In this document: positions 1 to 64,000 of the stretch, piece after piece
How the letters are laid out: each line of letters starts with the position of its first letter
Position numbering within the stretch: position 1 is the stretch's first letter
Virus record (IMG/VR): IMGVR_UViG_3300027747_004779
Location: 1 to 64,000 of that record
Strand: one strand, 5' to 3'
Source: a virus
Length of the DNA: 64,000 nt
Notes under the pieces: generated by a model
Database searches by the model: none
What the model was told of the DNA's origin: nothing
What the model saw: only the letters and a program-made list of their open reading frames with translations
Translations under genes and position numbers: made by a program

Positions 1-237
1 TTAATAATTTGCAATTAATCCATGATCTGTAATGTACACTTCTAACTCTGTTTGAGAATCTGCAATAACCATTGTGTATGGACTAGATGTGAATCCACAG
101 CACTGCAATGGATCTACTGTAATTACCTTAGTATCAGCATCATAAATCATCCACCAATCTAATTCTGTAGTATAAACTTCATCTGGAAAGGGAATAACCT
201 GTTCTACATATACATTTTGATTGGAATAAATCTTCAT
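1..237 (-). CDS. hypothetical protein (78 aa)
   Basis: Complete ORF immediately downstream of the LRR gene; no recognisable motif. Confidence 0.7.
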   Translation of the reverse strand: MKIYSNQNVYVEQVIPFPDEVYTTELDWWMIYDADTKVITVDPLQCCGFTSSPYTMVIADSQTELEVYITDHGLIANY

Positions 238-238
238 A

Positions 239-1726
239 TTAATTTGTTGTTACTGTCCAGCCCCTGGAAATCAAAATAGCTTTGTCTGTTATACCTTGAC
301 CTGTGGGTGTAGCATTTCCTGTTCCTCCTAAATTTAAAATTCTAGTGTCAGTTATTTTGTTAGCAGCAACAAAAGTTGACAAGATTGTGTTTATTGAGCT
401 AGATGTAAGAAGATTATTGTGTGCTTGAAAGTCACCAAGAGTAATTGAAACAGATTGATCATTGAAATTTGTCAGTTTATTGCTATTACAATAGAATTTT
501 TCAAGTTGTGTGTTGGCGCTTAGATTTGGAATAGTGCCTGATAATCTGTTGCTATTGCAATAAAATTCTCTAAGTTGTGTGTTGGCGCTTAGACTTGGAA
601 TATAGCCTGTTAACTGATTTGTATTACAATAAAATTCTTGAAGCTGTATGTTGGCGGATAAACTTGGAATAGAGCCTGTTAATTTATTATTAGTGCAATA
701 GAATTCTTGAAGTTGTATATTAAAGCTTAGATTTGGAATAGAGCCTGACAATTGATTATTAGAGCAATAAAACCTCTCTAGCTGCGTGTTGGTATTGAGA
801 CTGGGAATAGAGCCTGACAATTGATTATTAGAGCAATAAAACCTCTTTAGCTGCGTGTTGGCATTGAGACTAGGAATAGAGCCTGACAATTGATTGACCT
901 GACAATAGAAAGCTGAAAGCTGTGTGTTATTATTAAGGTTTGGAATAGGGCCTGTTAATAGATTGTTATTACAATAAAACCCTAGAAGCTGTGTGTTATT
1001 ATTAAGGTTTGGAATAGGGCCTGTTAATAGATTGTTATTACAATAAAAATTCTCCAACTGTGTGTTGGCGCTTAAATTAGGAATAGTGCCTGTTACTTTA
1101 TTATTTTGAAATGAAAAAGATTTTAATGTTGGGGTTTTCTCATACCCTTTAATATCAATTATGTCATTGTAAATACATGTAAAGTTATTCAAATTCGTAA
1201 AAGCAGACAAGCTAATAGTTCCACTTAATTTTGGAGAACTTGTCCCGCAGTTAATGGATGTAACTGTGTTATTGCCAAACTCAGGATTAATAGTCATGTT
1301 AGTGAGTGACGTCTTGCGCGACAAGCAAGGTTGTATGTTATTCCAGAAGCCTAAAGCAGTAGGAGAACTGGGACAGAAGAAGCTATGATTGTAGTCTGCT
1401 TCAGAAGATAGTGTATTTGATGTACCATCACCCCATAATATTTCTATGATGCCATTTGTGTTAGATACAGAAAAATTAAAAAGCTGCACCTTGGGCCAAA
1501 CAGTACTGCCAGGATCCGCTCCAATACCCAATGCTGCTCCATGCCGTTCTAACTCTTGTCTGGCTTCCTGTATCAAACGCATTTGTTGCACATCAAATGC
1601 CATGGAATCTTGAATTAAACTTTGCTGCAGCTTACTAGGTTTAACACCCCAGACATGTGTATCTGCAGGAGATACAGTAGTCTTGTATTCACCCATGCCA
1701 TTAAGATAATCATCCATCCAATCCAT
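239..1726 (-). CDS. leucine-rich-repeat protein with N-terminal leader and PKD-like (WGDG) segment
   Basis: About ten 23-aa repeats NxLSGxIPxLSxNTQLxxFYCxN (69-bp period). Start moved to ATG 1726, which follows a TAAATA late-promoter motif. Confidence 0.85.
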   Translation of the reverse strand: MDWMDDYLNGMGEYKTTVSPADTHVWGVKPSKLQQSLIQDSMAFDVQQMRLIQEARQELERHGAALGIGADPGSTVWPKVQLFNFSVSNTNGIIEILWGDGTSNTLSSEADYNHSFFCPSSPTALGFWNNIQPCLSRKTSLTNMTINPEFGNNTVTSINCGTSSPKLSGTISLSAFTNLNNFTCIYNDIIDIKGYEKTPTLKSFSFQNNKVTGTIPNLSANTQLENFYCNNNLLTGPIPNLNNNTQLLGFYCNNNLLTGPIPNLNNNTQLSAFYCQVNQLSGSIPSLNANTQLKRFYCSNNQLSGSIPSLNTNTQLERFYCSNNQLSGSIPNLSFNIQLQEFYCTNNKLTGSIPSLSANIQLQEFYCNTNQLTGYIPSLSANTQLREFYCNSNRLSGTIPNLSANTQLEKFYCNSNKLTNFNDQSVSITLGDFQAHNNLLTSSSINTILSTFVAANKITDTRILNLGGTGNATPTGQGITDKAILISRGWTVTTN

Positions 1727-1800
1727 AAGTATATTTAATAAATACATGTATGAAATCTTTTAAAGAGTTCTATTTACAAGACATTATAATTCCTCTATAT

Positions 1801-1808
1801 TATAAATA
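1801..1808 (+). promoter_or_regulatory. T4-type late promoter TATAAATA
   Basis: Exact T4 late consensus 6 nt before ATG 1815; (A)TAAATA recurs shortly before many gene starts in the window. Confidence 0.75.
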
Positions 1809-1814
1809 ATTAAA

Positions 1815-2666
1815 ATGAAATTTGACGTTCTAGTTGACAATATTCTAGAAAATACTTTGCCTAATACTGGTGGTATTCTTCCTTGGAAAGAAGTGCCTCA
1901 AGAAGAGAAGAACAAAGCATATGAACTAATAAAAGCTCATAATGATTCTGTTGTTAATCCTAAAGATGGACCGGAAAACTACTATTTCATTGATGTAACT
2001 GGTAAACATCAAGTTTATTATACATTCTGGAGATTCAGAATATTACCTGCTGCAATACGTAATTGGATTAAGAATCCTATTTACTTTGGTAATTTATCTA
2101 CAGATATAGTTACATCTGTTCAAAAAGCTTTGTCTAAAAATATTGTAAAAAATGTAAGAGTAGAGTTGTATGGCGATGAAACAAGAGAGCATTTAATAGG
2201 AAGAAGTAAAGCTACACCGAAATTTACTTTTGGTAAGTACAGGGGCCAATCATTCCCTGATGTGTATCTTAATGACCCCGGCTACTTTGCTTTCTTAGCT
2301 AAGAATGCTGATCCAAAGTATGCATCCACAGACAATGCTCAAGCCATTCAGGCTTTTGCGCAAATGTATTTTGATGATGTGACTAAAAAGAATCAGGAAA
2401 CTTCTACTGCACAATTTGTAGGTAAGCCTGGTGATCGTTTTGAAGGTGAATTGGAGCTTTATAACTTAAAAGAGGTTCCAGGTACCAGAGAACAAGATGG
2501 TTATAATGTGTATAAATTAAAAGATGCACAAGGTAATAAGTATATTACATATGCCTTTCCTGCCACAGAAGTAGGTACTAAGATGAAAGTTAAAGCAAAG
2601 ATTCAGGCGCATAAAGAGATTTTAGGTGTTAAGTTTAACAAGATTGGATATGTAAAACCTGTATGA
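1815..2666 (+). CDS. hypothetical protein with FGKY-G (ExoX C-terminal-like) motif and probable C-terminal OB fold
   Basis: FTFGKYRGQSFPDVYLNDPGY motif; beta-rich C-terminus beginning FVGKPGDRF. Confidence 0.7.
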   Translation: MKFDVLVDNILENTLPNTGGILPWKEVPQEEKNKAYELIKAHNDSVVNPKDGPENYYFIDVTGKHQVYYTFWRFRILPAAIRNWIKNPIYFGNLSTDIVTSVQKALSKNIVKNVRVELYGDETREHLIGRSKATPKFTFGKYRGQSFPDVYLNDPGYFAFLAKNADPKYASTDNAQAIQAFAQMYFDDVTKKNQETSTAQFVGKPGDRFEGELELYNLKEVPGTREQDGYNVYKLKDAQGNKYITYAFPATEVGTKMKVKAKIQAHKEILGVKFNKIGYVKPV

Positions 2667-2929
2667 TATCTTTTAAAGAATTTTATTTAGAAGAAAAAGC
2701 TGGTGCTCGCTGTACTAAAGTCACGGGGCAACAGTCGTCAACACGATCTGATAAGAAGTATATGCGCTGTACACGTGTTGACGGTAAATTAAAAAGAGTT
2801 CATTATGGCGATCCTAATTTACGTATTAAAAAATCTAACCCGAAAAAAAGAAAATCTTTTAGAGCACGTCATAAGTGTTCTTCTGCAAAACCTGGGACTG
2901 CTAAGTACTTTAGCTGCAAAAACTGGTGA
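2663..2929 (+). CDS. small basic Cys-containing phage protein, putative head internal protein
   Basis: MISFKEFYLEE leader; GDPNLRIKKSNP..RKSFRARHKC..YFSCKNW motif familiar from T4-like phages. Confidence 0.75.
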   Translation: MISFKEFYLEEKAGARCTKVTGQQSSTRSDKKYMRCTRVDGKLKRVHYGDPNLRIKKSNPKKRKSFRARHKCSSAKPGTAKYFSCKNW

Positions 2930-3288
2930 AAACATTTAAAGAATTTTACGAATCCAAGCAGAAGCATTCTAAAGAAGAAGCAGGCTACGTAGGACATACT
3001 GTTAAAGGGCAGAGATGTGATCAATGCACTATGTGGAGGGCTCCTAATAAATGTTCTGCTGTAGCTGGTGATATTAAACCTGAAGCATGGTGTGAATGGT
3101 GGAAACAAAGTCATAGAAAGGATTTACAAGAGAAAAGCATACATGATCCGGTAAGGCCAGGTATATTAAAACGACAGGTAAAGGGTAAAATGACGTGTTC
3201 TAAGGCAAGAGGGTTAAAATCAAGACAAAAGAATAAAGGCAATCATACAGCTAAAGCGGCCCAGCGTTATTTAAACTATCACTGTTAA
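2926..3288 (+). CDS. putative head internal protein with HiPIP-like 4-Cys domain
   Basis: MKTFKEFYE leader; AGY..GQRCDQC..W....C..VAGDIKPEAWC..W. Confidence 0.7.
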   Translation: MKTFKEFYESKQKHSKEEAGYVGHTVKGQRCDQCTMWRAPNKCSAVAGDIKPEAWCEWWKQSHRKDLQEKSIHDPVRPGILKRQVKGKMTCSKARGLKSRQKNKGNHTAKAAQRYLNYHC

Positions 3289-4226
3289 GCCCACTGCGCG
3301 GTAAACGGTGTTGTATAAGTTACAAACGTATTATCTTTTGTCTTATAGAGCTCAAAACTATTCACTTGTATGTAAGCTTGGTAACCATCATCCACATTGA
3401 TAAATGTGCCATTAACAACAAACACATCTTTAACCAAATTAGACAGTGAAGGATTTATGGTTACAAAAGCAGCGGATAAATTAGATTTAGCCTGTGTGCT
3501 GGTTGCCTTGCGGATTGACTCTGTAGCTAGCTTCATTCTAGCACCTACTCCTGATGTGGTTTGCAGTGAAGTTATATAATTGGCAGTCAAAGCTCTTCTT
3601 GTGGTGGTATCATCCCATAGAATCTTATTTAAAATGTACTGCTGATAGTTGTTACCAGCACCAGCTCCACCCACACCACCTTGAGCAAAAGGAAATGCAT
3701 CTGTGCTCAAAGGAGGTACAGCTGAAATGGAATTGGACGCAGATCCATAAGCAGCAGGATTCACTATTCTGTTGATGGCCACACCCACTGCACCACATGT
3801 GTTGGACAGTGCAGCACCTTGACCTCTTCTGAGCATGTAACCCAGTTCACCTTTGGCAGTTATGCCTATGTGAGGAGCAGAGAACAACATCAATGCACCA
3901 TTGGTGACATATTGCACATGTGATGCCCATGCAAACATGGCAATGCTTCCTGTGTGTGGAAAACCTCCGATGCCACCTGCAAAAAATGGTCCCTGAAAAT
4001 CATTAAAGGTAGCTGGCATTTGACCTATGTTACCATTGTAATAAGCTGGGGCGTTTACATCATCAGAACAAATAGAATCGGCACGCAATACATTATCTGC
4101 TGTATAACCACACAAAGACTGTATAAATGTTTTGCAATAATTACCAAAATCTTCTACTAGAATTGCATTTGGATAAGCTGAAGCCGCTGTTACTATGGAA
4201 GTGTATGTGGTTTGTGTTATTGGCAT
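3285..4226 (-). CDS. LCIB/LCIC-family (theta-type) carbonic anhydrase homolog
   Basis: ICSDD, FFAGGIGGFPHTG, APHIGIT, RRGQ and TCGA motifs; Cys/His/Cys zinc ligands present. Confidence 0.8.
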   Translation of the reverse strand: MPITQTTYTSIVTAASAYPNAILVEDFGNYCKTFIQSLCGYTADNVLRADSICSDDVNAPAYYNGNIGQMPATFNDFQGPFFAGGIGGFPHTGSIAMFAWASHVQYVTNGALMLFSAPHIGITAKGELGYMLRRGQGAALSNTCGAVGVAINRIVNPAAYGSASNSISAVPPLSTDAFPFAQGGVGGAGAGNNYQQYILNKILWDDTTTRRALTANYITSLQTTSGVGARMKLATESIRKATSTQAKSNLSAAFVTINPSLSNLVKDVFVVNGTFINVDDGYQAYIQVNSFELYKTKDNTFVTYTTPFTAQWA

Positions 4227-4234
4227 AAAATATA

Positions 4235-5335
4235 TTAGTTGAGTTGTAACCCTTGATTAAATTGTGAGGTATAATCTACAAATAACCCAGTGGCAGGGTT
4301 GTATTGTTGGAAATTGCTAACATTTACATAAGCCTTGTAACCGTCATCAACATTGATGAAGGTGCCAGTGGTTAAAAATACAGCAGGCTGGGGACTTGTA
4401 GTAGAAAAAAGTGTATCGTAAGCTAGCTTGAAGGTACTTGTCCCTCCAACTGGGCTTGTAACAATGTTATAAGCAGCACTGCGAATAGCTTCTGTAGCCA
4501 ATATCATTTGCTGACCGAAGTTAGATGTCGCGCATATGGCTGCACGTGCTGCTGCATCATCATAAATTGCTTTGACCAATGTATAAAACTGATAATCAGA
4601 GGGGTTGGCTAGCAATCCGGTGCCAGGGAATACTGGAGCAGGGCCACTTGCACCATTGGTTGCAATCCAAGAGGCTGCAGCTGCTGCAGCACCACAAGTT
4701 GCAGAAAGATCACCATAATTCTGACCGCGGCGTCTCATATAACCTACTTGACCGTCTCTTGTAATACCAATATGTGGTGCAATATAGATTAATAATGCAC
4801 CACCAGAGGTTATATGTGAGGCATAAGCCAGAAGACCTGTGGTACCCGCATGAGGATAACCATCTAACCCGCCTGCCATAAACGGTCCAAGGAAAGCTTG
4901 AAGTGATTGAGGCATTTGGCCCAGATTATTAATATTACCAAATACCGGTCCATTAACGTCATCAGAGCAAATAGAAGCAGCTAAGAGTACATTACCCGGT
5001 GTAAATGTTGGTGTATCAGATTGAATGTAGCTTTGCAACCGGGCTCCAAAATTTTCAGCTGTTACAGCATTCGGGTATGTTTTTCTAACAACATTGCCAT
5101 AATCTAATTGTTGCGATACCGGGCCACTATCCGACGTCATGCTTGAACCATGCATTAAATTGTTGCTTTCAACCTCTGCACGTGCAGCTTGCACTCTTTC
5201 TTCTAAAAGCTGTTGTTCGAATAGGAATTTCTTCTTAAACTCTGCAGATTGCATATGGTTTGGAACGATAATAGGATTACGAGCACGGCTGTCAAACTGC
5301 TTCAAACCATCAACATATTGTCTACTAGAACGCAT
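4235..5335 (-). CDS. LCIB/LCIC-family carbonic anhydrase homolog with ~75-aa N-terminal extension
   Basis: ICSDD, FMAGGLDGYPHAG, APHIGIT, RRRGQ and TCGA motifs; clear paralog of 3285..4226. Confidence 0.8.
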   Translation of the reverse strand: MRSSRQYVDGLKQFDSRARNPIIVPNHMQSAEFKKKFLFEQQLLEERVQAARAEVESNNLMHGSSMTSDSGPVSQQLDYGNVVRKTYPNAVTAENFGARLQSYIQSDTPTFTPGNVLLAASICSDDVNGPVFGNINNLGQMPQSLQAFLGPFMAGGLDGYPHAGTTGLLAYASHITSGGALLIYIAPHIGITRDGQVGYMRRRGQNYGDLSATCGAAAAAASWIATNGASGPAPVFPGTGLLANPSDYQFYTLVKAIYDDAAARAAICATSNFGQQMILATEAIRSAAYNIVTSPVGGTSTFKLAYDTLFSTTSPQPAVFLTTGTFINVDDGYKAYVNVSNFQQYNPATGLFVDYTSQFNQGLQLN

Positions 5336-5400
5336 AATAATATTTATAATATCAATAAATATTTATTTAATAATATTTATAATATCAATAAATATTTATT
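5335..5400. repeat. perfect 33-bp tandem duplication containing back-to-back late promoter motifs
   Basis: taataatatttataatatcaataaatatttatt at 5335-5367 and 5368-5400. Confidence 0.95.
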
Positions 5401-5405
5401 GTAAT

Positions 5406-6068
5406 ATGAACAAAGATAATCAGCTTATATTTGAAGCGTATAAAAACAGGCCTCTTAACGAAAACATGCCTTATCCTACGTTTGCCAAGCTCTCCAAACA
5501 TGCTTCTCCTAAGTCTTCTAAAGAAAAACCTACTGATGAATTTAGACAACAAATGCCTGATAGTAAAGAAGAGTATTCCGCACATGATTATGCAAAAGAG
5601 ATGGAAGTTAAGGGTGAAGGTGAAGAAAGCGCTTGTATTGAAGATTTAGCTGCTAAACATGGCGTTAGTGTAGAGGAGATACAACAACAATTAGAAATGG
5701 GTATAAAAGTAGAAACTAAGCACACAGATGATTTCGATATTGCTACAAAAATTGCCACCGATCACTTAAGTGAGGACCCTCATTATTATACAAAACTTGC
5801 TAAAATGGAAAGAGGTGAAAATGCAGAGTCATCTGCAGTACATCCAGATGAGAAAAAGTATGGTGAACTAATTAAAGCGCGTGAAGAAAGCGAACAGCGT
5901 TTTAAAGATTGGTTAAAAAAACAGAGAGCGGAAGGAAAAGCAAAAAATTATCCTCAAAAAGATGAGAATGAAGAGCGTAGATTAGATCCAAAATGCTGGA
6001 AGGGCTATCACAAGCAAGGTACTAAGTTAAAAGACGGTAAAAGAGTTAATAATTGCGTTAAAAATTAA
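5406..6068 (+). CDS. putative head internal protein (DUF5661-like domain plus C-terminal CWKGY motif)
   Basis: MGIKVE..HT.D..IA.KIA.DHL.EDP.YY.KL; KCWKGY...GTK.K.GKRVNNCVK. Start reassigned to ATG 5406 after the promoter. Confidence 0.75.
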   Translation: MNKDNQLIFEAYKNRPLNENMPYPTFAKLSKHASPKSSKEKPTDEFRQQMPDSKEEYSAHDYAKEMEVKGEGEESACIEDLAAKHGVSVEEIQQQLEMGIKVETKHTDDFDIATKIATDHLSEDPHYYTKLAKMERGENAESSAVHPDEKKYGELIKAREESEQRFKDWLKKQRAEGKAKNYPQKDENEERRLDPKCWKGYHKQGTKLKDGKRVNNCVKN

Positions 6069-6071
6069 TAA

Positions 6072-6494
6072 ATGAGAATTTTCTTACTCACGCTATTCCT
6101 ATCCTCTGTTCTCTATGCTCAAGGCCCTTATGAATGGAAAGTAATAAGAGCTATTGACGGTGATACCGTAGAAATACAAGTAGACTTCTTACCTTCTGAA
6201 CTGGGTAATAAATTACATATAAGGATATGGGGGGTTGATACACCGGAAAAAGGGTTTCGTGCACAAAGTGAGCATGAGAAAGAGCTAGGATTAAAAGCTT
6301 CTGAGTTTACTAAAAATGCTATTGCTAATGCCAAAGAGATTAAGATTAACTTAATTATGTGGGACAAGTTTGGTGGTAGAGTTCTTGGTGATCTTATTAT
6401 AGATGGTAAAAGCTTAAGACAGCTCTTATTGGATAATGGCTATGCTCGGGAATATTACGGTGACAAAAAGAAAAGCTGGGACGACTTTAACTAA
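6072..6494 (+). CDS. thermonuclease (SNase-like) with N-terminal signal peptide
   Basis: VIRAIDGDT, IRIWGVDTPE, DKFGGRVLG, LLDNGYAR motifs; hydrophobic N-terminus. Confidence 0.9.
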   Translation: MRIFLLTLFLSSVLYAQGPYEWKVIRAIDGDTVEIQVDFLPSELGNKLHIRIWGVDTPEKGFRAQSEHEKELGLKASEFTKNAIANAKEIKINLIMWDKFGGRVLGDLIIDGKSLRQLLLDNGYAREYYGDKKKSWDDFN

Positions 6495-6502
6495 ATATTT
6501 TG

Positions 6503-6649
6503 GTGAGTGATCTTAATGATTTTATTAACCATACATTAAGACAATATAAGAAGAAAGATAAAAGAGTTATTAATAAGATAAAAGAATGTAAATCGTTGAG
6601 ACAGTTACTAATAATAAGAAAAAAACTACATTTAGTCGAATGGGATTAA
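6503..6649 (+). CDS. small basic hypothetical protein (48 aa, absent from the ORF track)
   Basis: GTG start 5 nt after TAAATA; open to TAA 6647-6649; fills the intergenic gap. Confidence 0.45.
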   Translation: MSDLNDFINHTLRQYKKKDKRVINKIKECKSLRQLLIIRKKLHLVEWD

Positions 6650-6689
6650 GCTTGAACTAATTTGTAATTCCGTTATATTGGTATTATAT

Positions 6690-6761
6690 GCCCCGTTCGT
6701 CTATCGGTCAGGACTCGAGATTTTCACTCTTGCAAGAGCGGTTCGACTCCGCTACGGGGTA
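6690..6761 (+). tRNA. tRNA-Glu(TTC)
   Basis: Acceptor GCCCCGT/ACGGGGT, anticodon TTC at 6723-6725, GGTTCGACTCC T arm; CCA not encoded. Confidence 0.95.
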
Positions 6762-6770
6762 ATTATACAT

Positions 6771-7364
6771 ATGAAATTTACAATTATAAACGGGTCTCTC
6801 GGGGGTCGTACCGGGAACACTAATAACCTTATACAAAAGGTTAAGAAACTCATTTTAAAACGAGATCTTGACTCAAAAGTGCGCATCATACACCTGTCTC
6901 CCACATTTGATTGGATCAAAGTACGTCGGGCTATTAAAGCTTCAGACGCATTGATATTTTGCACAGGAACTTATTGGGATTCATGGGGATCACCCATGCA
7001 ACAATTGTTTGAGAAGATGACACAAATTGAAGGGAAGAAACACTTGCTTGGGAAGCCCGCTGGGGCCATCGTAACTATGCACTCTGTGGGAGGCAAAGAG
7101 GTGTGCTCCAGAATTTTAGGAAACTTAGTTGGTCTCGGTTGTATGATACCGCCATTTACCGGCTTTGCATATGCATATTCAGATCATGTTGCCCATAGAT
7201 CTCGTACTTCTGGTAAAAAACTATTAGACGATGTGTGGCATATCGATGACTTAGATGCATTTATTCATAATATATTTGAAGCGCATCTGGGTACCAAGAA
7301 TTGGAAGGTCTGGGATTATCTGGACACCCAGGCAATGGACCCTTCTTACGTTTGGCTTAAATAA
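6771..7364 (+). CDS. flavodoxin-fold NAD(P)H-dependent FMN reductase family protein
   Basis: IINGS..GRTGNT, SDALIFCTGTYW, LLGKPAGAIVT..SVGG; true start ATG 6771 after the tRNA. Confidence 0.85.
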   Translation: MKFTIINGSLGGRTGNTNNLIQKVKKLILKRDLDSKVRIIHLSPTFDWIKVRRAIKASDALIFCTGTYWDSWGSPMQQLFEKMTQIEGKKHLLGKPAGAIVTMHSVGGKEVCSRILGNLVGLGCMIPPFTGFAYAYSDHVAHRSRTSGKKLLDDVWHIDDLDAFIHNIFEAHLGTKNWKVWDYLDTQAMDPSYVWLK

Positions 7365-7372
7365 TATTTTTT

Positions 7373-7455
7373 GCCTGAGTCGCATAGTGGTCGATTGCGC
7401 AGGTTTTGTAAACCTGACTCGAAAGAGCACGTCAGTTCGAATCTGACCTCAGGCT
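7373..7455 (+). tRNA. tRNA-Thr(TGT) with long variable arm
   Basis: Acceptor GCCTGAG/CTCAGGC; anticodon arm CAGGT-TTTGTAA-ACCTG (TGT at 7407-7409); V arm CTC-GAAA-GAG; T arm GTCAG-TTCGAAT-CTGAC. Confidence 0.85.
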
Positions 7456-7512
7456 GCTTTAGATTGCCTCAATAATATGTAAAGTAAGTACAGTATAGTT
7501 AATTAACAATTT

Positions 7513-10500
7513 TTAACCTTGATCTTCAGTCCACGATACACGAGCGCGAGTTAACGCATTATAACCATCAAACGTTTTGGTAGATACAGTTAAAACGTCA
7601 GGGCCATCAGGATACGTAAAATTACCACCTATTATGCTATTACCTAAGTCTCTTACAACTTCGATATCAAAATTTTCACTTATATAAGTTGGATTTTTAT
7701 ATGTAGTTGTTGCAGGCGATGCGGGGGAAACAAAGAATGAAGCTATAAGATCGCCTCCCGAACCATCAACATTAAATGATCCGTTTGCTGTGTGATCCCA
7801 GTATTGTGCAATACTACCGTTTCCACCGGGCTGCCATCCCGATGAGGATCTAAATAGGCTTGAATCACAATTTACTCTTACAAAAACTTGAATAGGGTTA
7901 GTTGTAACAATACCTAAACTTCTTAATTTCATTGATGAGTGATTAATTAAATTTCTTATACCAAATGGTGCAGTAATACCGTAGTCAACGGAAGGTGCTA
8001 GTCTTATACTCAATAATGCTTTTTCGCTACTTTCACTTATCTGATATTCTTTAGTAAATCCCGTAAATAAGTACGACTTATCTTCAGTAAAACCACCGTC
8101 AATTAGTGCTGCAACGCCCCAATGGCTTAGAGCTGGTGAACAATTTTGATTTACTGATAAAAATCCATCACCTGCATTTATAGCAGGAACAGTTATTAGC
8201 CCTCCAGTATTTCTATTCTTTATTACAAGATTGACATTGTTTCCTGATGTACCGGCTTTTTGATACTCTATGTATTCGTTATTAACTAAAATTTTACCCT
8301 TCGAAGGTAGATAGTAAGCATCTTCTTCTGATACTTTTAGTACGTTTTGCGCACCAATATAAACAGTTAAGTTTGTTACAGGAAGCGGTCTATATTTACC
8401 AAAAACAGTTGACATGTTTGCGGTATATTGAACTGTTGTTCTATTAGTACCGCTATTGTAAGTTGAATTGCTACTTAAGTTAAATGTCCCTCTAACGGCT
8501 GATTCGGGGGCTATTCCTATACTATAAGTAACGGTGATTAGAGTACCTGAAATAAGTTGTGAAGAATAATCGCCAGTTAATTGAAACTGTACTGTTTTAG
8601 TGCCTGGTATACCGGTCGGTGTACTAGGAATTACAGGGAGGTAAGAGTCTGCAGCGACTATACTGTTTAAAATTTTGCCTTTTTTGCTACGACTAGTTAT
8701 TTCAAAGCGGCCAGGTAAATTACCTGAACGCATATAGGCTTTATCATTAACGTTGTTATTGTAAAGCTCATGAAAATAAATTATTTTACCTTTATTTGAG
8801 CGAATACCATATCTTACTTTGCCAGCACCGTACCAGGAATAATCAATAAATACCATCTGCATTTTGTTTAAGTCTACTGTATAGCCAGAAGGTCCAGTGC
8901 CATCAATTTTATCTAAATTAAAATTATTTTGACGAGTACGTATTTCTTCTGTTTTATTTACGATAACATTTTCTATAGTTGGCCCTCTATAATAAGGTGC
9001 AATTCTAAGATTATTATCATCAATAATTTTTACAACTAAATAAGATTGACCTCTAATAACAATATAATCACCTTCATTAAGCTGTGATTTAAATTTACAA
9101 TTACTATCATAGCTTGATAAAAGTGGGGTACCTAGAGTAGCAGTACACGTACCGGCTAGAGGCGTAGTACTTTGGCGCTTACAGCAGTATAGATCTTTAC
9201 CATCATATTCAAAAAATAAGCCGTTTTGCTCATCAAACATTCCCGAACGTACTGTTGCATCATTAAAATTCTTTACGCGTACTTTTCCAATACCGCCCGG
9301 GTTAAAGTCAGTTGTAGGGAACGGATTATAATCATCTACTGGCATTCTTACTTTAAACTGCTTGGCATTTACAACCTCGGAAACAGCAAAATATCCGTTA
9401 TATGGATTTCTACTTGCTGTGGCGCTTAATTCAAACCCTGTAGTTTCAATATAGGCAGATTCTCTAAATTCGTACGGTTTAGAAAAGCCATGATATTGAA
9501 CAGTTGTAATAATAAAATCATAAAAATTATAGCCTCTAGAAATTGTGTTTAATGCAGCTATAGAACCGGTGCCGGCCGGTAGTGCAACCCAGCTACCCTC
9601 AGATATGCTGGATATGGATGAAGTGTTTTCAAAAGTACGGGCGCTTAAAGTCCCATCCCATATTGTCCATCTTGAATTTACTTGACTCCAATAAATTTCA
9701 TTCCCACTAGGGCCATAGAATGTAGTAGTGGGATCAAAGGTTTGCTCAATATCGAAAGTCCTAGTATATGTACCGTTTGTGGTGTTATTAGCTCCATCAA
9801 TAACTATTTTTGATACATAAGTGCTATTATCAAACTTTGAAGTATCGACTTCGGTATTATTAATTTCATAAACCGGTAAGAATAATATACCGGTACTAAA
9901 TTGTACTGATTTACCTGATTGATATTTAAAATATTTTCTGGTTTGTCTTATAATTTGTGCATTTGGCGCAGAGGTACCGGGGTTAATTTGTACCCCGCCA
10001 TCATAATATCTATGCACAGCAATACCCTCTGTTCTAGCATATATTAGGCCTGATGCAGGTACTATTGTTGTTGTAGACGGAAAGGGTGAAGTTACATTAG
10101 ATATGTAAGTTGCACTAGTATCAGAAAGAATAGTGTTTATATTAAAAGTACCGCAATAACGTGCTGTAGGTTGGTTACCGTCAACAATAATTATTGGTGA
10201 GTTTATAAATAAACCGTGAGGGTATTTAAAGTCTATAATTGCCGCACTTGTACCTGCAACACTTGTTATTTTATTAATTGGTATATTAACATTTGTATAA
10301 AGACCTCCGGTAAATAAAATAGTATATGGTGTTTTTTGATTGCCTACTAATGCCGAAGGAGATTTAGTTGTAACTACAAAAGAATATTGGTCGGGCACTT
10401 GTGTAATAATATAAGCACCGTCAACATATGTTGTGTTAAGAGAGTCTTTAATTACAATAGAATCTCCTGTTTTAAAAGGGATACGAGGAATTACATTTAC

Positions 10501-10785
10501 AGTGACTAATACGTCTTTGTTACCCGGGCCTGTAGGCAAGATTGAGGTGATTTGCTCGGATGAAAATGCAGGTTCATTAGCCCGGGCATAAACACCGGGG
10601 TAATTATTACTTGTTGTTAAAAATTCCCATTTAGAAGATTGTAGTGAATATTCAAAATCAGTATCAATTAAACTTTGTGGGTTAGATACTCTTAATTTTT
10701 CAACAGCGTCTTTTGCTGAATCCACAGGAGCTACCCCGTCTGTTGCCAGCGTGCGCAAATAATCTAAATCTGTTTCAAAAGCCAT
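7513..10785 (-). CDS. large virion structural protein (tail-fibre/baseplate associated)
   Basis: KLRVSNPQSLIDTDFEY, RQTRKYFKYQSGK, DYSWYGAG and YMRSGNLPGRFE motifs typical of structural proteins of T4-like aquatic phages. Confidence 0.75.
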   Translation of the reverse strand: MAFETDLDYLRTLATDGVAPVDSAKDAVEKLRVSNPQSLIDTDFEYSLQSSKWEFLTTSNNYPGVYARANEPAFSSEQITSILPTGPGNKDVLVTVNVIPRIPFKTGDSIVIKDSLNTTYVDGAYIITQVPDQYSFVVTTKSPSALVGNQKTPYTILFTGGLYTNVNIPINKITSVAGTSAAIIDFKYPHGLFINSPIIIVDGNQPTARYCGTFNINTILSDTSATYISNVTSPFPSTTTIVPASGLIYARTEGIAVHRYYDGGVQINPGTSAPNAQIIRQTRKYFKYQSGKSVQFSTGILFLPVYEINNTEVDTSKFDNSTYVSKIVIDGANNTTNGTYTRTFDIEQTFDPTTTFYGPSGNEIYWSQVNSRWTIWDGTLSARTFENTSSISSISEGSWVALPAGTGSIAALNTISRGYNFYDFIITTVQYHGFSKPYEFRESAYIETTGFELSATASRNPYNGYFAVSEVVNAKQFKVRMPVDDYNPFPTTDFNPGGIGKVRVKNFNDATVRSGMFDEQNGLFFEYDGKDLYCCKRQSTTPLAGTCTATLGTPLLSSYDSNCKFKSQLNEGDYIVIRGQSYLVVKIIDDNNLRIAPYYRGPTIENVIVNKTEEIRTRQNNFNLDKIDGTGPSGYTVDLNKMQMVFIDYSWYGAGKVRYGIRSNKGKIIYFHELYNNNVNDKAYMRSGNLPGRFEITSRSKKGKILNSIVAADSYLPVIPSTPTGIPGTKTVQFQLTGDYSSQLISGTLITVTYSIGIAPESAVRGTFNLSSNSTYNSGTNRTTVQYTANMSTVFGKYRPLPVTNLTVYIGAQNVLKVSEEDAYYLPSKGKILVNNEYIEYQKAGTSGNNVNLVIKNRNTGGLITVPAINAGDGFLSVNQNCSPALSHWGVAALIDGGFTEDKSYLFTGFTKEYQISESSEKALLSIRLAPSVDYGITAPFGIRNLINHSSMKLRSLGIVTTNPIQVFVRVNCDSSLFRSSSGWQPGGNGSIAQYWDHTANGSFNVDGSGGDLIASFFVSPASPATTTYKNPTYISENFDIEVVRDLGNSIIGGNFTYPDGPDVLTVSTKTFDGYNALTRARVSWTEDQG

Positions 10786-11066
10786 TGACCCTTAACCATG
10801 GCGGCAAGCCGCCATGGCGCTCTGCCCCACTGCTGGGGCTTTCAATAAATAATGAGCGCGACTTTGGTTCTATAAATTTCTTTATAGGTCGGACTATATC
10901 TTCATTCTTACGGAATGCTGGACGCTCAAGCTGGTTATTAAGGTAATCCTTTTTACCTCCAGTAGTCTCTACACCTTCAAAGAGATGGCTCTTTGCTTGG
11001 CTCGGTATTCCCTTAGTCTCCCTTAGGGTTCACCGAATTCATCCAGTACGGGCCTGTGTAATTAAT
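10783..11066 (-). ncRNA. group I ribozyme (ORF-less, intergenic, no evident cis 5' exon)
   Basis: Minus-strand P GAAUUCGGUGAA (11040-11029), Q GGGAAUACCGAGCCAAGC (11012-10995), R GGUGUAGAGACUAC (10975-10962), S GAAGAUAUAGUCC (10903-10891). P3 CUGGAUG/CGUCCAG, P4 UUCGGU/ACCGAG, P6a CAAAGAG/CUCUUUG, P7 GACUA/UAGUC, P7.1, P8 and P9 all form. The ends are inferred. Confidence 0.92.
10796..10817 (-). repeat. perfect GC-rich hairpin CCAUGGCGG-CUUG-CCGCCAUGG
   Basis: 9-bp stem with a G(CUUG)C tetraloop on the minus strand; probably a peripheral P9.2-like element. Confidence 0.85.
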
Positions 11067-11074
11067 TATTTATT
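11065..11074 (-). promoter_or_regulatory. late-type promoter AATAAATAAT directly upstream of the ribozyme
   Basis: TAAATA at 11072-11067 overlaps the upstream stop codon and lies 12 nt before the guide sequence. Confidence 0.6.
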
Positions 11075-12236
11075 CTAGCGCTGTGTTACCTCCTCTATAC
11101 CATTTAGTTGTTACTATTCTAGTACGTTGTGCAAATGTAACTATGTCGTATTGACCAACAGAATTACTTTTTGCAAGTTTACCTATCCTATATACTCTAC
11201 CTTTTTGCCGGCGAGTATAAAATGGCTTTGGTGAAAACCATTCAACATCATGTAAATTGTACCCTCTATATGTAGGAGCATCATAATTTTCATAAAACAT
11301 ATTACTACCAGTACCTCTATCGGTATAACACATATTTTGCATATATCTCCAAATAACTTCAACGAAGACTATTTCATATTCTTTTAGCGCTACACCTTTA
11401 AAGCATTTGAATAAAAATTCATCAGATAGACAATCTGGTCTTCCATCTCTTGTTATTTTTGGTATATTGTTGTTCCATTGATGTGTCTGCCATTTATATT
11501 CTTGGCTTGGATTTTTTCCTCGATCGGCATCTTGATTTTGTATTGACCATCGATTTAAATTATCAACAGTATTATTATTAAACCATTGTTTTGCTTTAAT
11601 TTTAACTGTTGTTGGGACTTGTGGTGTTGCTGCATTCCATGGATCACCAATAAGTGTCCAAGCAACACCTTCTGTAGTACTTGCGTTCCTTAGGGCTTTA
11701 ACTGTACTATCAGTAAATGCATTAAGATAGAAAGGTCCGCCTGGAGGTGCAGGGGGTACAGTTGATGGTCTCGTTTTCCACTCCCACCTATTAAGTGTGT
11801 TATTATAATTAACTATTGAGTTAGCAGAACCGCCGGCTGAATACGTTTCTTTATTCCCTGTACCATCCAAATTAGCTACCCCGTTATAAACTAATTCGAA
11901 TGCAACAGGGTAAGCAGAAAGTGTTGCTACAGTTGGGTAAGATGATTCAATTTTAAAGAGCAATCTCGTCTGATTAGGGGTACTGTTGTTACCACCATTT
12001 CTTTGACCAAAGCGAGTAGCTAAGTACTCAAAAGTACCTTTGTTATGTCTAAAAACATATCTTCTTAATCCACTTTTTTGGCCTTTACTGTTATCACGGG
12101 ATTTATTTAATTTAGATTTAATGTTATCGTTTAAATCGCCGGGATAAATCAAAACATGCTTCTTTCCTTTAAAAATAGGAGGTAATGGCTCTTTATTTTC
12201 ACTCCCAACAAATAATCTATAATCTGTATTATTCAT
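11070..12236 (-). CDS. hypothetical protein (388 aa)
   Basis: Long ORF in the minus-strand run; no motif recognised. Confidence 0.75.
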   Translation of the reverse strand: MNNTDYRLFVGSENKEPLPPIFKGKKHVLIYPGDLNDNIKSKLNKSRDNSKGQKSGLRRYVFRHNKGTFEYLATRFGQRNGGNNSTPNQTRLLFKIESSYPTVATLSAYPVAFELVYNGVANLDGTGNKETYSAGGSANSIVNYNNTLNRWEWKTRPSTVPPAPPGGPFYLNAFTDSTVKALRNASTTEGVAWTLIGDPWNAATPQVPTTVKIKAKQWFNNNTVDNLNRWSIQNQDADRGKNPSQEYKWQTHQWNNNIPKITRDGRPDCLSDEFLFKCFKGVALKEYEIVFVEVIWRYMQNMCYTDRGTGSNMFYENYDAPTYRGYNLHDVEWFSPKPFYTRRQKGRVYRIGKLAKSNSVGQYDIVTFAQRTRIVTTKWYRGGNTALE

Positions 12237-12775
12237 GTTATTGTTAGGGTTTTTGAAAATAATGTTCCTGTTTCTGTTACTGCAAATGTTTTATAGTACC
12301 CGACTCCTGCAGACGCTTTAGTAATGGTGACTGTAGATAATAATGGTATATTAGTTGTAAGATGCCAGTAATTATCTAATTGAGTTAGTAGGCGGGGTTG
12401 AATAACTGTAAAGCAAAAATCATTTTCATCGTTATTATAATGAAAACCAGCTGCTATGATGTGCGACTCGCTTGATACCGTGGCAGTAATAGTCCCGCTA
12501 TCGTTAACTGGAGTAGAAATAGTAGGTTTATAAAGTCGTTTTACATACGAGATGTCACCGGTATTGGTATTATAATAGTGTATGTCTTGATAAATTAATT
12601 CTTTAGGTTTTTGTAGCCCCCCTATACTCCATCCTTGCGAGCTGCCGTAACCCGGGTTTCTAGCTCTTTGTACAGTGTCATCTTTATATACATTGCGTAG
12701 GTACACGCGATCTAGTTCATCATACGTATATGTAACTGTACCTTTAATTGGCGTAATGTTCATTATATCATTCAT
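12233..12775 (-). CDS. hypothetical protein
   Basis: Start reassigned to ATG 12775 to avoid overlap with the upstream gene. Confidence 0.7.
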   Translation of the reverse strand: MNDIMNITPIKGTVTYTYDELDRVYLRNVYKDDTVQRARNPGYGSSQGWSIGGLQKPKELIYQDIHYYNTNTGDISYVKRLYKPTISTPVNDSGTITATVSSESHIIAAGFHYNNDENDFCFTVIQPRLLTQLDNYWHLTTNIPLLSTVTITKASAGVGYYKTFAVTETGTLFSKTLTIT

Positions 12776-12780
12776 ATTTA

Positions 12781-13533
12781 TTATATTGTATAGGTAATTG
12801 TTAAAAATAATGAATTTGGTGCTTGTCCAAACGAGGTTGCACTTAAACTCGAAACAACCCAAAGAGGGTTTACTAATAATCCGTCTGGAAATACAATATC
12901 AAAATTTGTTTCTGTGGGTACAGAATAGGTGAATAATAATTTTGAATTAGGACCTGATATATTATTATCACCTGACCATATTTGTAGATATATATCTGCT
13001 GATGGCAATGAAGGGTTTGTAGATGTATTAATGCCCTTGACATTCTTAAGATAACCACTAACACCGCCAAAATTTGTAAAATATTTGCTAGTTAATGCAG
13101 TTGTTGCAACAGTTGTATAAGCTCTAGGTATTAAATAGGAAGTGTTAGATGAATTAGCTGTTAAAAGCGTATTAGTTTCTCTTAATAAGCTTTCAATATC
13201 ATAAACGTTAGCGCTTATAGATGGTAAGTATGATGTATAGCCTGTATTAGCGACTAATAATGTGTTAGACCTTGTAACTAGCGTCTCAATATCTGTTAGA
13301 TTTATATTAATATTTTCCGCGGAAAGCGATACTTTAATATCATCTGGATTAGTTAGATAAGATAAAACCGCATATTTAGGATAAATGTCAACTGAGCTTA
13401 AAGCAGTGCCAGAATCCCTATAATCCCATCTTGTAACCGATATAGGCGGAAACCTGCTATCATTTTGTAGCTCAACAAACTTTCCATACTCAACTATAGA
13501 GGGATTATTTACAACATTTGAGTTTGCAGACAT
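12781..13533 (-). CDS. putative virion protein with short coiled-coil repeat
   Basis: Start ATG 13533 follows TATAAATA (13548-13541); repeat DIETLVTRSNTLLVAN / DIESLLRETNTLLTAN. Confidence 0.75.
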   Translation of the reverse strand: MSANSNVVNNPSIVEYGKFVELQNDSRFPPISVTRWDYRDSGTALSSVDIYPKYAVLSYLTNPDDIKVSLSAENININLTDIETLVTRSNTLLVANTGYTSYLPSISANVYDIESLLRETNTLLTANSSNTSYLIPRAYTTVATTALTSKYFTNFGGVSGYLKNVKGINTSTNPSLPSADIYLQIWSGDNNISGPNSKLLFTYSVPTETNFDIVFPDGLLVNPLWVVSSLSATSFGQAPNSLFLTITYTI

Positions 13534-13566
13534 ATAATAATATTTATACTTTGAATAAATAATTAT

Positions 13567-13773
13567 ATGGCAATTCAGTATGTAAATGTAGATACACCTG
13601 TTACAAGATTTGCACAATCATTTGTAAATTTAACGCAGATAAATAGTACCAAATACCCCGCTTTAACCACAAAGCAGGTGGATACTACCATGTATAATCC
13701 ATTAACAACTTATTCAATTTACGATCAGTGGGCTTTTAGAACTATTGCAGTGTCCGGTGTACCCATGCCTTAA
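13567..13773 (+). CDS. 68-aa protein, paralog of the N-terminal domain of 12781..13533
   Basis: Preceded by ATAAATA; aligns by eye (V..P..FV.L..N..[FY]P..D..L..IY..A). Confidence 0.7.
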   Translation: MAIQYVNVDTPVTRFAQSFVNLTQINSTKYPALTTKQVDTTMYNPLTTYSIYDQWAFRTIAVSGVPMP

Positions 13774-13964
13774 CGTAATTCACCAATCATCTTAAACGGA
13801 ATCTCTTTTCCGTTGGCGTCAACCACAGCTTCTCCATCTACATATCCAATCATCTTGCGACCGCTTTGAACTGGTATAACTCTTTTATCTCCAAGAAAAC
13901 GATACTTTGGGCGAGATGTTCTAAATCCGGGGACTGCTGTTGCTTTGGCTGCTGGTGTTGACAT
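13770..13964 (-). CDS. small basic hypothetical protein
   Basis: ORF preceded by TAAATA. Confidence 0.65.
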   Translation of the reverse strand: MSTPAAKATAVPGFRTSRPKYRFLGDKRVIPVQSGRKMIGYVDGEAVVDANGKEIPFKMIGELR

Positions 13965-13980
13965 ATTTTTTATTTATTTC

Positions 13981-14008
13981 TTGACTATTTTAAAGCAACC
14001 GGTATAAT
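13981..14008 (+). promoter_or_regulatory. sigma70-like promoter TTGACT-N16-TATAAT for tRNA-Met/tmRNA
   Basis: -35 at 13981-13986 and -10 at 14003-14008, 10 nt upstream of the tRNA. Confidence 0.7.
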
Positions 14009-14018
14009 TATAATATAT

Positions 14019-14093
14019 TGCGGGGTAGAGAAACCTGGTTAACTCGTGACGCTCATAACGTCAAGATTGTTGGTTCAAATCCAACCCCCGCTA
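14019..14093 (+). tRNA. initiator-type tRNA-Met(CAT) with non-canonical anticodon stem
   Basis: U1xU72 mismatch, G2-C71, C3-G70, A11-U24, TTCAAAT T loop, A73, CAT at 14054-14056; anticodon stem TGACG/CGTCA. Confidence 0.9.
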
Positions 14094-14108
14094 AGTTCAT
14101 TAATAACT

Positions 14109-14519
14109 GGGGGCGTAATGGTATCGATTGAACAGTGGAGTTCATGAGAGCAAGTACCGGGGCATGCCGGTCTACCAATAGCAAAACAACATTAAATGCC
14201 GAAGACAACTTCGACATGGCCATGAGTCTAGAAGAAGCTGATGCAATCCTTGCAACAGCAGGCTTTGTTGATTCAGAAGCCACACTCGAGCTAGTTTAAC
14301 TACTCGATCGTTCTACTGTAGATTGAAGCTTGTAAGGTAGAGCGTGTTACTGGCTTTCGTATAGTCTGGGTTATAACAATTAATAGATTATACGTATAAA
14401 ATTGTTATCAGTAAGGGCTTTTTGTTTAGTTTAATCCTTATGAAAATTCAACTAAAATAAACTTGTAGTGCTTGTGAGTTAAATTATTCAAGACGAGAGT
14501 TCAATTCTCTCCGCCTCCA
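14109..14519 (+). ncRNA. ssrA: tmRNA
   Basis: GGGGGCG/CGCCTCC-A acceptor with G3.U70, GAGAG-TTCAATT-CTCTC T arm, resume context TTAAAT-GCC, tag ORF 14198-14299. Confidence 0.93.
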
Positions 14520-14524
14520 GGTTT

Positions 14525-15415
14525 TTAAATAAGATACCCTTCAATTAACATACTTGCTGATAAGACTGTAACACCAGTTATTGCAGAGCCAGTCATTCTT
14601 AAGGCAACTACATCACCCGCACTAGCAGCAATATTATTGGTATTTCCCAGAAAATATGTGTTATCCAATGTTAAACTTGGAGTAAGAGAATTAGCAATAC
14701 CAGTATTGCCCCTTGTTACATTAACAAGTTTAATTGAAGGGCTAGCAGATGCAGTACCTGCTGATATTTCTATAATATTAAGCCCAAATGATTTGCAAAT
14801 AAACTTTCTTCCTGCAGGCACTGTAAATAAAGTTGTATTGGTAGTAAGTGGTCCTAATAAATTATAGGGTGTATAATTAATTGCAGTTAACTGGGGGTAT
14901 GAGGTGGAACGATTGTAAGCTTCATTCCAATTGGCACTGTTGGCATTAGTTGTAGTATAAACTGAAGCATTGTTTGCTGACATGGTATTGGCTGTGGTGT
15001 ACACTGAAGCATTGGCAGCTGATTGTGTATTGAATGAGGTGTACACACTGTTCCAGTTGTTGCTATTGCCACCTGCTGCAGTAATACCGTCGTTACCACT
15101 AATTGCGCCATTAACAGTTAATTCTGCACCAGGAAAGCTCACATTAATACCTATTTTGCCTTTTGCACCGGGTGCAGGGGCATTTCCAACGTGCAATACT
15201 TCAATGCCGTCTTTGTCATAAAAAGAAGCTATATCATAATCCCCAGGAGCTTGTGCAACATATAAAGCTGGCCCAATACCAGTATTAATAACACTCAAAG
15301 CACTGGTGGATGTAAATATGGTGTTTGTAAAAACTGCACCGCTTAATGCAGATAATCCGCCTTGAAATACTGCATTCCCGTAAAAGTAATTTGTTTGTGT
15401 ATTGTTTATTCTCAT
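14525..15415 (-). CDS. tail-fibre-associated structural protein
   Basis: TSALSVINTGIGPAL and GKIGIN..P...LTVNG.IS fibre-type motifs; SAN-rich repeats; start 15415 or 15430. Confidence 0.7.
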   Translation of the reverse strand: MRINNTQTNYFYGNAVFQGGLSALSGAVFTNTIFTSTSALSVINTGIGPALYVAQAPGDYDIASFYDKDGIEVLHVGNAPAPGAKGKIGINVSFPGAELTVNGAISGNDGITAAGGNSNNWNSVYTSFNTQSAANASVYTTANTMSANNASVYTTTNANSANWNEAYNRSTSYPQLTAINYTPYNLLGPLTTNTTLFTVPAGRKFICKSFGLNIIEISAGTASASPSIKLVNVTRGNTGIANSLTPSLTLDNTYFLGNTNNIAASAGDVVALRMTGSAITGVTVLSASMLIEGYLI

Positions 15416-16566
15416 GTTGTATAATCCCAAAGTCTTATGGCTTTATTTGTACCATTAATATTTATTATTAAAAACTCTCCACTATCGGTTACAGTGAGAG
15501 GTGTTATTTTTGATGCTCTTGCAAGAGCTATATTACCACCGCTAACCAAACCAGCAACCGTAAGGCTGTTACTATTATTATCGGTCCCAATACCTACATT
15601 ACCGGGTATAAATACACCGCCAGACGCTGATACCGCAAATTGACAAGAGCGAGTGGTTGAAACACCATTAGTTAAAGTGCCTGAAAGCGCATCAGACCAC
15701 ATAAAGCTCCAGTTATTACGAACAACAGAACTATGACCTATGGCATGAGAACAAATACCAGCTGCCCATGTATTTTCTCCAGCTGCATGGCTATAGTTTC
15801 CAGAGGCTGTTGTGCCACGGCCTTGAGCATGTGAAGAGTCACCTGATGCTTCATTAAATGATCCTTCAACATGACTGCTATCGCCAGTAGCGTCATTGTC
15901 ATTACCCTCTGCATGACTTGCAACGCCAGTTGATATATTACCAAAACCTTCATTCATGCTTCCAGCTAGTAAATGCCAGCGGCCGGTAGAAGCAAATGCA
16001 CTTAACGAACCGCTAGCGCTGATATTACCACTTACAGTTAATATTTCACAAGGAAATTCTGTGTTAATACCGACATTACCACTTTCTGTGACTACTAAAG
16101 AAACAGCGCTTGCGGGATCTCCTACAGTTGTTGAATCGAAAAGATAAATACCGCTTAACGAATAGACATTAAATGAATTAGCAGCTAAAGATTCACTGTT
16201 ATAACGGTTTTTTCCATAGGGATGATTATTATATACAATGCTATTAATACGGATAGGGTTTGCATTTTCACCAATACCGAGAGAATTTTGTACACTATAA
16301 AATGCAACACGAGGGTTATCAAATGACCATACCCTCCAGGCTGATAGGCCATTTGAGTTGTTGTTCGAAAGAAGCGCATAACGTAATCCGAGATAGCCTT
16401 CTGTTGTCTCCGGGCTCGTACCGGTGGGGCCTGGTTTGCCTAAATTGGGTTCAGCGTTTTGTAAGTTTAAAAAAGTATAACGGGATGAAAGGGCTTGTGC
16501 TTGTGTAGGGGTACGTGTATGTACTTTTCCGGTTATAGTCTCTGGTACAATTTTAAACCCAGCCAT
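15412..16566 (-). CDS. tail fibre protein with YadA-head-like repeats
   Basis: 14-aa repeats ASG..SHAEG; GNVGIGT / GNVGINT motifs. Confidence 0.75.
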   Translation of the reverse strand: MAGFKIVPETITGKVHTRTPTQAQALSSRYTFLNLQNAEPNLGKPGPTGTSPETTEGYLGLRYALLSNNNSNGLSAWRVWSFDNPRVAFYSVQNSLGIGENANPIRINSIVYNNHPYGKNRYNSESLAANSFNVYSLSGIYLFDSTTVGDPASAVSLVVTESGNVGINTEFPCEILTVSGNISASGSLSAFASTGRWHLLAGSMNEGFGNISTGVASHAEGNDNDATGDSSHVEGSFNEASGDSSHAQGRGTTASGNYSHAAGENTWAAGICSHAIGHSSVVRNNWSFMWSDALSGTLTNGVSTTRSCQFAVSASGGVFIPGNVGIGTDNNSNSLTVAGLVSGGNIALARASKITPLTVTDSGEFLIININGTNKAIRLWDYTT

Positions 16567-16568
16567 GG

Positions 16569-16949
16569 TTATTGCACCGTATTATTTGTTTCAAGTAAAG
16601 CTATATTGATTGTTATAGCGTCTGGTATACTACAAGAAGCTATAAATGTATCATATTCTTCAAGTATTAATTTAGAAGGTACTAAATTTGTTGTATCGTT
16701 ACCTGCAATCATTAGATCTTTTGCATAGTTATAGTATGGCTTCACGGGGACAGCTGCCCGACCTGCTGCAGTAGGTGCACCAAGACCAGAAATTCCAACG
16801 GTAATTGTTACATCAGAAGATGTACTGTTAGTTGCATAAGCTGCTAGAATAATTGCTGCTCTGCCAAAAGGCGCAACATAAAGCGCGCTTAATGAAGTGG
16901 TTATCGGGTACGCTTTTCTGACAAAATGATTAAGAGGTATATCAGCCAT
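16569..16949 (-). CDS. small structural/fibre-associated protein
   Basis: LYVAPFGRAAIILAA..KLILEEYD pattern; directly follows the large structural gene. Confidence 0.65.
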   Translation of the reverse strand: MADIPLNHFVRKAYPITTSLSALYVAPFGRAAIILAAYATNSTSSDVTITVGISGLGAPTAAGRAAVPVKPYYNYAKDLMIAGNDTTNLVPSKLILEEYDTFIASCSIPDAITINIALLETNNTVQ

Positions 16950-16957
16950 AAGATTAT

Positions 16958-19900
16958 TTATTCTAGACTTAGTATTAAAGGCGTAACTAACGCAAGAATT
17001 GACTTATTAAAGTCAAGTCCTTCTACTGTTCCTTTCTCTTGTTTAATAGTAAATCCCGGCCCTACTTTAAAATCACCTCTTTCGTTGGTACTAGACCAAT
17101 AAACTATACCTTTATTTGAATAAACAGCTTCATTAGTATTAATTGGTAATCCGCCTAATGCAGGTACTGCTTTTTCAAGATCGATACCAGTACCAATATA
17201 TTCGAATGCATGCGAACTTGAAGCAATTTGACTTCTGAGATATAGTTCAATATACCGCGGCTCAGTTTCTGATGCTGTAAGTGCTAACGTTGTATTTTGT
17301 TCTAGGGTCAATCTATATGTAAACGGTACATCTAAAGCGCTAACTGATTTAATACCATGATATTTTATTTGAGATGTCGGATTAAGATCAGGATCATAAT
17401 CACTAGCTGGGTCATTTTGTGCAAGTATTAATAGCCCATTATAAGGTGATTCAATAGGTATGCCGGTTAGTGGGGTATTTGTCTGTAAAGCTGCAATAAA
17501 TGCTGAAAGAGGCCGTGGTGTAACATCTTTAATAAGCAAATAATTTTCATTTTGTGGAGTTGACTCGTATTGATATCCTGTTAATACAGGAAATTTTGAA
17601 AGCCCATCTGCAACTAATCCAGACAAACCGAAAGAACAGTTTGATGTGCTTATACTACACTGACCACCAGTTTCAGTCATTACGCCTTGAGTGGTACAGA
17701 TAGTAAATGTACTAACTAACTGCGCATAACCGCAATTAATAACGTGAATGCCTTTACCGCCGGCATTAAACTGAGTAAATGAATCGGTTACAAAACTTCT
17801 TAAGAATCCAAAAGCTAGTTCACCGTCGACACGAATGCCGCAACCTGCTCCGATATTTTGAGCTACAACATTTTGTACAATCTGCTCTGCAAGATACTTA
17901 GCATAATTAATTGCAGCAACAGTTTGAATTTCTTGACCAGCAATTAAGCTTAAAGCGCCATTATAGTAAGAGTTACCCGCGGCTATAGCACTTAATGTTG
18001 TACCATTTGCAACGTCGTAAGTTATACAATCTACAATCAAACCAACATCACGCTCACATTTTGTTTTGTTATAGACAAATGTTGGATATGCTTTTGTCAT
18101 ATACTCAATGACTTCTTTTTGTACAAAAGTTCTATTTAATTGCAATAAGTTTGCTGCATCAGCTGCACCAGGAAGCGGTGTATGATAAACTGGTACCTTA
18201 GAAGTATCGCCGGTAATAATAATATTTGTTACTAAATCAAAAGAAGTTTTTAAGTCAGGTACAGCGCCAGCACCAGATGAAAGATAAGGGCTAAATAATT
18301 GGCCAGTAATGGCAATTGTATTTGTAATAACTTTCTGTGCAAGTGTATTAATATAATTAATTGCTGCAATAGTTATCGTCTCTTGACCTTTAATTACACT
18401 TTGTGAACCTCTATAGTACCTACTTCCAGCACTAATAGCATTCATATTTGTACCGTCTGTTAAATCGGTATTAATACTGTCAATTATAAGACCGACATCG
18501 CGCTCGCATACAGCGCGGTCGTATGCAAAACCTGAGAAATTTTTATCTACATAGTTAATAATTGTTTTTTGTATAAATGGTTTGTTAAGTGTAAGCAATT
18601 GTACTGCAGAAGCGTTACCTGCAGGTGGTGTATATGTTACTACAGGTGGTAAGCTTGCTACGCCTTTACGTATTATACTTGTAATTGTATTAATCCCGCT
18701 CAATACATAATTGGATGCATCGCCTCCATCAGCATAGGCACTGTTAAACTGTTGTTCATAAGTTAACAACGCTCTATTACGTACAACATCGAGAGCGACT
18801 GATTTAGCAAATTTAATAGCATCGATAGTTTGTGCAACCTGATCTGCAGGTAAGTAGCTTGCGCCAGAGCCATAAAAATACCCTAACCCGACACCGATAG
18901 CACACGCAGTACTATTATATGTTAAATCGTCAATAACACCCTGAACAATATAACCGGTATCTCTATAGCAAAGGCTCTTATCGTAAGGTAGAGTTGGATA
19001 ATTATAATCAACATATTTTACTGTAGCTTGTTGAATAAATGTTTTATTACCTGCAAGTAATGTTATTGCATCGATAACTCCTATAGAAGGTGTTGTTGTA
19101 ACAGGATTGGGTGCTACACCGCCACCGATAATATTTGTTATAATATCAAATGATAATTCAATATTAGCTGATTCTAGAGCACCGGGTTGAATTGTATCGA
19201 GTAGTAAATCACGGGTATAGTTAAAAGCTCTTATAGTAGGCTCAACTTGATCGGAAGGTAATGCTGCAGGTGGAGGGTAAGCACCAATAAGATAAGCATT
19301 AGCAGCAGCAATAGTTTGTGTTGCATTGCCGTTTGTTAAATCTGCTACAAAAGCTTGTATAATGTACCCGACATCTCTACGACATTTAACCTGATCGTAA
19401 TTAGAAGGCGGTGAATTACGATTAACAAATGCAATTGTTTGATCTTGAATAGTACTCGATACAGTTGATATTAAAGAGATAGCTGTTGGTGTATATGCTG
19501 TACTGGGTAAAATTGAAGGTGTAGGTGGGACAGAACCATCAGCTAATGTATCGGTAACAATGCTCATAAGAGCAGTAATGTTTGTTGATTCACTAAACGC
19601 ATTAAAATATTGCGTGTTTGGTGGATAGTAACTCGGATAAAGAGTTGGTTGAATTGGTACAGCTTGATAACGAGTAATCGAGCTGCAACCTTGTATGTAA
19701 GGGCTAGTTGTTACATAAGGTTTTGATACGATCGGTAAGCCAAAAGAACCACCGGGCTTGGTAGTATCGATTTCATATCCGGGTGTTTGAAATGCTACTT
19801 TATAAGCAGGAGTGCCAGAAAGCAAATTTGGAAACGCTGTTGCAGCGCAAGGTTCCCATGTATCTCTAAAAGTAAATCCATTAACGTAGCATGCAGTATT

Positions 19901-20680
19901 GACCCAGAAGAAATCTAATTGTTTATTATATGGTCTTAAAATTGTTCTACGTAAATTGCCTTGACCGAGAACTGTTGTACCAGCAGGAATATAAATTGGA
20001 TTATTTTCAGTATAGTCACCGGTCTCAACAAAAATTGTACACTTATTTATACCATACCTATCGAAAGCGATTTTTGCAGCTTTTTTAATTGTACGAACTT
20101 TTTGAGAAGGGTTTAATCCGCTATTTGTATCTGAACCTGTAGTGCTAACAAAAATACTATTTAGTTCAGGCGACTCATAAATAAAAGATTTTGTTGCATA
20201 TGCATTGCCGTTAATCGTGAGGTTCATCGGCACATCAGTAGCTGCTGTGGGGTCATACTTAGATGCAGGTTCTGTGCCATCAATTACTGTTAGCCCGTCA
20301 TTATCGATATATAAAGCTTCACGCTGTCCTTCTGGAGCATCAGCATCGACAAAACGCGCAATAGGCTGTTCACCCCATTGCTCAACTGTTAGTGCAGGTC
20401 CTGTTCCGCGGTTAATAACACTTAGCGCGCTAGTGACCGTTACAATAGTGTCGAGATAAGTAAAATCACCAATAACAGATAGATTACCTAATACGGTAGC
20501 ATTGCCGTCAACAAATAAATTTTTATGCGCGCTTAGGTTTCCAGTGATAATAAAATCACCCTGAAATGGCTCTGCCGGCGATGCAATAGGATCAGTTGCC
20601 GAATCGGGATAACCTATTGATGGCGAAGTATGATGGCTTCTTCTGTGCCATTTATTATGAAATCGTGCATTTCCAGCCAT
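16958..20680 (-). CDS. large virion structural protein with beta-helix-like region and helical C.RD.G repeats
   Basis: FVSTTGSDTNSG..RTIKKA; four repeats KCRRDVGYII / LCYRDTGYIV / VCERDVGLII / KCERDVGLIV. Confidence 0.75.
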   Translation of the reverse strand: MAGNARFHNKWHRRSHHTSPSIGYPDSATDPIASPAEPFQGDFIITGNLSAHKNLFVDGNATVLGNLSVIGDFTYLDTIVTVTSALSVINRGTGPALTVEQWGEQPIARFVDADAPEGQREALYIDNDGLTVIDGTEPASKYDPTAATDVPMNLTINGNAYATKSFIYESPELNSIFVSTTGSDTNSGLNPSQKVRTIKKAAKIAFDRYGINKCTIFVETGDYTENNPIYIPAGTTVLGQGNLRRTILRPYNKQLDFFWVNTACYVNGFTFRDTWEPCAATAFPNLLSGTPAYKVAFQTPGYEIDTTKPGGSFGLPIVSKPYVTTSPYIQGCSSITRYQAVPIQPTLYPSYYPPNTQYFNAFSESTNITALMSIVTDTLADGSVPPTPSILPSTAYTPTAISLISTVSSTIQDQTIAFVNRNSPPSNYDQVKCRRDVGYIIQAFVADLTNGNATQTIAAANAYLIGAYPPPAALPSDQVEPTIRAFNYTRDLLLDTIQPGALESANIELSFDIITNIIGGGVAPNPVTTTPSIGVIDAITLLAGNKTFIQQATVKYVDYNYPTLPYDKSLCYRDTGYIVQGVIDDLTYNSTACAIGVGLGYFYGSGASYLPADQVAQTIDAIKFAKSVALDVVRNRALLTYEQQFNSAYADGGDASNYVLSGINTITSIIRKGVASLPPVVTYTPPAGNASAVQLLTLNKPFIQKTIINYVDKNFSGFAYDRAVCERDVGLIIDSINTDLTDGTNMNAISAGSRYYRGSQSVIKGQETITIAAINYINTLAQKVITNTIAITGQLFSPYLSSGAGAVPDLKTSFDLVTNIIITGDTSKVPVYHTPLPGAADAANLLQLNRTFVQKEVIEYMTKAYPTFVYNKTKCERDVGLIVDCITYDVANGTTLSAIAAGNSYYNGALSLIAGQEIQTVAAINYAKYLAEQIVQNVVAQNIGAGCGIRVDGELAFGFLRSFVTDSFTQFNAGGKGIHVINCGYAQLVSTFTICTTQGVMTETGGQCSISTSNCSFGLSGLVADGLSKFPVLTGYQYESTPQNENYLLIKDVTPRPLSAFIAALQTNTPLTGIPIESPYNGLLILAQNDPASDYDPDLNPTSQIKYHGIKSVSALDVPFTYRLTLEQNTTLALTASETEPRYIELYLRSQIASSSHAFEYIGTGIDLEKAVPALGGLPINTNEAVYSNKGIVYWSSTNERGDFKVGPGFTIKQEKGTVEGLDFNKSILALVTPLILSLE

Positions 20681-20764
20681 ACTATTATTTATTAAAAAAT
20701 ATACAGATTAATTGTGTTATAATGTGGTGAATTTTATATACTTAAAAGTAATCTAGTGCTTTTA

Positions 20765-22573
20765 TTATACAACTTTCCATGCACCGGATGGTAGGGAAAC
20801 AGTAATACCATTTACGAATTTAATATAATATGTTGTTGTACGGGTAGTCCCGTGTATAGAATCATTGGGAAAGTTGAATGCTAAATCTGTATTTGAATAT
20901 TCACTAGTAAAGTTAATTGTAGCAAATAAAGCAGGATTGGAGACACCGTCTTTTGCAATTTTCATAAACATTTGTGTTCCGGTAGTCGTTGCAGGTTTAT
21001 TATATCGGAACATTCCTTGATTAGCTGTTCCTCCTGTGGGTGATGGGTCAAAGCAAACAAATGTACATCCATTTTCAATAGTACCCGTTCTACTTCCATA
21101 ACTTGTAGTGTTAAGTGTGGGTAAAGGTGTTGATGACGGTGTTGCCGAAGGTGTACTGGGCGGTGTGCGTGTTGGTGTGTTAGAAGGGGTAATGGGTGGT
21201 GTATTAGGTGGTGTGCGTGTAGGTGTGTTTGAAGGAGTAATGGGTGGTGTTGCTGGAGGTGTACTAGGTGGTGTTGATGTCGGTGTGTAAGAAGGTGTAA
21301 TGGGTGGTGTATTCGAAGGTGTAACTGATGGTGTATTACTTGGTGTCAATGAAGGTGTGTTAGAAGGTGTAATGGGCGGGGTATTTGTTGGAGTTTGTGT
21401 AGGTGTCAATGAAGGTGTGTTAGAAGGTGTAATGGGCGGGGTATTTGAAGGTGTAACTGATGGTGTATTACTTGGTGTCAATGAAGGTGTGTTAGAAGGT
21501 GTAATGGGCGGTGTATTTGTTGGAGTTTCTGTAGGTGTAACTGATGGTGTATTTGTTGGAGTTTCTGTAGGTGTAACTGATGGTGTAGTAGAAGGTGTAT
21601 TAGTTTGCGTTAGTGTCTGTGAAGGGGTATGAGTTTGTGTCGGTGGCGGTGTACTAAATGGTGTACGGGATGGTGTATGTGTATTAGTTGGTGTAACTGT
21701 CGGTGTCTGTGTAAGAGTTTCTGAAGGTGTCTGTGAAGGTGACTGGGTGGGAGTAGCCGTATAAGTTGGTGTTACAGTTGGTGTACTACCAACAGTAGCC
21801 ATTGGTGTTGATGTCACGGTGTTAGTGGGTGTCTGTGTTTGTGTTACTGAAGGTGTCTGTGAGGGTGTCTGTGAGGGTGTCTGTGAAGGCGACTGAGTGG
21901 GAGTATTTGAAGGCGTACTGCCTGGTGTTGATGATGGAGTGTTTGAAGGTGTCAGTGTCTGCGTTACAGAAGGTGTTGGTGTAGGAGTTAAAGTGGGAGT
22001 ATTAGAAGGTGTCAGTGTCTGCGTTACAGAAGGTGTTGGTGTAGGAGTTAAAGTGGGAGTATTAGAAGGTGTAGGGTTAGGGTTAGGTATAGTAAAAGTA
22101 TTTGAAGCTAAAACAATATAGCCAGAATTTTTTATAAAATATGTAAATGGCGCGGGTCTCCCTGGTCGATAAGTAATTAATGTTGCTTGCGATGGTGATG
22201 TTGTCTGCACTGCACATAAAGATAAATTATATGTACTAATTAGTGTTGGGATATCGTAAGGATATTGAAATATAGTATATTTTTTAGTTGCATCTCCTGG
22301 TATAGTTATGGAAGCGGGTATAGGCAGATCTGTATCTGTTGTAATAGTAAAGGGTTCTTTAGCAATAACACTGTAGCCATTATTATCATTAAAGGTTGTA
22401 AATTGGGGCGGTCTATTAGGTGTATATGTTAAAAGTGTATAACGGGATGGTGAGGTCGTTTGCACGGAACAGAGATAGCTATTATACGTAGAAATAGAAA
22501 TAGGTGTCGAATTAGTAAATGTTACAATATTATATTTGCGGTTAGCGTCACCTCGAAAAACAATATCTCTCAT
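20765..22573 (-). CDS. Thr/Pro/Ser-rich mucin-like virion protein
   Basis: Duplicated ~80-aa N-terminal domain followed by ~320 aa of TP[ST]x repeats. Confidence 0.8.
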   Translation of the reverse strand: MRDIVFRGDANRKYNIVTFTNSTPISISTYNSYLCSVQTTSPSRYTLLTYTPNRPPQFTTFNDNNGYSVIAKEPFTITTDTDLPIPASITIPGDATKKYTIFQYPYDIPTLISTYNLSLCAVQTTSPSQATLITYRPGRPAPFTYFIKNSGYIVLASNTFTIPNPNPTPSNTPTLTPTPTPSVTQTLTPSNTPTLTPTPTPSVTQTLTPSNTPSSTPGSTPSNTPTQSPSQTPSQTPSQTPSVTQTQTPTNTVTSTPMATVGSTPTVTPTYTATPTQSPSQTPSETLTQTPTVTPTNTHTPSRTPFSTPPPTQTHTPSQTLTQTNTPSTTPSVTPTETPTNTPSVTPTETPTNTPPITPSNTPSLTPSNTPSVTPSNTPPITPSNTPSLTPTQTPTNTPPITPSNTPSLTPSNTPSVTPSNTPPITPSYTPTSTPPSTPPATPPITPSNTPTRTPPNTPPITPSNTPTRTPPSTPSATPSSTPLPTLNTTSYGSRTGTIENGCTFVCFDPSPTGGTANQGMFRYNKPATTTGTQMFMKIAKDGVSNPALFATINFTSEYSNTDLAFNFPNDSIHGTTRTTTYYIKFVNGITVSLPSGAWKVV

Positions 22574-22581
22574 AACAACTA

Positions 22582-23355
22582 TTATGTGGTAAAGTATATG
22601 TCGGTATTATTGCTAAAGATACCTACAAACTGTGCGGTTGATGAGGGTCCCCCTGAGCTTCTATAACCAAATGCTGTTCCTTCTCTATCAGTGGTGTAAT
22701 TTATAAATCCTCTAAAATTACCATCGACATAAATCGTAACAACATTAAAGTCAAGCGATGTACCACCGGGGCTATAATATACTGTGTCTAGATAATTATA
22801 CGGATCGGGCGATAGAATAGATATCTTTTGTATACCATCTTCTGCAAATGCAGGGTTACTTCCTTCTGCGGTTAACGAATATGTAAACGGTGGTATGAGT
22901 GTCGGTGAAGGTGTAACTGACGGTGTTTGAGTTACTGAAGGTGTAACTGACGGTGTTTGAGTTACTGAAGGTGTTACTGAGACTGTAAGCGTTGGTGTGA
23001 GCGATGGTGTTGCAGTTTGTGAAGGTGTATTAGGTGGTGTGCGTGTTGGCGACGGTGTTTGTGTAGGTGTACCAGCAAAACGTGTTGTAGTTGGTGTCTG
23101 CGTTGTAGTCGGTGTAGGTGTATATGTTGGAGTAAGGGAAGGTGTAAGAGAAATGGTTGGAGTAATCGATGGAGTAGGAGTATTAGTAGGAGTGACTGTT
23201 GGTGATGGTGTTACCGTCGGTGTTTTAGTAAAAGTGGGAGTTATACTTGGTGTTGGAGTTGTGGTAGCTGTAGATGATGGTGTAGGAGCAGGTAGATTAG
23301 GTGTTATAGGTATTAACCCTTGACCTCTATTGATTTTAAAAACAAAATTTGGCAT
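22582..23355 (-). CDS. Thr/Pro-rich mucin-like protein
   Basis: ~130 aa of TP[ST]x repeats followed by a small beta domain. Confidence 0.8.
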
Positions 23356-23363
23356 TGTAGTAT

Positions 23364-24980
23364 TTAGTTGAGTGTTATAACCTGATCAACATATGGATAA
23401 TTTGTTACTTCTGCGCGTAAAACGTTTAACATTTTAACTTGGATATCATATATTTTGCGCAAAGCTCTGTTGACAATATTATTAGCAAATATTTCGTTTG
23501 CGCCAATATAATTGGTAATATCTTGTTGAAAGAATATTTCATCTAATTCATCAGGTAATAAGTATCTCGTTCCTTTAAACGTTACATTGCCTTTTACATC
23601 TCGCGCAGCAATATATTTGCCTATAATTTGATCGCGTAGTCTCATATGATTTAATATGAGTTTAGAAAGATTTTTATTAAAGACCCAATTCTGTATATAT
23701 TCTTCTTTATTAAATGACATATCATTAAACGTGTATATATCAAAATCGTTAACAGCTAAAATATCAAATAAGTTTAAATTATCGTAAAAATAGCCAAGCT
23801 TTCCGGTATTACCTGAAACAGAGAATACTATATTATGATCGCTTGTACCATAAAGCGAGGGTGCTGTTGCTAGTGATGTAAATCTATCAGCTGGTACATC
23901 GTATTTAAAGAGATAGAGCAAATACTTGCCAACTATACCGGTAGGCTGGGCGACAAGCTTTTTAAAAATATTTTTGTTTGTTAGCAAATAAAATATATTT
24001 GTATCAGATTGCGAGAATACAATCTTAAGTGGTTTTTCGTCGTACTCTAATATTGAAGAGAGATCAAATATCTCTTTATTAGATATAGCGTTGTTATACT
24101 TATATATTTTTCTGTTTTCAGTTACTACATATAAATTACCATTTACATCTGCACTGATATCTATTGGATATGCAGAAAGAAAGTCTACATATAATCTATA
24201 TGTTTGTACCCAATTTAAATTAAGATCATATTTCTTAATGCTACTATTACCTGAATCCAATATAAAAAGATTATCTTTGTATGTAGTTAGTGATCTCGGG
24301 TCATGAAATTCTGTTTTTGATAGAAAGCTACCATCATTGCCCACAGAATCGACATAAAAAAGTCTATTTTCCGTTACATTATTACCTGTAGTAAATCCCG
24401 ATGCATCGTATTTTGTTAATCTACTTAATTTTGAATCTAATACGTACAGATAATCGTTAGCAACAGCAAAAGCAGTAATATTTGTATAATAAACACCATA
24501 CCCGGCATCAATTTCAGTTTGTGTAAAGACATTGCTAATATAAGAACTATACGAATCAAAATTAAAAACTCTAAGATGTGATCCATCAGTAGTGAACGCG
24601 GAATATTGGTTTTTATCTTTATTCTTTACTAGTAACATTGCATTTGTATGATCCATGCCCACGAGTGTGGGGTCATTATATATGGAAATAAACTGACTTG
24701 TGCTTAGATTTTTTTGCCAGGTAAATTTAGTTGATGCTGCAGATACACCTGCAATTGCAGTTGCAGATATGGGTATAACATTAGATGCAAGTTTACAGTT
24801 TTTATAAAGATAAAGAAAATTATCATATAAATGTTTGAACTTAATGTTTAAAACACTGTAAGTTGCAGTATCATTTGGCTGTATTCTTATATCCTCAAAA
24901 TCGTAAGGTAGATTTATATCTACACCCAGATAGCGATCGTAAATTAACCCTTGCTCTAGGAATTCTGTTGAAATTGTCAT
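23364..24980 (-). CDS. beta-propeller (NHL-like) baseplate-region protein
   Basis: EFHDPRSL....NLFILDSGNSSIKKYD and PIDISADVNGNLYV blades. Confidence 0.7.
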   Translation of the reverse strand: MTISTEFLEQGLIYDRYLGVDINLPYDFEDIRIQPNDTATYSVLNIKFKHLYDNFLYLYKNCKLASNVIPISATAIAGVSAASTKFTWQKNLSTSQFISIYNDPTLVGMDHTNAMLLVKNKDKNQYSAFTTDGSHLRVFNFDSYSSYISNVFTQTEIDAGYGVYYTNITAFAVANDYLYVLDSKLSRLTKYDASGFTTGNNVTENRLFYVDSVGNDGSFLSKTEFHDPRSLTTYKDNLFILDSGNSSIKKYDLNLNWVQTYRLYVDFLSAYPIDISADVNGNLYVVTENRKIYKYNNAISNKEIFDLSSILEYDEKPLKIVFSQSDTNIFYLLTNKNIFKKLVAQPTGIVGKYLLYLFKYDVPADRFTSLATAPSLYGTSDHNIVFSVSGNTGKLGYFYDNLNLFDILAVNDFDIYTFNDMSFNKEEYIQNWVFNKNLSKLILNHMRLRDQIIGKYIAARDVKGNVTFKGTRYLLPDELDEIFFQQDITNYIGANEIFANNIVNRALRKIYDIQVKMLNVLRAEVTNYPYVDQVITLN

Positions 24981-27900
24981 TAATTACTCCACTTTATAGT
25001 ATTTAACCTAGTATGTACCGGAACTGTATTCCTCAAAATACTTACCATACGCTGCTCGAGGGCTTCTCTCAATGAAGAGTCTGTAATACCGCTATTTCTA
25101 ATAATTAAGTTAAAGAGAGTAGACTTAGAGCCTGGTGTATTAAGCTTAAAGTATCGTTCCACTTCTTCAAGATAATTACGCCTGCCACATGCAACATCAA
25201 AGCTTATATCATGAATTTCCATATTCTTTCTAGCATGCATAAACATATCACAGTTATAAAGAGGTGTATCATAGAGATAGAAGTTTTTTACAGTGAAATC
25301 GTTGACTAAAAATGATGTGTTTTTAAGATAAGAAAATAAAGGCACGGAATACGCATAATTAGAAGAGCCTATAAGAAACGGCCTGTATACTATATTACTA
25401 AATTTATATTTTCTTGGCAGAAACTCTGTGTATCCTTGCGGCTGACCATCAATAAACAAGTACATATAGCCACCATCAGCATCAAACCTTACAGCAAAAT
25501 TATGATACCCTGCATCAAGGGCTGAAAGATTAAAGATTATCTCAGTATCAACAGTATCATTAGCGTTAAACACATTTGTGAGTTTAGCTTTAACATTTAA
25601 ATTAGAACTAGCGTACTTATCTTTTACAGTTGTACGAAGGAATTTATCATTAGAAAGATTTAAATTTGCATTAGTTTTAGGATCAAAGAAGCTACTTAAT
25701 TGTGATTTGAAGCTTACAATTGAAAAGTATCCTGCAGCAGATATAGATGTATTAATTAATATACCGGATGGATAAACACTCGATAATGTTTTGCTAGTAG
25801 TAAAAATATTCGCTGGTATTGAAGAATTTGCAATATAGTAACTTGTATACCCGTTTAACTGTGTTGTAGTAAAGGAAGAGATATCTTTACCGTCAAGAGT
25901 AAACTGTGTATATTTTAATTTTGTATTATTATTGACTGCTCTTTGAGTTATAACACAATATCTATTATATTTACCGTTATCAAAATCTGCAGTAAAATTA
26001 ATTTTATAGTTTTTATACCCCGGTTCAAATATATAGCCAGATAAAATAAACTCGCGATTTGCAGTATATTTTGCATAATAATTATCGTTATATAATAACC
26101 AAAGATTATTATCGAAATCAATACTAAAATCTTCTATTTGAGTAGATGAATAAAACGCGGTTGTAATATCCGTTATAACATCGGAGGCATCTATATCTCT
26201 CCAGCGTTGTAATGTATTTTTATCTTGAAGAAAATAAATGTCATTATCTACACGCATTGATTTAATACCCGGGGTAATATACATTTTTTGCGTTTTAGGA
26301 TAGTAATCTAAATTTTTACCTGTTTGTAAAGAGGAATTATATGCTACAACACGCGGATACCTCACTGTGCGGGTTGTAATGTCGGTTACTTCATTTGAAT
26401 TAAAATCTAGAAGATTTAACTTTTTATTATTTGCTCCACCGTTATCAATAAGAGCATATGCAAAAGTTTCTGTATAATCAACGTCAAGTAAATTACCAAG
26501 CTTATCTCCATTTGTTGGTGAAGTGCGTCGAGTCTCTGCATATGCAAGGTTAAATCTACGGAACGTATTATCTTCCATAATTAGATAAAAATCGTTTAAC
26601 CCTTGTTGTCTCATTATGGCTTTGATGTCTGCGTTAAAGCTTAATGAATTTAAATCTTTTCCTTGCAAATTAGTAACTTTTATTGCGCTAGGTGAGTTAA
26701 TAAATAGGGTTGGGGTAACTATATTTTGATTAAAGATTCCAAACCCATCTCTGTCATAGTTACCGACTAGCTGGTAACCAAGCGGAGATTTCCAATCCGA
26801 GCTGTATGCATCAAATATTAATGTAAATTGATTTGAAGCTTGAATAGCAGAGAGCGATCCTGTGGTTGCATATGTCTTTCCATTAAACGCAAATTCTGTA
26901 GTTGCTTCAGTAGAAGAATACACATTAGACATATCATAGTATCTGTAATTAGCAAAATTAAAGCATATTAAGTCTTCTGAAAGTGTATTGATAAAGTTCT
27001 GTACATCTTTTGGCCCGTAGTGATAATATGCGTAATATGTTCCTTTTTCAAAAATTAAATCTGAAGGTTTATCGAAAATATCAACATCCCCGAGTAATTC
27101 AGATGCTTTATTTGCTAAGCAATCAAATAAAGATATATACCTAATTGCTTTTAAGTCTGAAGATGTAAGCGCTTTCATGAATGAAATTGAGTTTGGATTG
27201 TAGTATCGATCAACCCATATTGGCCTTTTGTTAACATCAGCACTACCTGAAAGCCAAGCACATAAAAATTCGCCCGATGTCTCTTCTATAGTATCCCCGT
27301 AGTTAGAAGTATATTTATAGTCAGCTTTTTTCTTAAAAATTTTATCCGATTTTAATGGATGGTCACCAGCTATTGCACCTGCTTCAATAAGACCAGAATC
27401 TTGAATATTTAATCTAGAAAATGGATAAAAGATTTGTGGGATATGAAAGTATGTTACTTTATCTTTTTTAAGAATTATATTTGTTGTATAGCTTTCATAA
27501 TTTAAAGTGATATTATCGTTACCCCGGGTTTGGTTAGATCCTGTAAATAGGTTTTGATATTCTCTAAATTCAATACTTTGTTCGTTAAAGAATGGATTGC
27601 CTCGTGATTGTTTATTTTCAGGTGTATTGGTATTCTTTAATGATAGAATGTTTAAATCTATACTCTTACCTGACGTATTAAAATATTCACTATGCAGTAA
27701 AAGATTTGATGATATATTATCGAAACTACGATCATTATTTACGTCTTGTGAATTGGTTTTTAAATCGCGGTTATAGCTAAGCCACGGATCATATAGCAGT
27801 GTATTATTAGGGATTGGATTTCTAGGCTTAACTCTAAAAATAGAAGATACAGAGTATGGGACAGATGTTGCTGTAACTGGGTTAACAAGAGTTAATTCTT

Positions 27901-28537
27901 GTGTATTAAAATCGAATGTAACATACTTTGGAATATCGTTAATATTTTTTATTAAAACAATGTAGTTATATGAACGATCATAAATGTAATAGAATATTTG
28001 CGGACTTAATGCGCCAATTGCATCAAGCTGAATATCTTTTGTAAAGGAAAGATTACCGGTATAGTCAACAGTTAAATATCTAATAACATTATCATTTTCA
28101 TGTGAAATTTTACAGAATTGCTCTGTTATAAGCTCAATATCATAAAAATATTGGTTATTTATGTTTGTTAAATCACCAGTAACATTTACGTTAGCTATAT
28201 TAACACCAACTCCAGGCTCTTCTACAACCCAGAAACGCGCAGCAGGAGTAAGGGTACCAGCGGCATTAGCAGCAATATAAGAAGAAAAGCCATCATCACC
28301 AAGTTTATTAAGATTGTCAACATAGACCGCACTTGTCAATAAATCTTTTCTAGAAAGAAATATATTAGAGTAGTTATTAATCTTATTATCGTTTACTTCT
28401 CTAAGTGCATCATTGAGAGGTATATTGATACCTTGTTCAGAAAAAACTACATTTTCGTTAAATTTTAACCTATCGTCGTAGACATATCTAGATGTCAACC
28501 CTGTAAAATTTGTGGAATCTAGTGTTATAATGTCCAT
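24980..28537 (-). CDS. large baseplate-region structural protein with C-terminal LamG-like segment
   Basis: GYHNFAVRFDADGGYMYLFIDG motif; position in the tail module. Confidence 0.65.
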   Translation of the reverse strand: MDIITLDSTNFTGLTSRYVYDDRLKFNENVVFSEQGINIPLNDALREVNDNKINNYSNIFLSRKDLLTSAVYVDNLNKLGDDGFSSYIAANAAGTLTPAARFWVVEEPGVGVNIANVNVTGDLTNINNQYFYDIELITEQFCKISHENDNVIRYLTVDYTGNLSFTKDIQLDAIGALSPQIFYYIYDRSYNYIVLIKNINDIPKYVTFDFNTQELTLVNPVTATSVPYSVSSIFRVKPRNPIPNNTLLYDPWLSYNRDLKTNSQDVNNDRSFDNISSNLLLHSEYFNTSGKSIDLNILSLKNTNTPENKQSRGNPFFNEQSIEFREYQNLFTGSNQTRGNDNITLNYESYTTNIILKKDKVTYFHIPQIFYPFSRLNIQDSGLIEAGAIAGDHPLKSDKIFKKKADYKYTSNYGDTIEETSGEFLCAWLSGSADVNKRPIWVDRYYNPNSISFMKALTSSDLKAIRYISLFDCLANKASELLGDVDIFDKPSDLIFEKGTYYAYYHYGPKDVQNFINTLSEDLICFNFANYRYYDMSNVYSSTEATTEFAFNGKTYATTGSLSAIQASNQFTLIFDAYSSDWKSPLGYQLVGNYDRDGFGIFNQNIVTPTLFINSPSAIKVTNLQGKDLNSLSFNADIKAIMRQQGLNDFYLIMEDNTFRRFNLAYAETRRTSPTNGDKLGNLLDVDYTETFAYALIDNGGANNKKLNLLDFNSNEVTDITTRTVRYPRVVAYNSSLQTGKNLDYYPKTQKMYITPGIKSMRVDNDIYFLQDKNTLQRWRDIDASDVITDITTAFYSSTQIEDFSIDFDNNLWLLYNDNYYAKYTANREFILSGYIFEPGYKNYKINFTADFDNGKYNRYCVITQRAVNNNTKLKYTQFTLDGKDISSFTTTQLNGYTSYYIANSSIPANIFTTSKTLSSVYPSGILINTSISAAGYFSIVSFKSQLSSFFDPKTNANLNLSNDKFLRTTVKDKYASSNLNVKAKLTNVFNANDTVDTEIIFNLSALDAGYHNFAVRFDADGGYMYLFIDGQPQGYTEFLPRKYKFSNIVYRPFLIGSSNYAYSVPLFSYLKNTSFLVNDFTVKNFYLYDTPLYNCDMFMHARKNMEIHDISFDVACGRRNYLEEVERYFKLNTPGSKSTLFNLIIRNSGITDSSLREALEQRMVSILRNTVPVHTRLNTIKWSN

Positions 28538-28584
28538 GATAATTATTTATCAATATATTGATTTATTAAAACACATGGTGTTTA

Positions 28585-31500
28585 TTATAAAGCACTCAGT
28601 GCCATGGTATATGATTGCCCTCCATCCATCTGAGACCAATTGCCTGGCATAGCTATAAATGCATTGAGACTGCCCACACTACCCAATCCCAATTGACCGT
28701 CACCATTATACCCTGTGCCAAACCATTTGTCTGTACCTGCGCTCAATGCCATTGAGTCATTGTTAGTACACACCACTCGTGACCAATTGCCTGTACCTGA
28801 AACCGCTGTAAATGAAGATTTACTGATATTATTACCTAGTCCTAACTGACCTAGGGTGTTGTATCCTGTGCCAAACAATTTGGTAGTATCTGCACTAATG
28901 GCCATGGTGTGGGTTTGTCCGCTAGCCATGCTGCTCCAATTGCCTGCAACAGCCACAAATGATAAATTCACGCCGCCCAAACCGCTGCTACCTGTGCCTG
29001 CTTGACCACTGGAGTTATTCCCTGCGGAGAACCATTTGTTAGTACCTGCACTCATGGCCATGGTAGTACTACTGTCATGACTGCACATCACGTTGCTCCA
29101 GTCGCCTGCCACGGGTGTGAAAGTTTTTTGATCTGTGCCGGGAAAAGAACCACCTATGCCCAATTGACCATAGTAGTTACGGCCTGCGGCATACAATTTG
29201 GTGGTGCCTGCACTAATGGCCATGGTGTGGGATTGCCCACAAACCATCTTTGACCAATTGCCTGAGAGAGGTGCAAATGCACTCAGTCCAAGTACACTGC
29301 CCAATCCCAATTGACCATTATAATTGCTGCCTGCGCCAAACCATGCACTGGTGGTGCCAGCACTCAATGCTATTGTGTGGCTACCTCCACATACCATCTG
29401 TGACCAATTGCCAGTCAATGGCATGAATATGTTGGTTGAGGTGCTGTTGCCTATGCCCAACTGACCTGATTCGTTGTATCCTGTGCCAAACCATTTGTTA
29501 GTACCTGCACTCATGGCCATGGTGTGCAGACTTCCACACGCCACCTGCGACCAATAACCTGTTACAGCCGTAAAAGACTTGACAGTTGTTGAGTTATTAC
29601 CAATGCCAAGTGAACCATAGACGTTCCTCCCCGCACCATATAATGCTTGTATTAAAGCTGTCGGCGTTACAGATGGTGTAATGGAAGGTGTGATAGTAGG
29701 AGTCACTTTAGGAGTTGTTGATAAGGTGACGGAAGGTGTCACCGATGGGGTGTTAGTTGGTGTTACTGAAGATGTGGGTGTCGGTGTGATACTATCAGAA
29801 GCAGTTGGAGTTATTGTGGGCGTTTGTGAAGGCGTTTGTGTTACAGTTGGTGTATTGGTTGGTGTTTGTGTTGGTGTTTGTGTATTAGAAGGTGTATTAG
29901 TAGGTGTCTGAGTTGCAGTCGGTGTTTGTGTTGGTGTTAATGAAGGTGTTTGTGTTATAGTTGGTGTTTGTGTTGGTGTTAATGAAGGTGTTTGTGTTAT
30001 AGTTGGTGTCTGTGTTCTCGTAGGAGTTTGTGTTATCGTCGGTGTTACAGATGGTGTATTCGTCGGTGTTACAGATGGTGTATTGGTAGGTGTTACAGAT
30101 GGTGTTTGTGTTATAGTTGGCGTCTGTGTTCTCGTAGGAGTTTGTGTTATAGTTTGTGTTATCGTCGGTGTTACAGATGGTGTATTAGTTGGTGTTTGCG
30201 TTACTGTAGGTGTATTGGTCGGTGTTTGTGTATTTGTCGGTGTTACAGATGGTGTTGGCGAAGGATATATATCAGAATAATTTACATTTATAAGCGCTGA
30301 TCCTGTATTATAATAATAAAGGGTAAAGAAATTATTATTATTTGCAGATAAGATACCAGATTGCGTAACATATACAGGATTTATATCTATAGAAGTATTA
30401 TTAAAAGAAAATGCAGATAAGTAGCAATTAGCAAAATTATTCACATCAAAAACATTTTGTATTAATACTGAATGAGTAGGATCGAACTGTATTGTAAAAT
30501 AAGAAACTGTAGTACTAATTACAAGATTAGCTAAATTATATTCATTATAATTTGGTTGTATTGTTTCACCGTTTTCAGTAACAGGAATAATAGGTATGTT
30601 TGTCGGTGTGAGTGTGGGTGTATGGCTGGGAGTTACAGTAGGTGTAATAGTTACAGTAGGTGTAATAGTTACAGTAGGTGTACTAGTGGGTGTCTTAGTT
30701 ACTGTGGGTGTTGGTGTAGTAGTTGGCGTTTCAGAAGGTGTTACTGTATTAGTCGGTGTTACAGTAGGTGTTGAAGTCGGTGTAGACGTGGTAGTAGCTG
30801 AAGGTGTATTTGTGGGTGTCTCAGTAACTGTGGGTGTATTTGTGGGTGTCACAGTTACAGTTGGTGTATTTGTAGGGGTTTCTGAAGGAGTTGGTGTAAA
30901 TGTTGGGGTCTCTGAAGGCGTAGCGGTAGGTGCGGGTGTTTCAGATGGTGTCTGTGTTGTAGTAGGTGTATTAGTCGGTGTTTCAGATGGTGTCTGTGTT
31001 ATAGTAGGCGTATTAGTTGGTGTTTCAGATGGCGTTGGAGTGTTTGTAGGTGTTTCAGAAGGCGTTGGTGTATTAGTTGGTGTTTCAGATGGCGTTGGAG
31101 TGTTTGTAGGTGTTTCAGAAGGCGTTGGTGTATTAGTTGGTGTTTCAGAAGGCGTTTGCGTATTGGTAGGTGTCACTGTAGGTGTCTCAGTTACAGTTGG
31201 TGTATTAGTTGGTGTCTTTGTAGGTGTAAGCGTATTAGTGGGTGTGTTGGTAGGTGTTTCAGAAGGTGTAGATGTATTAGTTACAGTAGGAGTTATTGTA
31301 GGTGTCTGTGTTTTAGTCGGTGTTATAGTAGGTGTTCTTGTTGGTGTAAGAGTAGGGGCAGGCGTACTTTGTGGTGTTCGTGTGACAGTTGGTGTATGGC
31401 TTGGCGTACAAGTGCGTGTGGGCGTATTACTCGGGGTATTAGCAGGGGTTTTCGAAGGTGTAACTGTTACTGAAGGTGTGTTTGTAGGTGTAACAGAAGG

Positions 31501-32838
31501 CGATATAGTAGGTGTTGGAGTTTCAGTTACTGAAGGTGTCGGTGTTGCAGAAGGAATGATTGCCTGTTTTTTACCAACTTGCCAATATATTTTATTATCA
31601 GTTACAATGTATGGCTCATATTTGTAGGTTTCATAATCGAACACTCGATACGCGGGTGTGACAGGTGTTGCTGCAATGGGTGTTCCATCCCATGCTGAAA
31701 CCTGAAGCAATGAGGTAATATTATCTATCCTACTGGCATATGCATAGTAGCCATCGTTTGATCCTGCGAATAAAACACCAATGCATTTCCACGCACTTAA
31801 AATTGGGTTTGTTGAATTAATACATGCATATACTAGTGCTCCAGAGTCGCCACCGGAGGATGCAACAATGTTTGATGTGGGGCTTGTTATTTCAAGTATA
31901 TCGCCAAAAGGAAGAACGCCTGCATTGCCAAACCCATTAACATATATAAAAACAGATGTATCAACAACTCTTAAATCGCAAGATCCATTACCAACAGGGC
32001 CTGTTGTGCGACCTGATTTAAATATTGGGTCATTTAATGTTAAGTTATTAATTTCTTCTGTAGTAGCAAAATTTATAGGTACGCGAAAAGGTGCGGAAAG
32101 TGTATACCAACTATTAGTTCCAATAAGAGAATCATCGAGGTTTACGACTGCAACGTCTACAAAGTTTATATCAGTATCGGTTAACGGATAGCATCTTTTA
32201 GTATTGCCAATAATATCTGCAGCGTTGTTTACAATACCACTATCCCATGAAGAGTTTTGATAACAATTAATTAACCTATAAGCAGATGAAGTTGAACCAT
32301 AAGTATCACCAGCAAAGAAGAACGGTGTTTCGCTTTCATAATAAGACCCGCCAGGTGCACCTGCAACGTGGTTACAGGTGAGCCCAACCAATTTACCGTC
32401 TATAGTATCAACAACAATACCGCCTAAAGTACCAGTGTTCACATACCCATCGGGTGGAGGTGCTGCCATAGACACACCGCCGCTAAGTGGTCTAACTCGA
32501 GCACGATTATAGCTTACCGGAGGCGGTACATTCGGTGGAACACTTCTATCGCCGGTATTATAACAATATCCTGTAATAAGTGATATGGGCCTTGCTTCGT
32601 ATACATCAGTCTTATATTCTTTATTATCTATTGTAATTGTTGGCGGTACTAAATGTTCTGGTTTTACATATCGATACGTATATTTTTTTTCAACCCCAAA
32701 GCGAATAGACAATATGTTAGTGCGTATACTTTTAACTTCTTTATATCCTAAGCTAACTGCAAGAGAGTTATACTTTTTACTTTTATAAAAAGCTAAAAGC
32801 TCTTCGCGTACTTTTTTATAATGCGAATTAGTTATCAT
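28585..32838 (-). CDS. trypsin-like serine protease / mucin-like linkers / RCC1-repeat protein
   Basis: TGTLG, LTCNHV, VDVA, KSGRTTG and GGDSG motifs; two long TP tracts; ~7 repeats G.N..GQLG.G..NWS...CG..HTMA. Confidence 0.85.
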
Positions 32839-32839
32839 A

Positions 32840-33712
32840 TTAACTGTAAGTCACAAACTCTACTGTTAGCTGCTCAGGATTTGATGTAGTGGGTGTTACT
32901 GAAGGTGTCGGTGTTAATGTCGGTGTAACTGTCGGCGTTGGTGTAACTGTCGGTGTGACTGTCGGTGTCGGGGTCGGGGTATATTTCATTCCGTTTGATG
33001 ACACAGTCTTACTTGTAGTAGAACTAAGCAACAAAAAGTTACTAACATAGTTCGTTCCATCTGTATCAATTTCAAATACCTCAACACTTTTTATTGCTTT
33101 ATCTACGCTACGTGTTAACTGCGCAGTATTAATGAGGTGAAAATCATCAAACTTGAATATAGTATCCGGAATGAGAGTTATTTTAAGATTAAAGATATTA
33201 AGAGAAAGATCTCCGTTAACAACAGTAATTGTCGGATAATATGTCGTACTTAAAAGTGATGTCGGCGTAAAGGTAAAATCAACATTCGTATCTTTTGGAG
33301 AGCCGGGATCTAGTACCGCGGTATTATTTGACAATACATTCTGAACTATACCTTTTTCTATATTCCTAACATTATCATTGCCTTCAAAATCATATAAAAT
33401 CTTCATTATCGCGTAATACGTTTCATCTAGAGCGGATGGGACAATGGTAAGTGTTGTTATTCCCTTGAATAGGCCCAGATCTGCGCTTAAGATTGTATTG
33501 TAAACTGGATAACCCCACGGGAAATAGAGACCTCCGTTAGCTGTAAGCGGAAACACGTATCCACCAGATGTAGTGCTAAAAAAACTGCCATCTGCACTCT
33601 GTGGGTAGTCTATATTTGTACCGAATACCGGGTCGATAAAAAGATAATGATTTATTATGGTCGGGTACTGTATAGTTTGGTAACTAGAGAGTACGTAATT
33701 AATATAATTCAC
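32840..33712 (-). CDS. structural protein with C-terminal TP tract
   Basis: [13 protein letters not shown] tail. Confidence 0.7.
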
Positions 33713-33752
33713 ATTATTATTTACTAATAATAGGTATATATACCCGTGAAAA

Positions 33753-36083
33753 CTAACTCTCTTTTCTTAATTCGCTCTTATAATGCGCAAATCTATTATG
33801 TTCTATAGGAGATAGTAATAATACCGCACTGTTTACAGTGCCTTCTTTTGTTAATTGAAAGATATAAGACATCCAAGTTTGTTCAAAAGGATGGGCCCAA
33901 GTAGTTGTTAAAAACATCTTTTTATTACCTTCTCGTGATACAATCTGCGGCCAGTTACAGTAATAAACATCGCCTGTTGCATAGGCTAGACCCTCAAGAG
34001 TTTTAATATTCTTAAATTCAGTCTTTGGTGATTTTGGATCTGTCCCTATTTCAGGAAGTTTACAGTAATTAGGCCAAAACTTTTCACGTATATTCTGTGG
34101 CACATTATACCACGACCATTGTGTGGTGTTATTACCATAAAATTCAGTAAAAGAAAACTTTATAAAGTCCAGCTCTTCCTTATGCATAATTTTATGAATT
34201 TTTGAAAATAGATTAGATACATACCTGGCAAAACCACTCTTACATCTATCACCGTTTTCTTCTAGAAGATACATATCATCCTCTAGAAAAATATAATGCT
34301 TTGCGTCTGTCTTATCAAAATGCTCAGCAATGAATTGTCGACCGCCACATATACCTAGATTATCTTTTTTAATATGCTCAAAATTATACTGCTTACAAAT
34401 TCTCTTATATTCCTCAGTAGTTGACAAATCTGTACTATTATCTAACAAATAATTTGTAGTTTCGGAAATAAATCCTGGGTGTTTGGTATATGACTCGCAA
34501 AGCGTTTCAAATTGTTTCGGTGAATTAAAGGTTATAACATATAAGCTTGTGCCTGCATATTCTTTTACTTTAAGTTTTGCAGCATCTTCAACTTTAGTAT
34601 TTTTTAAATCTTCAAAAAATTTACCAATAAGACCATTTCCATCAATAGAAAATAAACTAAATAAATCGCGATTAAGGTATGTCATAAGAGTGAAAATACT
34701 CTCCTCTGTACCCATATATCCTTCATTAAGAGTCTGTTGCAAGAGCCCGTAATACATTCCGTTAGCTTGACTAATCGTTTCTTTTGGTCCTCCGAAAAAT
34801 CCTCCTCTGCAAACATATTCAACATTTTTTGTTTGCGCAAGTTCATTCATTTTTGTTCTTGTAAATCCATGTATCTCGCCACCCTCGGGATACGGAAAGC
34901 TTATAAACATAAATTTATCAACTATTTTCGAAAGCTTTTCTTGCACTTTATCGTGCGTAAAATACCCCCAGTGCACAGTATTTGTTATACCAGCATCAAT
35001 CCAATAAAATTGTTTAGAGTTAAATGGGTTCCATATTGAAACGTTATTAAGCATAAACATTTTGCTCATAACCAAAGGGTTGTACATTTTTAATTTCGCT
35101 TGCGTCGACTCTGCCAGCCAACCGGCTTGTCCCAGCCATTCAGGCTTTTTGCGTATAGTATCTGTTATATCAGTAAAAGGAAACCATTTTTCGAGTTCCT
35201 GTAAACTCATAGTATTAACTACTGTATTTGATCTACTTCTGTGCTTCCATACCAACTCTTCATCAGCTTTATCAATGAAAATATATAGATTTACAGGTGC
35301 TTTAAGAAGTTCAATAAACTTATCCAAGTACGTCTGATAAGAGCGATGAAAGGATGTACCAATATCTCCTCTTCCTAGATTCCAAAGACCGGTAACGAAC
35401 GTTAGCGAAGAATCAGTTGTTACGGGAAATTTATTTTCTGTTTCTTGTTTCTGTTGTTCTACTTTTTCTGCTATACTGTTTAAATTAATAATAGCTTTAT
35501 GTGGATAATCTTTTTTAATCTCAGTTTCATCAGGTAAATCTATTGTATATATAATTTGATCATTATTTAAAGTATTCTTGTTTAAAAAAACGCCATAATC
35601 ATATCGAACACAAAACGCTGTATAATTTTTATATGTGTCTATAAATTTTCTATAAGTTAATTTATCTTGTACATGTATTTCATGAGTATTACCGTAATGC
35701 TCGCCTTGCGACGCCATAAACGGCACAGCTATTATAACATGTGTTTTAGTATCATCGATCTTGCTTAGTAGTTTTAGAGAATCTTCCTCACTAATATGCT
35801 CTAATACATCGCCAAAAATAATTAAATCATAGGAGTTAAGATCTATATTCGAATTAATTATATTTTCATTAAATACTTTATTATACTTACCTTTGAGTTG
35901 ATAGTCTTCAATATATTTTGCAAATACTTCAACACAATCAAGATTTGTATAACCTAAAGGTTTTAGGAGATTAGAATATGTACCGACACCAGGTCCAACA
36001 TCTAATATTTTTATATCTGTTTTAAAGTTTTTTACAATGTAGTCTAATGTCTCAGTCTTAAAGAAACTCGTAGATACGGGCAT
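33753..36083 (-). CDS. multidomain SAM methyltransferase / HtrL-YibB-like / GT-A protein
   Basis: ILDVGPGVG and FGDVLEH; TFVTGLWNLGR, YWIDAG, GGFFGG, GTEESIF; C-terminal NLGICGGR and FLEDD. Confidence 0.8.
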   Translation of the reverse strand: MPVSTSFFKTETLDYIVKNFKTDIKILDVGPGVGTYSNLLKPLGYTNLDCVEVFAKYIEDYQLKGKYNKVFNENIINSNIDLNSYDLIIFGDVLEHISEEDSLKLLSKIDDTKTHVIIAVPFMASQGEHYGNTHEIHVQDKLTYRKFIDTYKNYTAFCVRYDYGVFLNKNTLNNDQIIYTIDLPDETEIKKDYPHKAIINLNSIAEKVEQQKQETENKFPVTTDSSLTFVTGLWNLGRGDIGTSFHRSYQTYLDKFIELLKAPVNLYIFIDKADEELVWKHRSRSNTVVNTMSLQELEKWFPFTDITDTIRKKPEWLGQAGWLAESTQAKLKMYNPLVMSKMFMLNNVSIWNPFNSKQFYWIDAGITNTVHWGYFTHDKVQEKLSKIVDKFMFISFPYPEGGEIHGFTRTKMNELAQTKNVEYVCRGGFFGGPKETISQANGMYYGLLQQTLNEGYMGTEESIFTLMTYLNRDLFSLFSIDGNGLIGKFFEDLKNTKVEDAAKLKVKEYAGTSLYVITFNSPKQFETLCESYTKHPGFISETTNYLLDNSTDLSTTEEYKRICKQYNFEHIKKDNLGICGGRQFIAEHFDKTDAKHYIFLEDDMYLLEENGDRCKSGFARYVSNLFSKIHKIMHKEELDFIKFSFTEFYGNNTTQWSWYNVPQNIREKFWPNYCKLPEIGTDPKSPKTEFKNIKTLEGLAYATGDVYYCNWPQIVSREGNKKMFLTTTWAHPFEQTWMSYIFQLTKEGTVNSAVLLLSPIEHNRFAHYKSELRKES

Positions 36084-36112
36084 ACAATTATATAATTAAC
36101 TTCAAAAAAATA

Positions 36113-37018
36113 TCAAGACGCGGGTAAATCATATATTCTAGTAAAGACCTTATAGAAACTGTCGCCGTCTTTATCTAGTACACTACAACGTTCACCGGGG
36201 GAATGGAAATACCAAGTATAAAACTTATGAAGTTCGAATAATTCTGGATATGCAGAATATAAAGCACTAAAAATTTGCTCTTCAAGTACATGTACATCTT
36301 TTGTTAGAAAATATTTCAATACATCACTGTAAATAGCAAAAAACTGCTTAAATGGTTCTTTATAGCCGCCAAAAAGCCCGCCAATAAGATGATTTGTCAT
36401 TGGTGATACATTTTTCTTGCAGTATTCGGATATAATATGATGAACCGGTGTAGGGTCGCCTTGAAACGGTAAAGAGCAAAAGAAAAGTTTATCCTGGAGA
36501 ATAGAGTTAGATAAATTTTGACTTAATCTGGGGTTAAAGATATTATTCGGATTATTTGGATAATAGTGTGCCGGTGATATTACACTTAACAATTCAACAC
36601 CGCCAACTCTTTCTGGAAAAATACCATGATGTGTAAGCCCGCTATCAATCCAAAAATATTTGTCTGAGGGAAAATAGTTCTTTTCAATAGTATCGTTAAT
36701 CCAGTATGCTTTACTAAAGCAAAGTGTTTCGTTACGATCGTTTAATGTTATTTTTTTTATAATTCTTTTCTTAAATTCTAATGCCGCTTCACAGAACTCA
36801 AAACCGCTAATGTGATGCGGTATAACCTTAAAATCTTTCATATATGCTGACACTCGGCTCTCTACAATAGGTGCATCTTCATGGCTCGTGTAAATTACAA
36901 TAGGGCAATTTAAATTAGCGATATTTCTTAATGAAGAATCAAAAAAAGATACATCCCTTCCACGGCCGCCATAAATTGTATTAATATTATGGCTATAAAT
37001 AGCTGTTACAAGTGTCAT
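36113..37018 (-). CDS. HtrL/YibB-like putative glycosyltransferase
   Basis: TLVTA, FSK, FWIDSG, GGLFGG, EEQIF; paralog of the central domain of 33753..36083. Confidence 0.75.
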   Translation of the reverse strand: MTLVTAIYSHNINTIYGGRGRDVSFFDSSLRNIANLNCPIVIYTSHEDAPIVESRVSAYMKDFKVIPHHISGFEFCEAALEFKKRIIKKITLNDRNETLCFSKAYWINDTIEKNYFPSDKYFWIDSGLTHHGIFPERVGGVELLSVISPAHYYPNNPNNIFNPRLSQNLSNSILQDKLFFCSLPFQGDPTPVHHIISEYCKKNVSPMTNHLIGGLFGGYKEPFKQFFAIYSDVLKYFLTKDVHVLEEQIFSALYSAYPELFELHKFYTWYFHSPGERCSVLDKDGDSFYKVFTRIYDLPAS

Positions 37019-37746
37019 ATCTCCACTCCAAGCTTACCGTACTTTCTTAAGTTAAGACAATGATCGAAATTTTGCATACTATTTGCAAGAGGATGAATAT
37101 ACGCATTCCATTGATATGTCATTAGATAATGATTTTTATCGTAAGTACCGTTAATGTCCGACTGATTATCGATTTGTGTCACTATAGGATATTTAGCACA
37201 AAAGCTTTTAAATTTAGGATAAATTGCAATGTCAAAATACTGATCTATTGCATTATGCATATGTACGTTTTCTATAATTTCGTTTGTATTCCATTTAGTC
37301 ACCGCTTCTGCTACTCTTCTATTGTAAATAAATCCTGATGTTCCAAATATTCCGCGGTGTCTATTGGGGTCTTTTGGCGGTACATTAGATAAATCTGTTA
37401 AAATACCATCTGGTTTATGTATAGGGCGATGAATCGAGGGAGCAAAGTGAAATAGGTCCCAATCCGTATGGTTTAATGCATTTTCTACATTTTCTAATAA
37501 CACTTTTGCATACGGCATAAAAAACAAATCATCTTCCATGACAATAATATGCTCATCGTTGCTATCTAAAAGCATTTGTGCAATAGCCATGTGCGATAAT
37601 CCGCAGCCAATATAGCTTTTTTTGTCAATACCCTCAAATGCAATAAAATCCCAGCCCATATATTCCATTTCTTTTCTTGAATGCTCAAGTCTATCAGGTC
37701 TTCTTTTAAGGTTTATAATATATTTTTTTATGGAATTAATATTCAT
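37015..37746 (-). CDS. glycosyltransferase family 25-like
   Basis: YIINLKRRPDR, GCGLSH, VMEDD, AID motifs. Confidence 0.85.
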   Translation of the reverse strand: MNINSIKKYIINLKRRPDRLEHSRKEMEYMGWDFIAFEGIDKKSYIGCGLSHMAIAQMLLDSNDEHIIVMEDDLFFMPYAKVLLENVENALNHTDWDLFHFAPSIHRPIHKPDGILTDLSNVPPKDPNRHRGIFGTSGFIYNRRVAEAVTKWNTNEIIENVHMHNAIDQYFDIAIYPKFKSFCAKYPIVTQIDNQSDINGTYDKNHYLMTYQWNAYIHPLANSMQNFDHCLNLRKYGKLGVEI

Positions 37747-38501
37747 GTATTATACCTTAGATTACTTATATCATAATGCCCTCTACGGTGAACAAAAATA
37801 ACAGCGTCATTCTGCATAGCTGTCTGTAAAGTTCTTGTAAAATCTGTCCAGTAGCCATATCTATCGATATCCTGTTTTTTACAGTTATACCGTGATACCA
37901 ATATAGAATATACACTCTGATCATGTCTATGATTCTCTTCATCTCCTACTACACAGCCTTCAATTTTAGAATACTCAAAGGCTTCATTTATTAAAGACTG
38001 GTATTTACCTCGAGACTTATACCCTAAAATACCTGAAGATATAATTGTATCATTAAGCTCACCGTCTGTAGCATTCATTATTTCACGACATTTCTTTTTT
38101 GTAAATGTGCATGTTAAATGAACGTCACCGACTACAAAAATCTCTTCTTTTTCAATAATATCAAACATCTCTTTTATGTCTTTTAATAACATTACACCTG
38201 CATCAAGCCATAATACGTTGTTACCGTAATTTTGCGCATCGTATACGCAAAATAATTTATACGCGTGACCGCTAGGTAATAGATAGTTTTTGTAAGGTAG
38301 CGGGGATAAGCTAGAGAAATTAAGTAGTGTTACTTTTTGTATTTTTGAAAGTATAGACTTATTTTCTTCATCTAAATTTAAGTCGTAAACAAATATTTGA
38401 TCAACAGTATCAAAACTATGTTGATGTATACTACTTATTAATGTCTTTAGCGATTCAAAATAAAGATCGTTAGCTGCTGTAATTACAATGTTTCTATACA
38501 T
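37743..38501 (-). CDS. GT-A fold glycosyltransferase (DUF1647-like)
   Basis: VITAA...YF, VYDL.L, AYK, LWLDAG, NHRHDQS. Confidence 0.75.
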   Translation of the reverse strand: MYRNIVITAANDLYFESLKTLISSIHQHSFDTVDQIFVYDLNLDEENKSILSKIQKVTLLNFSSLSPLPYKNYLLPSGHAYKLFCVYDAQNYGNNVLWLDAGVMLLKDIKEMFDIIEKEEIFVVGDVHLTCTFTKKKCREIMNATDGELNDTIISSGILGYKSRGKYQSLINEAFEYSKIEGCVVGDEENHRHDQSVYSILVSRYNCKKQDIDRYGYWTDFTRTLQTAMQNDAVIFVHRRGHYDISNLRYNT

Positions 38502-39289
38502 TTCTGTATTAAATGCTCGGGGTGAATATACTGTTTTGCTTTTTCAAAATTTTCTTTCACGCTATCGAGCATGGATAAATATAATTCAGGTGTGAGTGTA
38601 GATAATATTTCTGGCAATTGTTCCGGGTCTTTAAAACGTAAAATGCTTGTTGTATTGAAATATTTTTCAATTGCCGGACATCCTAGATAAATAGGAATTG
38701 TACCGGTTAAGAGACAATCTAATAATTTTTCTGTAAAATAATCTTCTTCTTCACTATTTTCAACTACAATAGAAAAATAAAAATCTTTATGTGCTTCTAT
38801 TTTGTATGGAATTCGATTATTGCAACCGCTGCCAAAGAAAGAAATATTAGTAGTTGTTTTTAACATATCATAAATTCTGTGTCGCTGTCTATGGTAACCG
38901 TTCCACTGCTTATCTGAAAAAAGAAAACTCATTAACTGTGTTTTTGGGTATATTTCTAATTCATTCTGCCTTAGCCACGTACCACCGTGAGGTATAAATT
39001 TGAAGTTGTTAATTTTTGTTTCTATATTTCTATAGTAAGAAAATACATATTTAAATTTCTCATAATTTTTAATAATATTATTATAATTGTCGCCGTTAAT
39101 AATAGGTGGCTCTATTATCCATGCATAGTTTTGCTTTGTATTATCTATTGGTTGGTTAAAGCAAAATTTATCTGTATATATACCAATATCATAATCTGCT
39201 ATTTCACGTTGCCAGCCTACCTGCGGGTCAATATAAGGGCAAAGCCCAGGCTGACCTAATAAATTTTCATCAAAAAATCTTATATTCAT
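38483..39289 (-). CDS. glycosyltransferase family 10-like
   Basis: FSIVVENS..DYFTEKLLDCLLTGTIPIYLG. Confidence 0.85.
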   Translation of the reverse strand: MNIRFFDENLLGQPGLCPYIDPQVGWQREIADYDIGIYTDKFCFNQPIDNTKQNYAWIIEPPIINGDNYNNIIKNYEKFKYVFSYYRNIETKINNFKFIPHGGTWLRQNELEIYPKTQLMSFLFSDKQWNGYHRQRHRIYDMLKTTTNISFFGSGCNNRIPYKIEAHKDFYFSIVVENSEEEDYFTEKLLDCLLTGTIPIYLGCPAIEKYFNTTSILRFKDPEQLPEILSTLTPELYLSMLDSVKENFEKAKQYIHPEHLIQKCIETL

Positions 39290-39290
39290 A

Positions 39291-39944
39291 TTAGTTTTTT
39301 ATAAAAATATCGTCTACGTCTAAAGATTTAATATGTGTAAAGCCTTTCTCTACTAAAAAATTCCTTATTTTTTCATCTTTATAGTTATTTTCTAAAGAAA
39401 TAGCAAATATATTGACTTTATTAAAATCGATAGTTTTTAAGACCTTTAATTCATTACCTTCTGTATCTAATGACAAGAAATCTATAGAGCTAATATTATG
39501 CTTATCTAAAAGCGTTTGAAGCGTTACAGTCTTAACTTTTATGATTTCTTTACTACCACCATAATGATGTATTTCGCCGTCTATTCTCCCTACATGCTTA
39601 GGTTCATATTCTTTAACTAGCCCGCTTAGCATCTCAGCGTAGCCATGCACTAATAAAAAATCATCTTCACCTTCATTATCTGATATTGCATAATTTTCAC
39701 ATATACATTTTCTATTAGCTTTTAACTGATCAAATATATTAGGTATTGGTTCAACGCAAAGACCTGTCCAACCAATCGATTCAAAATACTTACTATTTGA
39801 ATATGTAATGCCGTCGTGGGCCCCCACATCTACAAACACACCAGCTTGCTTGTTTTTAAAATATGTGTCGTTTAAATACCTATCTTGACCTAATTGGCTA
39901 CAATAATCCACAACAGTATTTATTAATAGTTGATTTCTGGCCAC
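39291..39944 (-). CDS. FkbM-family methyltransferase
   Basis: SQLGQD, FVDVGAHDG..SNS, GWTGLCVEP, IDFLSLDTEGNE; the start may be ~11 codons downstream. Confidence 0.9.
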   Translation of the reverse strand: MARNQLLINTVVDYCSQLGQDRYLNDTYFKNKQAGVFVDVGAHDGITYSNSKYFESIGWTGLCVEPIPNIFDQLKANRKCICENYAISDNEGEDDFLLVHGYAEMLSGLVKEYEPKHVGRIDGEIHHYGGSKEIIKVKTVTLQTLLDKHNISSIDFLSLDTEGNELKVLKTIDFNKVNIFAISLENNYKDEKIRNFLVEKGFTHIKSLDVDDIFIKN

Positions 39945-40465
39945 TGAACTGATGTATATTTTTTAACTTCTTTAAGCAGTTGTTCGGTAGTCTCGAGACT
40001 CTCCTCTGCAAGAGCGCGCCAATGCCATTCGATATTTAATTCTGTTATAATAGACATATTATCATCTTGTATAAGTTTTCTAAGAACGCTATATTCTGCA
40101 CCTTCTATATCCATCTTAACAAAAACACGATCTCTACCTCTAAATTGCGAAATAAATTTAGAAAAGTCAATAGTTTCTATGGTTTGCTGAATAGAATAAG
40201 GTTGCTTAGAACTAAGAGATTCGAGAGTTGATCCTTCACCGATACCCTCACAGTTAAAAACACTTTCACCATCAGCTATCCAGACAGCTTTATTAAACGC
40301 GGTGATTTTCCACGGATGTTGACTTATTCTCTCTTGAATTTTACAGAGCGGGTTAGCTTCAAATGCATATGTTTCCCAATCGCCATGTTGACATCCACAC
40401 CACTCACCAATTGCAGCCATTTTTTCGCCAAAATGATAGCCGCAATCGATAAAGACTTTATTCAC
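39923..40465 (-). CDS. FkbM-family methyltransferase
   Basis: FIDCGYHFGE, YAFEANP, VKMDIEGAEY, IEWH. Confidence 0.9.
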   Translation of the reverse strand: MNKVFIDCGYHFGEKMAAIGEWCGCQHGDWETYAFEANPLCKIQERISQHPWKITAFNKAVWIADGESVFNCEGIGEGSTLESLSSKQPYSIQQTIETIDFSKFISQFRGRDRVFVKMDIEGAEYSVLRKLIQDDNMSIITELNIEWHWRALAEESLETTEQLLKEVKKYTSVQWPEINY

Positions 40466-40468
40466 TAG

Positions 40469-41740
40469 TTAACTTACAGTATTATGTAGCTGGCCTGTAA
40501 TAGGTTCACACCATCCTTTACTAACACTATGCGGCCAAACAATCCAGCTAGAAGGCAATACATCTGTGTTAAATTCTCTCCAAACTTTGCAATAGTTGTC
40601 TGGGTCTTTTAACATTCTGTCTATCTCTGCTTTATCTGCATCTTTTCTATAAAGATCTTTTCCGGCTTTATCTTTAAAAGCAACACACCAAAAATCATAG
40701 TCTTTTTCAGGAACTTGTTGATACCCTACATCAATACAATGCTTAAAAATACTAAGAAACGATTTTTCATACTCTTCTTTAGTTAAATTATTGTTAGGAT
40801 TTGGTGGGTAATTACGTTCAAGTGTATGTTTTTGTATAGCGCGCTTCTTAAACGAAAGACCAGAATATCTTTCATAGTCTTCTAATGTACGGATTTTACC
40901 GAAATCATATTTTCCAAAATCGATATCTTTCTTTAATCCGTCCATTTGAAAGAGCTTTCTGTTTCTTAAGTGAGACTCCTCATTCCATTTACCCCAGCTC
41001 TTACTGTCATCCCAGTGTTTGGTCCTACCTTTTCTGGTATATTCGTGCCAAGCAATCACCATATGAGGGTGGAAGAGATCATAGCCCCAAGTGTATGATC
41101 TAACAGCAAGATTAATCTCCTCGCCATGAAAATAATAATATGGATCATATGGTACTTCTTTAACCCATTTTCCGAGAGTAAAAATAAAATGAGCTGATAC
41201 AAAGCGTGAAGGTACAGGCTCGGTTCGTTCTTTAAAGTCATCTATTGAAGCCGGTAAGAAAAATACAGCACCTTCAGGGATAAATCTATCAAAATCCATC
41301 TTCCATGGGATATGAATTCTTGCTTGTGGGTCATTATCTGGATCGAAGCTCGAAATATAGCCGGTCAAAAGGGGCTTTTTATGACCTTTCTTTTGAAGCT
41401 GCTTAACCATATCTATACACTTTACATCCCAGTCCTTAACAAAGCGGTGGTGGCTATCTAATTGTAGGTAATACTTCTCACCATTGTAATTTTTCTGTAT
41501 CTCACTGCGGGCCCAGCAAGTGCCGCGACTATCTTGATAAGGAATGTCAATAACTTTAACTCGTGGATCTTTAGCAAACTCTTCTAACGACTCTGTATCA
41601 TCACGCTGCCAACAAATACTAAATACTAAATTTTCTGGATTCTTAGCATTAGCAATACAATCTTTTAAGGTTGGAACTAGTTGCGGATCTCTATAAGAGG
41701 CAATGGAAATAAATATTTTGTCAGCTTTAGATTTACTCAT
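40469..41740 (-). CDS. GT60-like polypeptide alpha-GlcNAc transferase
   Basis: IFISIASYRDP, SRGTCWAR, YYLQLDSHHRF..DWD, PYDP..YFHGEE, RTLEDYE. Confidence 0.85.
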   Translation of the reverse strand: MSKSKADKIFISIASYRDPQLVPTLKDCIANAKNPENLVFSICWQRDDTESLEEFAKDPRVKVIDIPYQDSRGTCWARSEIQKNYNGEKYYLQLDSHHRFVKDWDVKCIDMVKQLQKKGHKKPLLTGYISSFDPDNDPQARIHIPWKMDFDRFIPEGAVFFLPASIDDFKERTEPVPSRFVSAHFIFTLGKWVKEVPYDPYYYFHGEEINLAVRSYTWGYDLFHPHMVIAWHEYTRKGRTKHWDDSKSWGKWNEESHLRNRKLFQMDGLKKDIDFGKYDFGKIRTLEDYERYSGLSFKKRAIQKHTLERNYPPNPNNNLTKEEYEKSFLSIFKHCIDVGYQQVPEKDYDFWCVAFKDKAGKDLYRKDADKAEIDRMLKDPDNYCKVWREFNTDVLPSSWIVWPHSVSKGWCEPITGQLHNTVS

Positions 41741-41782
41741 TTAGTTATTTTATACGATAACATTAATAAATCAATAACAAGC

Positions 41783-43492
41783 TTAAGGTTTCGAACGCGA
41801 AGGTGTATTCGTCGGTGTGCGGGTAAGTGTTGGCGTAGGTGTTCGCGTCGGTGTCTGCGTTCTTGTGGGTGTTTGTGTTGGGGTATGTGTTCTAGTAGGT
41901 GTCTGCGTAGGTGTTAATGTCTGCGTTATAGTAGATGTTGGAGTTGGTGTACGGAAAGGCGTAAATGAAGGTGTCTGAGTCGGTGTATTAGATGGCGTCA
42001 CTGTTGGTGTTTGTGTATTGGTTGGCGTCCCAGTAGGTGTTTGTGTTTGTGTTCTAGTAGGCGTCTGTGTGGGCGTTGATGTACGCGTTGGTGTATTAGT
42101 TGGTGTTCTTGTAGGTGTCTGTGTTCTCGTAGGTGTCTGTGTTCTCGTAGGTGTCTGTGTATTGGTTGGCGTGACAGAAGGTGTTCTCGTTGGTGTTTGT
42201 GTCTTTGACGGGGTAACAGAAGGTGTTATCGTATTAGTAGGTGTCTTAGTTGGCGTTCGTGTTTGTGTTGGTGTATTTGTAGGTGTAACGGAAGGAGTTT
42301 GTGTATTTGACGGTGTTACAGATGGTGTTTGTGTATGTGATGGTGTCACAGACGGTGTTATCGTGTTAGTAGGTGTCTTAGTTGGCGTTCGTGTTTGTGT
42401 TGGTGTATTTGTAGGTGTCTCAGAAGGTGTTGGCGTATTGGTAGGTGTCTCAGAAGGCGTTTGTGTCTGTGACGGGCTAACAGAAGGTGTTGGTGTAATA
42501 GTGGGTGTCTCAGAAGGCGTTTGTGTCTGTGACGGGCTAACAGAAGGTGTTGGTGTATTGGTAGGTGTCTCAGAAGGTGTTGGTGTTTGTGTAAGTGTTG
42601 ATGTATATGTCAATGTAACAGACGGTGTTTGAGTTGGTGTTTGTGTTTGAGTTGGTGTTTGTGTTGGTGTCGGTGTTTGTGTTGGCGTCTGTGTAGGTGT
42701 ACTAGTATGTGATGGTGTTACAGAAGGTGTTTGTGTATGCGATGGTGTCACAGACGGTGTTTGTGTTTGCGTCGGTGTTTGCGTCGGTGTTTGTGTTGGG
42801 GTGACAAAAAAGCCATTTTCATTAATATTTCTAACTGCGAATACTGTATTTTTATCGCTATTACTAAACCCTATGCATGGATATACTGTAGGTGGCATTT
42901 CAGCGGGCATGTTGATATCAAATATGTTATAAAATTTGTTATTAATCTTATGATCGAGAATAATATTTTTTCCGAAATTGGACACTGTTAATCTAAACAC
43001 TCGATATGCAGGTATTGCAGGTGACTGACGGTAAAGATAAAACGGTTCATCGAACTTTGAGCTTGCTAGATTTTCAGTACGATGAATTAATGAATATCCA
43101 GATTCGTAGTTGCCTCTTACGCTAACTGTATTAGAAGCCGGTTCTGCATAACCATCTAGCGGCCAGAAATTAGATCCGAAATTTCCTGTAATATCAAAGC
43201 CAACAACAAGGCTTGCGTTTACAACTCCAGGAAAATAAACAAACCCCGCTTCGCCAGATACTCCAACAATTTCCGTTGCGCCTAATGCTGGACCTGGTCC
43301 ACCGGTTCTACCTGTTGATTGAAGGTTTCTACAGTCAACAAAAAATAGTGAAAAGCCTTCAGCCCCGCTTAATGTATCGCCATAGCAAGCGTACTCTAAT
43401 GATACTATAAAATCTTTGGAAGTATCAATGGTCTTGTAATCATATACAACAGATGTACGATCTTGTGGGCTAAATGAATAAAATAATGCCAT
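41783..43492 (-). CDS. L-type (ConA-like) lectin domain plus mucin-like C-terminal tail
   Basis: GAEGFSLFFVD..GG.G..LG..LVVGFDITGNF; ~335 aa of TP[ST]x repeats. Confidence 0.75.
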   Translation of the reverse strand: MALFYSFSPQDRTSVVYDYKTIDTSKDFIVSLEYACYGDTLSGAEGFSLFFVDCRNLQSTGRTGGPGPALGATEIVGVSGEAGFVYFPGVVNASLVVGFDITGNFGSNFWPLDGYAEPASNTVSVRGNYESGYSLIHRTENLASSKFDEPFYLYRQSPAIPAYRVFRLTVSNFGKNIILDHKINNKFYNIFDINMPAEMPPTVYPCIGFSNSDKNTVFAVRNINENGFFVTPTQTPTQTPTQTQTPSVTPSHTQTPSVTPSHTSTPTQTPTQTPTPTQTPTQTQTPTQTPSVTLTYTSTLTQTPTPSETPTNTPTPSVSPSQTQTPSETPTITPTPSVSPSQTQTPSETPTNTPTPSETPTNTPTQTRTPTKTPTNTITPSVTPSHTQTPSVTPSNTQTPSVTPTNTPTQTRTPTKTPTNTITPSVTPSKTQTPTRTPSVTPTNTQTPTRTQTPTRTQTPTRTPTNTPTRTSTPTQTPTRTQTQTPTGTPTNTQTPTVTPSNTPTQTPSFTPFRTPTPTSTITQTLTPTQTPTRTHTPTQTPTRTQTPTRTPTPTLTRTPTNTPSRSKP

Positions 43493-43494
43493 AT

Positions 43495-46400
43495 TTAAAC
43501 TCCAAAAATAAATGCGTCTCCTATTACACTCCCTGCAGCAGATCCTATAATTGTATATGTTGAATATCCGGAAAACGGTGGTGCATATGAGAAGTTTATA
43601 CTATTAACATCTGTAGTCAACTTAAACATATTATTGCTTATGTTTGTAATAACACCGTTTACATACTTAAAGAATGTCTTATAAATATAAAATAAATTAG
43701 AAAGATCTTTGCCAAGATATGAAATACAATATGTTTCTGTTTCATCGTCAAACGTAACTATTGGCTTTTCAATACTTACAATATTGAGATTAATATCTTT
43801 CCCTAATAGTGAATAATCTTTAATGTCTTCAAAAGTTAGATCTTCTTTATTTTTTTCGGGGTAAAGCTTTGTATAAGTCAATTTATCCATGTTAACGGTA
43901 TAAATTTCAGGATATATTGCTTTATAATTAGTCGAACTTAATTCATAGTATAAGACAGTTCGGCAGAAGAAGAGATTATTATTCATCTCATCGAACCATA
44001 CTGTGGATGTCTTTTCGAACTCCTTTACATCACCTTTGCTAAAGAAGCAATCATTGCGTGTAGTAGTTTTAATTGTATTATTTTCATTATCAAAAATAAT
44101 TTTATCAAATATTAAGTAGTTTTCTGTTTCGAGCTGTATTGTGTCGTAATAAAGATCAAAGTCAATTAATTTTTCTCTTAATTCAGTTTGCATTTCTAGA
44201 CTATACTTGTCATATATGCGTGAAAGAGAGGAAGAAGCTGGAAGATAGAGTGATGAATTAGCATTTCTAAAATAAAGATCACCGTATTCAACAAATCTTG
44301 CATCGTAAATTGTTTTTCTCCTTGACAGACCGGAAAGCCCTTCGACTACTTGCGTCTTTCTATTTGGTACATGATAATTCATGAAATTACTTGGCTCATC
44401 ATATCTAACTACAAACGCTGTTACGTCGCCGCAAGGTGCGGCGCTATTTACCCAGAATAAATTACCGTTTAAAGGAACATAAGTTGATAATGCTACAGTC
44501 GATGTAAAAAGTCCCGGGTAAGCAAAATTAGCTCTAAAGTCGGGTAATATGCTTGTGGGGTTAGTAGCGCCGTCGATTAACTCACCGTAGTAAACATCAG
44601 CATTTGCAGGGTCAAAATCTGGATCGTCAGAAGATTGATCAGGCAACAACCCACTTCCTGGTGAAACAAACGTCACACCATCAAGAGTAGTGCAGAAATA
44701 TATTGTTTCTAGTGCCCCGGGGCAAAATGTTTCAGGCTGAAATCTATATGATGCTACTGGTGTTGCTTTACCTGAAAGCGTATAAGATGGCGCTCCGCTA
44801 TTATACTCTGTAAATGTTGGAGGATAATCTTCAGGAAAGGGTATAAACGACCCCGGAGGCGGGTTGCCATATGGGTTCCATGTATATCCGTTAAAAGCAG
44901 GAGTGTAATAACCAGAGCCTGGGGGTATAGCATTAGCAGTTCTAAAAGTTACGCCAGAATAGCCAAGATCTGCATCTTCTATAGAATAGTTAAAGTTATA
45001 ACCAGAAATAGGGTCATAAAAGGTATGGCCGTCAAGTGATAAACAGAAAAAGAATTTTAAGTTACCGTTATCTGTACGTTCATTTGCCGGTACTTTCGGC
45101 GGATGTATATCTTTATACATAGTATACTCATTACCATAGACGTCGTTTTTATATTGTACAGCGGTCTTATTAAGAGAATATAGCTTTTCAATTCTGCTAT
45201 CTAGAGGAAATACATTTTGTGGTAATAACGGAAACACATCATTATTAGCCCAGAGTGATTTTACATCACCTTTAAAGAACTCCTGCGGATCTGTATAGCG
45301 GGCTAACCCTGCTACTGATGCATCTAATGTTTGCTCTCTACTTTGATATCCTCGAAATGTTTGAAAATATGAATTTGTTTCTGAATCGCCAAACCTATAT
45401 TGATTTGAAAAATCAATTTTATTAAAATAATTAAGTTCATTATATATTAAAGGCGAATTAAACTCTTCTTTTGTTAGCCCAGATACATTACCATATTTTG
45501 ATGGATCAGGAAAAATATATACTGTATTAGCGCTAAGTGAACTCTCGTTTATAACGGCATTAAGACCGAAATTAGTAAAGTTTGAAAACCCTATCTTATC
45601 TGGCTTAAAGAAAAGACCAATCTCTTTAGCTGTTTGTATAAAATCTTGGCTTTGTACAGCTGCTACAGCGGGATATCTTTTATTAAGATAATTTGCAAAT
45701 TCGTTTTTTGCAGAAAACAGTGCACCGGATACATAGCTTGTTGCAGTAGCTCCTGTCGATACATAATAAAAATCTGTACCGATAAACTTTTCTATTAATA
45801 CAGCTTGATTGTTTAGGTTTAAATTATCAGACGTCTGAGTATTGATCGTATTAATAAAGTCACTATCTTTAAGAAAATTAAGCTGTGTGCTATCTACTTG
45901 AGGTGTAATTGTAAAACTATCACCAAACTCAATAAGATAAAAAGGATATGATGTAATCGCTTGTACAATGGCGGTATTAAAATCTAGAAAGAGATTAGGA
46001 TCAATACCGTATTGATTTAAGCTAAAATACTTATATGCAGGGTCAGATGGAGATAACCCGTATGAAGATGCGGGTAGGTTAGCACTAGTGTCTAGATAGT
46101 CATTAAAATTATCGTATAGATCTTCGATATCGATAACCATACTGTTACGAATATCTGAAAGAGAGAGATTCAAGGTGCGAATTAAGTCAGTAAGGTCTTC
46201 TGTTTCTAAGGATTTAGATATTTCGTTATAAATTAATTTACTAACCCCGAAGTTTGACCCTTTAAGATTATACCTTAAATCAGCAGTCCGTACATCATCA
46301 CGCAACGTACTATAGTATAAGCATATGTCTTTAATTTTTTGTGCGAAAAACGGAATTGCTACTGCAAGATCTCTATTGTTATTAAAATCAATATTTTTTA

Positions 46401-46701
46401 GCCAGCGTCTTTCGTCCGTTGTTGTGTGAGTTAGTACTATTTCTTTTATAAGTGAAACATACAACGAGCGTGTTACGTCTACTTGTTCAATAGATTGATA
46501 ATTTTTTGTTTCATACCAGTTATTCAGGTAAGACTGATATCTCTGTAAGAAATCATTAGCATTAGTAAATAAACTATTATTATACTTGACCCACTCCTGA
46601 AATGTTAAAGGTTCTGTCTTGTCTATTGGTGATGTAGAGGGGGTAAGAGATGTTATAGATACATCTAGGCGTTCATCGATAAATCTACTTGACTCAAACA
46701 T
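43495..46701 (-). CDS. large baseplate-region structural protein
   Basis: Long ORF in the baseplate operon. Confidence 0.65.
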   Translation of the reverse strand: MFESSRFIDERLDVSITSLTPSTSPIDKTEPLTFQEWVKYNNSLFTNANDFLQRYQSYLNNWYETKNYQSIEQVDVTRSLYVSLIKEIVLTHTTTDERRWLKNIDFNNNRDLAVAIPFFAQKIKDICLYYSTLRDDVRTADLRYNLKGSNFGVSKLIYNEISKSLETEDLTDLIRTLNLSLSDIRNSMVIDIEDLYDNFNDYLDTSANLPASSYGLSPSDPAYKYFSLNQYGIDPNLFLDFNTAIVQAITSYPFYLIEFGDSFTITPQVDSTQLNFLKDSDFINTINTQTSDNLNLNNQAVLIEKFIGTDFYYVSTGATATSYVSGALFSAKNEFANYLNKRYPAVAAVQSQDFIQTAKEIGLFFKPDKIGFSNFTNFGLNAVINESSLSANTVYIFPDPSKYGNVSGLTKEEFNSPLIYNELNYFNKIDFSNQYRFGDSETNSYFQTFRGYQSREQTLDASVAGLARYTDPQEFFKGDVKSLWANNDVFPLLPQNVFPLDSRIEKLYSLNKTAVQYKNDVYGNEYTMYKDIHPPKVPANERTDNGNLKFFFCLSLDGHTFYDPISGYNFNYSIEDADLGYSGVTFRTANAIPPGSGYYTPAFNGYTWNPYGNPPPGSFIPFPEDYPPTFTEYNSGAPSYTLSGKATPVASYRFQPETFCPGALETIYFCTTLDGVTFVSPGSGLLPDQSSDDPDFDPANADVYYGELIDGATNPTSILPDFRANFAYPGLFTSTVALSTYVPLNGNLFWVNSAAPCGDVTAFVVRYDEPSNFMNYHVPNRKTQVVEGLSGLSRRKTIYDARFVEYGDLYFRNANSSLYLPASSSLSRIYDKYSLEMQTELREKLIDFDLYYDTIQLETENYLIFDKIIFDNENNTIKTTTRNDCFFSKGDVKEFEKTSTVWFDEMNNNLFFCRTVLYYELSSTNYKAIYPEIYTVNMDKLTYTKLYPEKNKEDLTFEDIKDYSLLGKDINLNIVSIEKPIVTFDDETETYCISYLGKDLSNLFYIYKTFFKYVNGVITNISNNMFKLTTDVNSINFSYAPPFSGYSTYTIIGSAAGSVIGDAFIFGV

Positions 46702-46709
46702 TAAAATAT

Positions 46710-49700
46710 TTAATTATTATATACAATGTCGCTACCACTTAAGAACAATCTAAGCCCTTTTGTGAGCTCATAGCTTAGCAGACTTTGCATAATACCACTG
46801 TTTTTACTCCATTCTTGAAAAGAGCTATTCGTATAGCTAACAGTAGTCATAGGGTTATTCCAATCAATAATATTATTATAGTGAGATCCTTCATAAAACG
46901 GTGTATATTCATAAAATTTGTAATAATCTGATATCCTACTACCTACAAGTGTTCTTGGCGCAATAAGTCCCCAGCCCCAGTCGTATGTATAGTCTGATAA
47001 CTGTACTGTTTCACCATATTTTATACCGGGTATTTCGACAAAGTTTACTAATGTATAGTTTCCAGAGAAAATTTCATATGCTACAACCGGTACGCCAGAT
47101 GATATCGTGCTTGTGAGGGTTGAGTATTCAGTTCCGAGATTGAGCTGTAGGCTATTATCAACAGTATATGCATTTTTATAAAAGCTTTGTGCAAATTTGT
47201 TACGCTCACCCCAAAGATTTTTATGTTTAATAGATAGAATATTTACTAAACGTAAAAGCTGGGGTGGGAAAGGATAATTATACTGTTCAAATTGAATTGA
47301 AAGTTCTTTACAAAATGAAAGTAATTGATCTAGGTTTACTTTATCAATATCGTCGATATTACTTGTAAAATTAGCTATCTTTTCGTAGATTGTCTTTCCT
47401 AATTCATATGGTTGAGCGCTAGCGCCCCCGACTATTGTTCCTAAGAAATCATTAAAAAATATTTTCTTTTCTTCTAAACTTTCTGTAAAGATTAATGACT
47501 TATAAAACCCTTCTGCGTTAAAATCTTCATTAACTTTTGAGAGACCATATTGCCCGCTAACGGGGTAGATGTTAAATAAATTACTCTGACCGGTGAGAAG
47601 ACGAGTCGTAGTCTGCGGTACCATATGTTTATTGATCCATCTTCCTCCTAGCCAATCGCCGTATGCTTGAAAACTTTTTTCTTCAAACGTTGATAGCTCT
47701 TTTATTGAAATGGATGGGTATAACAGATCTAAGCTTTCATATCCATATCCATCCACAGCTGACACCGGGGGAGCATATGTATCAATGAAATACATTTTGT
47801 TGGTAAAGGTGTTTATTACCCATATGAAGTCTGATGAATCACATGCAATGCCACCTATACTACAGATATAATTCGTCCTGTTACCTGATCCTGCAATGTA
47901 ATTTGTCAAAGAGCCGTCAATGCCGCTGACGCGAGTTAATGTATCTCTATCCTGAACTACCCATGCGTTTTGTAAGCTATCAACTGTAATATCTCCTATA
48001 AACCTAAATCCTGAAAGTGGATAACCTGAAACAAGGGCACCTTCTGAAGTAAATTTATACAAATAATCGTTTTTACCTGTTAACGTTGTAGCGTGGGTAT
48101 CTTGTGCATAGTTAAATGCGGTAACCCATACGTACCTATTTCTATCTACTACTGCTTCTTGAGGGGCGATAAGTGAAGGAAACGGTATAACCGTAAGTAA
48201 AGTACCATAGGTATCATATTTTATTAAAAAGTTTGATATCGGGTGATTATATGTTACCCAAAGGTTATCTTCATAATCTGTATCTAATGACGATGGAAGT
48301 AAACTATTTTCACCTGCAAATCCGGACAAATAGGGAATATTGTAGTCAGAACTCAAATAATACGTATAATTAGTAAAATTTGGATAAGCGACTGCCTTTA
48401 CGTAACCTTGCGACGCGTCTATCTTAACACATGAAACAGAATCAAAAAGAGCGACCCAGACGTCACACTTACCGTCTAGTGAAAGGCTTCCAGGTGCAGC
48501 GCTAGAAAGAATAGGCGAGAGAAGATTTGTTGTTATTATTTGACCTCCGCTAAGAACAGGATAAGCTGACATAGGGAAAGATGATAACATCTTACCATTT
48601 ACATCAAACTTAAATAATGTATCTCGTGTACCGTCGGCAAACCATGTTTGATAATCATTACCAGGCCCGGCACCAGAAGGAGCGACTTGAATTGCATATA
48701 CGTTTCTGTTATTTTTTGCATCAAAAAACTTTTCATCAGCAGAAATTGTAAGAGAAAGATATCCGGAGCAGTAATCATAAATTTCCTGTCTAAAAAATCT
48801 TAGTAGTACATTATATTGCGGTACAGCAATCCACCCAAACAAGACATCTTTTGGATAATTAGCAGGATCATCAATTACCATCGATGCTGTTAAAATACAG
48901 TTAAGCGTCTCATTAGGTATAGTAAAATAACCTTTATAAAACGCACCTATTGATTGCGGTATATTGGTTTCAAAATCTTCATAATATATCACATCGGGAA
49001 CTTCTATGTTTCCGTTGTCTGTTTGCTGTATAATACCGAACTTTACATTAAACGCACTTAGAGAACTTAATTTAGGGTGGGTAGTTGAAGAAGAGAGTGG
49101 AGGGTATGTTTTAGTGGTAAAATTATCTTTGTCTTTCATCCTTATAACGAAAGGAATTTCTGTGTTTTGCCAGCTTATTTCGGGTAAATTAAACTTGGTT
49201 GATGAAAGAGTGCCTTCACCATCGATGCCTGTCGTCGAAATAGAAAGGTCAGTTGCAGGATTATGCCTAATTTTAATAATAGGCAATACAGCGGGTTTAA
49301 TATTTTGATATCCGTATGGTGGATACGGTAGATATTCGTACGAATTTTTATATTGTGTGTACTGGTCATTAAATTTTGCATTATCTAAAGTAGCAAATAT
49401 AAAAATAGGAGGTTCACGCGATGTAAAGTTTTTAACTCTATCATCAACATAATAAAAACTGCAAGAACCTGTTGTACCTACAAATACGCTACCCTCATCG
49501 TCTTTAGAGCAATATTGTAAATGATTATTAACTATGTTGGCATATATTTCAGTGTTGCTTGTTTTAATTTTTTCAACAAGAGCATATTCATACGTATCGC
49601 CGACGGGAATTTTTTCATAAAATCGACTTAATTTGCGAAGATGAGACCATTTATCATTATAAAAATTTTCAACATTTTGGTAATCGCCTATAGCTCCTGA

Positions 49701-50177
49701 TGCATAGAGTGTTAATGTGTATCCTTCAGCGCTTAATGCATGGTATGATTGCCAGCTTGTGTGACGATTTACTGTTAGCGGGTCTTCTATTTTACTTGCC
49801 GGGGTATCGTATATAAATTTTACATAATCTTCAAAAACAAGCTGGTCACGGATAAAATCATGTATGTAAACTGTAGGTCCGTATGAGCTATCGTAAGCAT
49901 TGCCGTTTTTATCGTAAATAGTTAATCTAATTCTATATTTACCTGGCCATTGATATACATGTGACGCAGTTAGACTATTAGAAAACGTACCGTCGCCGAA
50001 ATCCCAACGCACTAATCGGTTGGAGATATTATTTGTTGCGGTTAATGTTGAAGAAGAAGTAAAATCGGGTTCAAAGTATAAAGGCGTATTTGGCAATGTA
50101 TAAGCAGATAATGATAATGAACCTGTATAGTTTCTTATGTAGAAGTATACGTAAGTATAATTTACCGAGTTAGCCAT
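46710..50177 (-). CDS. baseplate wedge-region protein with PKD and beta-propeller domains
   Basis: WDFGDG..ASHVY..PGKY; repeated D...N.WV blades; directly follows the gp6-like gene. Confidence 0.7.
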   Translation of the reverse strand: MANSVNYTYVYFYIRNYTGSLSLSAYTLPNTPLYFEPDFTSSSTLTATNNISNRLVRWDFGDGTFSNSLTASHVYQWPGKYRIRLTIYDKNGNAYDSSYGPTVYIHDFIRDQLVFEDYVKFIYDTPASKIEDPLTVNRHTSWQSYHALSAEGYTLTLYASGAIGDYQNVENFYNDKWSHLRKLSRFYEKIPVGDTYEYALVEKIKTSNTEIYANIVNNHLQYCSKDDEGSVFVGTTGSCSFYYVDDRVKNFTSREPPIFIFATLDNAKFNDQYTQYKNSYEYLPYPPYGYQNIKPAVLPIIKIRHNPATDLSISTTGIDGEGTLSSTKFNLPEISWQNTEIPFVIRMKDKDNFTTKTYPPLSSSTTHPKLSSLSAFNVKFGIIQQTDNGNIEVPDVIYYEDFETNIPQSIGAFYKGYFTIPNETLNCILTASMVIDDPANYPKDVLFGWIAVPQYNVLLRFFRQEIYDYCSGYLSLTISADEKFFDAKNNRNVYAIQVAPSGAGPGNDYQTWFADGTRDTLFKFDVNGKMLSSFPMSAYPVLSGGQIITTNLLSPILSSAAPGSLSLDGKCDVWVALFDSVSCVKIDASQGYVKAVAYPNFTNYTYYLSSDYNIPYLSGFAGENSLLPSSLDTDYEDNLWVTYNHPISNFLIKYDTYGTLLTVIPFPSLIAPQEAVVDRNRYVWVTAFNYAQDTHATTLTGKNDYLYKFTSEGALVSGYPLSGFRFIGDITVDSLQNAWVVQDRDTLTRVSGIDGSLTNYIAGSGNRTNYICSIGGIACDSSDFIWVINTFTNKMYFIDTYAPPVSAVDGYGYESLDLLYPSISIKELSTFEEKSFQAYGDWLGGRWINKHMVPQTTTRLLTGQSNLFNIYPVSGQYGLSKVNEDFNAEGFYKSLIFTESLEEKKIFFNDFLGTIVGGASAQPYELGKTIYEKIANFTSNIDDIDKVNLDQLLSFCKELSIQFEQYNYPFPPQLLRLVNILSIKHKNLWGERNKFAQSFYKNAYTVDNSLQLNLGTEYSTLTSTISSGVPVVAYEIFSGNYTLVNFVEIPGIKYGETVQLSDYTYDWGWGLIAPRTLVGSRISDYYKFYEYTPFYEGSHYNNIIDWNNPMTTVSYTNSSFQEWSKNSGIMQSLLSYELTKGLRLFLSGSDIVYNN

Positions 50178-52030
50178 TAGAACTCTCGCTGTAATGATTG
50201 AATAGAAGGTGTAACGATCTTAATTTTGTTTATAAAATCTAATACATTATTAAGGTACGGAAACTTAAAATAAGGTAGCTGTAAGTCTTGCGTTGTAATT
50301 TGTATATCGCTTTCAGAATATACAGGGTTGTATATAACAAGACTAATTCCAGGGACGGTTGCTGTCTGAGTGCCTTGTGTTCTTATTGTATTAATGTCAT
50401 TTACACCGGGAAGAGCAAGAATTTGATTTGTAAGCTTGGTAAGACTTACTAACAGACCGAGATTATCTTTAAGTATAGAGAAATAATTAGTAAATATTGC
50501 TGCAATCTCTTGTCGAAGTGCTTCAGGATTACGTTTTGCTGTAATATCTCGCGATATTTCTAGATAAGATGTTTCTGCTACAGTAGGTGAAAGAGTTTCA
50601 CCGGGAAATCTTGTTCCTATATCAACAGCAACATATACAGGATCATTAACAATAACCTCTGCAGTAGTTAGTTTTACAGATTGTAAATCGTTTAATAAGA
50701 GTTGTTTTTGTGCAGTATTTAAGTAATTTGCTCTTGTAGTGAGAGATGTAAGCTTATCAAGTTTAGGTACAGCATATACGTAGACGTTGTTAAAATTACA
50801 AGAATCTGCAAATTTTACCTGGTTAAATAAAACACGACTCTCATAATTAGGTTTAGATACGCCGAGATCGAAATAGTATTTTAAGTGACCGGATATATAA
50901 TCCCAATTATTAATAACTCTCACAGAGGAAATAATATTTTTATAGTTTTTTGATACATAGTTTGTAAAATCTTCTGAAGTAATAAGCCGGTACTGGCTTC
51001 TAAAACTATTAATGGCATTGTTCTTAATGCTTTTAACACTTTCACGGGCTACAAAAGTTGTAGAGCTATCAATATTAGAGAATTGTATATTACTGACCTG
51101 GTCAGCATTAATAAGTGTAAGGTTTGAAGAGGTAGTATCAGACTGTATAGCTTTAAAGCGGGGCGAATTATAAAAGAATATTTTATTATTGTTTAATAGT
51201 CCTGGGCCTACTTCACCGCGAGTACCATCTGATTTAATATAATATATTGCTACCTCATCGCCGACATTTAGTTTCTTACCTGTAACGTTATTACCAAATC
51301 TTAACTCGTAACGTTCATTTTCATTTAAACGAATTTCATAAACACGAGAGTTAGATCTTTCTAAAAACAATGACTGTGTTGGAGTCCATCTTTCCCATGT
51401 CGGTGTTCCAACAGTATTATCTTTTACATAAACATCGATGTTAAAATGATCTATGGTAACATTTTGCCCGTTTGTATCTACAACTGTCATAGTAACAACT
51501 TCAAACGGCTCACCAGTAGCTGTATATGTCGGGTATTCGTTATATGCTCCTTGAAATAATAAATTATTTTCTTGTAATTCTGTTAACGCTTCTGTGCCGT
51601 TATTAATTTTTGTAAAAGTGACGTCTGTATTAAATGAAAATGTCGCGCCATTAACGGTAAAATAAGAATATCTTGGTATTGTATATGTTCCTGCAGGAAG
51701 AGTTTCTTGTGCTGTTGCTAGAAATGATAATATAGAAGTTTGATTGCCAATAGGGTTATAATTTATAAGCTTTACTATTTTATTAATATTTTCATATAAC
51801 TCTGCTGTAGTAAACGTACTTTCAGCTCCAGAACGGTTGAGATAGAAAATTAAAACATGATATGCATAGGCAACAATATCTATAATAGACGATAAATTAC
51901 TACCTTCAAAGTTTTGATCTGTAAAAATATTATTTGTGTTTAATCTTGTGGTAATTAAACTTTTTAAGCTAGTAGCATCAAACGCTACATAGCCATCTGT
52001 CGTTAAGTCGAAATTATTAAAAGTTGCCAT
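50177..52030 (-). CDS. baseplate wedge subunit, T4 gp6-like
   Basis: FTDQNFEGSNLSSIIDIVAY, YELRFGN...GK, QYRLITSEDF. Confidence 0.9.
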   Translation of the reverse strand: MATFNNFDLTTDGYVAFDATSLKSLITTRLNTNNIFTDQNFEGSNLSSIIDIVAYAYHVLIFYLNRSGAESTFTTAELYENINKIVKLINYNPIGNQTSILSFLATAQETLPAGTYTIPRYSYFTVNGATFSFNTDVTFTKINNGTEALTELQENNLLFQGAYNEYPTYTATGEPFEVVTMTVVDTNGQNVTIDHFNIDVYVKDNTVGTPTWERWTPTQSLFLERSNSRVYEIRLNENERYELRFGNNVTGKKLNVGDEVAIYYIKSDGTRGEVGPGLLNNNKIFFYNSPRFKAIQSDTTSSNLTLINADQVSNIQFSNIDSSTTFVARESVKSIKNNAINSFRSQYRLITSEDFTNYVSKNYKNIISSVRVINNWDYISGHLKYYFDLGVSKPNYESRVLFNQVKFADSCNFNNVYVYAVPKLDKLTSLTTRANYLNTAQKQLLLNDLQSVKLTTAEVIVNDPVYVAVDIGTRFPGETLSPTVAETSYLEISRDITAKRNPEALRQEIAAIFTNYFSILKDNLGLLVSLTKLTNQILALPGVNDINTIRTQGTQTATVPGISLVIYNPVYSESDIQITTQDLQLPYFKFPYLNNVLDFINKIKIVTPSIQSLQREF

Positions 52031-52031
52031 A

Positions 52032-52511
52032 TTAATTAAAGAAGAATCCTGAATTACTTAATGTACCAACAAGCTTAAAACTACTACTTGTGTCAATAGT
52101 AATCATTGTTATTATAAGTGTAATAATGTACTGTTGGTTCACTTCATCAGATTGCACGTTTATTGTTTTGACGCGTACACGAGGTTCAAATTTGTTAATA
52201 CCGTCTAAAATTTCATTACCAATACTATACCCCACGGCTTCGCTTATAGGGTTAAATAGGTATCTTTGTAGATTCAACCCAAACGTTGGGTTTAAGATAC
52301 GTTGACCGGGTACTGTATTAAAGAGATTAAAAATAGAATTTCTAACTGCGGCATAATCGTAGTCGATCTTAAGATCTCTTATTTCTTTTCTCTTAAGAAA
52401 TTCATTGTTTCTTGTATAATCAAACTGTAGGTCGAGCTCTAAATCCGTATATGTATATTTACTTGTAGATTTACTTGGTTCTGCAATTGATTCAACTTTA
52501 ATTGTGGCCAC
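52032..52511 (-). CDS. baseplate wedge subunit, T4 gp25-like
   Basis: AVRNSIFNLFNT.PGQRILNPTFGLNL..YLF, FEPRV; TATAAATA at 52524-52517. Confidence 0.92.
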   Translation of the reverse strand: MATIKVESIAEPSKSTSKYTYTDLELDLQFDYTRNNEFLKRKEIRDLKIDYDYAAVRNSIFNLFNTVPGQRILNPTFGLNLQRYLFNPISEAVGYSIGNEILDGINKFEPRVRVKTINVQSDEVNQQYIITLIITMITIDTSSSFKLVGTLSNSGFFFN

Positions 52512-52580
52512 ATACTTATTTATAGTACATTTATTCTTTTAAAAACAGTTTTTATTAAGTATAAAGCATAAATAATTTAA

Positions 52581-53189
52581 ATGAATAGGAACTTTGTCAA
52601 ATTATATGAGTCCGCTATTAGCAGATATACAAGAGGTGGTTTTCTCGCAGGCGATGTAGTTAAATTCAATGAAGGTGCGTTTAATGACGTGTGGTATAAG
52701 AATTTAGGTGAAAATACAAAGGAAAAAATACAAAACATGGTAAAGAGTGGGTTAAATCTACGTGTTTCAAATGTTAAGAATACACTTCCTGCTGTTATGG
52801 GTGCAGGTAATATCGATGACATGACAATCGACACTAATCTCGATATTACCTCTGAAATAGCCCCAGGGAGATATATGGATTTTGTTACTATACCTGCTCG
52901 CCTAGTTTCACCTGTCGGTTCATACCCAAATCTACCTGAAGTACCAGAAGTCTTTAAGAAAGACGATCCAGGCAAACGTGCGCATATTAAGGCTAAGGTA
53001 GTTAAAGATGAACAAGAGGAAGTTCCTTTTTATACTCCTCAAGGAACTAGATTGTCTGATGTAGGTAATAAAAAGCTAACAACAGGTGATCGCGTTCTCA
53101 AGAATCAAAATACAGTTATTCCATCTTCACCGGCTGAAGGTCATAAAGACCCCGCCTCATATACATACAACTATCTACCTAAGCGCTAA
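52581..53189 (+). CDS. hypothetical late protein
   Basis: Follows TAAATA; preferred over the overlapping minus-strand ORF. Confidence 0.75.
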   Translation: MNRNFVKLYESAISRYTRGGFLAGDVVKFNEGAFNDVWYKNLGENTKEKIQNMVKSGLNLRVSNVKNTLPAVMGAGNIDDMTIDTNLDITSEIAPGRYMDFVTIPARLVSPVGSYPNLPEVPEVFKKDDPGKRAHIKAKVVKDEQEEVPFYTPQGTRLSDVGNKKLTTGDRVLKNQNTVIPSSPAEGHKDPASYTYNYLPKR

Positions 53190-54117
53190 GTTTAAGTTCA
53201 GATAACGCGATTAAACACGTATAACAGTTAATCTCTTGGTCTATAACAAAAGAACTCCTATAGATATACTCTGAAATAGTAAGAAGATAATGCTTTTTAG
53301 TATTAATATTAGTTTCAATACTGTCAATATAGTTGAAAAGATTTCTCATTAAAGAAACGTAGTCGTTATTAAACTGACTCTCATTTTCTATAAGAGCTTT
53401 TCTGAGTGAAGTAACATTTTTGTTTTTTATTTCATTAAAAATGAGCTTTAAGACTTCATCATTCTTGAAGTTACTAAGCTTTAGTGCACCTGCGCTTGAA
53501 TATTTTTGTAATTCGTTAAGACATTTACGAAGATCAGGATAAAAAGAATGAATAAATTCAAGTAGCAGTGCTTTCTGCTCGTCATTTACTTCTATTTTTT
53601 CTGTTTTAAGTATATTAACACATCTTTTTGTAAAGCTAGGTTGAGGCGGTGTAAGATCAAAGCTCTGACATCTGCTTTGCAATGCTGGAATAACCCGATA
53701 TTTGTGATTAGCTGTAAGTATAAAGCGAGTGATTTTCGAGAACTCTTCCATTGTATTGCGTAGTGCACGTTGAGCGTCCATAGTTAACCCGTCAGTCTCG
53801 TCAAGAATAATAACTTTTATCTTACCATCAATACTTTTCGTTTGTGCAAAGTTAGTTACTTTACTACGAATTGTATCAATTCCATTTTCATCACTAGCAT
53901 TAATATACAAATACTGACATTCTAGTAGGTCATTAACAATAATCTTAGCTAAAGATGTTTTACCTATACCGGGGCTACCGGTGAACAGTAAATTGGGTAT
54001 CTCATTTTTACCCTTGAAGGAACTTATAAGCGATTTATTTTCGTCTGATATAATAAAATCATCGAACTTAGCAGGACGATACTTTTCAACCCAAAGATTA
54101 GAAAAATCGTAGTTCAT
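53179..54117 (-). CDS. sliding clamp loader ATPase subunit (T4 gp44 / RFC small-like)
   Basis: LWVEKYRP, GSPGIGKT, INASD, IILDE, ALQSRC. Confidence 0.96.
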   Translation of the reverse strand: MNYDFSNLWVEKYRPAKFDDFIISDENKSLISSFKGKNEIPNLLFTGSPGIGKTSLAKIIVNDLLECQYLYINASDENGIDTIRSKVTNFAQTKSIDGKIKVIILDETDGLTMDAQRALRNTMEEFSKITRFILTANHKYRVIPALQSRCQSFDLTPPQPSFTKRCVNILKTEKIEVNDEQKALLLEFIHSFYPDLRKCLNELQKYSSAGALKLSNFKNDEVLKLIFNEIKNKNVTSLRKALIENESQFNNDYVSLMRNLFNYIDSIETNINTKKHYLLTISEYIYRSSFVIDQEINCYTCLIALSELKLSA

Positions 54118-54584
54118 TATTTACCAGATGACCCGAATCCTTTATCACCACGAGCACTTTCTTCAACTGTTCCCCACTCAATAGGCATAGAAAAATTCAT
54201 ATACACAGCAAACTGTGCAATTCTATCACCGGTCTTAACCTGATAATCTGTATCCGTAAGGTTATAAAGCTTTATACCTGCATCCCCTCGATAACCGCAA
54301 TCAATAATACCTGGATGCGCCATAATACCGTGCTTAAACCCGAGACCGCTGCGAGATTCAACTTTAACCCAATAGCCTTCAGGTATAGATGCGAATTTTA
54401 AGCCGACACTAACGACGTCGCTACTTCTAGCCGGTATTATCTTGTCTTCAATAGAATAAACATCATAGCCTGTATCAGACTCATGGTTTTTACTAGGTAA
54501 TTTAGCCAATTCATGTGTTTTCTCAAACTTTAAAACAGGGAGGAACTGTAAATTCGGATCAGACTGAGGGCTTATATTATACAT
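54117..54584 (-). CDS. dut: trimeric dUTPase
   Basis: GYDV, RSGLG, GIIDCGYRG, GDRIAQ, RGDKGFGSSG; start probably ATG 54584. Confidence 0.96.
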   Translation of the reverse strand: MYNISPQSDPNLQFLPVLKFEKTHELAKLPSKNHESDTGYDVYSIEDKIIPARSSDVVSVGLKFASIPEGYWVKVESRSGLGFKHGIMAHPGIIDCGYRGDAGIKLYNLTDTDYQVKTGDRIAQFAVYMNFSMPIEWGTVEESARGDKGFGSSGK

Positions 54585-54635
54585 ACCTCTATTATAATAT
54601 ACCTTTATAAAAATCAATACGTATTAAATATTATT

Positions 54636-55115
54636 ATGAGTGAAGAACTTAATGAAATGGTAGGAGATCTATTAACCCAGCTATCAGACGCGAATAAACA
54701 AGCTGAAAAAGCTAAAAAAACTAGTGATCCGTTGACTAAAGAAAACATGGAAAAATTTGTTATTGAAAAGGCTGGTAGACTAGTAGAAGAAAGTCTTGAT
54801 GTTATGACAAATGTAAAGGATTACATATCTTCAGCTCCGGAGAGCAAGGATGTTGGTTCATTGTCTGAACTAATAGCTGCTACTGCTACAGCAATAGAGA
54901 CTTTAAACAAAATTATAGTGACAGACAAGCGTAATGATACAGTTATTAAAGCTAAAGAAATGGATATTGCATCGAGAAAAGAGCTTAAGACAGCTGACAA
55001 TACAAATAAACTCATGATAACACGAGAACAGGTCTTTAAGATGTTAATCGACAGCGCTAACAACAGTGCTAAAATTATAGATGCAGAAATTGTAGAAGAT
55101 AAAAAAATATCTTAA
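54636..55115 (+). CDS. possible terminase small subunit (T4 gp16-like)
   Basis: Helical ~160-aa late protein with a two-helix core and C-terminal NTNKLMITREQVFKML resembling gp16; weak similarity. Confidence 0.45.
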   Translation: MSEELNEMVGDLLTQLSDANKQAEKAKKTSDPLTKENMEKFVIEKAGRLVEESLDVMTNVKDYISSAPESKDVGSLSELIAATATAIETLNKIIVTDKRNDTVIKAKEMDIASRKELKTADNTNKLMITREQVFKMLIDSANNSAKIIDAEIVEDKKIS

Positions 55116-57205
55116 CTGTAATCGTCTTTATTATCACATTCAAAGAACGTTGTATAAAAGCTACTCCACAGTTGCTTAAAGTCAGGTACAAGCCCTTTAA
55201 GAGCTTTCTTAAAGTCATCTATCTTCGGCATCTTAGGCACTAAGCTGTTAAGTGCGCTTTGGAAATCTTTAGTAATATTAATATTTGTTAAGCTATTAAA
55301 ATTAATTTTTCCTATTATAGGGAGTTTAAAGTCGCATATAATACCTTTAAGCTGCTGAGCTGTTCCTAATATAGACCCAGCATTGAGATTACTGAAGCTT
55401 GTATTAGAAAGTAAGGAATATATTTGTGGAAATGACCCTGGGTCAACAGAAGGTAGTACATTAGGCATATTAGAGAGAGGTGATTGTATTATGGATTGTA
55501 AATTACCTAATGAAGATGTGAGACCTCCAGTAGCGCCTCCTGCAAGGCCTTGCAGATTATAAATAGGAGCAAGAAGCGTTTCTGTAAATGGTAAGTTGCC
55601 TATACCAGTTTGATTAACTTTACTAATTAAATTAGAAATTTGTTGGTTAGGGTATTGTAGTACGTAGTTGGCTGCTGCGAGTTTTGAAGTTGCTTTTTGT
55701 GATAACGATATTGGTGTAGTTAATTTTACAGTTCTAGACTGATATAAAAGAGCCCTATTACTTTCTGCAGTAGTAACACCTCCGTTCTTTTGTCGTGTCT
55801 TACAAGCTAAAGCACCTTTTATAGTTCTAAAATTCATTGAATTAATAACTTTCTTTTTAAGGATATCGACTTGCTGAGGCGTACCTTCTACGTTCATAGT
55901 ATAGTTAATATTTGGCATTGATTGAAGATTATTAGCACTTGTATTAGCAGGATTATATGCCATATTATCATTCATATTGCTAAAATAATTAAGATACTCA
56001 AATCTATCTTGACCAAACTTGCTAGCTAGACAATTAAGTGAGGGTGCTTGCGCTTTAAAAGAATTTTGATATGATGGAATATCGGTTACCAAATTTAAAC
56101 CGTGTGGCTGCGTGGAGTCGGTCGCTATATTGTATGTATCGTTTACTTTTTGAACATTAACTTGATTTGTTTTCATTAGTTGTGCGTTATTAAAGCTTAA
56201 ATCTTCTGATAATTCGAGCGTTCCTGTGGGTAGCTTGTTTTGTACCGATGTGGGTAGTGTTTGCGGTGGCCCGTAGTCAAGATTAACGTCGAATACCGGT
56301 GATACATATTCACTAAATTGCGATAATGTATTGGTTAAATAGCCAACACTATCACTAGGTTCAGCTAACAATGAATTTTCATCTATTTTAACCTGGGCTT
56401 TAACATCATCAGGTTGAGCTTGTAGTTTTTTATACCAAAAAAACACAAAATCGTTGTTTAAGCCTTGTAATGCGGAGTTTAATCCATTAAAAAACTTAGC
56501 TAAATTATTAATTGGGTCATTACTCTTTTTGGCATTCCAGTATTGTGTAGATAGATCTAGCTGTTTTTGTAAATTATTAGCTGATGACGCGCTGGCTGCT
56601 AGTGTTGGCGGATCATATGTATAAGTGTCTGTCGGAACCCATCCTGTTCTTAGCGGACCCCAATAAGCTGACATACCTAAATTTTTACCATTACTGTATC
56701 CTGCTATAGATCCATCTCGCCCTACTAGCGATTCAGCAATTCGAACCGCTGCATCAGCATTAGTATACGGGTCTTGTAATTGTGCTTGTGTAAATGGTGT
56801 ACTTTGAAGCTTATAGTTCAACGCATCGTTTGGAGATAATTGAAATAAACCATTTGAATTGCCGGGAAACCTGCCAACATCGCCCACCGTGTTGTTGTTA
56901 AAAGAAGATTCTTTGCCCGCTAAATTAGTAAAAAAGTTTGCCCAGGATTGCGGTGTACCATCAATACCGTATTTTGCACCGTCTGACGGAACATATCCAT
57001 TTAGACTTGAAGCTTGTAGTCTTTGTACCATATAATTATTAAGACTATTAGGGCTAACCTTACTTCCTGTCTGTTGAATAGGTTGAACTGAGACGGGTGC
57101 ACCAAGAACATTCATAAAAGTAGTATCTCTGTAAATAATATCAGTAGAGTTAGCTACATTCGTACTAAGAAGTTCGGGATATATTGTGCTTGTCTTTGTT
57201 TTCAT
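55112..57205 (-). CDS. baseplate hub-associated protein with lytic transglycosylase (SLT) domain
   Basis: LAGKESSFN..SNGLFQLS..LQDPYTN. Confidence 0.75.
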   Translation of the reverse strand: MKTKTSTIYPELLSTNVANSTDIIYRDTTFMNVLGAPVSVQPIQQTGSKVSPNSLNNYMVQRLQASSLNGYVPSDGAKYGIDGTPQSWANFFTNLAGKESSFNNNTVGDVGRFPGNSNGLFQLSPNDALNYKLQSTPFTQAQLQDPYTNADAAVRIAESLVGRDGSIAGYSNGKNLGMSAYWGPLRTGWVPTDTYTYDPPTLAASASSANNLQKQLDLSTQYWNAKKSNDPINNLAKFFNGLNSALQGLNNDFVFFWYKKLQAQPDDVKAQVKIDENSLLAEPSDSVGYLTNTLSQFSEYVSPVFDVNLDYGPPQTLPTSVQNKLPTGTLELSEDLSFNNAQLMKTNQVNVQKVNDTYNIATDSTQPHGLNLVTDIPSYQNSFKAQAPSLNCLASKFGQDRFEYLNYFSNMNDNMAYNPANTSANNLQSMPNINYTMNVEGTPQQVDILKKKVINSMNFRTIKGALACKTRQKNGGVTTAESNRALLYQSRTVKLTTPISLSQKATSKLAAANYVLQYPNQQISNLISKVNQTGIGNLPFTETLLAPIYNLQGLAGGATGGLTSSLGNLQSIIQSPLSNMPNVLPSVDPGSFPQIYSLLSNTSFSNLNAGSILGTAQQLKGIICDFKLPIIGKINFNSLTNINITKDFQSALNSLVPKMPKIDDFKKALKGLVPDFKQLWSSFYTTFFECDNKDDYS

Positions 57206-57207
57206 CT

Positions 57208-58797
57208 TTATTTACTATTTAGATTCAAAAATAAATTATCATAGCTATACGTTTTAACACATCTTAATTCATTAAAATAATCGCTTCCTGTAAAATTATG
57301 TTTTACTTCAACAACAAAATAAATACCTAGTATTTTATTATCAAAATCACTGTAAGGATAAGCACCATCACGGGTTACGCCTATAAACCTACCGGCTTGC
57401 CTATGTGTTGAACCAGGCACTGTAAATGAAATTGTATTGTTCATAAATATAGTATTGAATAAGCATTTATTACGGCCAGAGCCTAGTCTCTGATCTGCAT
57501 TAGACTCGTCTTCTTGTTCTATAATAGTAGATACATTGCGTATATTTTTTTGTGTTTGTCTGTATTCACCAGGAAAATAATTTCTATAAGCTTTATCAAA
57601 GCTAAATTTTTGAAAAGGTAGTACATAGCTTGTATCATAAACGCTTAATGCGCTATTAATTGTATTTCTCTGTTCATCAATCTGAAAACATTTTTCGTCA
57701 CTGTTATAACTATGTACATTTATCGATACGAGATCTTGCTGTGTATATATACCAGGCATTGGATCGTATGTAAAATTGTTTAGAATGCCGTATTTATCAA
57801 GCATAAGCCCGTCTGGGGGTACATAATCTGCCTTTTCTAGTATAAAGTTAGTTGCTGATTCGTCTGAGTATGATCCAAGCTTAAAAGTTTCAAGATATAA
57901 TTCACCGGCTGTACTACTTGTGCTCTGTGCTGCCCCGTTTAAAGCGCGTTTAAAGTATTCTGTTAAACTTAAAAATGTAAATTTGTTATTATCACGCTCT
58001 AATCTCAAAAAAGACATATCGTAGTTATTTTCGGATGAAGAAACGTGCCGAGAAATTAAATATTTTAAGCAATCTATACCTTTAAATCGCGCTGGTGCAG
58101 AAAAAAATGTATTTGTAACACCTCGGTCAAAGTTTGATTCATCTATGGTAATTGGCCATCCATCATCCTCTTTAAAAAAGTCTTTTAAAAATGCAAGAAC
58201 AGCTTCGCCGGTATAAATTCCTCGTGTTGCATTTGAACTATTAATAATATCCTTATTGTTTACATAGTTTGCTGTAGAAAAATATGAATTTTTTTCACGT
58301 AGTAATTCATTATGCATATCCCAAAAATAAAGCTTTTTAAATTTTTCTCCCGGGTTTGTTCCTAATATTTCCTCCGTATTATAAACAGCAAAATTAAAGC
58401 GAAGACGGAAAGCTTTTTCAGCATCTGCGTTAGTTGAAAATGCAAAATTATCTTCATCAAGCTTAGGCATAATATCAATAACTAAAATATCACGACTATC
58501 CCCCTTAAATATAAAGCCTTTATCGTTAGAAAGTGTTGTTGCACCGGGTGTAGCACTTTCAGCATTTCTAAAATCTGCTATTCTCTCAACAGCATCAAAC
58601 GTGTTGTTTATAATTATATATCCTTTGTGATAAAAGTCTTGAAAATCATCATCTAGTACAAATTTATTAATAGCACCAATTTTTAATTCTTGATAGCGTC
58701 CATCAGTTGTATAAAGCCCTATGTTAAATCTATAGGGGTTATTGTTGATAATATTGGCAAAATCTGTACCAGCGCTAGATGGTGTGTAATTATCCAT
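57208..58797 (-). CDS. baseplate hub protein (gp27-like)
   Basis: C-terminal VPGSTHRQAGRFI..GIYFVVEVKHNF....YFNELRCVK. Confidence 0.65.
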   Translation of the reverse strand: MDNYTPSSAGTDFANIINNNPYRFNIGLYTTDGRYQELKIGAINKFVLDDDFQDFYHKGYIIINNTFDAVERIADFRNAESATPGATTLSNDKGFIFKGDSRDILVIDIMPKLDEDNFAFSTNADAEKAFRLRFNFAVYNTEEILGTNPGEKFKKLYFWDMHNELLREKNSYFSTANYVNNKDIINSSNATRGIYTGEAVLAFLKDFFKEDDGWPITIDESNFDRGVTNTFFSAPARFKGIDCLKYLISRHVSSSENNYDMSFLRLERDNNKFTFLSLTEYFKRALNGAAQSTSSTAGELYLETFKLGSYSDESATNFILEKADYVPPDGLMLDKYGILNNFTYDPMPGIYTQQDLVSINVHSYNSDEKCFQIDEQRNTINSALSVYDTSYVLPFQKFSFDKAYRNYFPGEYRQTQKNIRNVSTIIEQEDESNADQRLGSGRNKCLFNTIFMNNTISFTVPGSTHRQAGRFIGVTRDGAYPYSDFDNKILGIYFVVEVKHNFTGSDYFNELRCVKTYSYDNLFLNLNSK

Positions 58798-58798
58798 G

Positions 58799-59161
58799 TT
58801 ATTTTAGTGCAATTTTAATTTCGTTTAATACAGTTGAAACATATTGTGGTTTTATAACCTTTATAAGCGTTCCTTTATCAGGAAATTTCACAGGATTAAA
58901 CACTTTATTAGCAAGACATATTAACCACCATAGTTCTATTGTCTGATATGCATTGTAGCTGACAATCGTCCATGGCATCTTTGTCGTAATCTGTTGATAG
59001 TATATGTAATCTTCATTTATATTATCAGGAAGAAATACAGATTGTAAGAGATTGTAGTAGTACTGACCTGCATCGTTAGTATAAAGTTTAAAGATATTCT
59101 CGTATCTCGTGCTTTTTAAGCCTGGTAGCCCTTTAATGCTGTTTTGAAACGTACCGTCCAT
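58799..59161 (-). CDS. baseplate wedge protein (gp53-like)
   Basis: VSYNAY.TIELWWLICLAN.VFNP. Confidence 0.8.
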   Translation of the reverse strand: MDGTFQNSIKGLPGLKSTRYENIFKLYTNDAGQYYYNLLQSVFLPDNINEDYIYYQQITTKMPWTIVSYNAYQTIELWWLICLANKVFNPVKFPDKGTLIKVIKPQYVSTVLNEIKIALK

Positions 59162-59197
59162 AATAATACTTATGCTAAAAATGCAATTAGCTTGTTA

Positions 59198-60544
59198 TTA
59201 ACTATTAGGCGAATTTGGTGTCCGAATCGATGTATCTAGCGGATTATTAATAGAAGCATTAACATTTTGTCTCGTAGAATCGACAAACGGATTATTACTA
59301 CTATCTGTGGGAATTCCTGCAGTGTTCGTAGTTACTACCGGTGCTTTATTTAGAACAGAATACATAAAATTCTTAGACTCTGGAATAAGACTTTTTACAG
59401 TGATGTTTATTACATAAGCATCAGGAATAATAGTAGATATTTCATTTCTTGATGTCTGTCCTGTAAACCCTATTACGCGTTGAAAAACGCTATCAATAGC
59501 AGATGTAAGCTGACTTGTAGGATTATTTGCACCGGATTCAACACTAAGACTCTCTGTTGCAGCAAGATTAAATTTTATTTCGCGGCGCGAGCCCTTAAAC
59601 TGCACGGACATTGCTGAAATATAGCAAAATGGAAGAAACTTAACACCAGGAATTTCAACTTGATAGAGAACTGGAGGCTCAACAACAGATTTATTCTTAC
59701 GTGATGGCTTGTTGTTATACATTAACAAAAATACTAATTCCCAATTTCTTACTACATCATCAAAAGTTGAAGATCCAGTATTAATAAGAGGAAATGAAAA
59801 TGAGAATTCCTCGCCTTCTGTAGGATAGTTATAAAACTTAGCGCGTTCAACAAAAGTGATTTGAGTTGGATTTCTAATAACATTAGTAATCTCAGCAATA
59901 TCGGTTGCCATGTCTGCAGCATCTTTTAATAGACCTAGAAAAGGATTACCACCTGCATCTTGTGAAAAACCGTTACTTTGAGAGTTGTTGTAGTTATCAA
60001 AATACGGTAGATGAAACTCCCACCCTGTAGGCTCTGTTATATAAAGATTTTGATATGGTAAAAGGTATTTATTTTGTGAATATACATCATTATTATCCTG
60101 CAAAAATGATGCTTGTCCAAGAAGATCCTTTGTATATTGAGATGCAGACTGTACTGCCCCACCGGTTCTACCTGTGTTTAAAAAATTTGTAATAGGGTTC
60201 TTAATACCGTCAGGAAGGCTTTCAAAAGCAGCGGTAATATTACTTTTAGCTATACCAAATGAATATTTTAACTGTGAAATAAGAGCGTTTGCTTTTAAGC
60301 GCTTCTCTTTTAAAATAATTCTCGGTGTTTCAGCTCGTGAATCCCTTAATTTAGAATATGTCCAGTAAAAATTATTAACAACATCTACAATTCCACCGCC
60401 GCCGTTACTACTACCACCGAGAATCCCGGCTCCACCTGCAGAAGCGTTAGGTGCAACGAGTTTAGGCGGCTCTACATCAATAGAACTATTTCGTACAGTA
60501 TTGCCAAAATCTCTAGCTTGAGAAATAGAAAATACGTGATTCAT
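59198..60544 (-). CDS. baseplate/tail-tube junction protein (gp48/gp54-like)
   Basis: FSFSFPL, PPVLYQVEIPG, CYISAMSVQF; synteny. Confidence 0.55.
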   Translation of the reverse strand: MNHVFSISQARDFGNTVRNSSIDVEPPKLVAPNASAGGAGILGGSSNGGGGIVDVVNNFYWTYSKLRDSRAETPRIILKEKRLKANALISQLKYSFGIAKSNITAAFESLPDGIKNPITNFLNTGRTGGAVQSASQYTKDLLGQASFLQDNNDVYSQNKYLLPYQNLYITEPTGWEFHLPYFDNYNNSQSNGFSQDAGGNPFLGLLKDAADMATDIAEITNVIRNPTQITFVERAKFYNYPTEGEEFSFSFPLINTGSSTFDDVVRNWELVFLLMYNNKPSRKNKSVVEPPVLYQVEIPGVKFLPFCYISAMSVQFKGSRREIKFNLAATESLSVESGANNPTSQLTSAIDSVFQRVIGFTGQTSRNEISTIIPDAYVINITVKSLIPESKNFMYSVLNKAPVVTTNTAGIPTDSSNNPFVDSTRQNVNASINNPLDTSIRTPNSPNS

Positions 60545-60556
60545 AAGAATACTTAA

Positions 60557-62446
60557 TTAAAAGGTAACCCTATCTGTAAGCTCTCTTCTATAGTCGTAGT
60601 TTGAAGAGGGTCGATCGCCAAATGATGTATTGTTTGCTGTATTCTGTACTACTACGTTTGAGCTTGTTTTCTTATCACGTATATCCTTTAGTAAGTTAAC
60701 GTTTTCGCCCATAATTTTTATTTCATTTGATTGTAATGCAGCTGCAGCCTTAAAGTATTGTTGTAATCCTTTATTAAGTTCTTGTACAGTAACTGTAAGC
60801 TGTTTAATAGAATCACCAGTATGTTCATCGCGATTCTGTAAAATATTATCAATAGGACCACCGCTCTTAAATGCCATTATTTGATCTTGTTTATCAAACG
60901 AAAATGCTTGGCCACGAGAAATTAAAGTTCTATTATTATCGTCAATAAAGTCAGCTACCGGCTTAACAGCAGTTTTTCTTGTATTTGTATCTGCAAGCTT
61001 ATCAACTTCTGTATCGCTTTTACCGAAAACTCTTTTAAAAAGATTTTTTACAGCGTCCCAAATAAACGTCCATAGCTCTGCAATAGTATCTGTAAGTGAA
61101 TTCTCTCTAAAAAAGTCTTGTACTGCTTTACCCCAACTTTCACTGAATAAACCTATAAATTTACCAATAGCGATTCCAAGAGCATCACCAAGCATCTCAG
61201 GCAATGCAAGAAGGCCTCTTAGAATAGCTTCAATTATTCTACCGGAATTCCATGCTTCCACAATTTTGTCTGTGTATTCCTTGACGTCTTTCCATGTCAT
61301 TATACCAAATGTTACAAAGCTTAAAAGTCCTCCTAAAATACCATCAACAAACCCTTTTATAGTAGCGCCCTCTTCCATTATAGATTGAAATAAATTAACA
61401 CCTACGTCTAGAATAATACCTAACCAAAAAAAAGCTTTTTCTGCTAATCTAAAAATAAAACTTTTTGTAAGCAGCGTGTAGGCTGTTTCAACAATTTTTA
61501 AAAGTGGTCTAAAAGCTTCAAATACTTTAGCAATCCAGCTAAACATAGTTGTTCTTAAAGTACCTACAATCTCAAGAACGCGTCCTATAATACCTTCATC
61601 CTGAAATGCAGCTCGTATGCTGTTAAATATTTTTCCTATTACCCCTTCTTCGGTAAATAACGCTTTAAATGAATTCCATGTTCTACCAATAAACCCTTCT
61701 TCAGAAAATAGAGTTGCAATATCTTTAAAAAACTTTCCTATTACCCCTTCTTCTGTAAATGGTGCTTTAAGCTTTTGCCATAACTTACTAACTGGTCCTT
61801 CGCTGGAAAAAAATTCTTCTAATCCCTTGATAGCTCTACCTAAAAAACTCTCTTCTGAAAATAACCCTCGTACCCGAGCAATAACTCTACCAATAACCCC
61901 GTCTTCTGCAAATAGACCTTTCAGCCATTTCCAAGCTTTACCAAATATACCTTCTTCTGTAAATAAATTTTTAAGCGCTTTCCATGTTCTTGTAAGAAGC
62001 CCGTCCTCTTTGAAAAGACCGGATATTACTCTCCATAAACCCTCAATAGCTTTCTTAAAATTAGCTATATATCCACCTACAAATTTTATAAATCCTGAAA
62101 TTAAACCGGCTAGTATTAATCCTAATATCTTCCAATAACTCCTTTTCGGATCTTCCTTTTTATCAGGCAATTGCATTGAAGCAGTACCACTTAGTAGCTT
62201 TTGTATCGCTTTCTTGCCCTCAAGAGAAATATTATCTATAACTACTGGCGCGGCTTGATACAGCTTTTCTTTTTGTTTTAGTCTTCTTGTTCTATCTTTT
62301 TCACGTTTATCATCTGTAAAAAGATCTGTAATCTTACTCATTAACCCTTCTTTACCGGATGGTTTACCTTCGGACAGAAGGCCCATAATACTAGCTAATT
62401 TTTCATTAATACCTAGTATATTGCTATCGAGAGTAGCTTCATTCAT
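60557..62446 (-). CDS. tape-measure-like protein
   Basis: Helical 17-aa repeats LF.EEG.IG..W..LK and hydrophobic segments. Confidence 0.6.
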   Translation of the reverse strand: MNEATLDSNILGINEKLASIMGLLSEGKPSGKEGLMSKITDLFTDDKREKDRTRRLKQKEKLYQAAPVVIDNISLEGKKAIQKLLSGTASMQLPDKKEDPKRSYWKILGLILAGLISGFIKFVGGYIANFKKAIEGLWRVISGLFKEDGLLTRTWKALKNLFTEEGIFGKAWKWLKGLFAEDGVIGRVIARVRGLFSEESFLGRAIKGLEEFFSSEGPVSKLWQKLKAPFTEEGVIGKFFKDIATLFSEEGFIGRTWNSFKALFTEEGVIGKIFNSIRAAFQDEGIIGRVLEIVGTLRTTMFSWIAKVFEAFRPLLKIVETAYTLLTKSFIFRLAEKAFFWLGIILDVGVNLFQSIMEEGATIKGFVDGILGGLLSFVTFGIMTWKDVKEYTDKIVEAWNSGRIIEAILRGLLALPEMLGDALGIAIGKFIGLFSESWGKAVQDFFRENSLTDTIAELWTFIWDAVKNLFKRVFGKSDTEVDKLADTNTRKTAVKPVADFIDDNNRTLISRGQAFSFDKQDQIMAFKSGGPIDNILQNRDEHTGDSIKQLTVTVQELNKGLQQYFKAAAALQSNEIKIMGENVNLLKDIRDKKTSSNVVVQNTANNTSFGDRPSSNYDYRRELTDRVTF

Positions 62447-62473
62447 TAATAATATTTAAAGATTTTTTACTGT

Positions 62474-63223
62474 TTAGACAGTAAAAAGAGAGGGATCAAT
62501 ATTAATATCTACCTCTTTACCATTATCTGTAAAGTATCCTTTTTCGAACAGTTTAGCGCTATTAATAAACTCAATAAGTTTAGTATTAATGGTAAGCGGA
62601 AGCTTTTCGACAAGTTGCGTCTTTTGCGCAAGATTAAGCTCATCAAATGCAATGCTAACAACATTACCACTGTTATTAATGTCTACTTTATCAATGTATT
62701 TTGTAAGCTCATTAATATACAATTCACCAACAGCTTCTTTGGGTAGGTCGTCGTTATCTGGAAGAGGTGCAAGTTTCTTTTTAGATTCGATATTAATTGA
62801 ATTATCGCGGTTTAACGAAGGAATTGCAGCAGTAATCTTAATATTATCTACTGTAATTTCTGTTGTCTTAAGCTCTGTAGGTAGCGGTAAGTTGTTATTA
62901 AGTACAAAATCTAAATTAATAATTTCATCTTCTTTTTTATATGTTGATGAAAGTGAAAGCACTCTTAAACATACAGCTATATAACTACGATCAGATAAAA
63001 GTAAATCAGCAGGCTCTTGAATATTTTCACGTAAAATAGAATTTAAAAGAAGCGAAAACGAAACACCAGCAGTCGCTTTCTCTAAAGCGCTTTTTACCGC
63101 ATCTTTTTGCTGCTTTGTATTTAGTCCTTTAAATTTTACCTTTCGGTTTAAAGAAGGAACAAAAATTTCAAAACTTTTAGATAAACTGTCAAGCGTATTT
63201 AACGCACTAGTAAACTTCTCCAT
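62474..63223 (-). CDS. baseplate hub assembly protein (gp26-like)
   Basis: IFVPSLNRKVKFKGLNTKQQK, DRSYIAVCLRVLS. Confidence 0.65.
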   Translation of the reverse strand: MEKFTSALNTLDSLSKSFEIFVPSLNRKVKFKGLNTKQQKDAVKSALEKATAGVSFSLLLNSILRENIQEPADLLLSDRSYIAVCLRVLSLSSTYKKEDEIINLDFVLNNNLPLPTELKTTEITVDNIKITAAIPSLNRDNSINIESKKKLAPLPDNDDLPKEAVGELYINELTKYIDKVDINNSGNVVSIAFDELNLAQKTQLVEKLPLTINTKLIEFINSAKLFEKGYFTDNGKEVDINIDPSLFTV

Positions 63224-63227
63224 AATG

Positions 63228-64000
63228 CTATTTATTTAGCCCCATAGGGTTAGCAACCGCTTTGGATTGTTCTTCTTGCATTTTGGCAAGCTCTGCTTCA
63301 TATATTTTGCAAAGTACAATATTCTCTGTCAGTGTATTATTGTCTATAGCCTCACATGTAAAAAACATTTTGCTCACTAATAGATACTGCATTTCATATA
63401 TATTTTTTAAATTAGCTGAAAAAAGAGCTTTTAGAATCTCGAATAACGTTGTATTGTAGGGAGATATCTCAATTTTATCAGAGTCTTTTAAACCTACTTT
63501 TAAAACAAGGTCTTTAAACGCCTTTATATTATCTTTACTAAACTTATCAATACGGCTCGTTACTTCTGCAGGAAGCTGTTCAATAATTTTCTGCCTCTCT
63601 TCTGATGTAGCAGAAAAAATGTCAATTTCTTCGTCGCTAACAAACACTTTATCTATTGAGCTGTAATAAGCATCTAAAAGGTTTTCAAAGTAAAGTGCTT
63701 TGGGTAGAGTGATTTGTATTTTTAAAGTGTCAATAACATGCTCACTTATAAATTCTGTTTTAAAATCGAGGCATTTATTTAAAAAAGGCACTAAAGGTAT
63801 TTTAGTTACCGATGTACTTTCTTTTAATTCTATTTCTGGTGATACAAATATACAGCGAAGTAAATAAAGCATACAAAATTTGTCAAAGTTTGTAAGTTTA
63901 TCATAATATTCTTTTTCTATTAAACATTCTTTTACGATTTCTTCAAAGCATTCAGAAATATGAAAGTTGTTGTTGTTTAACAAAAATTTATTTAGTACAC
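63228..64000 (-). CDS. baseplate hub assembly protein (gp26/gp51-like), probably 5'-truncated by the window edge
   Basis: LTNFDKFCMLYLLRCIFVSP; reading frame stays open to the window end. Confidence 0.55.
   Translation of the reverse strand, partial: VLNKFLLNNNNFHISECFEEIVKECLIEKEYYDKLTNFDKFCMLYLLRCIFVSPEIELKESTSVTKIPLVPFLNKCLDFKTEFISEHVIDTLKIQITLPKALYFENLLDAYYSSIDKVFVSDEEIDIFSATSEERQKIIEQLPAEVTSRIDKFSKDNIKAFKDLVLKVGLKDSDKIEISPYNTTLFEILKALFSANLKNIYEMQYLLVSKMFFTCEAIDNNTLTENIVLCKIYEAELAKMQEEQSKAVANPMGLNK

What the first reader, a model, noticed from the sequence alone, without database searches (positions are those of the whole stretch)
10783..10890. Ribozyme 3' domain has two candidate 3' splice sites (one is the G of the downstream AUG) and an internal tRNA-fMet mimic
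Seen: after P7 the RNA reads CGACC, P9, AACCAAA-GUCGCGCUCAUUA, then a GCGCUC/GAGCGC stem, a CUUG hairpin and UUAAGGGUCAAUG-GCU. Model A: GACC pairs with GGUC (P9.0) and the terminal G is that of AAUG, the annotated start codon of the 1090-aa gene, resembling the T4 td intron end; the structural ORF would then be the 3' exon. Model B: CGAC pairs with GUCG and the ribozyme ends near 10859-10857. Separately, GUCGCGCUCAUUA (10862-10850) matches the tRNA-fMet segment GUCGGGCUCAUAA at 11 of 13 positions and pairs with the guide with one mismatch. Inference: a self-processing or autoinhibitory decoy site, or a vestige of tRNA exons. Self-cleavage could also set the 5' end and translation of the structural mRNA, or produce tRNA-mRNA chimeras or small circles.
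Basis: partly seen in the sequence, partly recalled or inferred. Interest (0 to 1): 0.7.

Follow-up and report, generated by a model that had tools for sequence, protein, structure and literature searches.

The report
Guide-first group I ribozyme before virion gene
A self-splicing-type (group I) RNA enzyme sits between two phage structural genes with its cutting site behind its catalytic core, so it probably cuts the message two bases before the next gene's start codon and may close its own 71-base tail into a ring, rather than joining two gene halves.

Summary
Comparison with 15 related phage contigs separates the real features from the chance ones.

Real features:
- The guide GCCC (11053-11050) pairs with GGGU (10791-10788) in the ribozyme's own 3' tail, and both are invariant in 16 of 16 sequences. 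The base after the U pairs with the base 5' of the guide in 15 of 16, using C-G, G-C and A-U.
It ends in the invariant G10859, which matches the terminal G of two canonical relatives whose exon junctions I could verify.

Not supported:
- Model A, in which the G of the AUG is the terminal G. Its informative pair holds in 5 of 16, and the GGGU-to-AUG spacing varies from 2 to 12 nt.
- The tRNA-fMet mimic. It scores 11/13 only in this window and 3-8/13 in relatives.

There is no 5' exon strand, no P2 and no interrupted gene. The 3' splice site (10859|10858) therefore lies upstream of the 5' splice-type site (10788|10787). Engineers use this same order to make circular RNA.

Best reading: GTP attack frees the 1090-aa gene's mRNA with a 3-nt leader, and the 71-nt tail is probably circularised. 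No RNA data could be obtained. This scan reached the same reading before on related DNA.

The parts
11070..12236 (-). Upstream gene P0001 (388 aa, no known family). It is complete, and its stop codon TAA is at 11072-11070.
   Evidence: ORF list and translation. No Pfam or PHROG match. The C-terminus ...RGGxTALE is conserved with third-codon variation in relatives, so it is protein-coding and not a P1 strand.
11055..11072 (-). A/U-rich, unconserved linker between the stop codon and the guide. It contains TAAATA (11072-11067), a possible T4-type late promoter.
   Evidence: The alignment shows no conserved hairpin, so there is no P1 5' strand and no P2. TAAATA is strongly enriched 5-7 nt before ATGs in this window. 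Its promoter role is an inference.
11049..11054 (-). Internal guide sequence GGCCCG. The core GCCC is 11053-11050, and G11053 makes the U-G wobble.
   Evidence: GCCC is invariant in 16/16. The base 5' of it (11054) covaries with the base after the cleavage site and with the base after G10859.
10870..11048 (-). Catalytic core P3-P9, with a P7.1-type insert. P7 is GACUA/UAGUC, and P9 has a GAAA loop.
   Evidence: Rfam RF00028 at 70.9 bits. RNAalifold on 8 sequences gives 46 pairs, 20 of them with compensatory changes, in P3, P4, P6, P7.1, P8 and P9.
10888..10891 (-). J7/9 segment CGAC, the 5' strand of P9.0.
   Evidence: It covaries with 10862-10859.
10859..10862 (-). GUCG, the 3' strand of P9.0. 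It ends in the invariant G10859, which corresponds to the terminal (omega) G. The 3' splice-type site is 10859|10858.
   Evidence: 16/16 paired at three positions, with exchanges. Canonical relatives L082 and L153, whose exon junctions were verified, have the same layout with the splice site right after this G.
10793..10858 (-). Structured tail. A closing stem starts at 10858, followed by an internal hairpin (GCAG loop) and a second hairpin (CUUG loop). It is the main part of the 71-nt segment (10858-10788) that would be circularised.
   Evidence: RNAfold of the tails. WIN and L003 share the fold through many compensatory changes, and relatives carry GNRA loops. Tail length is 20-95 nt across 16 sequences.
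10787..10792 (-). Substrate strand of P1, AGGGU|C. The predicted cleavage (5' splice-type) site lies between U10788 and C10787.
   Evidence: See the guide entry. Unconstrained folding gives the guide-tail helix a probability of 0.9 or more in 6 of 8 sequences. It is the only guide-complementary site at a conserved position within -400 to +700 nt.
7513..10785 (-). Downstream gene P0002 (1090 aa), a virion structural protein. Its start codon is at 10785-10783, 2 nt after the predicted cut.
   Evidence: phrog_5838, E = 3e-166. Homologs in T4-like cyanophages. An in-frame TAA lies two codons upstream of the ATG.

Best explanation
This is a naturally permuted, 'guide-first' group I ribozyme, not an intron in a gene.

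Order of parts on the RNA: guide (GGCCCG), catalytic core P3-P9, P9.0 with the terminal G10859, a structured 71-nt tail, the substrate strand AGGGU|C, two bases, and then the AUG of the virion gene.

Proposed mechanism:
1. The tail folds back so that GGGU pairs with the guide to form P1, with the usual U-G wobble.
2. Free GTP or guanosine bound in the core attacks between U10788 and C10787. This releases the mRNA of the 1090-aa protein with an added G and a 3-nt leader (G-CA-AUG).
3. The new 3'-OH of U10788 then attacks after G10859. This closes the 71-nt tail into a small circle and leaves the upstream gene's mRNA ending in the ribozyme core.

What is shown here: the core fold, the guide-tail helix, P9.0, the position of the terminal G, and the absence of a 5' exon strand.
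What is inferred: that the reactions happen, the order of the steps, the GTP-derived 5' end, and any benefit to translation. I put the chance of cleavage at about 0.7, and of the circle at about 0.5 overall.
For: (1) The core is real and under selection. Rfam gives 70.9 bits, and 20 of 46 pairs show compensatory changes. All 15 other homologs that lack the N-terminal domain carry it at the same place; the four examined closely for protein identity are 48-87% identical.

(2) The guide pairs with its own tail. GCCC/GGGU holds in 16/16 with an invariant U-G. The adjacent pair holds in 15/16 as C-G (10), G-C (1) and A-U (4); 0.0001 of shuffles reach this. Eight of these sequences were fetched after the model was made and fitted it.

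(3) Thermodynamic folding alone finds this helix at p of 0.9 or more in 6 of 8 sequences.

(4) No guide-complementary site lies at a conserved position upstream, and WIN has none within 400 nt. The linker is unconserved. Both flanking ORFs are complete.

(5) P9.0 covaries and ends in an invariant G. Canonical relatives with verified junctions splice right after the homologous G: L082, whose joined exons read ...HSDFSLLDGFAKV, and L153, whose joined exons are called tRNA-Met.

(6) The base after G10859 pairs with the same guide base in 15/16, a one-pair P10 (shuffles 0.0004).

(7) Engineered Tetrahymena constructs with this same order (guide, core, 3' site, insert ending in U, discarded 3' part) circularise the insert at about 80% (PMC10415121; see also PMC11417360).

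(8) Context. In this window 12 ORFs have TAAATA ending 5-7 nt before the ATG, and few genes have a Shine-Dalgarno sequence. Very short leaders therefore seem to be the phage's normal mode.
Against: - No RNA-level data.
- P10 is only 1-3 bp, and its first base also belongs to the tail's closing stem, so its covariation is weaker evidence than the count suggests.
- G10859 can pair with C10817 in the tail stem.
- One relative (L306) has an A-C mismatch at the pair next to the cleavage site, and one (L311) has A-G at the P10 pair.
- In three relatives the tail is only 20 nt, so a circle would be very small.
- The sequences share ancestry, so shuffle counts overstate independence. I count two or three independent changes of the guide-flanking base.
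- The promoter reading of TAAATA is inferred, and the motif is absent or degenerate before the ribozyme in several relatives.
Confidence: 0.5

Rival explanations
1. One-step cis-cleaving ribozyme. The guide-tail P1 directs GTP-dependent (or hydrolytic) cleavage at 10788|10787 to separate the two messages. P9.0 and G10859 are kept only for folding, and no circle is made.
For: All the evidence for P1 applies. P10 is minimal at 1-3 bp. G10859 can be sequestered in the tail stem. 20-nt tails in L307, L310 and L311 would give very small circles.
Against: The G after P9.0 is invariant. It is homologous to the splice-site G of canonical relatives. The following base tracks the guide in 15/16. Engineered constructs of the same order proceed to circles.
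Confidence: 0.2
2. Structural or regulatory RNA without catalysis. The guide-tail helix simply hides the region before the AUG (a translational brake), or the folded core protects the upstream mRNA's 3' end.
For: The helix ends 2 nt before the AUG in this window. No cleavage has been observed.
Against: A mere helix would tolerate G-C in place of the U-G wobble, yet U-G is invariant in 16/16. The whole catalytic core, including J8/7 and P7, is kept nearly unchanged, while the flanking proteins examined fall to about 50% identity.
Confidence: 0.1
3. One reading: a trans-acting ribozyme whose guide GGCCCG targets host initiator tRNA (CGGGCU). The internal GUCGCGCUCAUUA serves as a decoy or autoinhibitory mimic, or the G of the AUG is the 3' splice site.
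For: In this window the 13-mer matches at 11/13 and pairs 5/6 with the guide. GACC/GGUC can pair.
Against: The mimic is 3-8/13 in relatives and pairs 1-4/6. The outer guide bases needed for CGGGCU vary: 5' G/C/U and 3' G/U/A. The 5' one covaries with the cis site instead. Model A's informative pair holds in 5/16, and the AUG lies 2-12 nt from GGGU.
Confidence: 0.04
4. Canonical intron that splices the 388-aa ORF to the 1090-aa ORF, or a decaying intron relic with no activity.
For: Rfam aligns a 'P1' over the end of the upstream ORF. Ribozyme-less homologs carry about 75 extra N-terminal residues.
Against: Rfam's P1 has many non-pairs, and its letters vary at third-codon positions. No U-G site complementary to the guide exists there. 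P0001 has its own conserved stop and P0002 its own conserved start. P0001 is not homologous to the missing N-terminal domain (hhalign probability 0.09%). A relic would not keep 20 compensated pairs across 8 lineages.
Confidence: 0.05

Closest known systems
Canonical group I introns of the same sequence subgroup in phages, e.g. the intron in a dnaE-like gene (L082) and in a tRNA-Met gene (L153), both found here
   Same: Near-identical core (GGAUGAAUUCGG, GUAGAGACUAC, GAUAUAGUCC). A P7.1-type insert. P9 with a GAAA loop. P9.0 made of the 4 nt after UAGUC, with the terminal G as its last base.
   Different: The canonical ones have the 5' exon strand and L1 before the guide, plus a P2 hairpin, and they restore a gene or tRNA. 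Here P1's substrate strand lies after the 3' site, P2 is absent and nothing is restored.
Engineered self-circularising group I constructs: Tetrahymena ribozyme system (Cui et al. 2023, PMC10415121), cis-splicing system (Qi et al. 2024, PMC11417360), and permuted intron-exon designs (Puttaraju and Been 1992, from my own knowledge)
   Same: The same order: guide at the 5' end, core, 3' splice site, RNA ending in U that pairs with the guide, and a 3' part that is cut off. P9.0 and a short P10 matter in both.
   Different: Those are man-made, and the discarded 3' part is vector sequence. Here the 'discarded' part is a virion protein mRNA, and the circularised part is a short structured tail.
Back-spliced giant group I intron (ND5-717) of mushroom-coral mitochondria (Chi et al. 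2019, as cited in PMC8637638)
   Same: A natural group I precursor in permuted order.
   Different: There the permutation comes from a circular mitochondrial genome, and back-splicing restores a coding sequence. That is a different host, scale and purpose.
[quoted passage not shown] 2021, PMC8637638)
   Same: A bacterial, stand-alone, permuted self-splicing ribozyme predicted or shown to give circles.
   Different: A different ribozyme class and chemistry. Those never abut an ORF, whereas this one sits 2-12 nt before a start codon.
Lariat-capping (GIR1) ribozyme
   Same: A group I-derived ribozyme placed before an ORF that cuts near its own 3' end and so forms the mRNA's 5' end (text; the rest from my own knowledge).
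   Different: GIR1 has no P1 or U-G site and works by 2',5' branching. Here a standard P1 with U-G and a standard core are kept. Only RF00028 matched among 4227 Rfam families.
c-di-GMP-controlled allosteric group I ribozyme in a Clostridioides difficile 5' UTR (PMC3984707)
   Same: A domesticated group I ribozyme in a leader, whose processing decides what lies before the start codon.
   Different: That one is a canonical-order intron with an upstream aptamer and alternative 5' sites. No aptamer or 5' exon is present here.

Membership tests
Group I intron (Rfam RF00028) | Conserved catalytic core P3-P9 with the P7 guanosine site | tested here: met
   70.9 bits against a gathering score of 50. 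46 consensus pairs, 20 with compensatory changes.
Group I intron (Rfam RF00028) | P1 helix: the guide pairs with a substrate strand ending in U opposite G | tested here: met
   GGGU/GCCC in 16/16, with the flanking pair covarying. However, the substrate strand lies 3' of the core, not 5'.
Group I intron (Rfam RF00028) | Terminal G preceded by P9.0 | tested here: met
   CGAC/GUCG covaries. G10859 is invariant and homologous to the splice-site G of L082 and L153.
Group I intron (Rfam RF00028) | Interrupts a gene; exon ligation restores it (5' site upstream of 3' site) | tested here: not met
   Both neighbours are complete ORFs. No upstream guide-complementary site exists. The site order is reversed.
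Group I intron (Rfam RF00028) | Guanosine-dependent self-processing | not testable with these tools
   Needs in vitro transcription with GTP. Public RNA runs could not be reached.
Permuted / self-targeting circularising group I layout (so far engineered) | Order guide - core - 3' site - insert - 5' site - leaving 3' part | tested here: met
   Coordinates 11054-11049, 11048-10870, 10859|10858, 10858-10788, 10788|10787, then 10787 onward. The same order is described in PMC10415121.
Permuted / self-targeting circularising group I layout (so far engineered) | Circular product with the junction U(-1) joined to the base after the terminal G | not testable with these tools
   No reads available.
Lariat-capping ribozyme (GIR1) | No P1 or U-G site; rearranged core; branching reaction | tested here: not met
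   A standard P1 with U-G and a standard core are present. cmscan of all Rfam families lists only Intron_gpI at this place.
Riboswitch-coupled allosteric group I ribozyme | Ligand aptamer directly upstream of the ribozyme | tested here: not met
   No riboswitch family matched in the window. The upstream linker is 18 nt, A/U-rich and unconserved.

The most novel reading that the evidence does not exclude
A clade of aquatic T4-like phages has domesticated a permuted group I ribozyme as an mRNA-maturation device. GTP attack creates the translatable, nearly leaderless 5' end of a major virion-protein mRNA, carrying a GTP-derived triphosphate. This would couple late protein synthesis to the GTP supply. 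The same reaction releases a 20-95-nt RNA circle descended from the anticodon stem-loop of an ancestral intron-bearing tRNA.
Probability: 0.25. Interest if true: 0.85.

Novelty: new variant of a known kind. Interest (0 to 1): 0.72.

Why it matters
Group I ribozymes are textbook introns: they sit inside a gene and restore it. Here, the same enzyme is conserved across at least 16 phage lineages while standing alone, with its splice sites in reverse order, and aimed at the bond just before a start codon.

If it works as predicted, it would be the following:
- A natural counterpart of the constructs now engineered to make circular RNA.
- A ribozyme-based way of forming an mRNA 5' end in bacteria or phages. 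Unlike cuts made by small self-cleaving ribozymes or RNases, the new end would carry the attacking GTP.
- An example of how an intron can be rewired into a processing element.

A 2023 survey of natural RNA permutations lists none for group I (PMC10085705). The only natural permuted case I found cited is a coral mitochondrial intron.

The claim can be tested in a few days with one in vitro transcript.

It also has a practical side for annotation. Gene callers place spurious ORFs, or false upstream starts, over these elements (immuto26A_226 and the L305 gene start).

Tried and rejected
- **Canonical splicing of the two ORFs.** I looked for in-frame junctions and a 5' site at the end of P0001. 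No guide-complementary U exists there, and the letters vary like codons. Rejected.
- **Missing N-terminal domain as a 5' exon.** tblastn of the S-PM2 N-terminus against 4 kb upstream found nothing. hhalign of the domain profile against the P0001 family gave probability 0.09%. A search of the phage's own record found nothing (the record is only about 74% complete).
- **Shine-Dalgarno reading of AAGGGU.** Rejected because the spacing to the AUG is 2-3 nt in most members, most genes here lack an SD, and an SD would not covary with the guide.
- **Rfam at a permissive threshold on the tail.** It gave only a chance miRNA hit with E = 3.1, so the tail is not a known RNA family or tRNA-like element.
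- **Metagenome pattern scan.** It was mostly chance matches (17 specified bases) and added one family member plus several canonical tRNA introns. One viral hit (L048) was a chance match.
- **Automatic classifier of 5'-located versus tail-located P1 across all fetched ribozymes.** My pattern missed most of them, and I did not use the result.
- **Distant P0002 relatives (40% identity or less, 80 loci).** Apart from a re-fetch of L006's contig (L170), none has the ribozyme.
Full report
**What is there.**
On the minus strand the window reads as follows:
- a complete 388-aa ORF (P0001, 12236-11070);
- an 18-nt A/U-rich linker;
- the hexamer GGCCCG (11054-11049);
- a group I catalytic core;
- about 85 nt of tail;
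- the ATG (10785) of a 1090-aa ORF (P0002).

Rfam's group I model matches 11106-10870 at 70.9 bits, against a gathering score of 50. No other family matches at this place. P0002 belongs to phrog_5838, 'virion structural protein', and has homologs in T4-like cyanophages such as S-PM2. P0001 has no family.

**The observation.**
- CGAC, P9 (GAAA loop), and AACCAAA-GUCG-CGCUCAUUA;
- the CGCUC/GAGCG stem around a GCCCCA/UGGGGC hairpin;
- a 9-bp hairpin with a CUUG loop;
- UUAAGGGUCA-AUG.

**Relatives.**
- Seven IMG/VR contigs encode a P0002 homolog of 49-87% identity.
- Eight further contigs were fetched from a protein search.
- All of these carry the same ribozyme in the same place. Rfam confirmed this for seven, and the rest by sequence.
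- This gives 16 distinct sequences. The last eight were fetched after the model below had been formulated, so they served as an out-of-sample test.
- Eighty more distant homologs were also fetched (40% identity or less, apart from one re-fetch of L006's contig). None of the distant ones has the ribozyme.
- One 1300-aa homolog (L312) has no ribozyme either.

**The core is a working-type ribozyme.**
RNAalifold on eight sequences gives 46 pairs. Twenty of them are kept through changes on both sides, in P3, P4, P6, the P7.1-type insert, P8 and P9. The single-stranded catalytic joints are invariant. Proteins flanking the element fall to about 50% identity, so the RNA is under strong purifying selection.

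**There is no 5' exon strand.**
- Rfam forces a 'P1' onto the last codons of P0001, but that alignment has many non-pairs.
- In relatives those letters vary at third-codon positions, as expected for the conserved peptide ...RGGxTALE-stop.
- The linker between the stop codon and the guide is unconserved and has no hairpin, so P1's 5' strand and P2 are both missing.
- I scanned 400 nt upstream and 700 nt downstream for sites complementary to the guide with a U opposite its G. Only one site has a conserved position, and it lies downstream. WIN has no such site upstream at all.

**The guide pairs with the ribozyme's own tail.**
- GCCC (11053-11050) pairs with GGGU (10791-10788) in 16 of 16 sequences, and the U-G wobble is invariant.
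- The base after the U (C10787) pairs with the base 5' of the guide (G11054) in 15 of 16: C-G ten times, G-C once, A-U four times and one A-C. Only 0.0001 of label shuffles reach this.
- The sequences are related, so I count two or three independent coordinated changes rather than 16 observations.
- Independently, plain thermodynamic folding of guide-to-AUG transcripts forms this helix with probability 0.9 or more in 6 of 8 sequences.
- This is a textbook P1, except that the substrate strand arrives from the 3' side.

**Model B is right about P9.0; model A is not.**
- CGAC (10891-10888) and GUCG (10862-10859) pair in all 16 sequences at three positions, with G-C/A-U/G-U and A-U/C-G exchanges (shuffles 0.008 and 0.0003).
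- Two canonical relatives of the same sequence subgroup fix what the last G is.
  - In L082 the joined exons read ...HLHRHSDFSLLDGFAKV.
  - In L153 the joined exons are called tRNA-Met by ARAGORN.
  - In both, the 3' splice site lies immediately after the last G of the 4-mer complementary to the four bases following UAGUC.
  - G10859 is that G.
- Model A (GACC with GGUC, terminal G being the G of the AUG) fails. Its one variable pair holds in 5 of 16 with no compensation, and GGGU lies 2 to 12 nt from the AUG.

**The tRNA-fMet 'mimic' is a chance resemblance.**
- The 11/13 match and the 5/6 pairing with GGCCCG are true for this window.
- The homologous 13-mers of relatives score 3-8/13 and pair 1-4/6.
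- Matches of 11/13 or better to the same 13-mer occur three times in this 64-kb window.
These vary, and the 5' one tracks the cis site.

**Consequence: reversed splice-site order.**
The 3' splice-type site (10859|10858) lies upstream of the 5' splice-type site (10788|10787), and 71 nt lie between them. This is the order used in engineered self-circularising group I constructs:
- guide at the 5' end, then core, then 3' site;
- RNA to be circularised, ending in a U that pairs with the guide;
- a 3' part that guanosine attack removes.

About 80% circularisation was reported for a Tetrahymena version (PMC10415121). P9.0 and a short P10 were found important in another such system (PMC11417360).

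Here the base after G10859 pairs with the same guide base in 15 of 16 sequences, a one-pair P10 (shuffles 0.0004). The second P10 position pairs in 10 of 16. That first base also opens the tail's closing stem, so I treat this as moderate support only.

**The tail.**
- Its length is 20-95 nt.
- WIN and L003 share one fold (closing stem, internal hairpin, second hairpin) through many compensatory changes.
- Most relatives carry GNRA loops: GCAA, GCGA, GAGA and GAAA. I infer that these replace the tertiary contact of the missing P2.
- In L307, L310 and L311 the tail is a single GUUA-capped hairpin followed by AGGGGU. After ligation it would resemble a closed anticodon stem-loop.
- Related canonical introns sit in tRNA and tmRNA genes. 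Descent from a tRNA intron is therefore plausible but untested.

**Likely function.**
- Most genes in the window lack a Shine-Dalgarno sequence (7 of 42).
- Sixteen of 50 ORFs have TAAATA within 30 nt upstream, against about one expected. In 12 of them the motif ends 5-7 nt before the ATG.
- If TAAATA is a T4-type late promoter (my knowledge of T4; an inference here), many late mRNAs are leaderless or nearly so.
- Cleavage at 10788|10787 would give P0002 the same kind of 5' end (G-CA-AUG). By established group I chemistry, that end would carry whatever guanosine cofactor attacked, most likely GTP.
- A TAAATA also ends 13 nt before the guide in WIN, and 11-12 nt before it in L003 and L049. In several relatives it is degenerate, so whether the ribozyme heads its own transcript is open.

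**An unexplained correlation.**
- Every ribozyme-less homolog examined begins with a domain of about 75 residues (MAKKLxYNYTFDAS...LITNVTDN). These are S-PM2 d173 and eleven IMG/VR loci. L312 also begins MAKRQ.
- The ribozyme-bearing homologs whose starts I read all start just after where this domain ends.
- The domain is not found in the phage's record (the record is about 74% complete).
- P0001 is not homologous to it.

**Known or new.**
- A 2023 list of natural RNA circular permutations has no group I entry (PMC10085705).
- The only natural permuted group I precursor I found cited is the coral mitochondrial ND5-717 intron.
- Permuted group II introns that make circles are known (PMC8637638).
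- My literature searches found no phage or bacterial example.
- This scan, however, has already reported the same layout on related and other phage DNA: e1-5318501, e1-5318461, e1-5327094, e1-5348311 and e1-5661718. Those are unchecked AI notes and not independent evidence.

**Limits.**
Nothing here shows a reaction.

My odds:
- Guide-tail helix real and selected: about 0.9.
- Cleavage at 10788|10787 in vivo: about 0.7.
- Circle formation: about 0.5.

Noticed in passing
whole window, both strands: TAAATA lies within 30 nt upstream of 16 of 50 ORFs of 100 aa or more (about one expected). In 12 of them it ends exactly 5-7 nt before the ATG. Only 7 of 42 large ORFs have an SD-like motif. This suggests T4-type late promoters that give leaderless or near-leaderless mRNAs.
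   Followed up: partly
window 7513-10785 (-); L002 2288-2560; L175-L245; L312: All ribozyme-less homologs of the 1090-aa protein start with a domain of about 75 aa (MAKKLxYNYTFDAS...LITNVTDN). The ribozyme-bearing clade lacks it. The domain was not found elsewhere in this phage record, and the upstream 388-aa protein is not homologous to it.
   Followed up: partly
L018 (minus strand) and L021, around the core match: A second free-standing ribozyme subfamily sits after a different structural gene. Its guide is UUGCCUG, its tail is a 20-nt hairpin followed by UAGGU|AACAAC (up to 10 pairs with the guide in L018), and it has the same CAAC...GUUG P9.0. No start codon follows directly.
   Followed up: partly
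L303 2476-2760 (Flavobacterium phage vB_FspM_immuto_2-6A, MW353175.1 about 145.03-145.31 kb): A related ribozyme core lies between two same-strand genes in a cultured Flavobacterium phage. The annotated 45-aa 'hypothetical protein' immuto26A_226 lies over it and is probably spurious. GGAUC in its tail can pair either with the candidate guide GGUCC or with J7/9. A terminator-like hairpin follows.
   Followed up: partly
L020, L042, L030 (output): Other stand-alone ribozymes are flanked by a long-range helix of about 15 bp (AAUAAUUACAGUUCU with AGAACUGUAAUUAUU), reminiscent of the 'homology arms' of engineered circularisation constructs. L030 also has the guide GGCCC and UGGGU|CAAC in its tail.
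   Followed up: no
L305 715-903; window 10713-10946 (+): Gene-calling artefacts over the element. In L305 the homolog's called start is a GTG inside the ribozyme tail (the real AUG is about 45 nt downstream), and a 46-aa ORF is called over the core. In the window a 77-aa plus-strand ORF overlaps the ribozyme.
   Followed up: yes
L014, L017, L032, L044 (output): Phage tRNA-Leu(UAA) genes are split by a related intron. With the usual U-G rule, the joined anticodon loop would have 8 nt. The same paradox was reported earlier in this scan.
   Followed up: no
L255, L257, L259, L274 and others (output): Related group I introns appear to sit in the T-loop of tRNA-like 3' domains ending ...CCUCCACC, which look like phage tmRNA genes.
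   Followed up: no
window 14019-14520 (+), 6689-6762 (+), 7373-7455 (+): A phage tmRNA (86.9 bits) directly follows a tRNA-Met(CAU). tRNA-Glu and an 83-nt tRNA-Thr lie nearby.
   Followed up: no

Follow-up and report, generated by a model that had tools for sequence, protein, structure and literature searches.

The window analysed here is a 64,000-nt stretch of an uncultured, T4-like phage (positions 1 to 64,000 of IMG/VR record IMGVR_UViG_3300027747_004779, hereafter G000), in which a block of eight enzyme genes is embedded among tail and baseplate genes. All ORFs of the region were recovered on the minus strand at their assigned coordinates (Table 1), with a spacing of -22 to +47 nt over 20765–46701, the enzyme genes being co-directional and tightly packed with the late structural genes. 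The TP-rich tracts and the enzyme block noted at 20765–43492 in a preliminary description were both confirmed.

Table 1. Features of the tail and baseplate region and the enzyme block
Feature	Position	Strand	Basis or remark
Tail-fibre protein, 1,240 aa	16958..20680	-	PHROG tail-fibre families, E 2.5e-79, and others
TP-rich protein, 602 aa	20765..22573	-	351-aa tract; candidate acceptor
TP-rich protein, 257 aa	22582..23355	-	159-aa tract and 88-aa C-terminal domain; candidate acceptor
Two conserved late proteins, 538 and 1,185 aa	23364..28537	-	Without TP tracts; syntenic in relatives
Modular protein, 1,417 aa	28585..32838	-	Tracts of 550 aa in all; candidate acceptor
290-aa protein	32840..33712	-	Conserved 226-aa N-domain and 64-aa TP tail
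Three-domain enzyme	33753..36083	-	Class-I methyltransferase, HtrL-like GT-A and GT2-like GT-A
HtrL-like protein, 301 aa	36113..37018	-	Variable cassette member; Pfam PF09612, 33.8 bits
GT25-like glycosyltransferase, 243 aa	37015..37746	-	Cassette member; Pfam PF01755, E 3e-14
Probable GT-A glycosyltransferase, 252 aa	37743..38501	-	Weak GT8 match only
GT10-like (fucosyltransferase C-terminal domain), 268 aa	38483..39289	-	Pfam PF00852, E 2e-12
FkbM-family methyltransferase, 217 aa	39291..39944	-	Pfam PF05050, E 2.4e-23
FkbM-family methyltransferase, 180 aa	39923..40465	-	Pfam PF05050, E 8.6e-11
GT60-family glycosyltransferase, 423 aa, predicted soluble	40469..41740	-	Pfam PF11397
TP-rich protein, 569 aa	41783..43492	-	Conserved 226-aa N-domain and 343-aa TP tract; candidate acceptor
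Conserved late protein, 1,068 aa	43495..46701	-	Synteny anchor; alignment A4, tree
PKD-domain protein (1,155 aa) and baseplate wedge subunit (617 aa)	46710..52030	-	

TP-rich tracts were defined as 30-residue windows with a T+S+P content of at least 60%. Tracts of the period-4 form (T/S)-P-(T/S)-x summed to 1,467 residues over five minus-strand genes within 20765–43492, in keeping with the earlier claim of five such genes with more than 1,200 residues. At a higher order, the tracts form degenerate tandem repeats with periods between 12 and 132 nt; their proline content is 15–18%, threonine is the commonest and most regularly placed residue, and they cause a strong local GC skew. In the 602-aa protein, the tract lies between a duplicated N-terminal domain and a 100-aa C-terminal domain, and these end domains had no match in Pfam or PHROG. 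The 1,417-aa protein consists, in order, of a protease-like N-domain, a 335-aa TP tract, a small middle domain, a 215-aa TP tract and an RCC1 beta-propeller, and was matched by Pfam RCC1 and WD40_RLD, by phrog_20754 'protease' (E 2.5e-12) and by RCC1 PHROGs; of the heads proposed for the appendages, the RCC1 and protease-like ones are thus backed by these matches, and the lectin one by no HMM. In relatives (L013, L010), the N-domain of the 290-aa protein occurs as a fusion with a TP tract and an RCC1 head. In the 569-aa protein the tract reaches the C-terminus and the gene is directly upstream of GT60, and in most close relatives an orthologous N-domain with a TP tract likewise immediately precedes GT60. 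Two additional TP-bearing proteins were found beyond these five: the tail-fibre protein, with a short TP linker of 32 aa (residues 381–412), and, outside the window at 125218–127302 of G000, a 694-aa protein with a tract of ~270 aa.

The baseplate wedge subunit (phrog_219, E 1e-43; tblastn match to a cyanophage baseplate wedge) and the adjacent PKD-domain gene identify the module as baseplate/tail. The TP proteins are encoded in two places, one bounded by the baseplate wedge and tail-fibre genes and the other by the portal and neck genes, and these positions suggest that they are part of the virion.

The eight-gene enzyme cluster described at 33753–41740 held up, with Pfam matches for GT60, two FkbM methyltransferases, GT10, GT25, HtrL and a methyltransferase-HtrL fusion with a GT2-like domain. 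The remaining gene (37743..38501), first described as GT-A, is kept as a probable GT-A enzyme, but its Pfam backing is a GT8 match below cut-off (PF01501, E 0.0018); a homologue in L032 is 57% identical. The HtrL match of 36113..37018 spans a short stretch only, and the gene was found in only some relatives. No membrane helices were predicted in any of the eight enzymes, all of which appear to be soluble.

The GT60 gene product was matched by PF11397 with 242.8 bits (E 9.8e-72, cut-off 21), and its metal-binding DSH (DxH) motif, D95-S96-H97, is invariant in 18 homologues (alignment A1). For its AF2 model (pLDDT 88.9), the 29 best PDB entries were all GT27 polypeptide GalNAc-transferases (Z 19.3–22.6, 276–284 aligned residues, 3.5–3.8 Å, 12–15% sequence identity), with other GT-A enzymes at Z of 18.1 or less, and the model has an additional beta-rich C-terminal domain of ~90 aa. 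Characterised GT60 enzymes transfer alpha-GlcNAc onto Thr of Thr/Pro-rich mucins or onto Skp1 hydroxyproline (PMC8724618, PMC3769586). On family and modelled fold, the enzyme is proposed to be an initiating polypeptide HexNAc-transferase.

The three-domain enzyme is composed of a class-I methyltransferase (residues 1–~200, Pfam 13–111), an HtrL-like GT-A domain (226–481) and a GT2-like GT-A domain (~505–776). The C-terminal glycosyltransferase assigned earlier is upheld by the GT2-type motifs NSP, DNS.D and EDDM (alignments A2, A3) and by a GT-A fold, but Pfam gave no match for this domain. For the model (pLDDT 85.6), the best Foldseek matches were the two-GT-A enzymes LH3, LARGE1, Mimivirus R699, K4CP and PmHS2, which covered both domains (E 2.5e-11 to 1e-7) at ~10% sequence identity and with TM-scores of 0.22–0.29, low since the domain arrangement differs. 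LARGE1 elongates an O-glycan carried by a mucin domain; that the phage enzyme might act as a polymerase is pure speculation. Residues 225–776 form the conserved partner of GT60, adjoining it in most of 41 related loci and also in Xanthomonas jumbo phage XacN1, and the two enzymes make up a core pair that is conserved as far as XacN1, with the enzymes encoded between them varying in a cassette-like manner.

Co-occurrence of GT60 and TP tracts, the check put forward for related phages, was seen. A TP tract lies within 10 kb in 31 of 41 viral GT60 loci, and mostly it belongs to the gene immediately upstream. In the anchor family, comprising relatives with a homologue of 43495..46701 (79 related loci, alignment A4), all 24 GT60-positive rows have a TP tract of at least 180 aa, and 32 of 35 GT60-negative rows have none, the 3 that do have one being small fragments; the large GT60-negative records of this family (90–225 kb) gave zero matches to the TP pattern. 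As this amounts to only 2–3 independent contrasts, a sign test cannot reach significance, and few independent evolutionary events lie behind the co-occurrence. The link holds despite physical separation, GT60 and the TP genes being 37–42 kb apart in G049 and G015, and ~55 kb apart in G093 (98% complete). The pairing was also found in five additional phage lineages, in XacN1 and in some bacterial loci, including non-syntenic lineages (L029/30, L034/35, L036-43), and in the bacterial loci a TP-tract protein immediately precedes GT60. In some GT60-bearing records (G085-G092), no TP tract was found in the available sequence, which is 6–53% complete. Conversely, of 47 IMG/VR records that contain TP tracts, 39 lack GT60, as do 7 of the 8 with a completeness of 90% or more, so TP tracts can exist without it.

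Since soluble enzymes led by GT60 are encoded among tail and baseplate genes and flanked by TP proteins, the best reading is that the phage probably glycosylates its own appendage proteins, and the locus would then probably encode a cytoplasmic mucin-type protein O-glycosylation system. We infer its acceptor, donor, order of steps, virion location and biological role as follows. Late in infection, the GT60 enzyme would start the glycan on Thr and some Ser of (T/S)-P-(T/S)-x in six or seven phage proteins from the baseplate/fibre and neck modules, most likely with alpha-GlcNAc donated by UDP-GlcNAc. The two-GT-A partner would attach subsequent sugars, and completion and capping would fall to the three methyltransferases together with a swappable set of GT25-, GT10-, GT8- and HtrL-like transferases. 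This would give extended stalks, dense in glycans and resistant to proteases, which would connect variable heads, such as the RCC1 propeller and the protease-like domain, with a conserved attachment domain at the N-terminus. The original proposal of GT60 priming and extension by the other enzymes is thereby supported in part, by family, fold, solubility and co-occurrence. No published description of such a phage GT60-TP system was found in the literature.

Alternatively, the block could build or alter another glycoconjugate (host LPS or LOS, a capsule-like polysaccharide or a small molecule), with the TP tracts as unglycosylated linkers sharing its variable region by chance. GT25, GT8, GT10 and HtrL are families typical of LPS and LOS loci by their Pfam descriptions, many phages without GT60 have TP tracts, and the variable cassette recalls O-antigen-type diversity. 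However, the eight-gene block contains no gene for a membrane protein, a flippase, a polymerase or a lipid-priming transferase, the closest folds to GT60 are protein-modifying enzymes, and GT60 and TP tracts co-occur even at 37–55 kb while sister clades lack both, which makes this reading unlikely.

That the TP proteins are glycosylated but stay outside the virion, as decoys released at lysis, enzymes binding matrix or cell surface, or assembly factors, is less likely again. Their virion placement derives from gene position, the end domains have no PHROG structural match and one protein carries a protease-like domain; against this, the genes lie among those of wedge, fibre, portal and neck, a conserved N-domain with a stalk and a swappable head is a fibre-protein design, and the bona fide tail-fibre protein has a TP linker as well.

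It is very unlikely that GT60 acts on hydroxyproline after prolyl hydroxylation of the tracts, as Dictyostelium Gnt1 does: PF11397 was built around the soluble cytoplasmic Skp1-Hyp GlcNAc-transferase, and the phage enzyme is likewise predicted soluble, at ~420 aa, with proline making up 15–18% of the tracts, but threonine dominates the repeats, and no 2OG-Fe(II) prolyl hydroxylase (PF13640, PF13661) was found in the 158 kb of the phage record (74% complete), though a host enzyme might take this role. Glycosylation of phage DNA, as by T4 glucosyltransferases and newer hypermodification systems, is scarcely credible, for although T4-like phages often glycosylate hydroxymethylated bases and DNA glycosylation by diverse phage glycosyltransferases is documented, the GT60 fold matches polypeptide transferases, the block is part of the late structural module and its presence follows that of TP tracts, and no hydroxymethyl-base pathway was found in G000, with neither a thymidylate-synthase-like hydroxymethylase nor a TET/JBP dioxygenase detected (the TET search matched no control genome either, so that this negative says little).

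For self-glycosylation of the appendages, one viral comparison is XacN1, which carries the same enzyme pair (ORF334, GT60-like, 46% identity; ORF330, HtrL+GT2-like, 40%) and, in several large proteins (ORF236, 237, 370, 372 and 384), TP period-4 tracts. Its virions showed Schiff-stained glycoprotein bands, which were not matched to named proteins (PMC5852040 Suppl. Fig. S4), and these bands are the strongest experimental hint for self-glycosylation. XacN1 differs in being a Rak2-like jumbo phage of a gamma-proteobacterial host, with the enzyme pair near replication genes and a carbamoyltransferase between the two. In mycobacteriophage Che8 and relatives, in work attributed to Freeman et al. 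2023 (cited in PMC11256854), phage glycosyltransferases reportedly act within the host on structural proteins of the phage itself to give a glycan coat, a glycosylation said to have been demonstrated experimentally, with capsid (and tail) subunits as the acceptors. Unlike the phage here, those phages have no long mucin-like repeats as acceptors, and the enzymes are not GT60.

In the serine-rich-repeat adhesins of Gram-positive cocci, GtfA/GtfB place the priming O-GlcNAc on very long Ser/Thr repeats in the cytoplasm, and strain-variable extending glycosyltransferases, bifunctional two-domain enzymes included, then act. The phage system resembles this in the proposed priming of long repeats, the variable extenders and the two-domain enzymes, and differs in that the adhesin system is non-viral, its priming enzyme is GT4 (GT-B fold) and its acceptors are exported bacterial adhesins.

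With the protist GT60 enzymes (Dictyostelium Gnt1 on Skp1-Hyp; Gnt2 and T. cruzi TcOGNT-2 on Thr-rich mucins), the phage enzyme has in common PF11397, a GT-A fold, the DxH motif and no evident ricin-type lectin domain; it is predicted soluble, as is Gnt1, and its candidate acceptors are Thr/Pro-rich repeats, as in the protist mucins. In the Skp1 pathway a GT60 enzyme is followed by a bifunctional two-domain glycosyltransferase (PMC8724618), and in the phage a two-domain glycosyltransferase similarly partners GT60, the phage partner having HtrL- and GT2-like domains and PgtA GT2 and GT74 ones. Unlike the protist enzymes, the phage one is viral/prokaryotic, its candidate acceptors are late proteins of the phage, synthesised in the cytoplasm of a bacterium, and its ~90-aa beta-rich C-terminal domain is extra. 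The animal GT27 polypeptide GalNAc-transferases, which are mucin-type initiators, are the closest among solved structures (Z up to 22.6) and have the same DSH metal-binding motif; phage GT60 belongs to another CAZy family and lacks both a membrane anchor and a ricin lectin domain, and the phage TP tracts are the candidate counterpart of their substrates, dense Ser/Thr/Pro tandem repeats.

The phage is judged, with somewhat better than even confidence, to O-glycosylate its own TP-tract proteins, with the GT60 enzyme encoded at 40469-41740 as initiator. TP tracts, the candidate acceptors, are runs of (T/S)-P-(T/S)-x with at least 60% T+S+P in 30-residue windows, and total 1,467 residues over five genes of the window (table). 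Whole-protein composition is 21-27% T and 11-18% P in four of the five, the 290-aa product of 32840-33712 being lower, and a tract of 32 aa is present in the tail-fibre protein 16958-20680. The tract DNA is made up of higher-order tandem repeats, degenerate and with periods of 12-132 nt, an organization shared with mucin genes, and by sequence the window encodes the dense Ser/Thr/Pro tandem-repeat domains expected of mucin-type O-glycosylation acceptors. Comparison of related loci gave a common plan for the TP proteins: a conserved N-domain, a stalk and an exchangeable head. RCC1, protease and lectin heads had been claimed in the preliminary description; Pfam and PHROG matches back the first, a protease-like PHROG match agrees with the second, and the lectin head is left without PHROG or Pfam support, since both searches gave no match for most end domains of these proteins. 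The sixth long-tract protein, encoded outside the window, begins with a short N-terminus, has a leucine-rich-repeat-like segment between two TP tracts, ends in a Gly-rich domain at the C-terminus (phrog_2295), and may be a neck fibre or whisker. Gene 32840-33712, an N-domain with a TP tail, ends a single base short of where the 1,417-aa gene begins (window 32836-32842). In two related loci (L010 and L013) this N-domain lies in a single ORF together with an RCC1 head and a TP tract; what is seen in the window looks like an insertion into, or a split of, a once-single fibre gene.

Genes with long TP tracts and the GT60 gene
Positions	Strand	Feature	Context or evidence
20765-22573	-	TP tract, 351 aa	
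22582-23355	-	TP tract, 159 aa	
28585-32838	-	TP tracts, 550 aa, two tracts	
32840-33712	-	TP tract, 64 aa	
41783-43492	-	TP tract, 343 aa	
40469-41740	-	GT60 (PF11397, E 9.8e-72)	Pfam
125218-127302 of the whole record (= L346:7218-9302), outside the window	+	Sixth long-tract protein, 694 aa	Portal gene on one side, neck/head-closure genes on the other

The IMG/VR record, of which the window is the first 64 kb, measures 157,857 bp and is estimated to be 74% complete. From 16958 to 52030 all genes lie on the minus strand, closely packed, in a module that homology identifies as T4-like baseplate and fibre: baseplate wedge genes of cyanophages and the wedge family phrog_219 (E 1e-43) are matched by 50177-52030, and 16958-20680 matches tail-fibre PHROGs (E 2.5e-79). 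Scans for sigma-70 promoters and terminators returned chance levels only, and the T4 late motif TATAAATA was likewise at chance level, with no enrichment in the window. A TAAATA(A/T)-like motif was seen by eye 4-15 nt before many late-gene starts (52511, 33712, 28537, 20680 and 16949), and a variant of it, TATAAAATAA, precedes the GT60 start codon at 41740.

The product of 40469-41740 was matched to PF11397 at 242.8 bits (cut-off 21) over profile positions 2-44 and 95-351, and is assigned on that profile to the CAZy GT60 / PF11397 family. For the AF2 model of the enzyme (pLDDT 88.9), the 29 best PDB entries are GT27 polypeptide GalNAc-transferases (Z 19.3-22.6 over ~276 residues at 3.5-3.8 Å), with other GT-A enzymes clearly below (Z 18.1 or less); the model thus predicts a GT27-related GT-A fold with a DxH metal-binding motif. 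DxH is the motif type used by GT27 enzymes, and the residues of this type here, D95-S96-H97, are invariant in 18 GT60 homologues, down to 41% identity. Residues 331-417 form a conserved C-terminal beta-rich domain that is not covered by the GT27 alignments, the aligned residue count not rising when the ranges reach into it; placed like the lectin domain of the animal enzymes, it could bind the acceptor or its glycan. PDB sequence searches with GT60 and with a profile of the partner protein described below gave chance matches only. In protists the GT60 enzymes are the counterpart of GT27; they need Mn2+ and add alpha-GlcNAc to Thr in Thr/Pro-rich mucins or to Skp1 hydroxyproline (PMC8724618, PMC3769586). 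For the phage enzyme, transfer of alpha-GlcNAc from UDP-GlcNAc to polypeptide Thr/Ser or Hyp is a putative activity, indicated indirectly by adjacency to and co-occurrence with TP tracts.

The enzyme assignments proposed earlier for the eight-gene block containing GT60 were borne out by Pfam almost throughout, with two FkbM methyltransferases and GT10-like, GT25-like and HtrL-like proteins; the exception is 37743-38501, for which a sub-threshold GT8 match was the only Pfam result. The 776-aa fusion at 33753-36083 joins a class-I methyltransferase to an HtrL domain by Pfam, and its C-terminal third has no Pfam match, yet shows the conserved GT2-type motifs NSP, DNS.D and EDDM in alignment. Residues 225-776, comprising the HtrL and GT2-like domains and here called the partner, were modelled (pLDDT 85.6), and the model matches enzymes with two GT-A domains: collagen LH3, LARGE1, Mimivirus R699, K4CP and PmHS2. 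Papers and the protein atlas yielded no evidence either way on tying the HtrL domain to GT74, the fucosyltransferase domain of PgtA.

A scan of IMG/VR with GT60 produced 41 loci, in most of which the partner accompanies GT60, as it does in the Xanthomonas jumbo phage XacN1 (46% identity to the window in GT60, 40% in the partner), and the genes separating the two vary from phage to phage. The N-terminal methyltransferase of the fusion (residues 1-~200) is absent from most other relatives, and in two loci (L004:13876-14530 and L007:14310-14949) an unrelated, unalignable domain of similar size takes its place, a swap that is a domain-level cassette exchange. From these gene contents the architecture is read as a putative fixed core for initiation and extension with a swappable finishing cassette.

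Co-occurrence of GT60 and TP tracts across related phages, proposed as a check in the preliminary description, was examined, and the two were found to pair, over only 2-3 independent contrasts. In 31 of the 41 loci a TP tract is found no more than 10 kb from GT60, usually in the adjacent upstream gene. When 79 relatives of the structural protein 43495-46701 (the anchor family) were fetched, every locus with GT60 in the flank had a TP tract of at least 180 aa, and among the 38 records without flanking GT60 only two (G049 and G015) carry it elsewhere, 37-42 kb from the anchor gene, both with TP tracts. TP tracts were also found in G051, a contig that ends before the expected GT60 position, and in the 25-kb fragment G071, and large GT60-negative relatives (90-225 kb, one complete) gave zero pattern matches. 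Tallied on the anchor-protein tree, TP tracts are present in 24/24 GT60-positive versus 3/35 GT60-negative members, with a raw Fisher p of 1e-13; the independent contrasts are so few that significance is out of reach for a phylogenetically fair sign test. The tract in G071 (G071:C1:22454-22728, in the record of locus L231), a GT60-negative relative, is pure (Thr-Pro)n with period 2, unlike the period-4 tracts found with GT60.

Five other phage lineages repeat the pairing, as do bacteria, and it is present in G096, L034/35 and L036-43; in the near-complete genome G093, ~55 kb separate a window-like GT60 block from four ORFs with TQT/TPT tracts, one of them truncated at the contig start, and there, as in G049 and G015, the genes co-occur though distant. 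Some GT60-bearing fragments show no TP tract within the sequenced portion. The strict Thr-only DNA pattern under-detects Ser-rich or TQT tracts, giving 0-1 matches in G096 and G093 despite long tracts, so a zero count in a small fragment does not show that tracts are absent. Selection of 47 IMG/VR records solely by TP tracts gave PF11397 in 8, a rate that far exceeds any plausible base rate; among those at least 90% complete, 7/8 are without PF11397, so TP tracts do not require GT60. The putative initiating transferase is tied genetically or functionally to its candidate acceptors, across few contrasts and with 39 of the 47 TP-bearing records lacking GT60.

Five large ORFs of XacN1 contain TP tracts, and purified virions of this phage show at least two Schiff-stained glycoprotein bands, with the phage's own glycosyltransferases suggested as the makers (PMC5852040). 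Bacterial GT60 was found in at least 566 genome matches, and several bacterial loci have a TP-tract protein directly upstream of GT60, four of them with an Rv2525c-like glycoside-hydrolase domain. In L324, L330, L345 and L332 (Sphingomonas, Novosphingobium and other bacterial contigs, from different phyla), the ORF ending at ~9,990, right before GT60, combines this domain with a Ser/Thr/Pro tract, and the two genes may together be the bacterial form of such an enzyme-acceptor pair. The composition filter yields many spurious off-frame matches in high-GC bacterial loci, and the analysis was confined to low-GC loci and to ORFs immediately preceding GT60. Three loci from bacterial-MAG bins (L266, L268 and L280) are short low-GC (0.29-0.31) contigs with a GT60 of 51-67% identity and the partner, L280 additionally having homologues of window structural genes; all three probably derive from phages and were placed in bacterial MAGs by mis-binning.

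Alternatively, the block could work on LPS or polysaccharide. Against this, the enzyme set is all soluble, with all eight proteins matching soluble glycosyltransferase or methyltransferase families and none having a membrane helix (maximal 19-residue hydropathy 1.53 or less), and GT60 and TP tracts co-occur even at a distance; the membrane-embedded, lipid-priming transferase, flippase or polymerase that would mark a lipid-linked polysaccharide or LPS locus is missing from the eight genes. Hydroxyproline could be the GT60 acceptor, as in Skp1, and would call for an accompanying prolyl 4-hydroxylase; prolyl hydroxylase families PF13640 and PF13661 appear to be absent from the whole record, with positive controls, a weak negative at 74% completeness. 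DNA glycosylation fits the GT60 fold poorly, and neither hydroxymethylase nor TET families were found in the same incomplete record, the TET search being uninformative since it was positive in no control. An off-virion location of the TP proteins is disfavoured by their plan of conserved N-domain, stalk and exchangeable head, which favours appendages, and by the position of their genes among baseplate wedge, tail-fibre, portal and neck genes, from which they are predicted to be virion components.

O-glycosylation by the phage of its own TP-tract proteins would, if true, mean that cytoplasmic synthesis of mucin-like glycoproteins extends to a large, abundant group of freshwater T4-like and jumbo phages and to the many bacteria with GT60. 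Phage fibres would then carry swappable glycan coats, which would matter for how hosts are recognized, for resistance to proteases, for sticking to mucus or to polysaccharide matrices, and for immune recognition during phage therapy, and the origin of eukaryotic mucin-type and Skp1 glycosylation would be traceable to prokaryotic or viral enzymes. The system is open to direct testing: XacN1, Xoo-sp13 and the Stenotrophomonas phages RAS14 and CM1 are carriers in culture, and its enzymes are soluble and of small size.

To our knowledge, glycosylated phage-particle proteins have been shown only in a few mycobacteriophages, and the initiation of mucin-type glycosylation by GT60 or GT27 enzymes is regarded as a eukaryotic feature. 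GT60 chemistry is already established in protists, and a literature search found no report of GT60 in phages or of a link between it and mucin-like proteins of prokaryotes. Virion glycosylation by phage-encoded enzymes is established in mycobacteriophages (Freeman 2023, as cited in PMC11256854). A far more speculative extension, which we consider improbable, is that GT60 and its two-GT-A partner represent the viral and prokaryotic counterpart of the eukaryotic cytoplasmic Skp1 pathway (Gnt1 and bifunctional PgtA) and of mucin-type initiation, and possibly their source. The partner would then act as a LARGE1- or K4CP-like co-polymerase that extends every primed Thr with a long repeating glycan, and the phages would bear 'proteoglycan' fibres in which cassette exchange reshuffles the type of glycan. 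The chondroitin polymerase K4CP and the heparosan synthase PmHS2 have two GT-A domains, as modelled for the partner, and where the animal GT27 enzymes carry a C-terminal ricin-type lectin domain, the phage GT60 ends in a beta-rich domain of ~90 aa.
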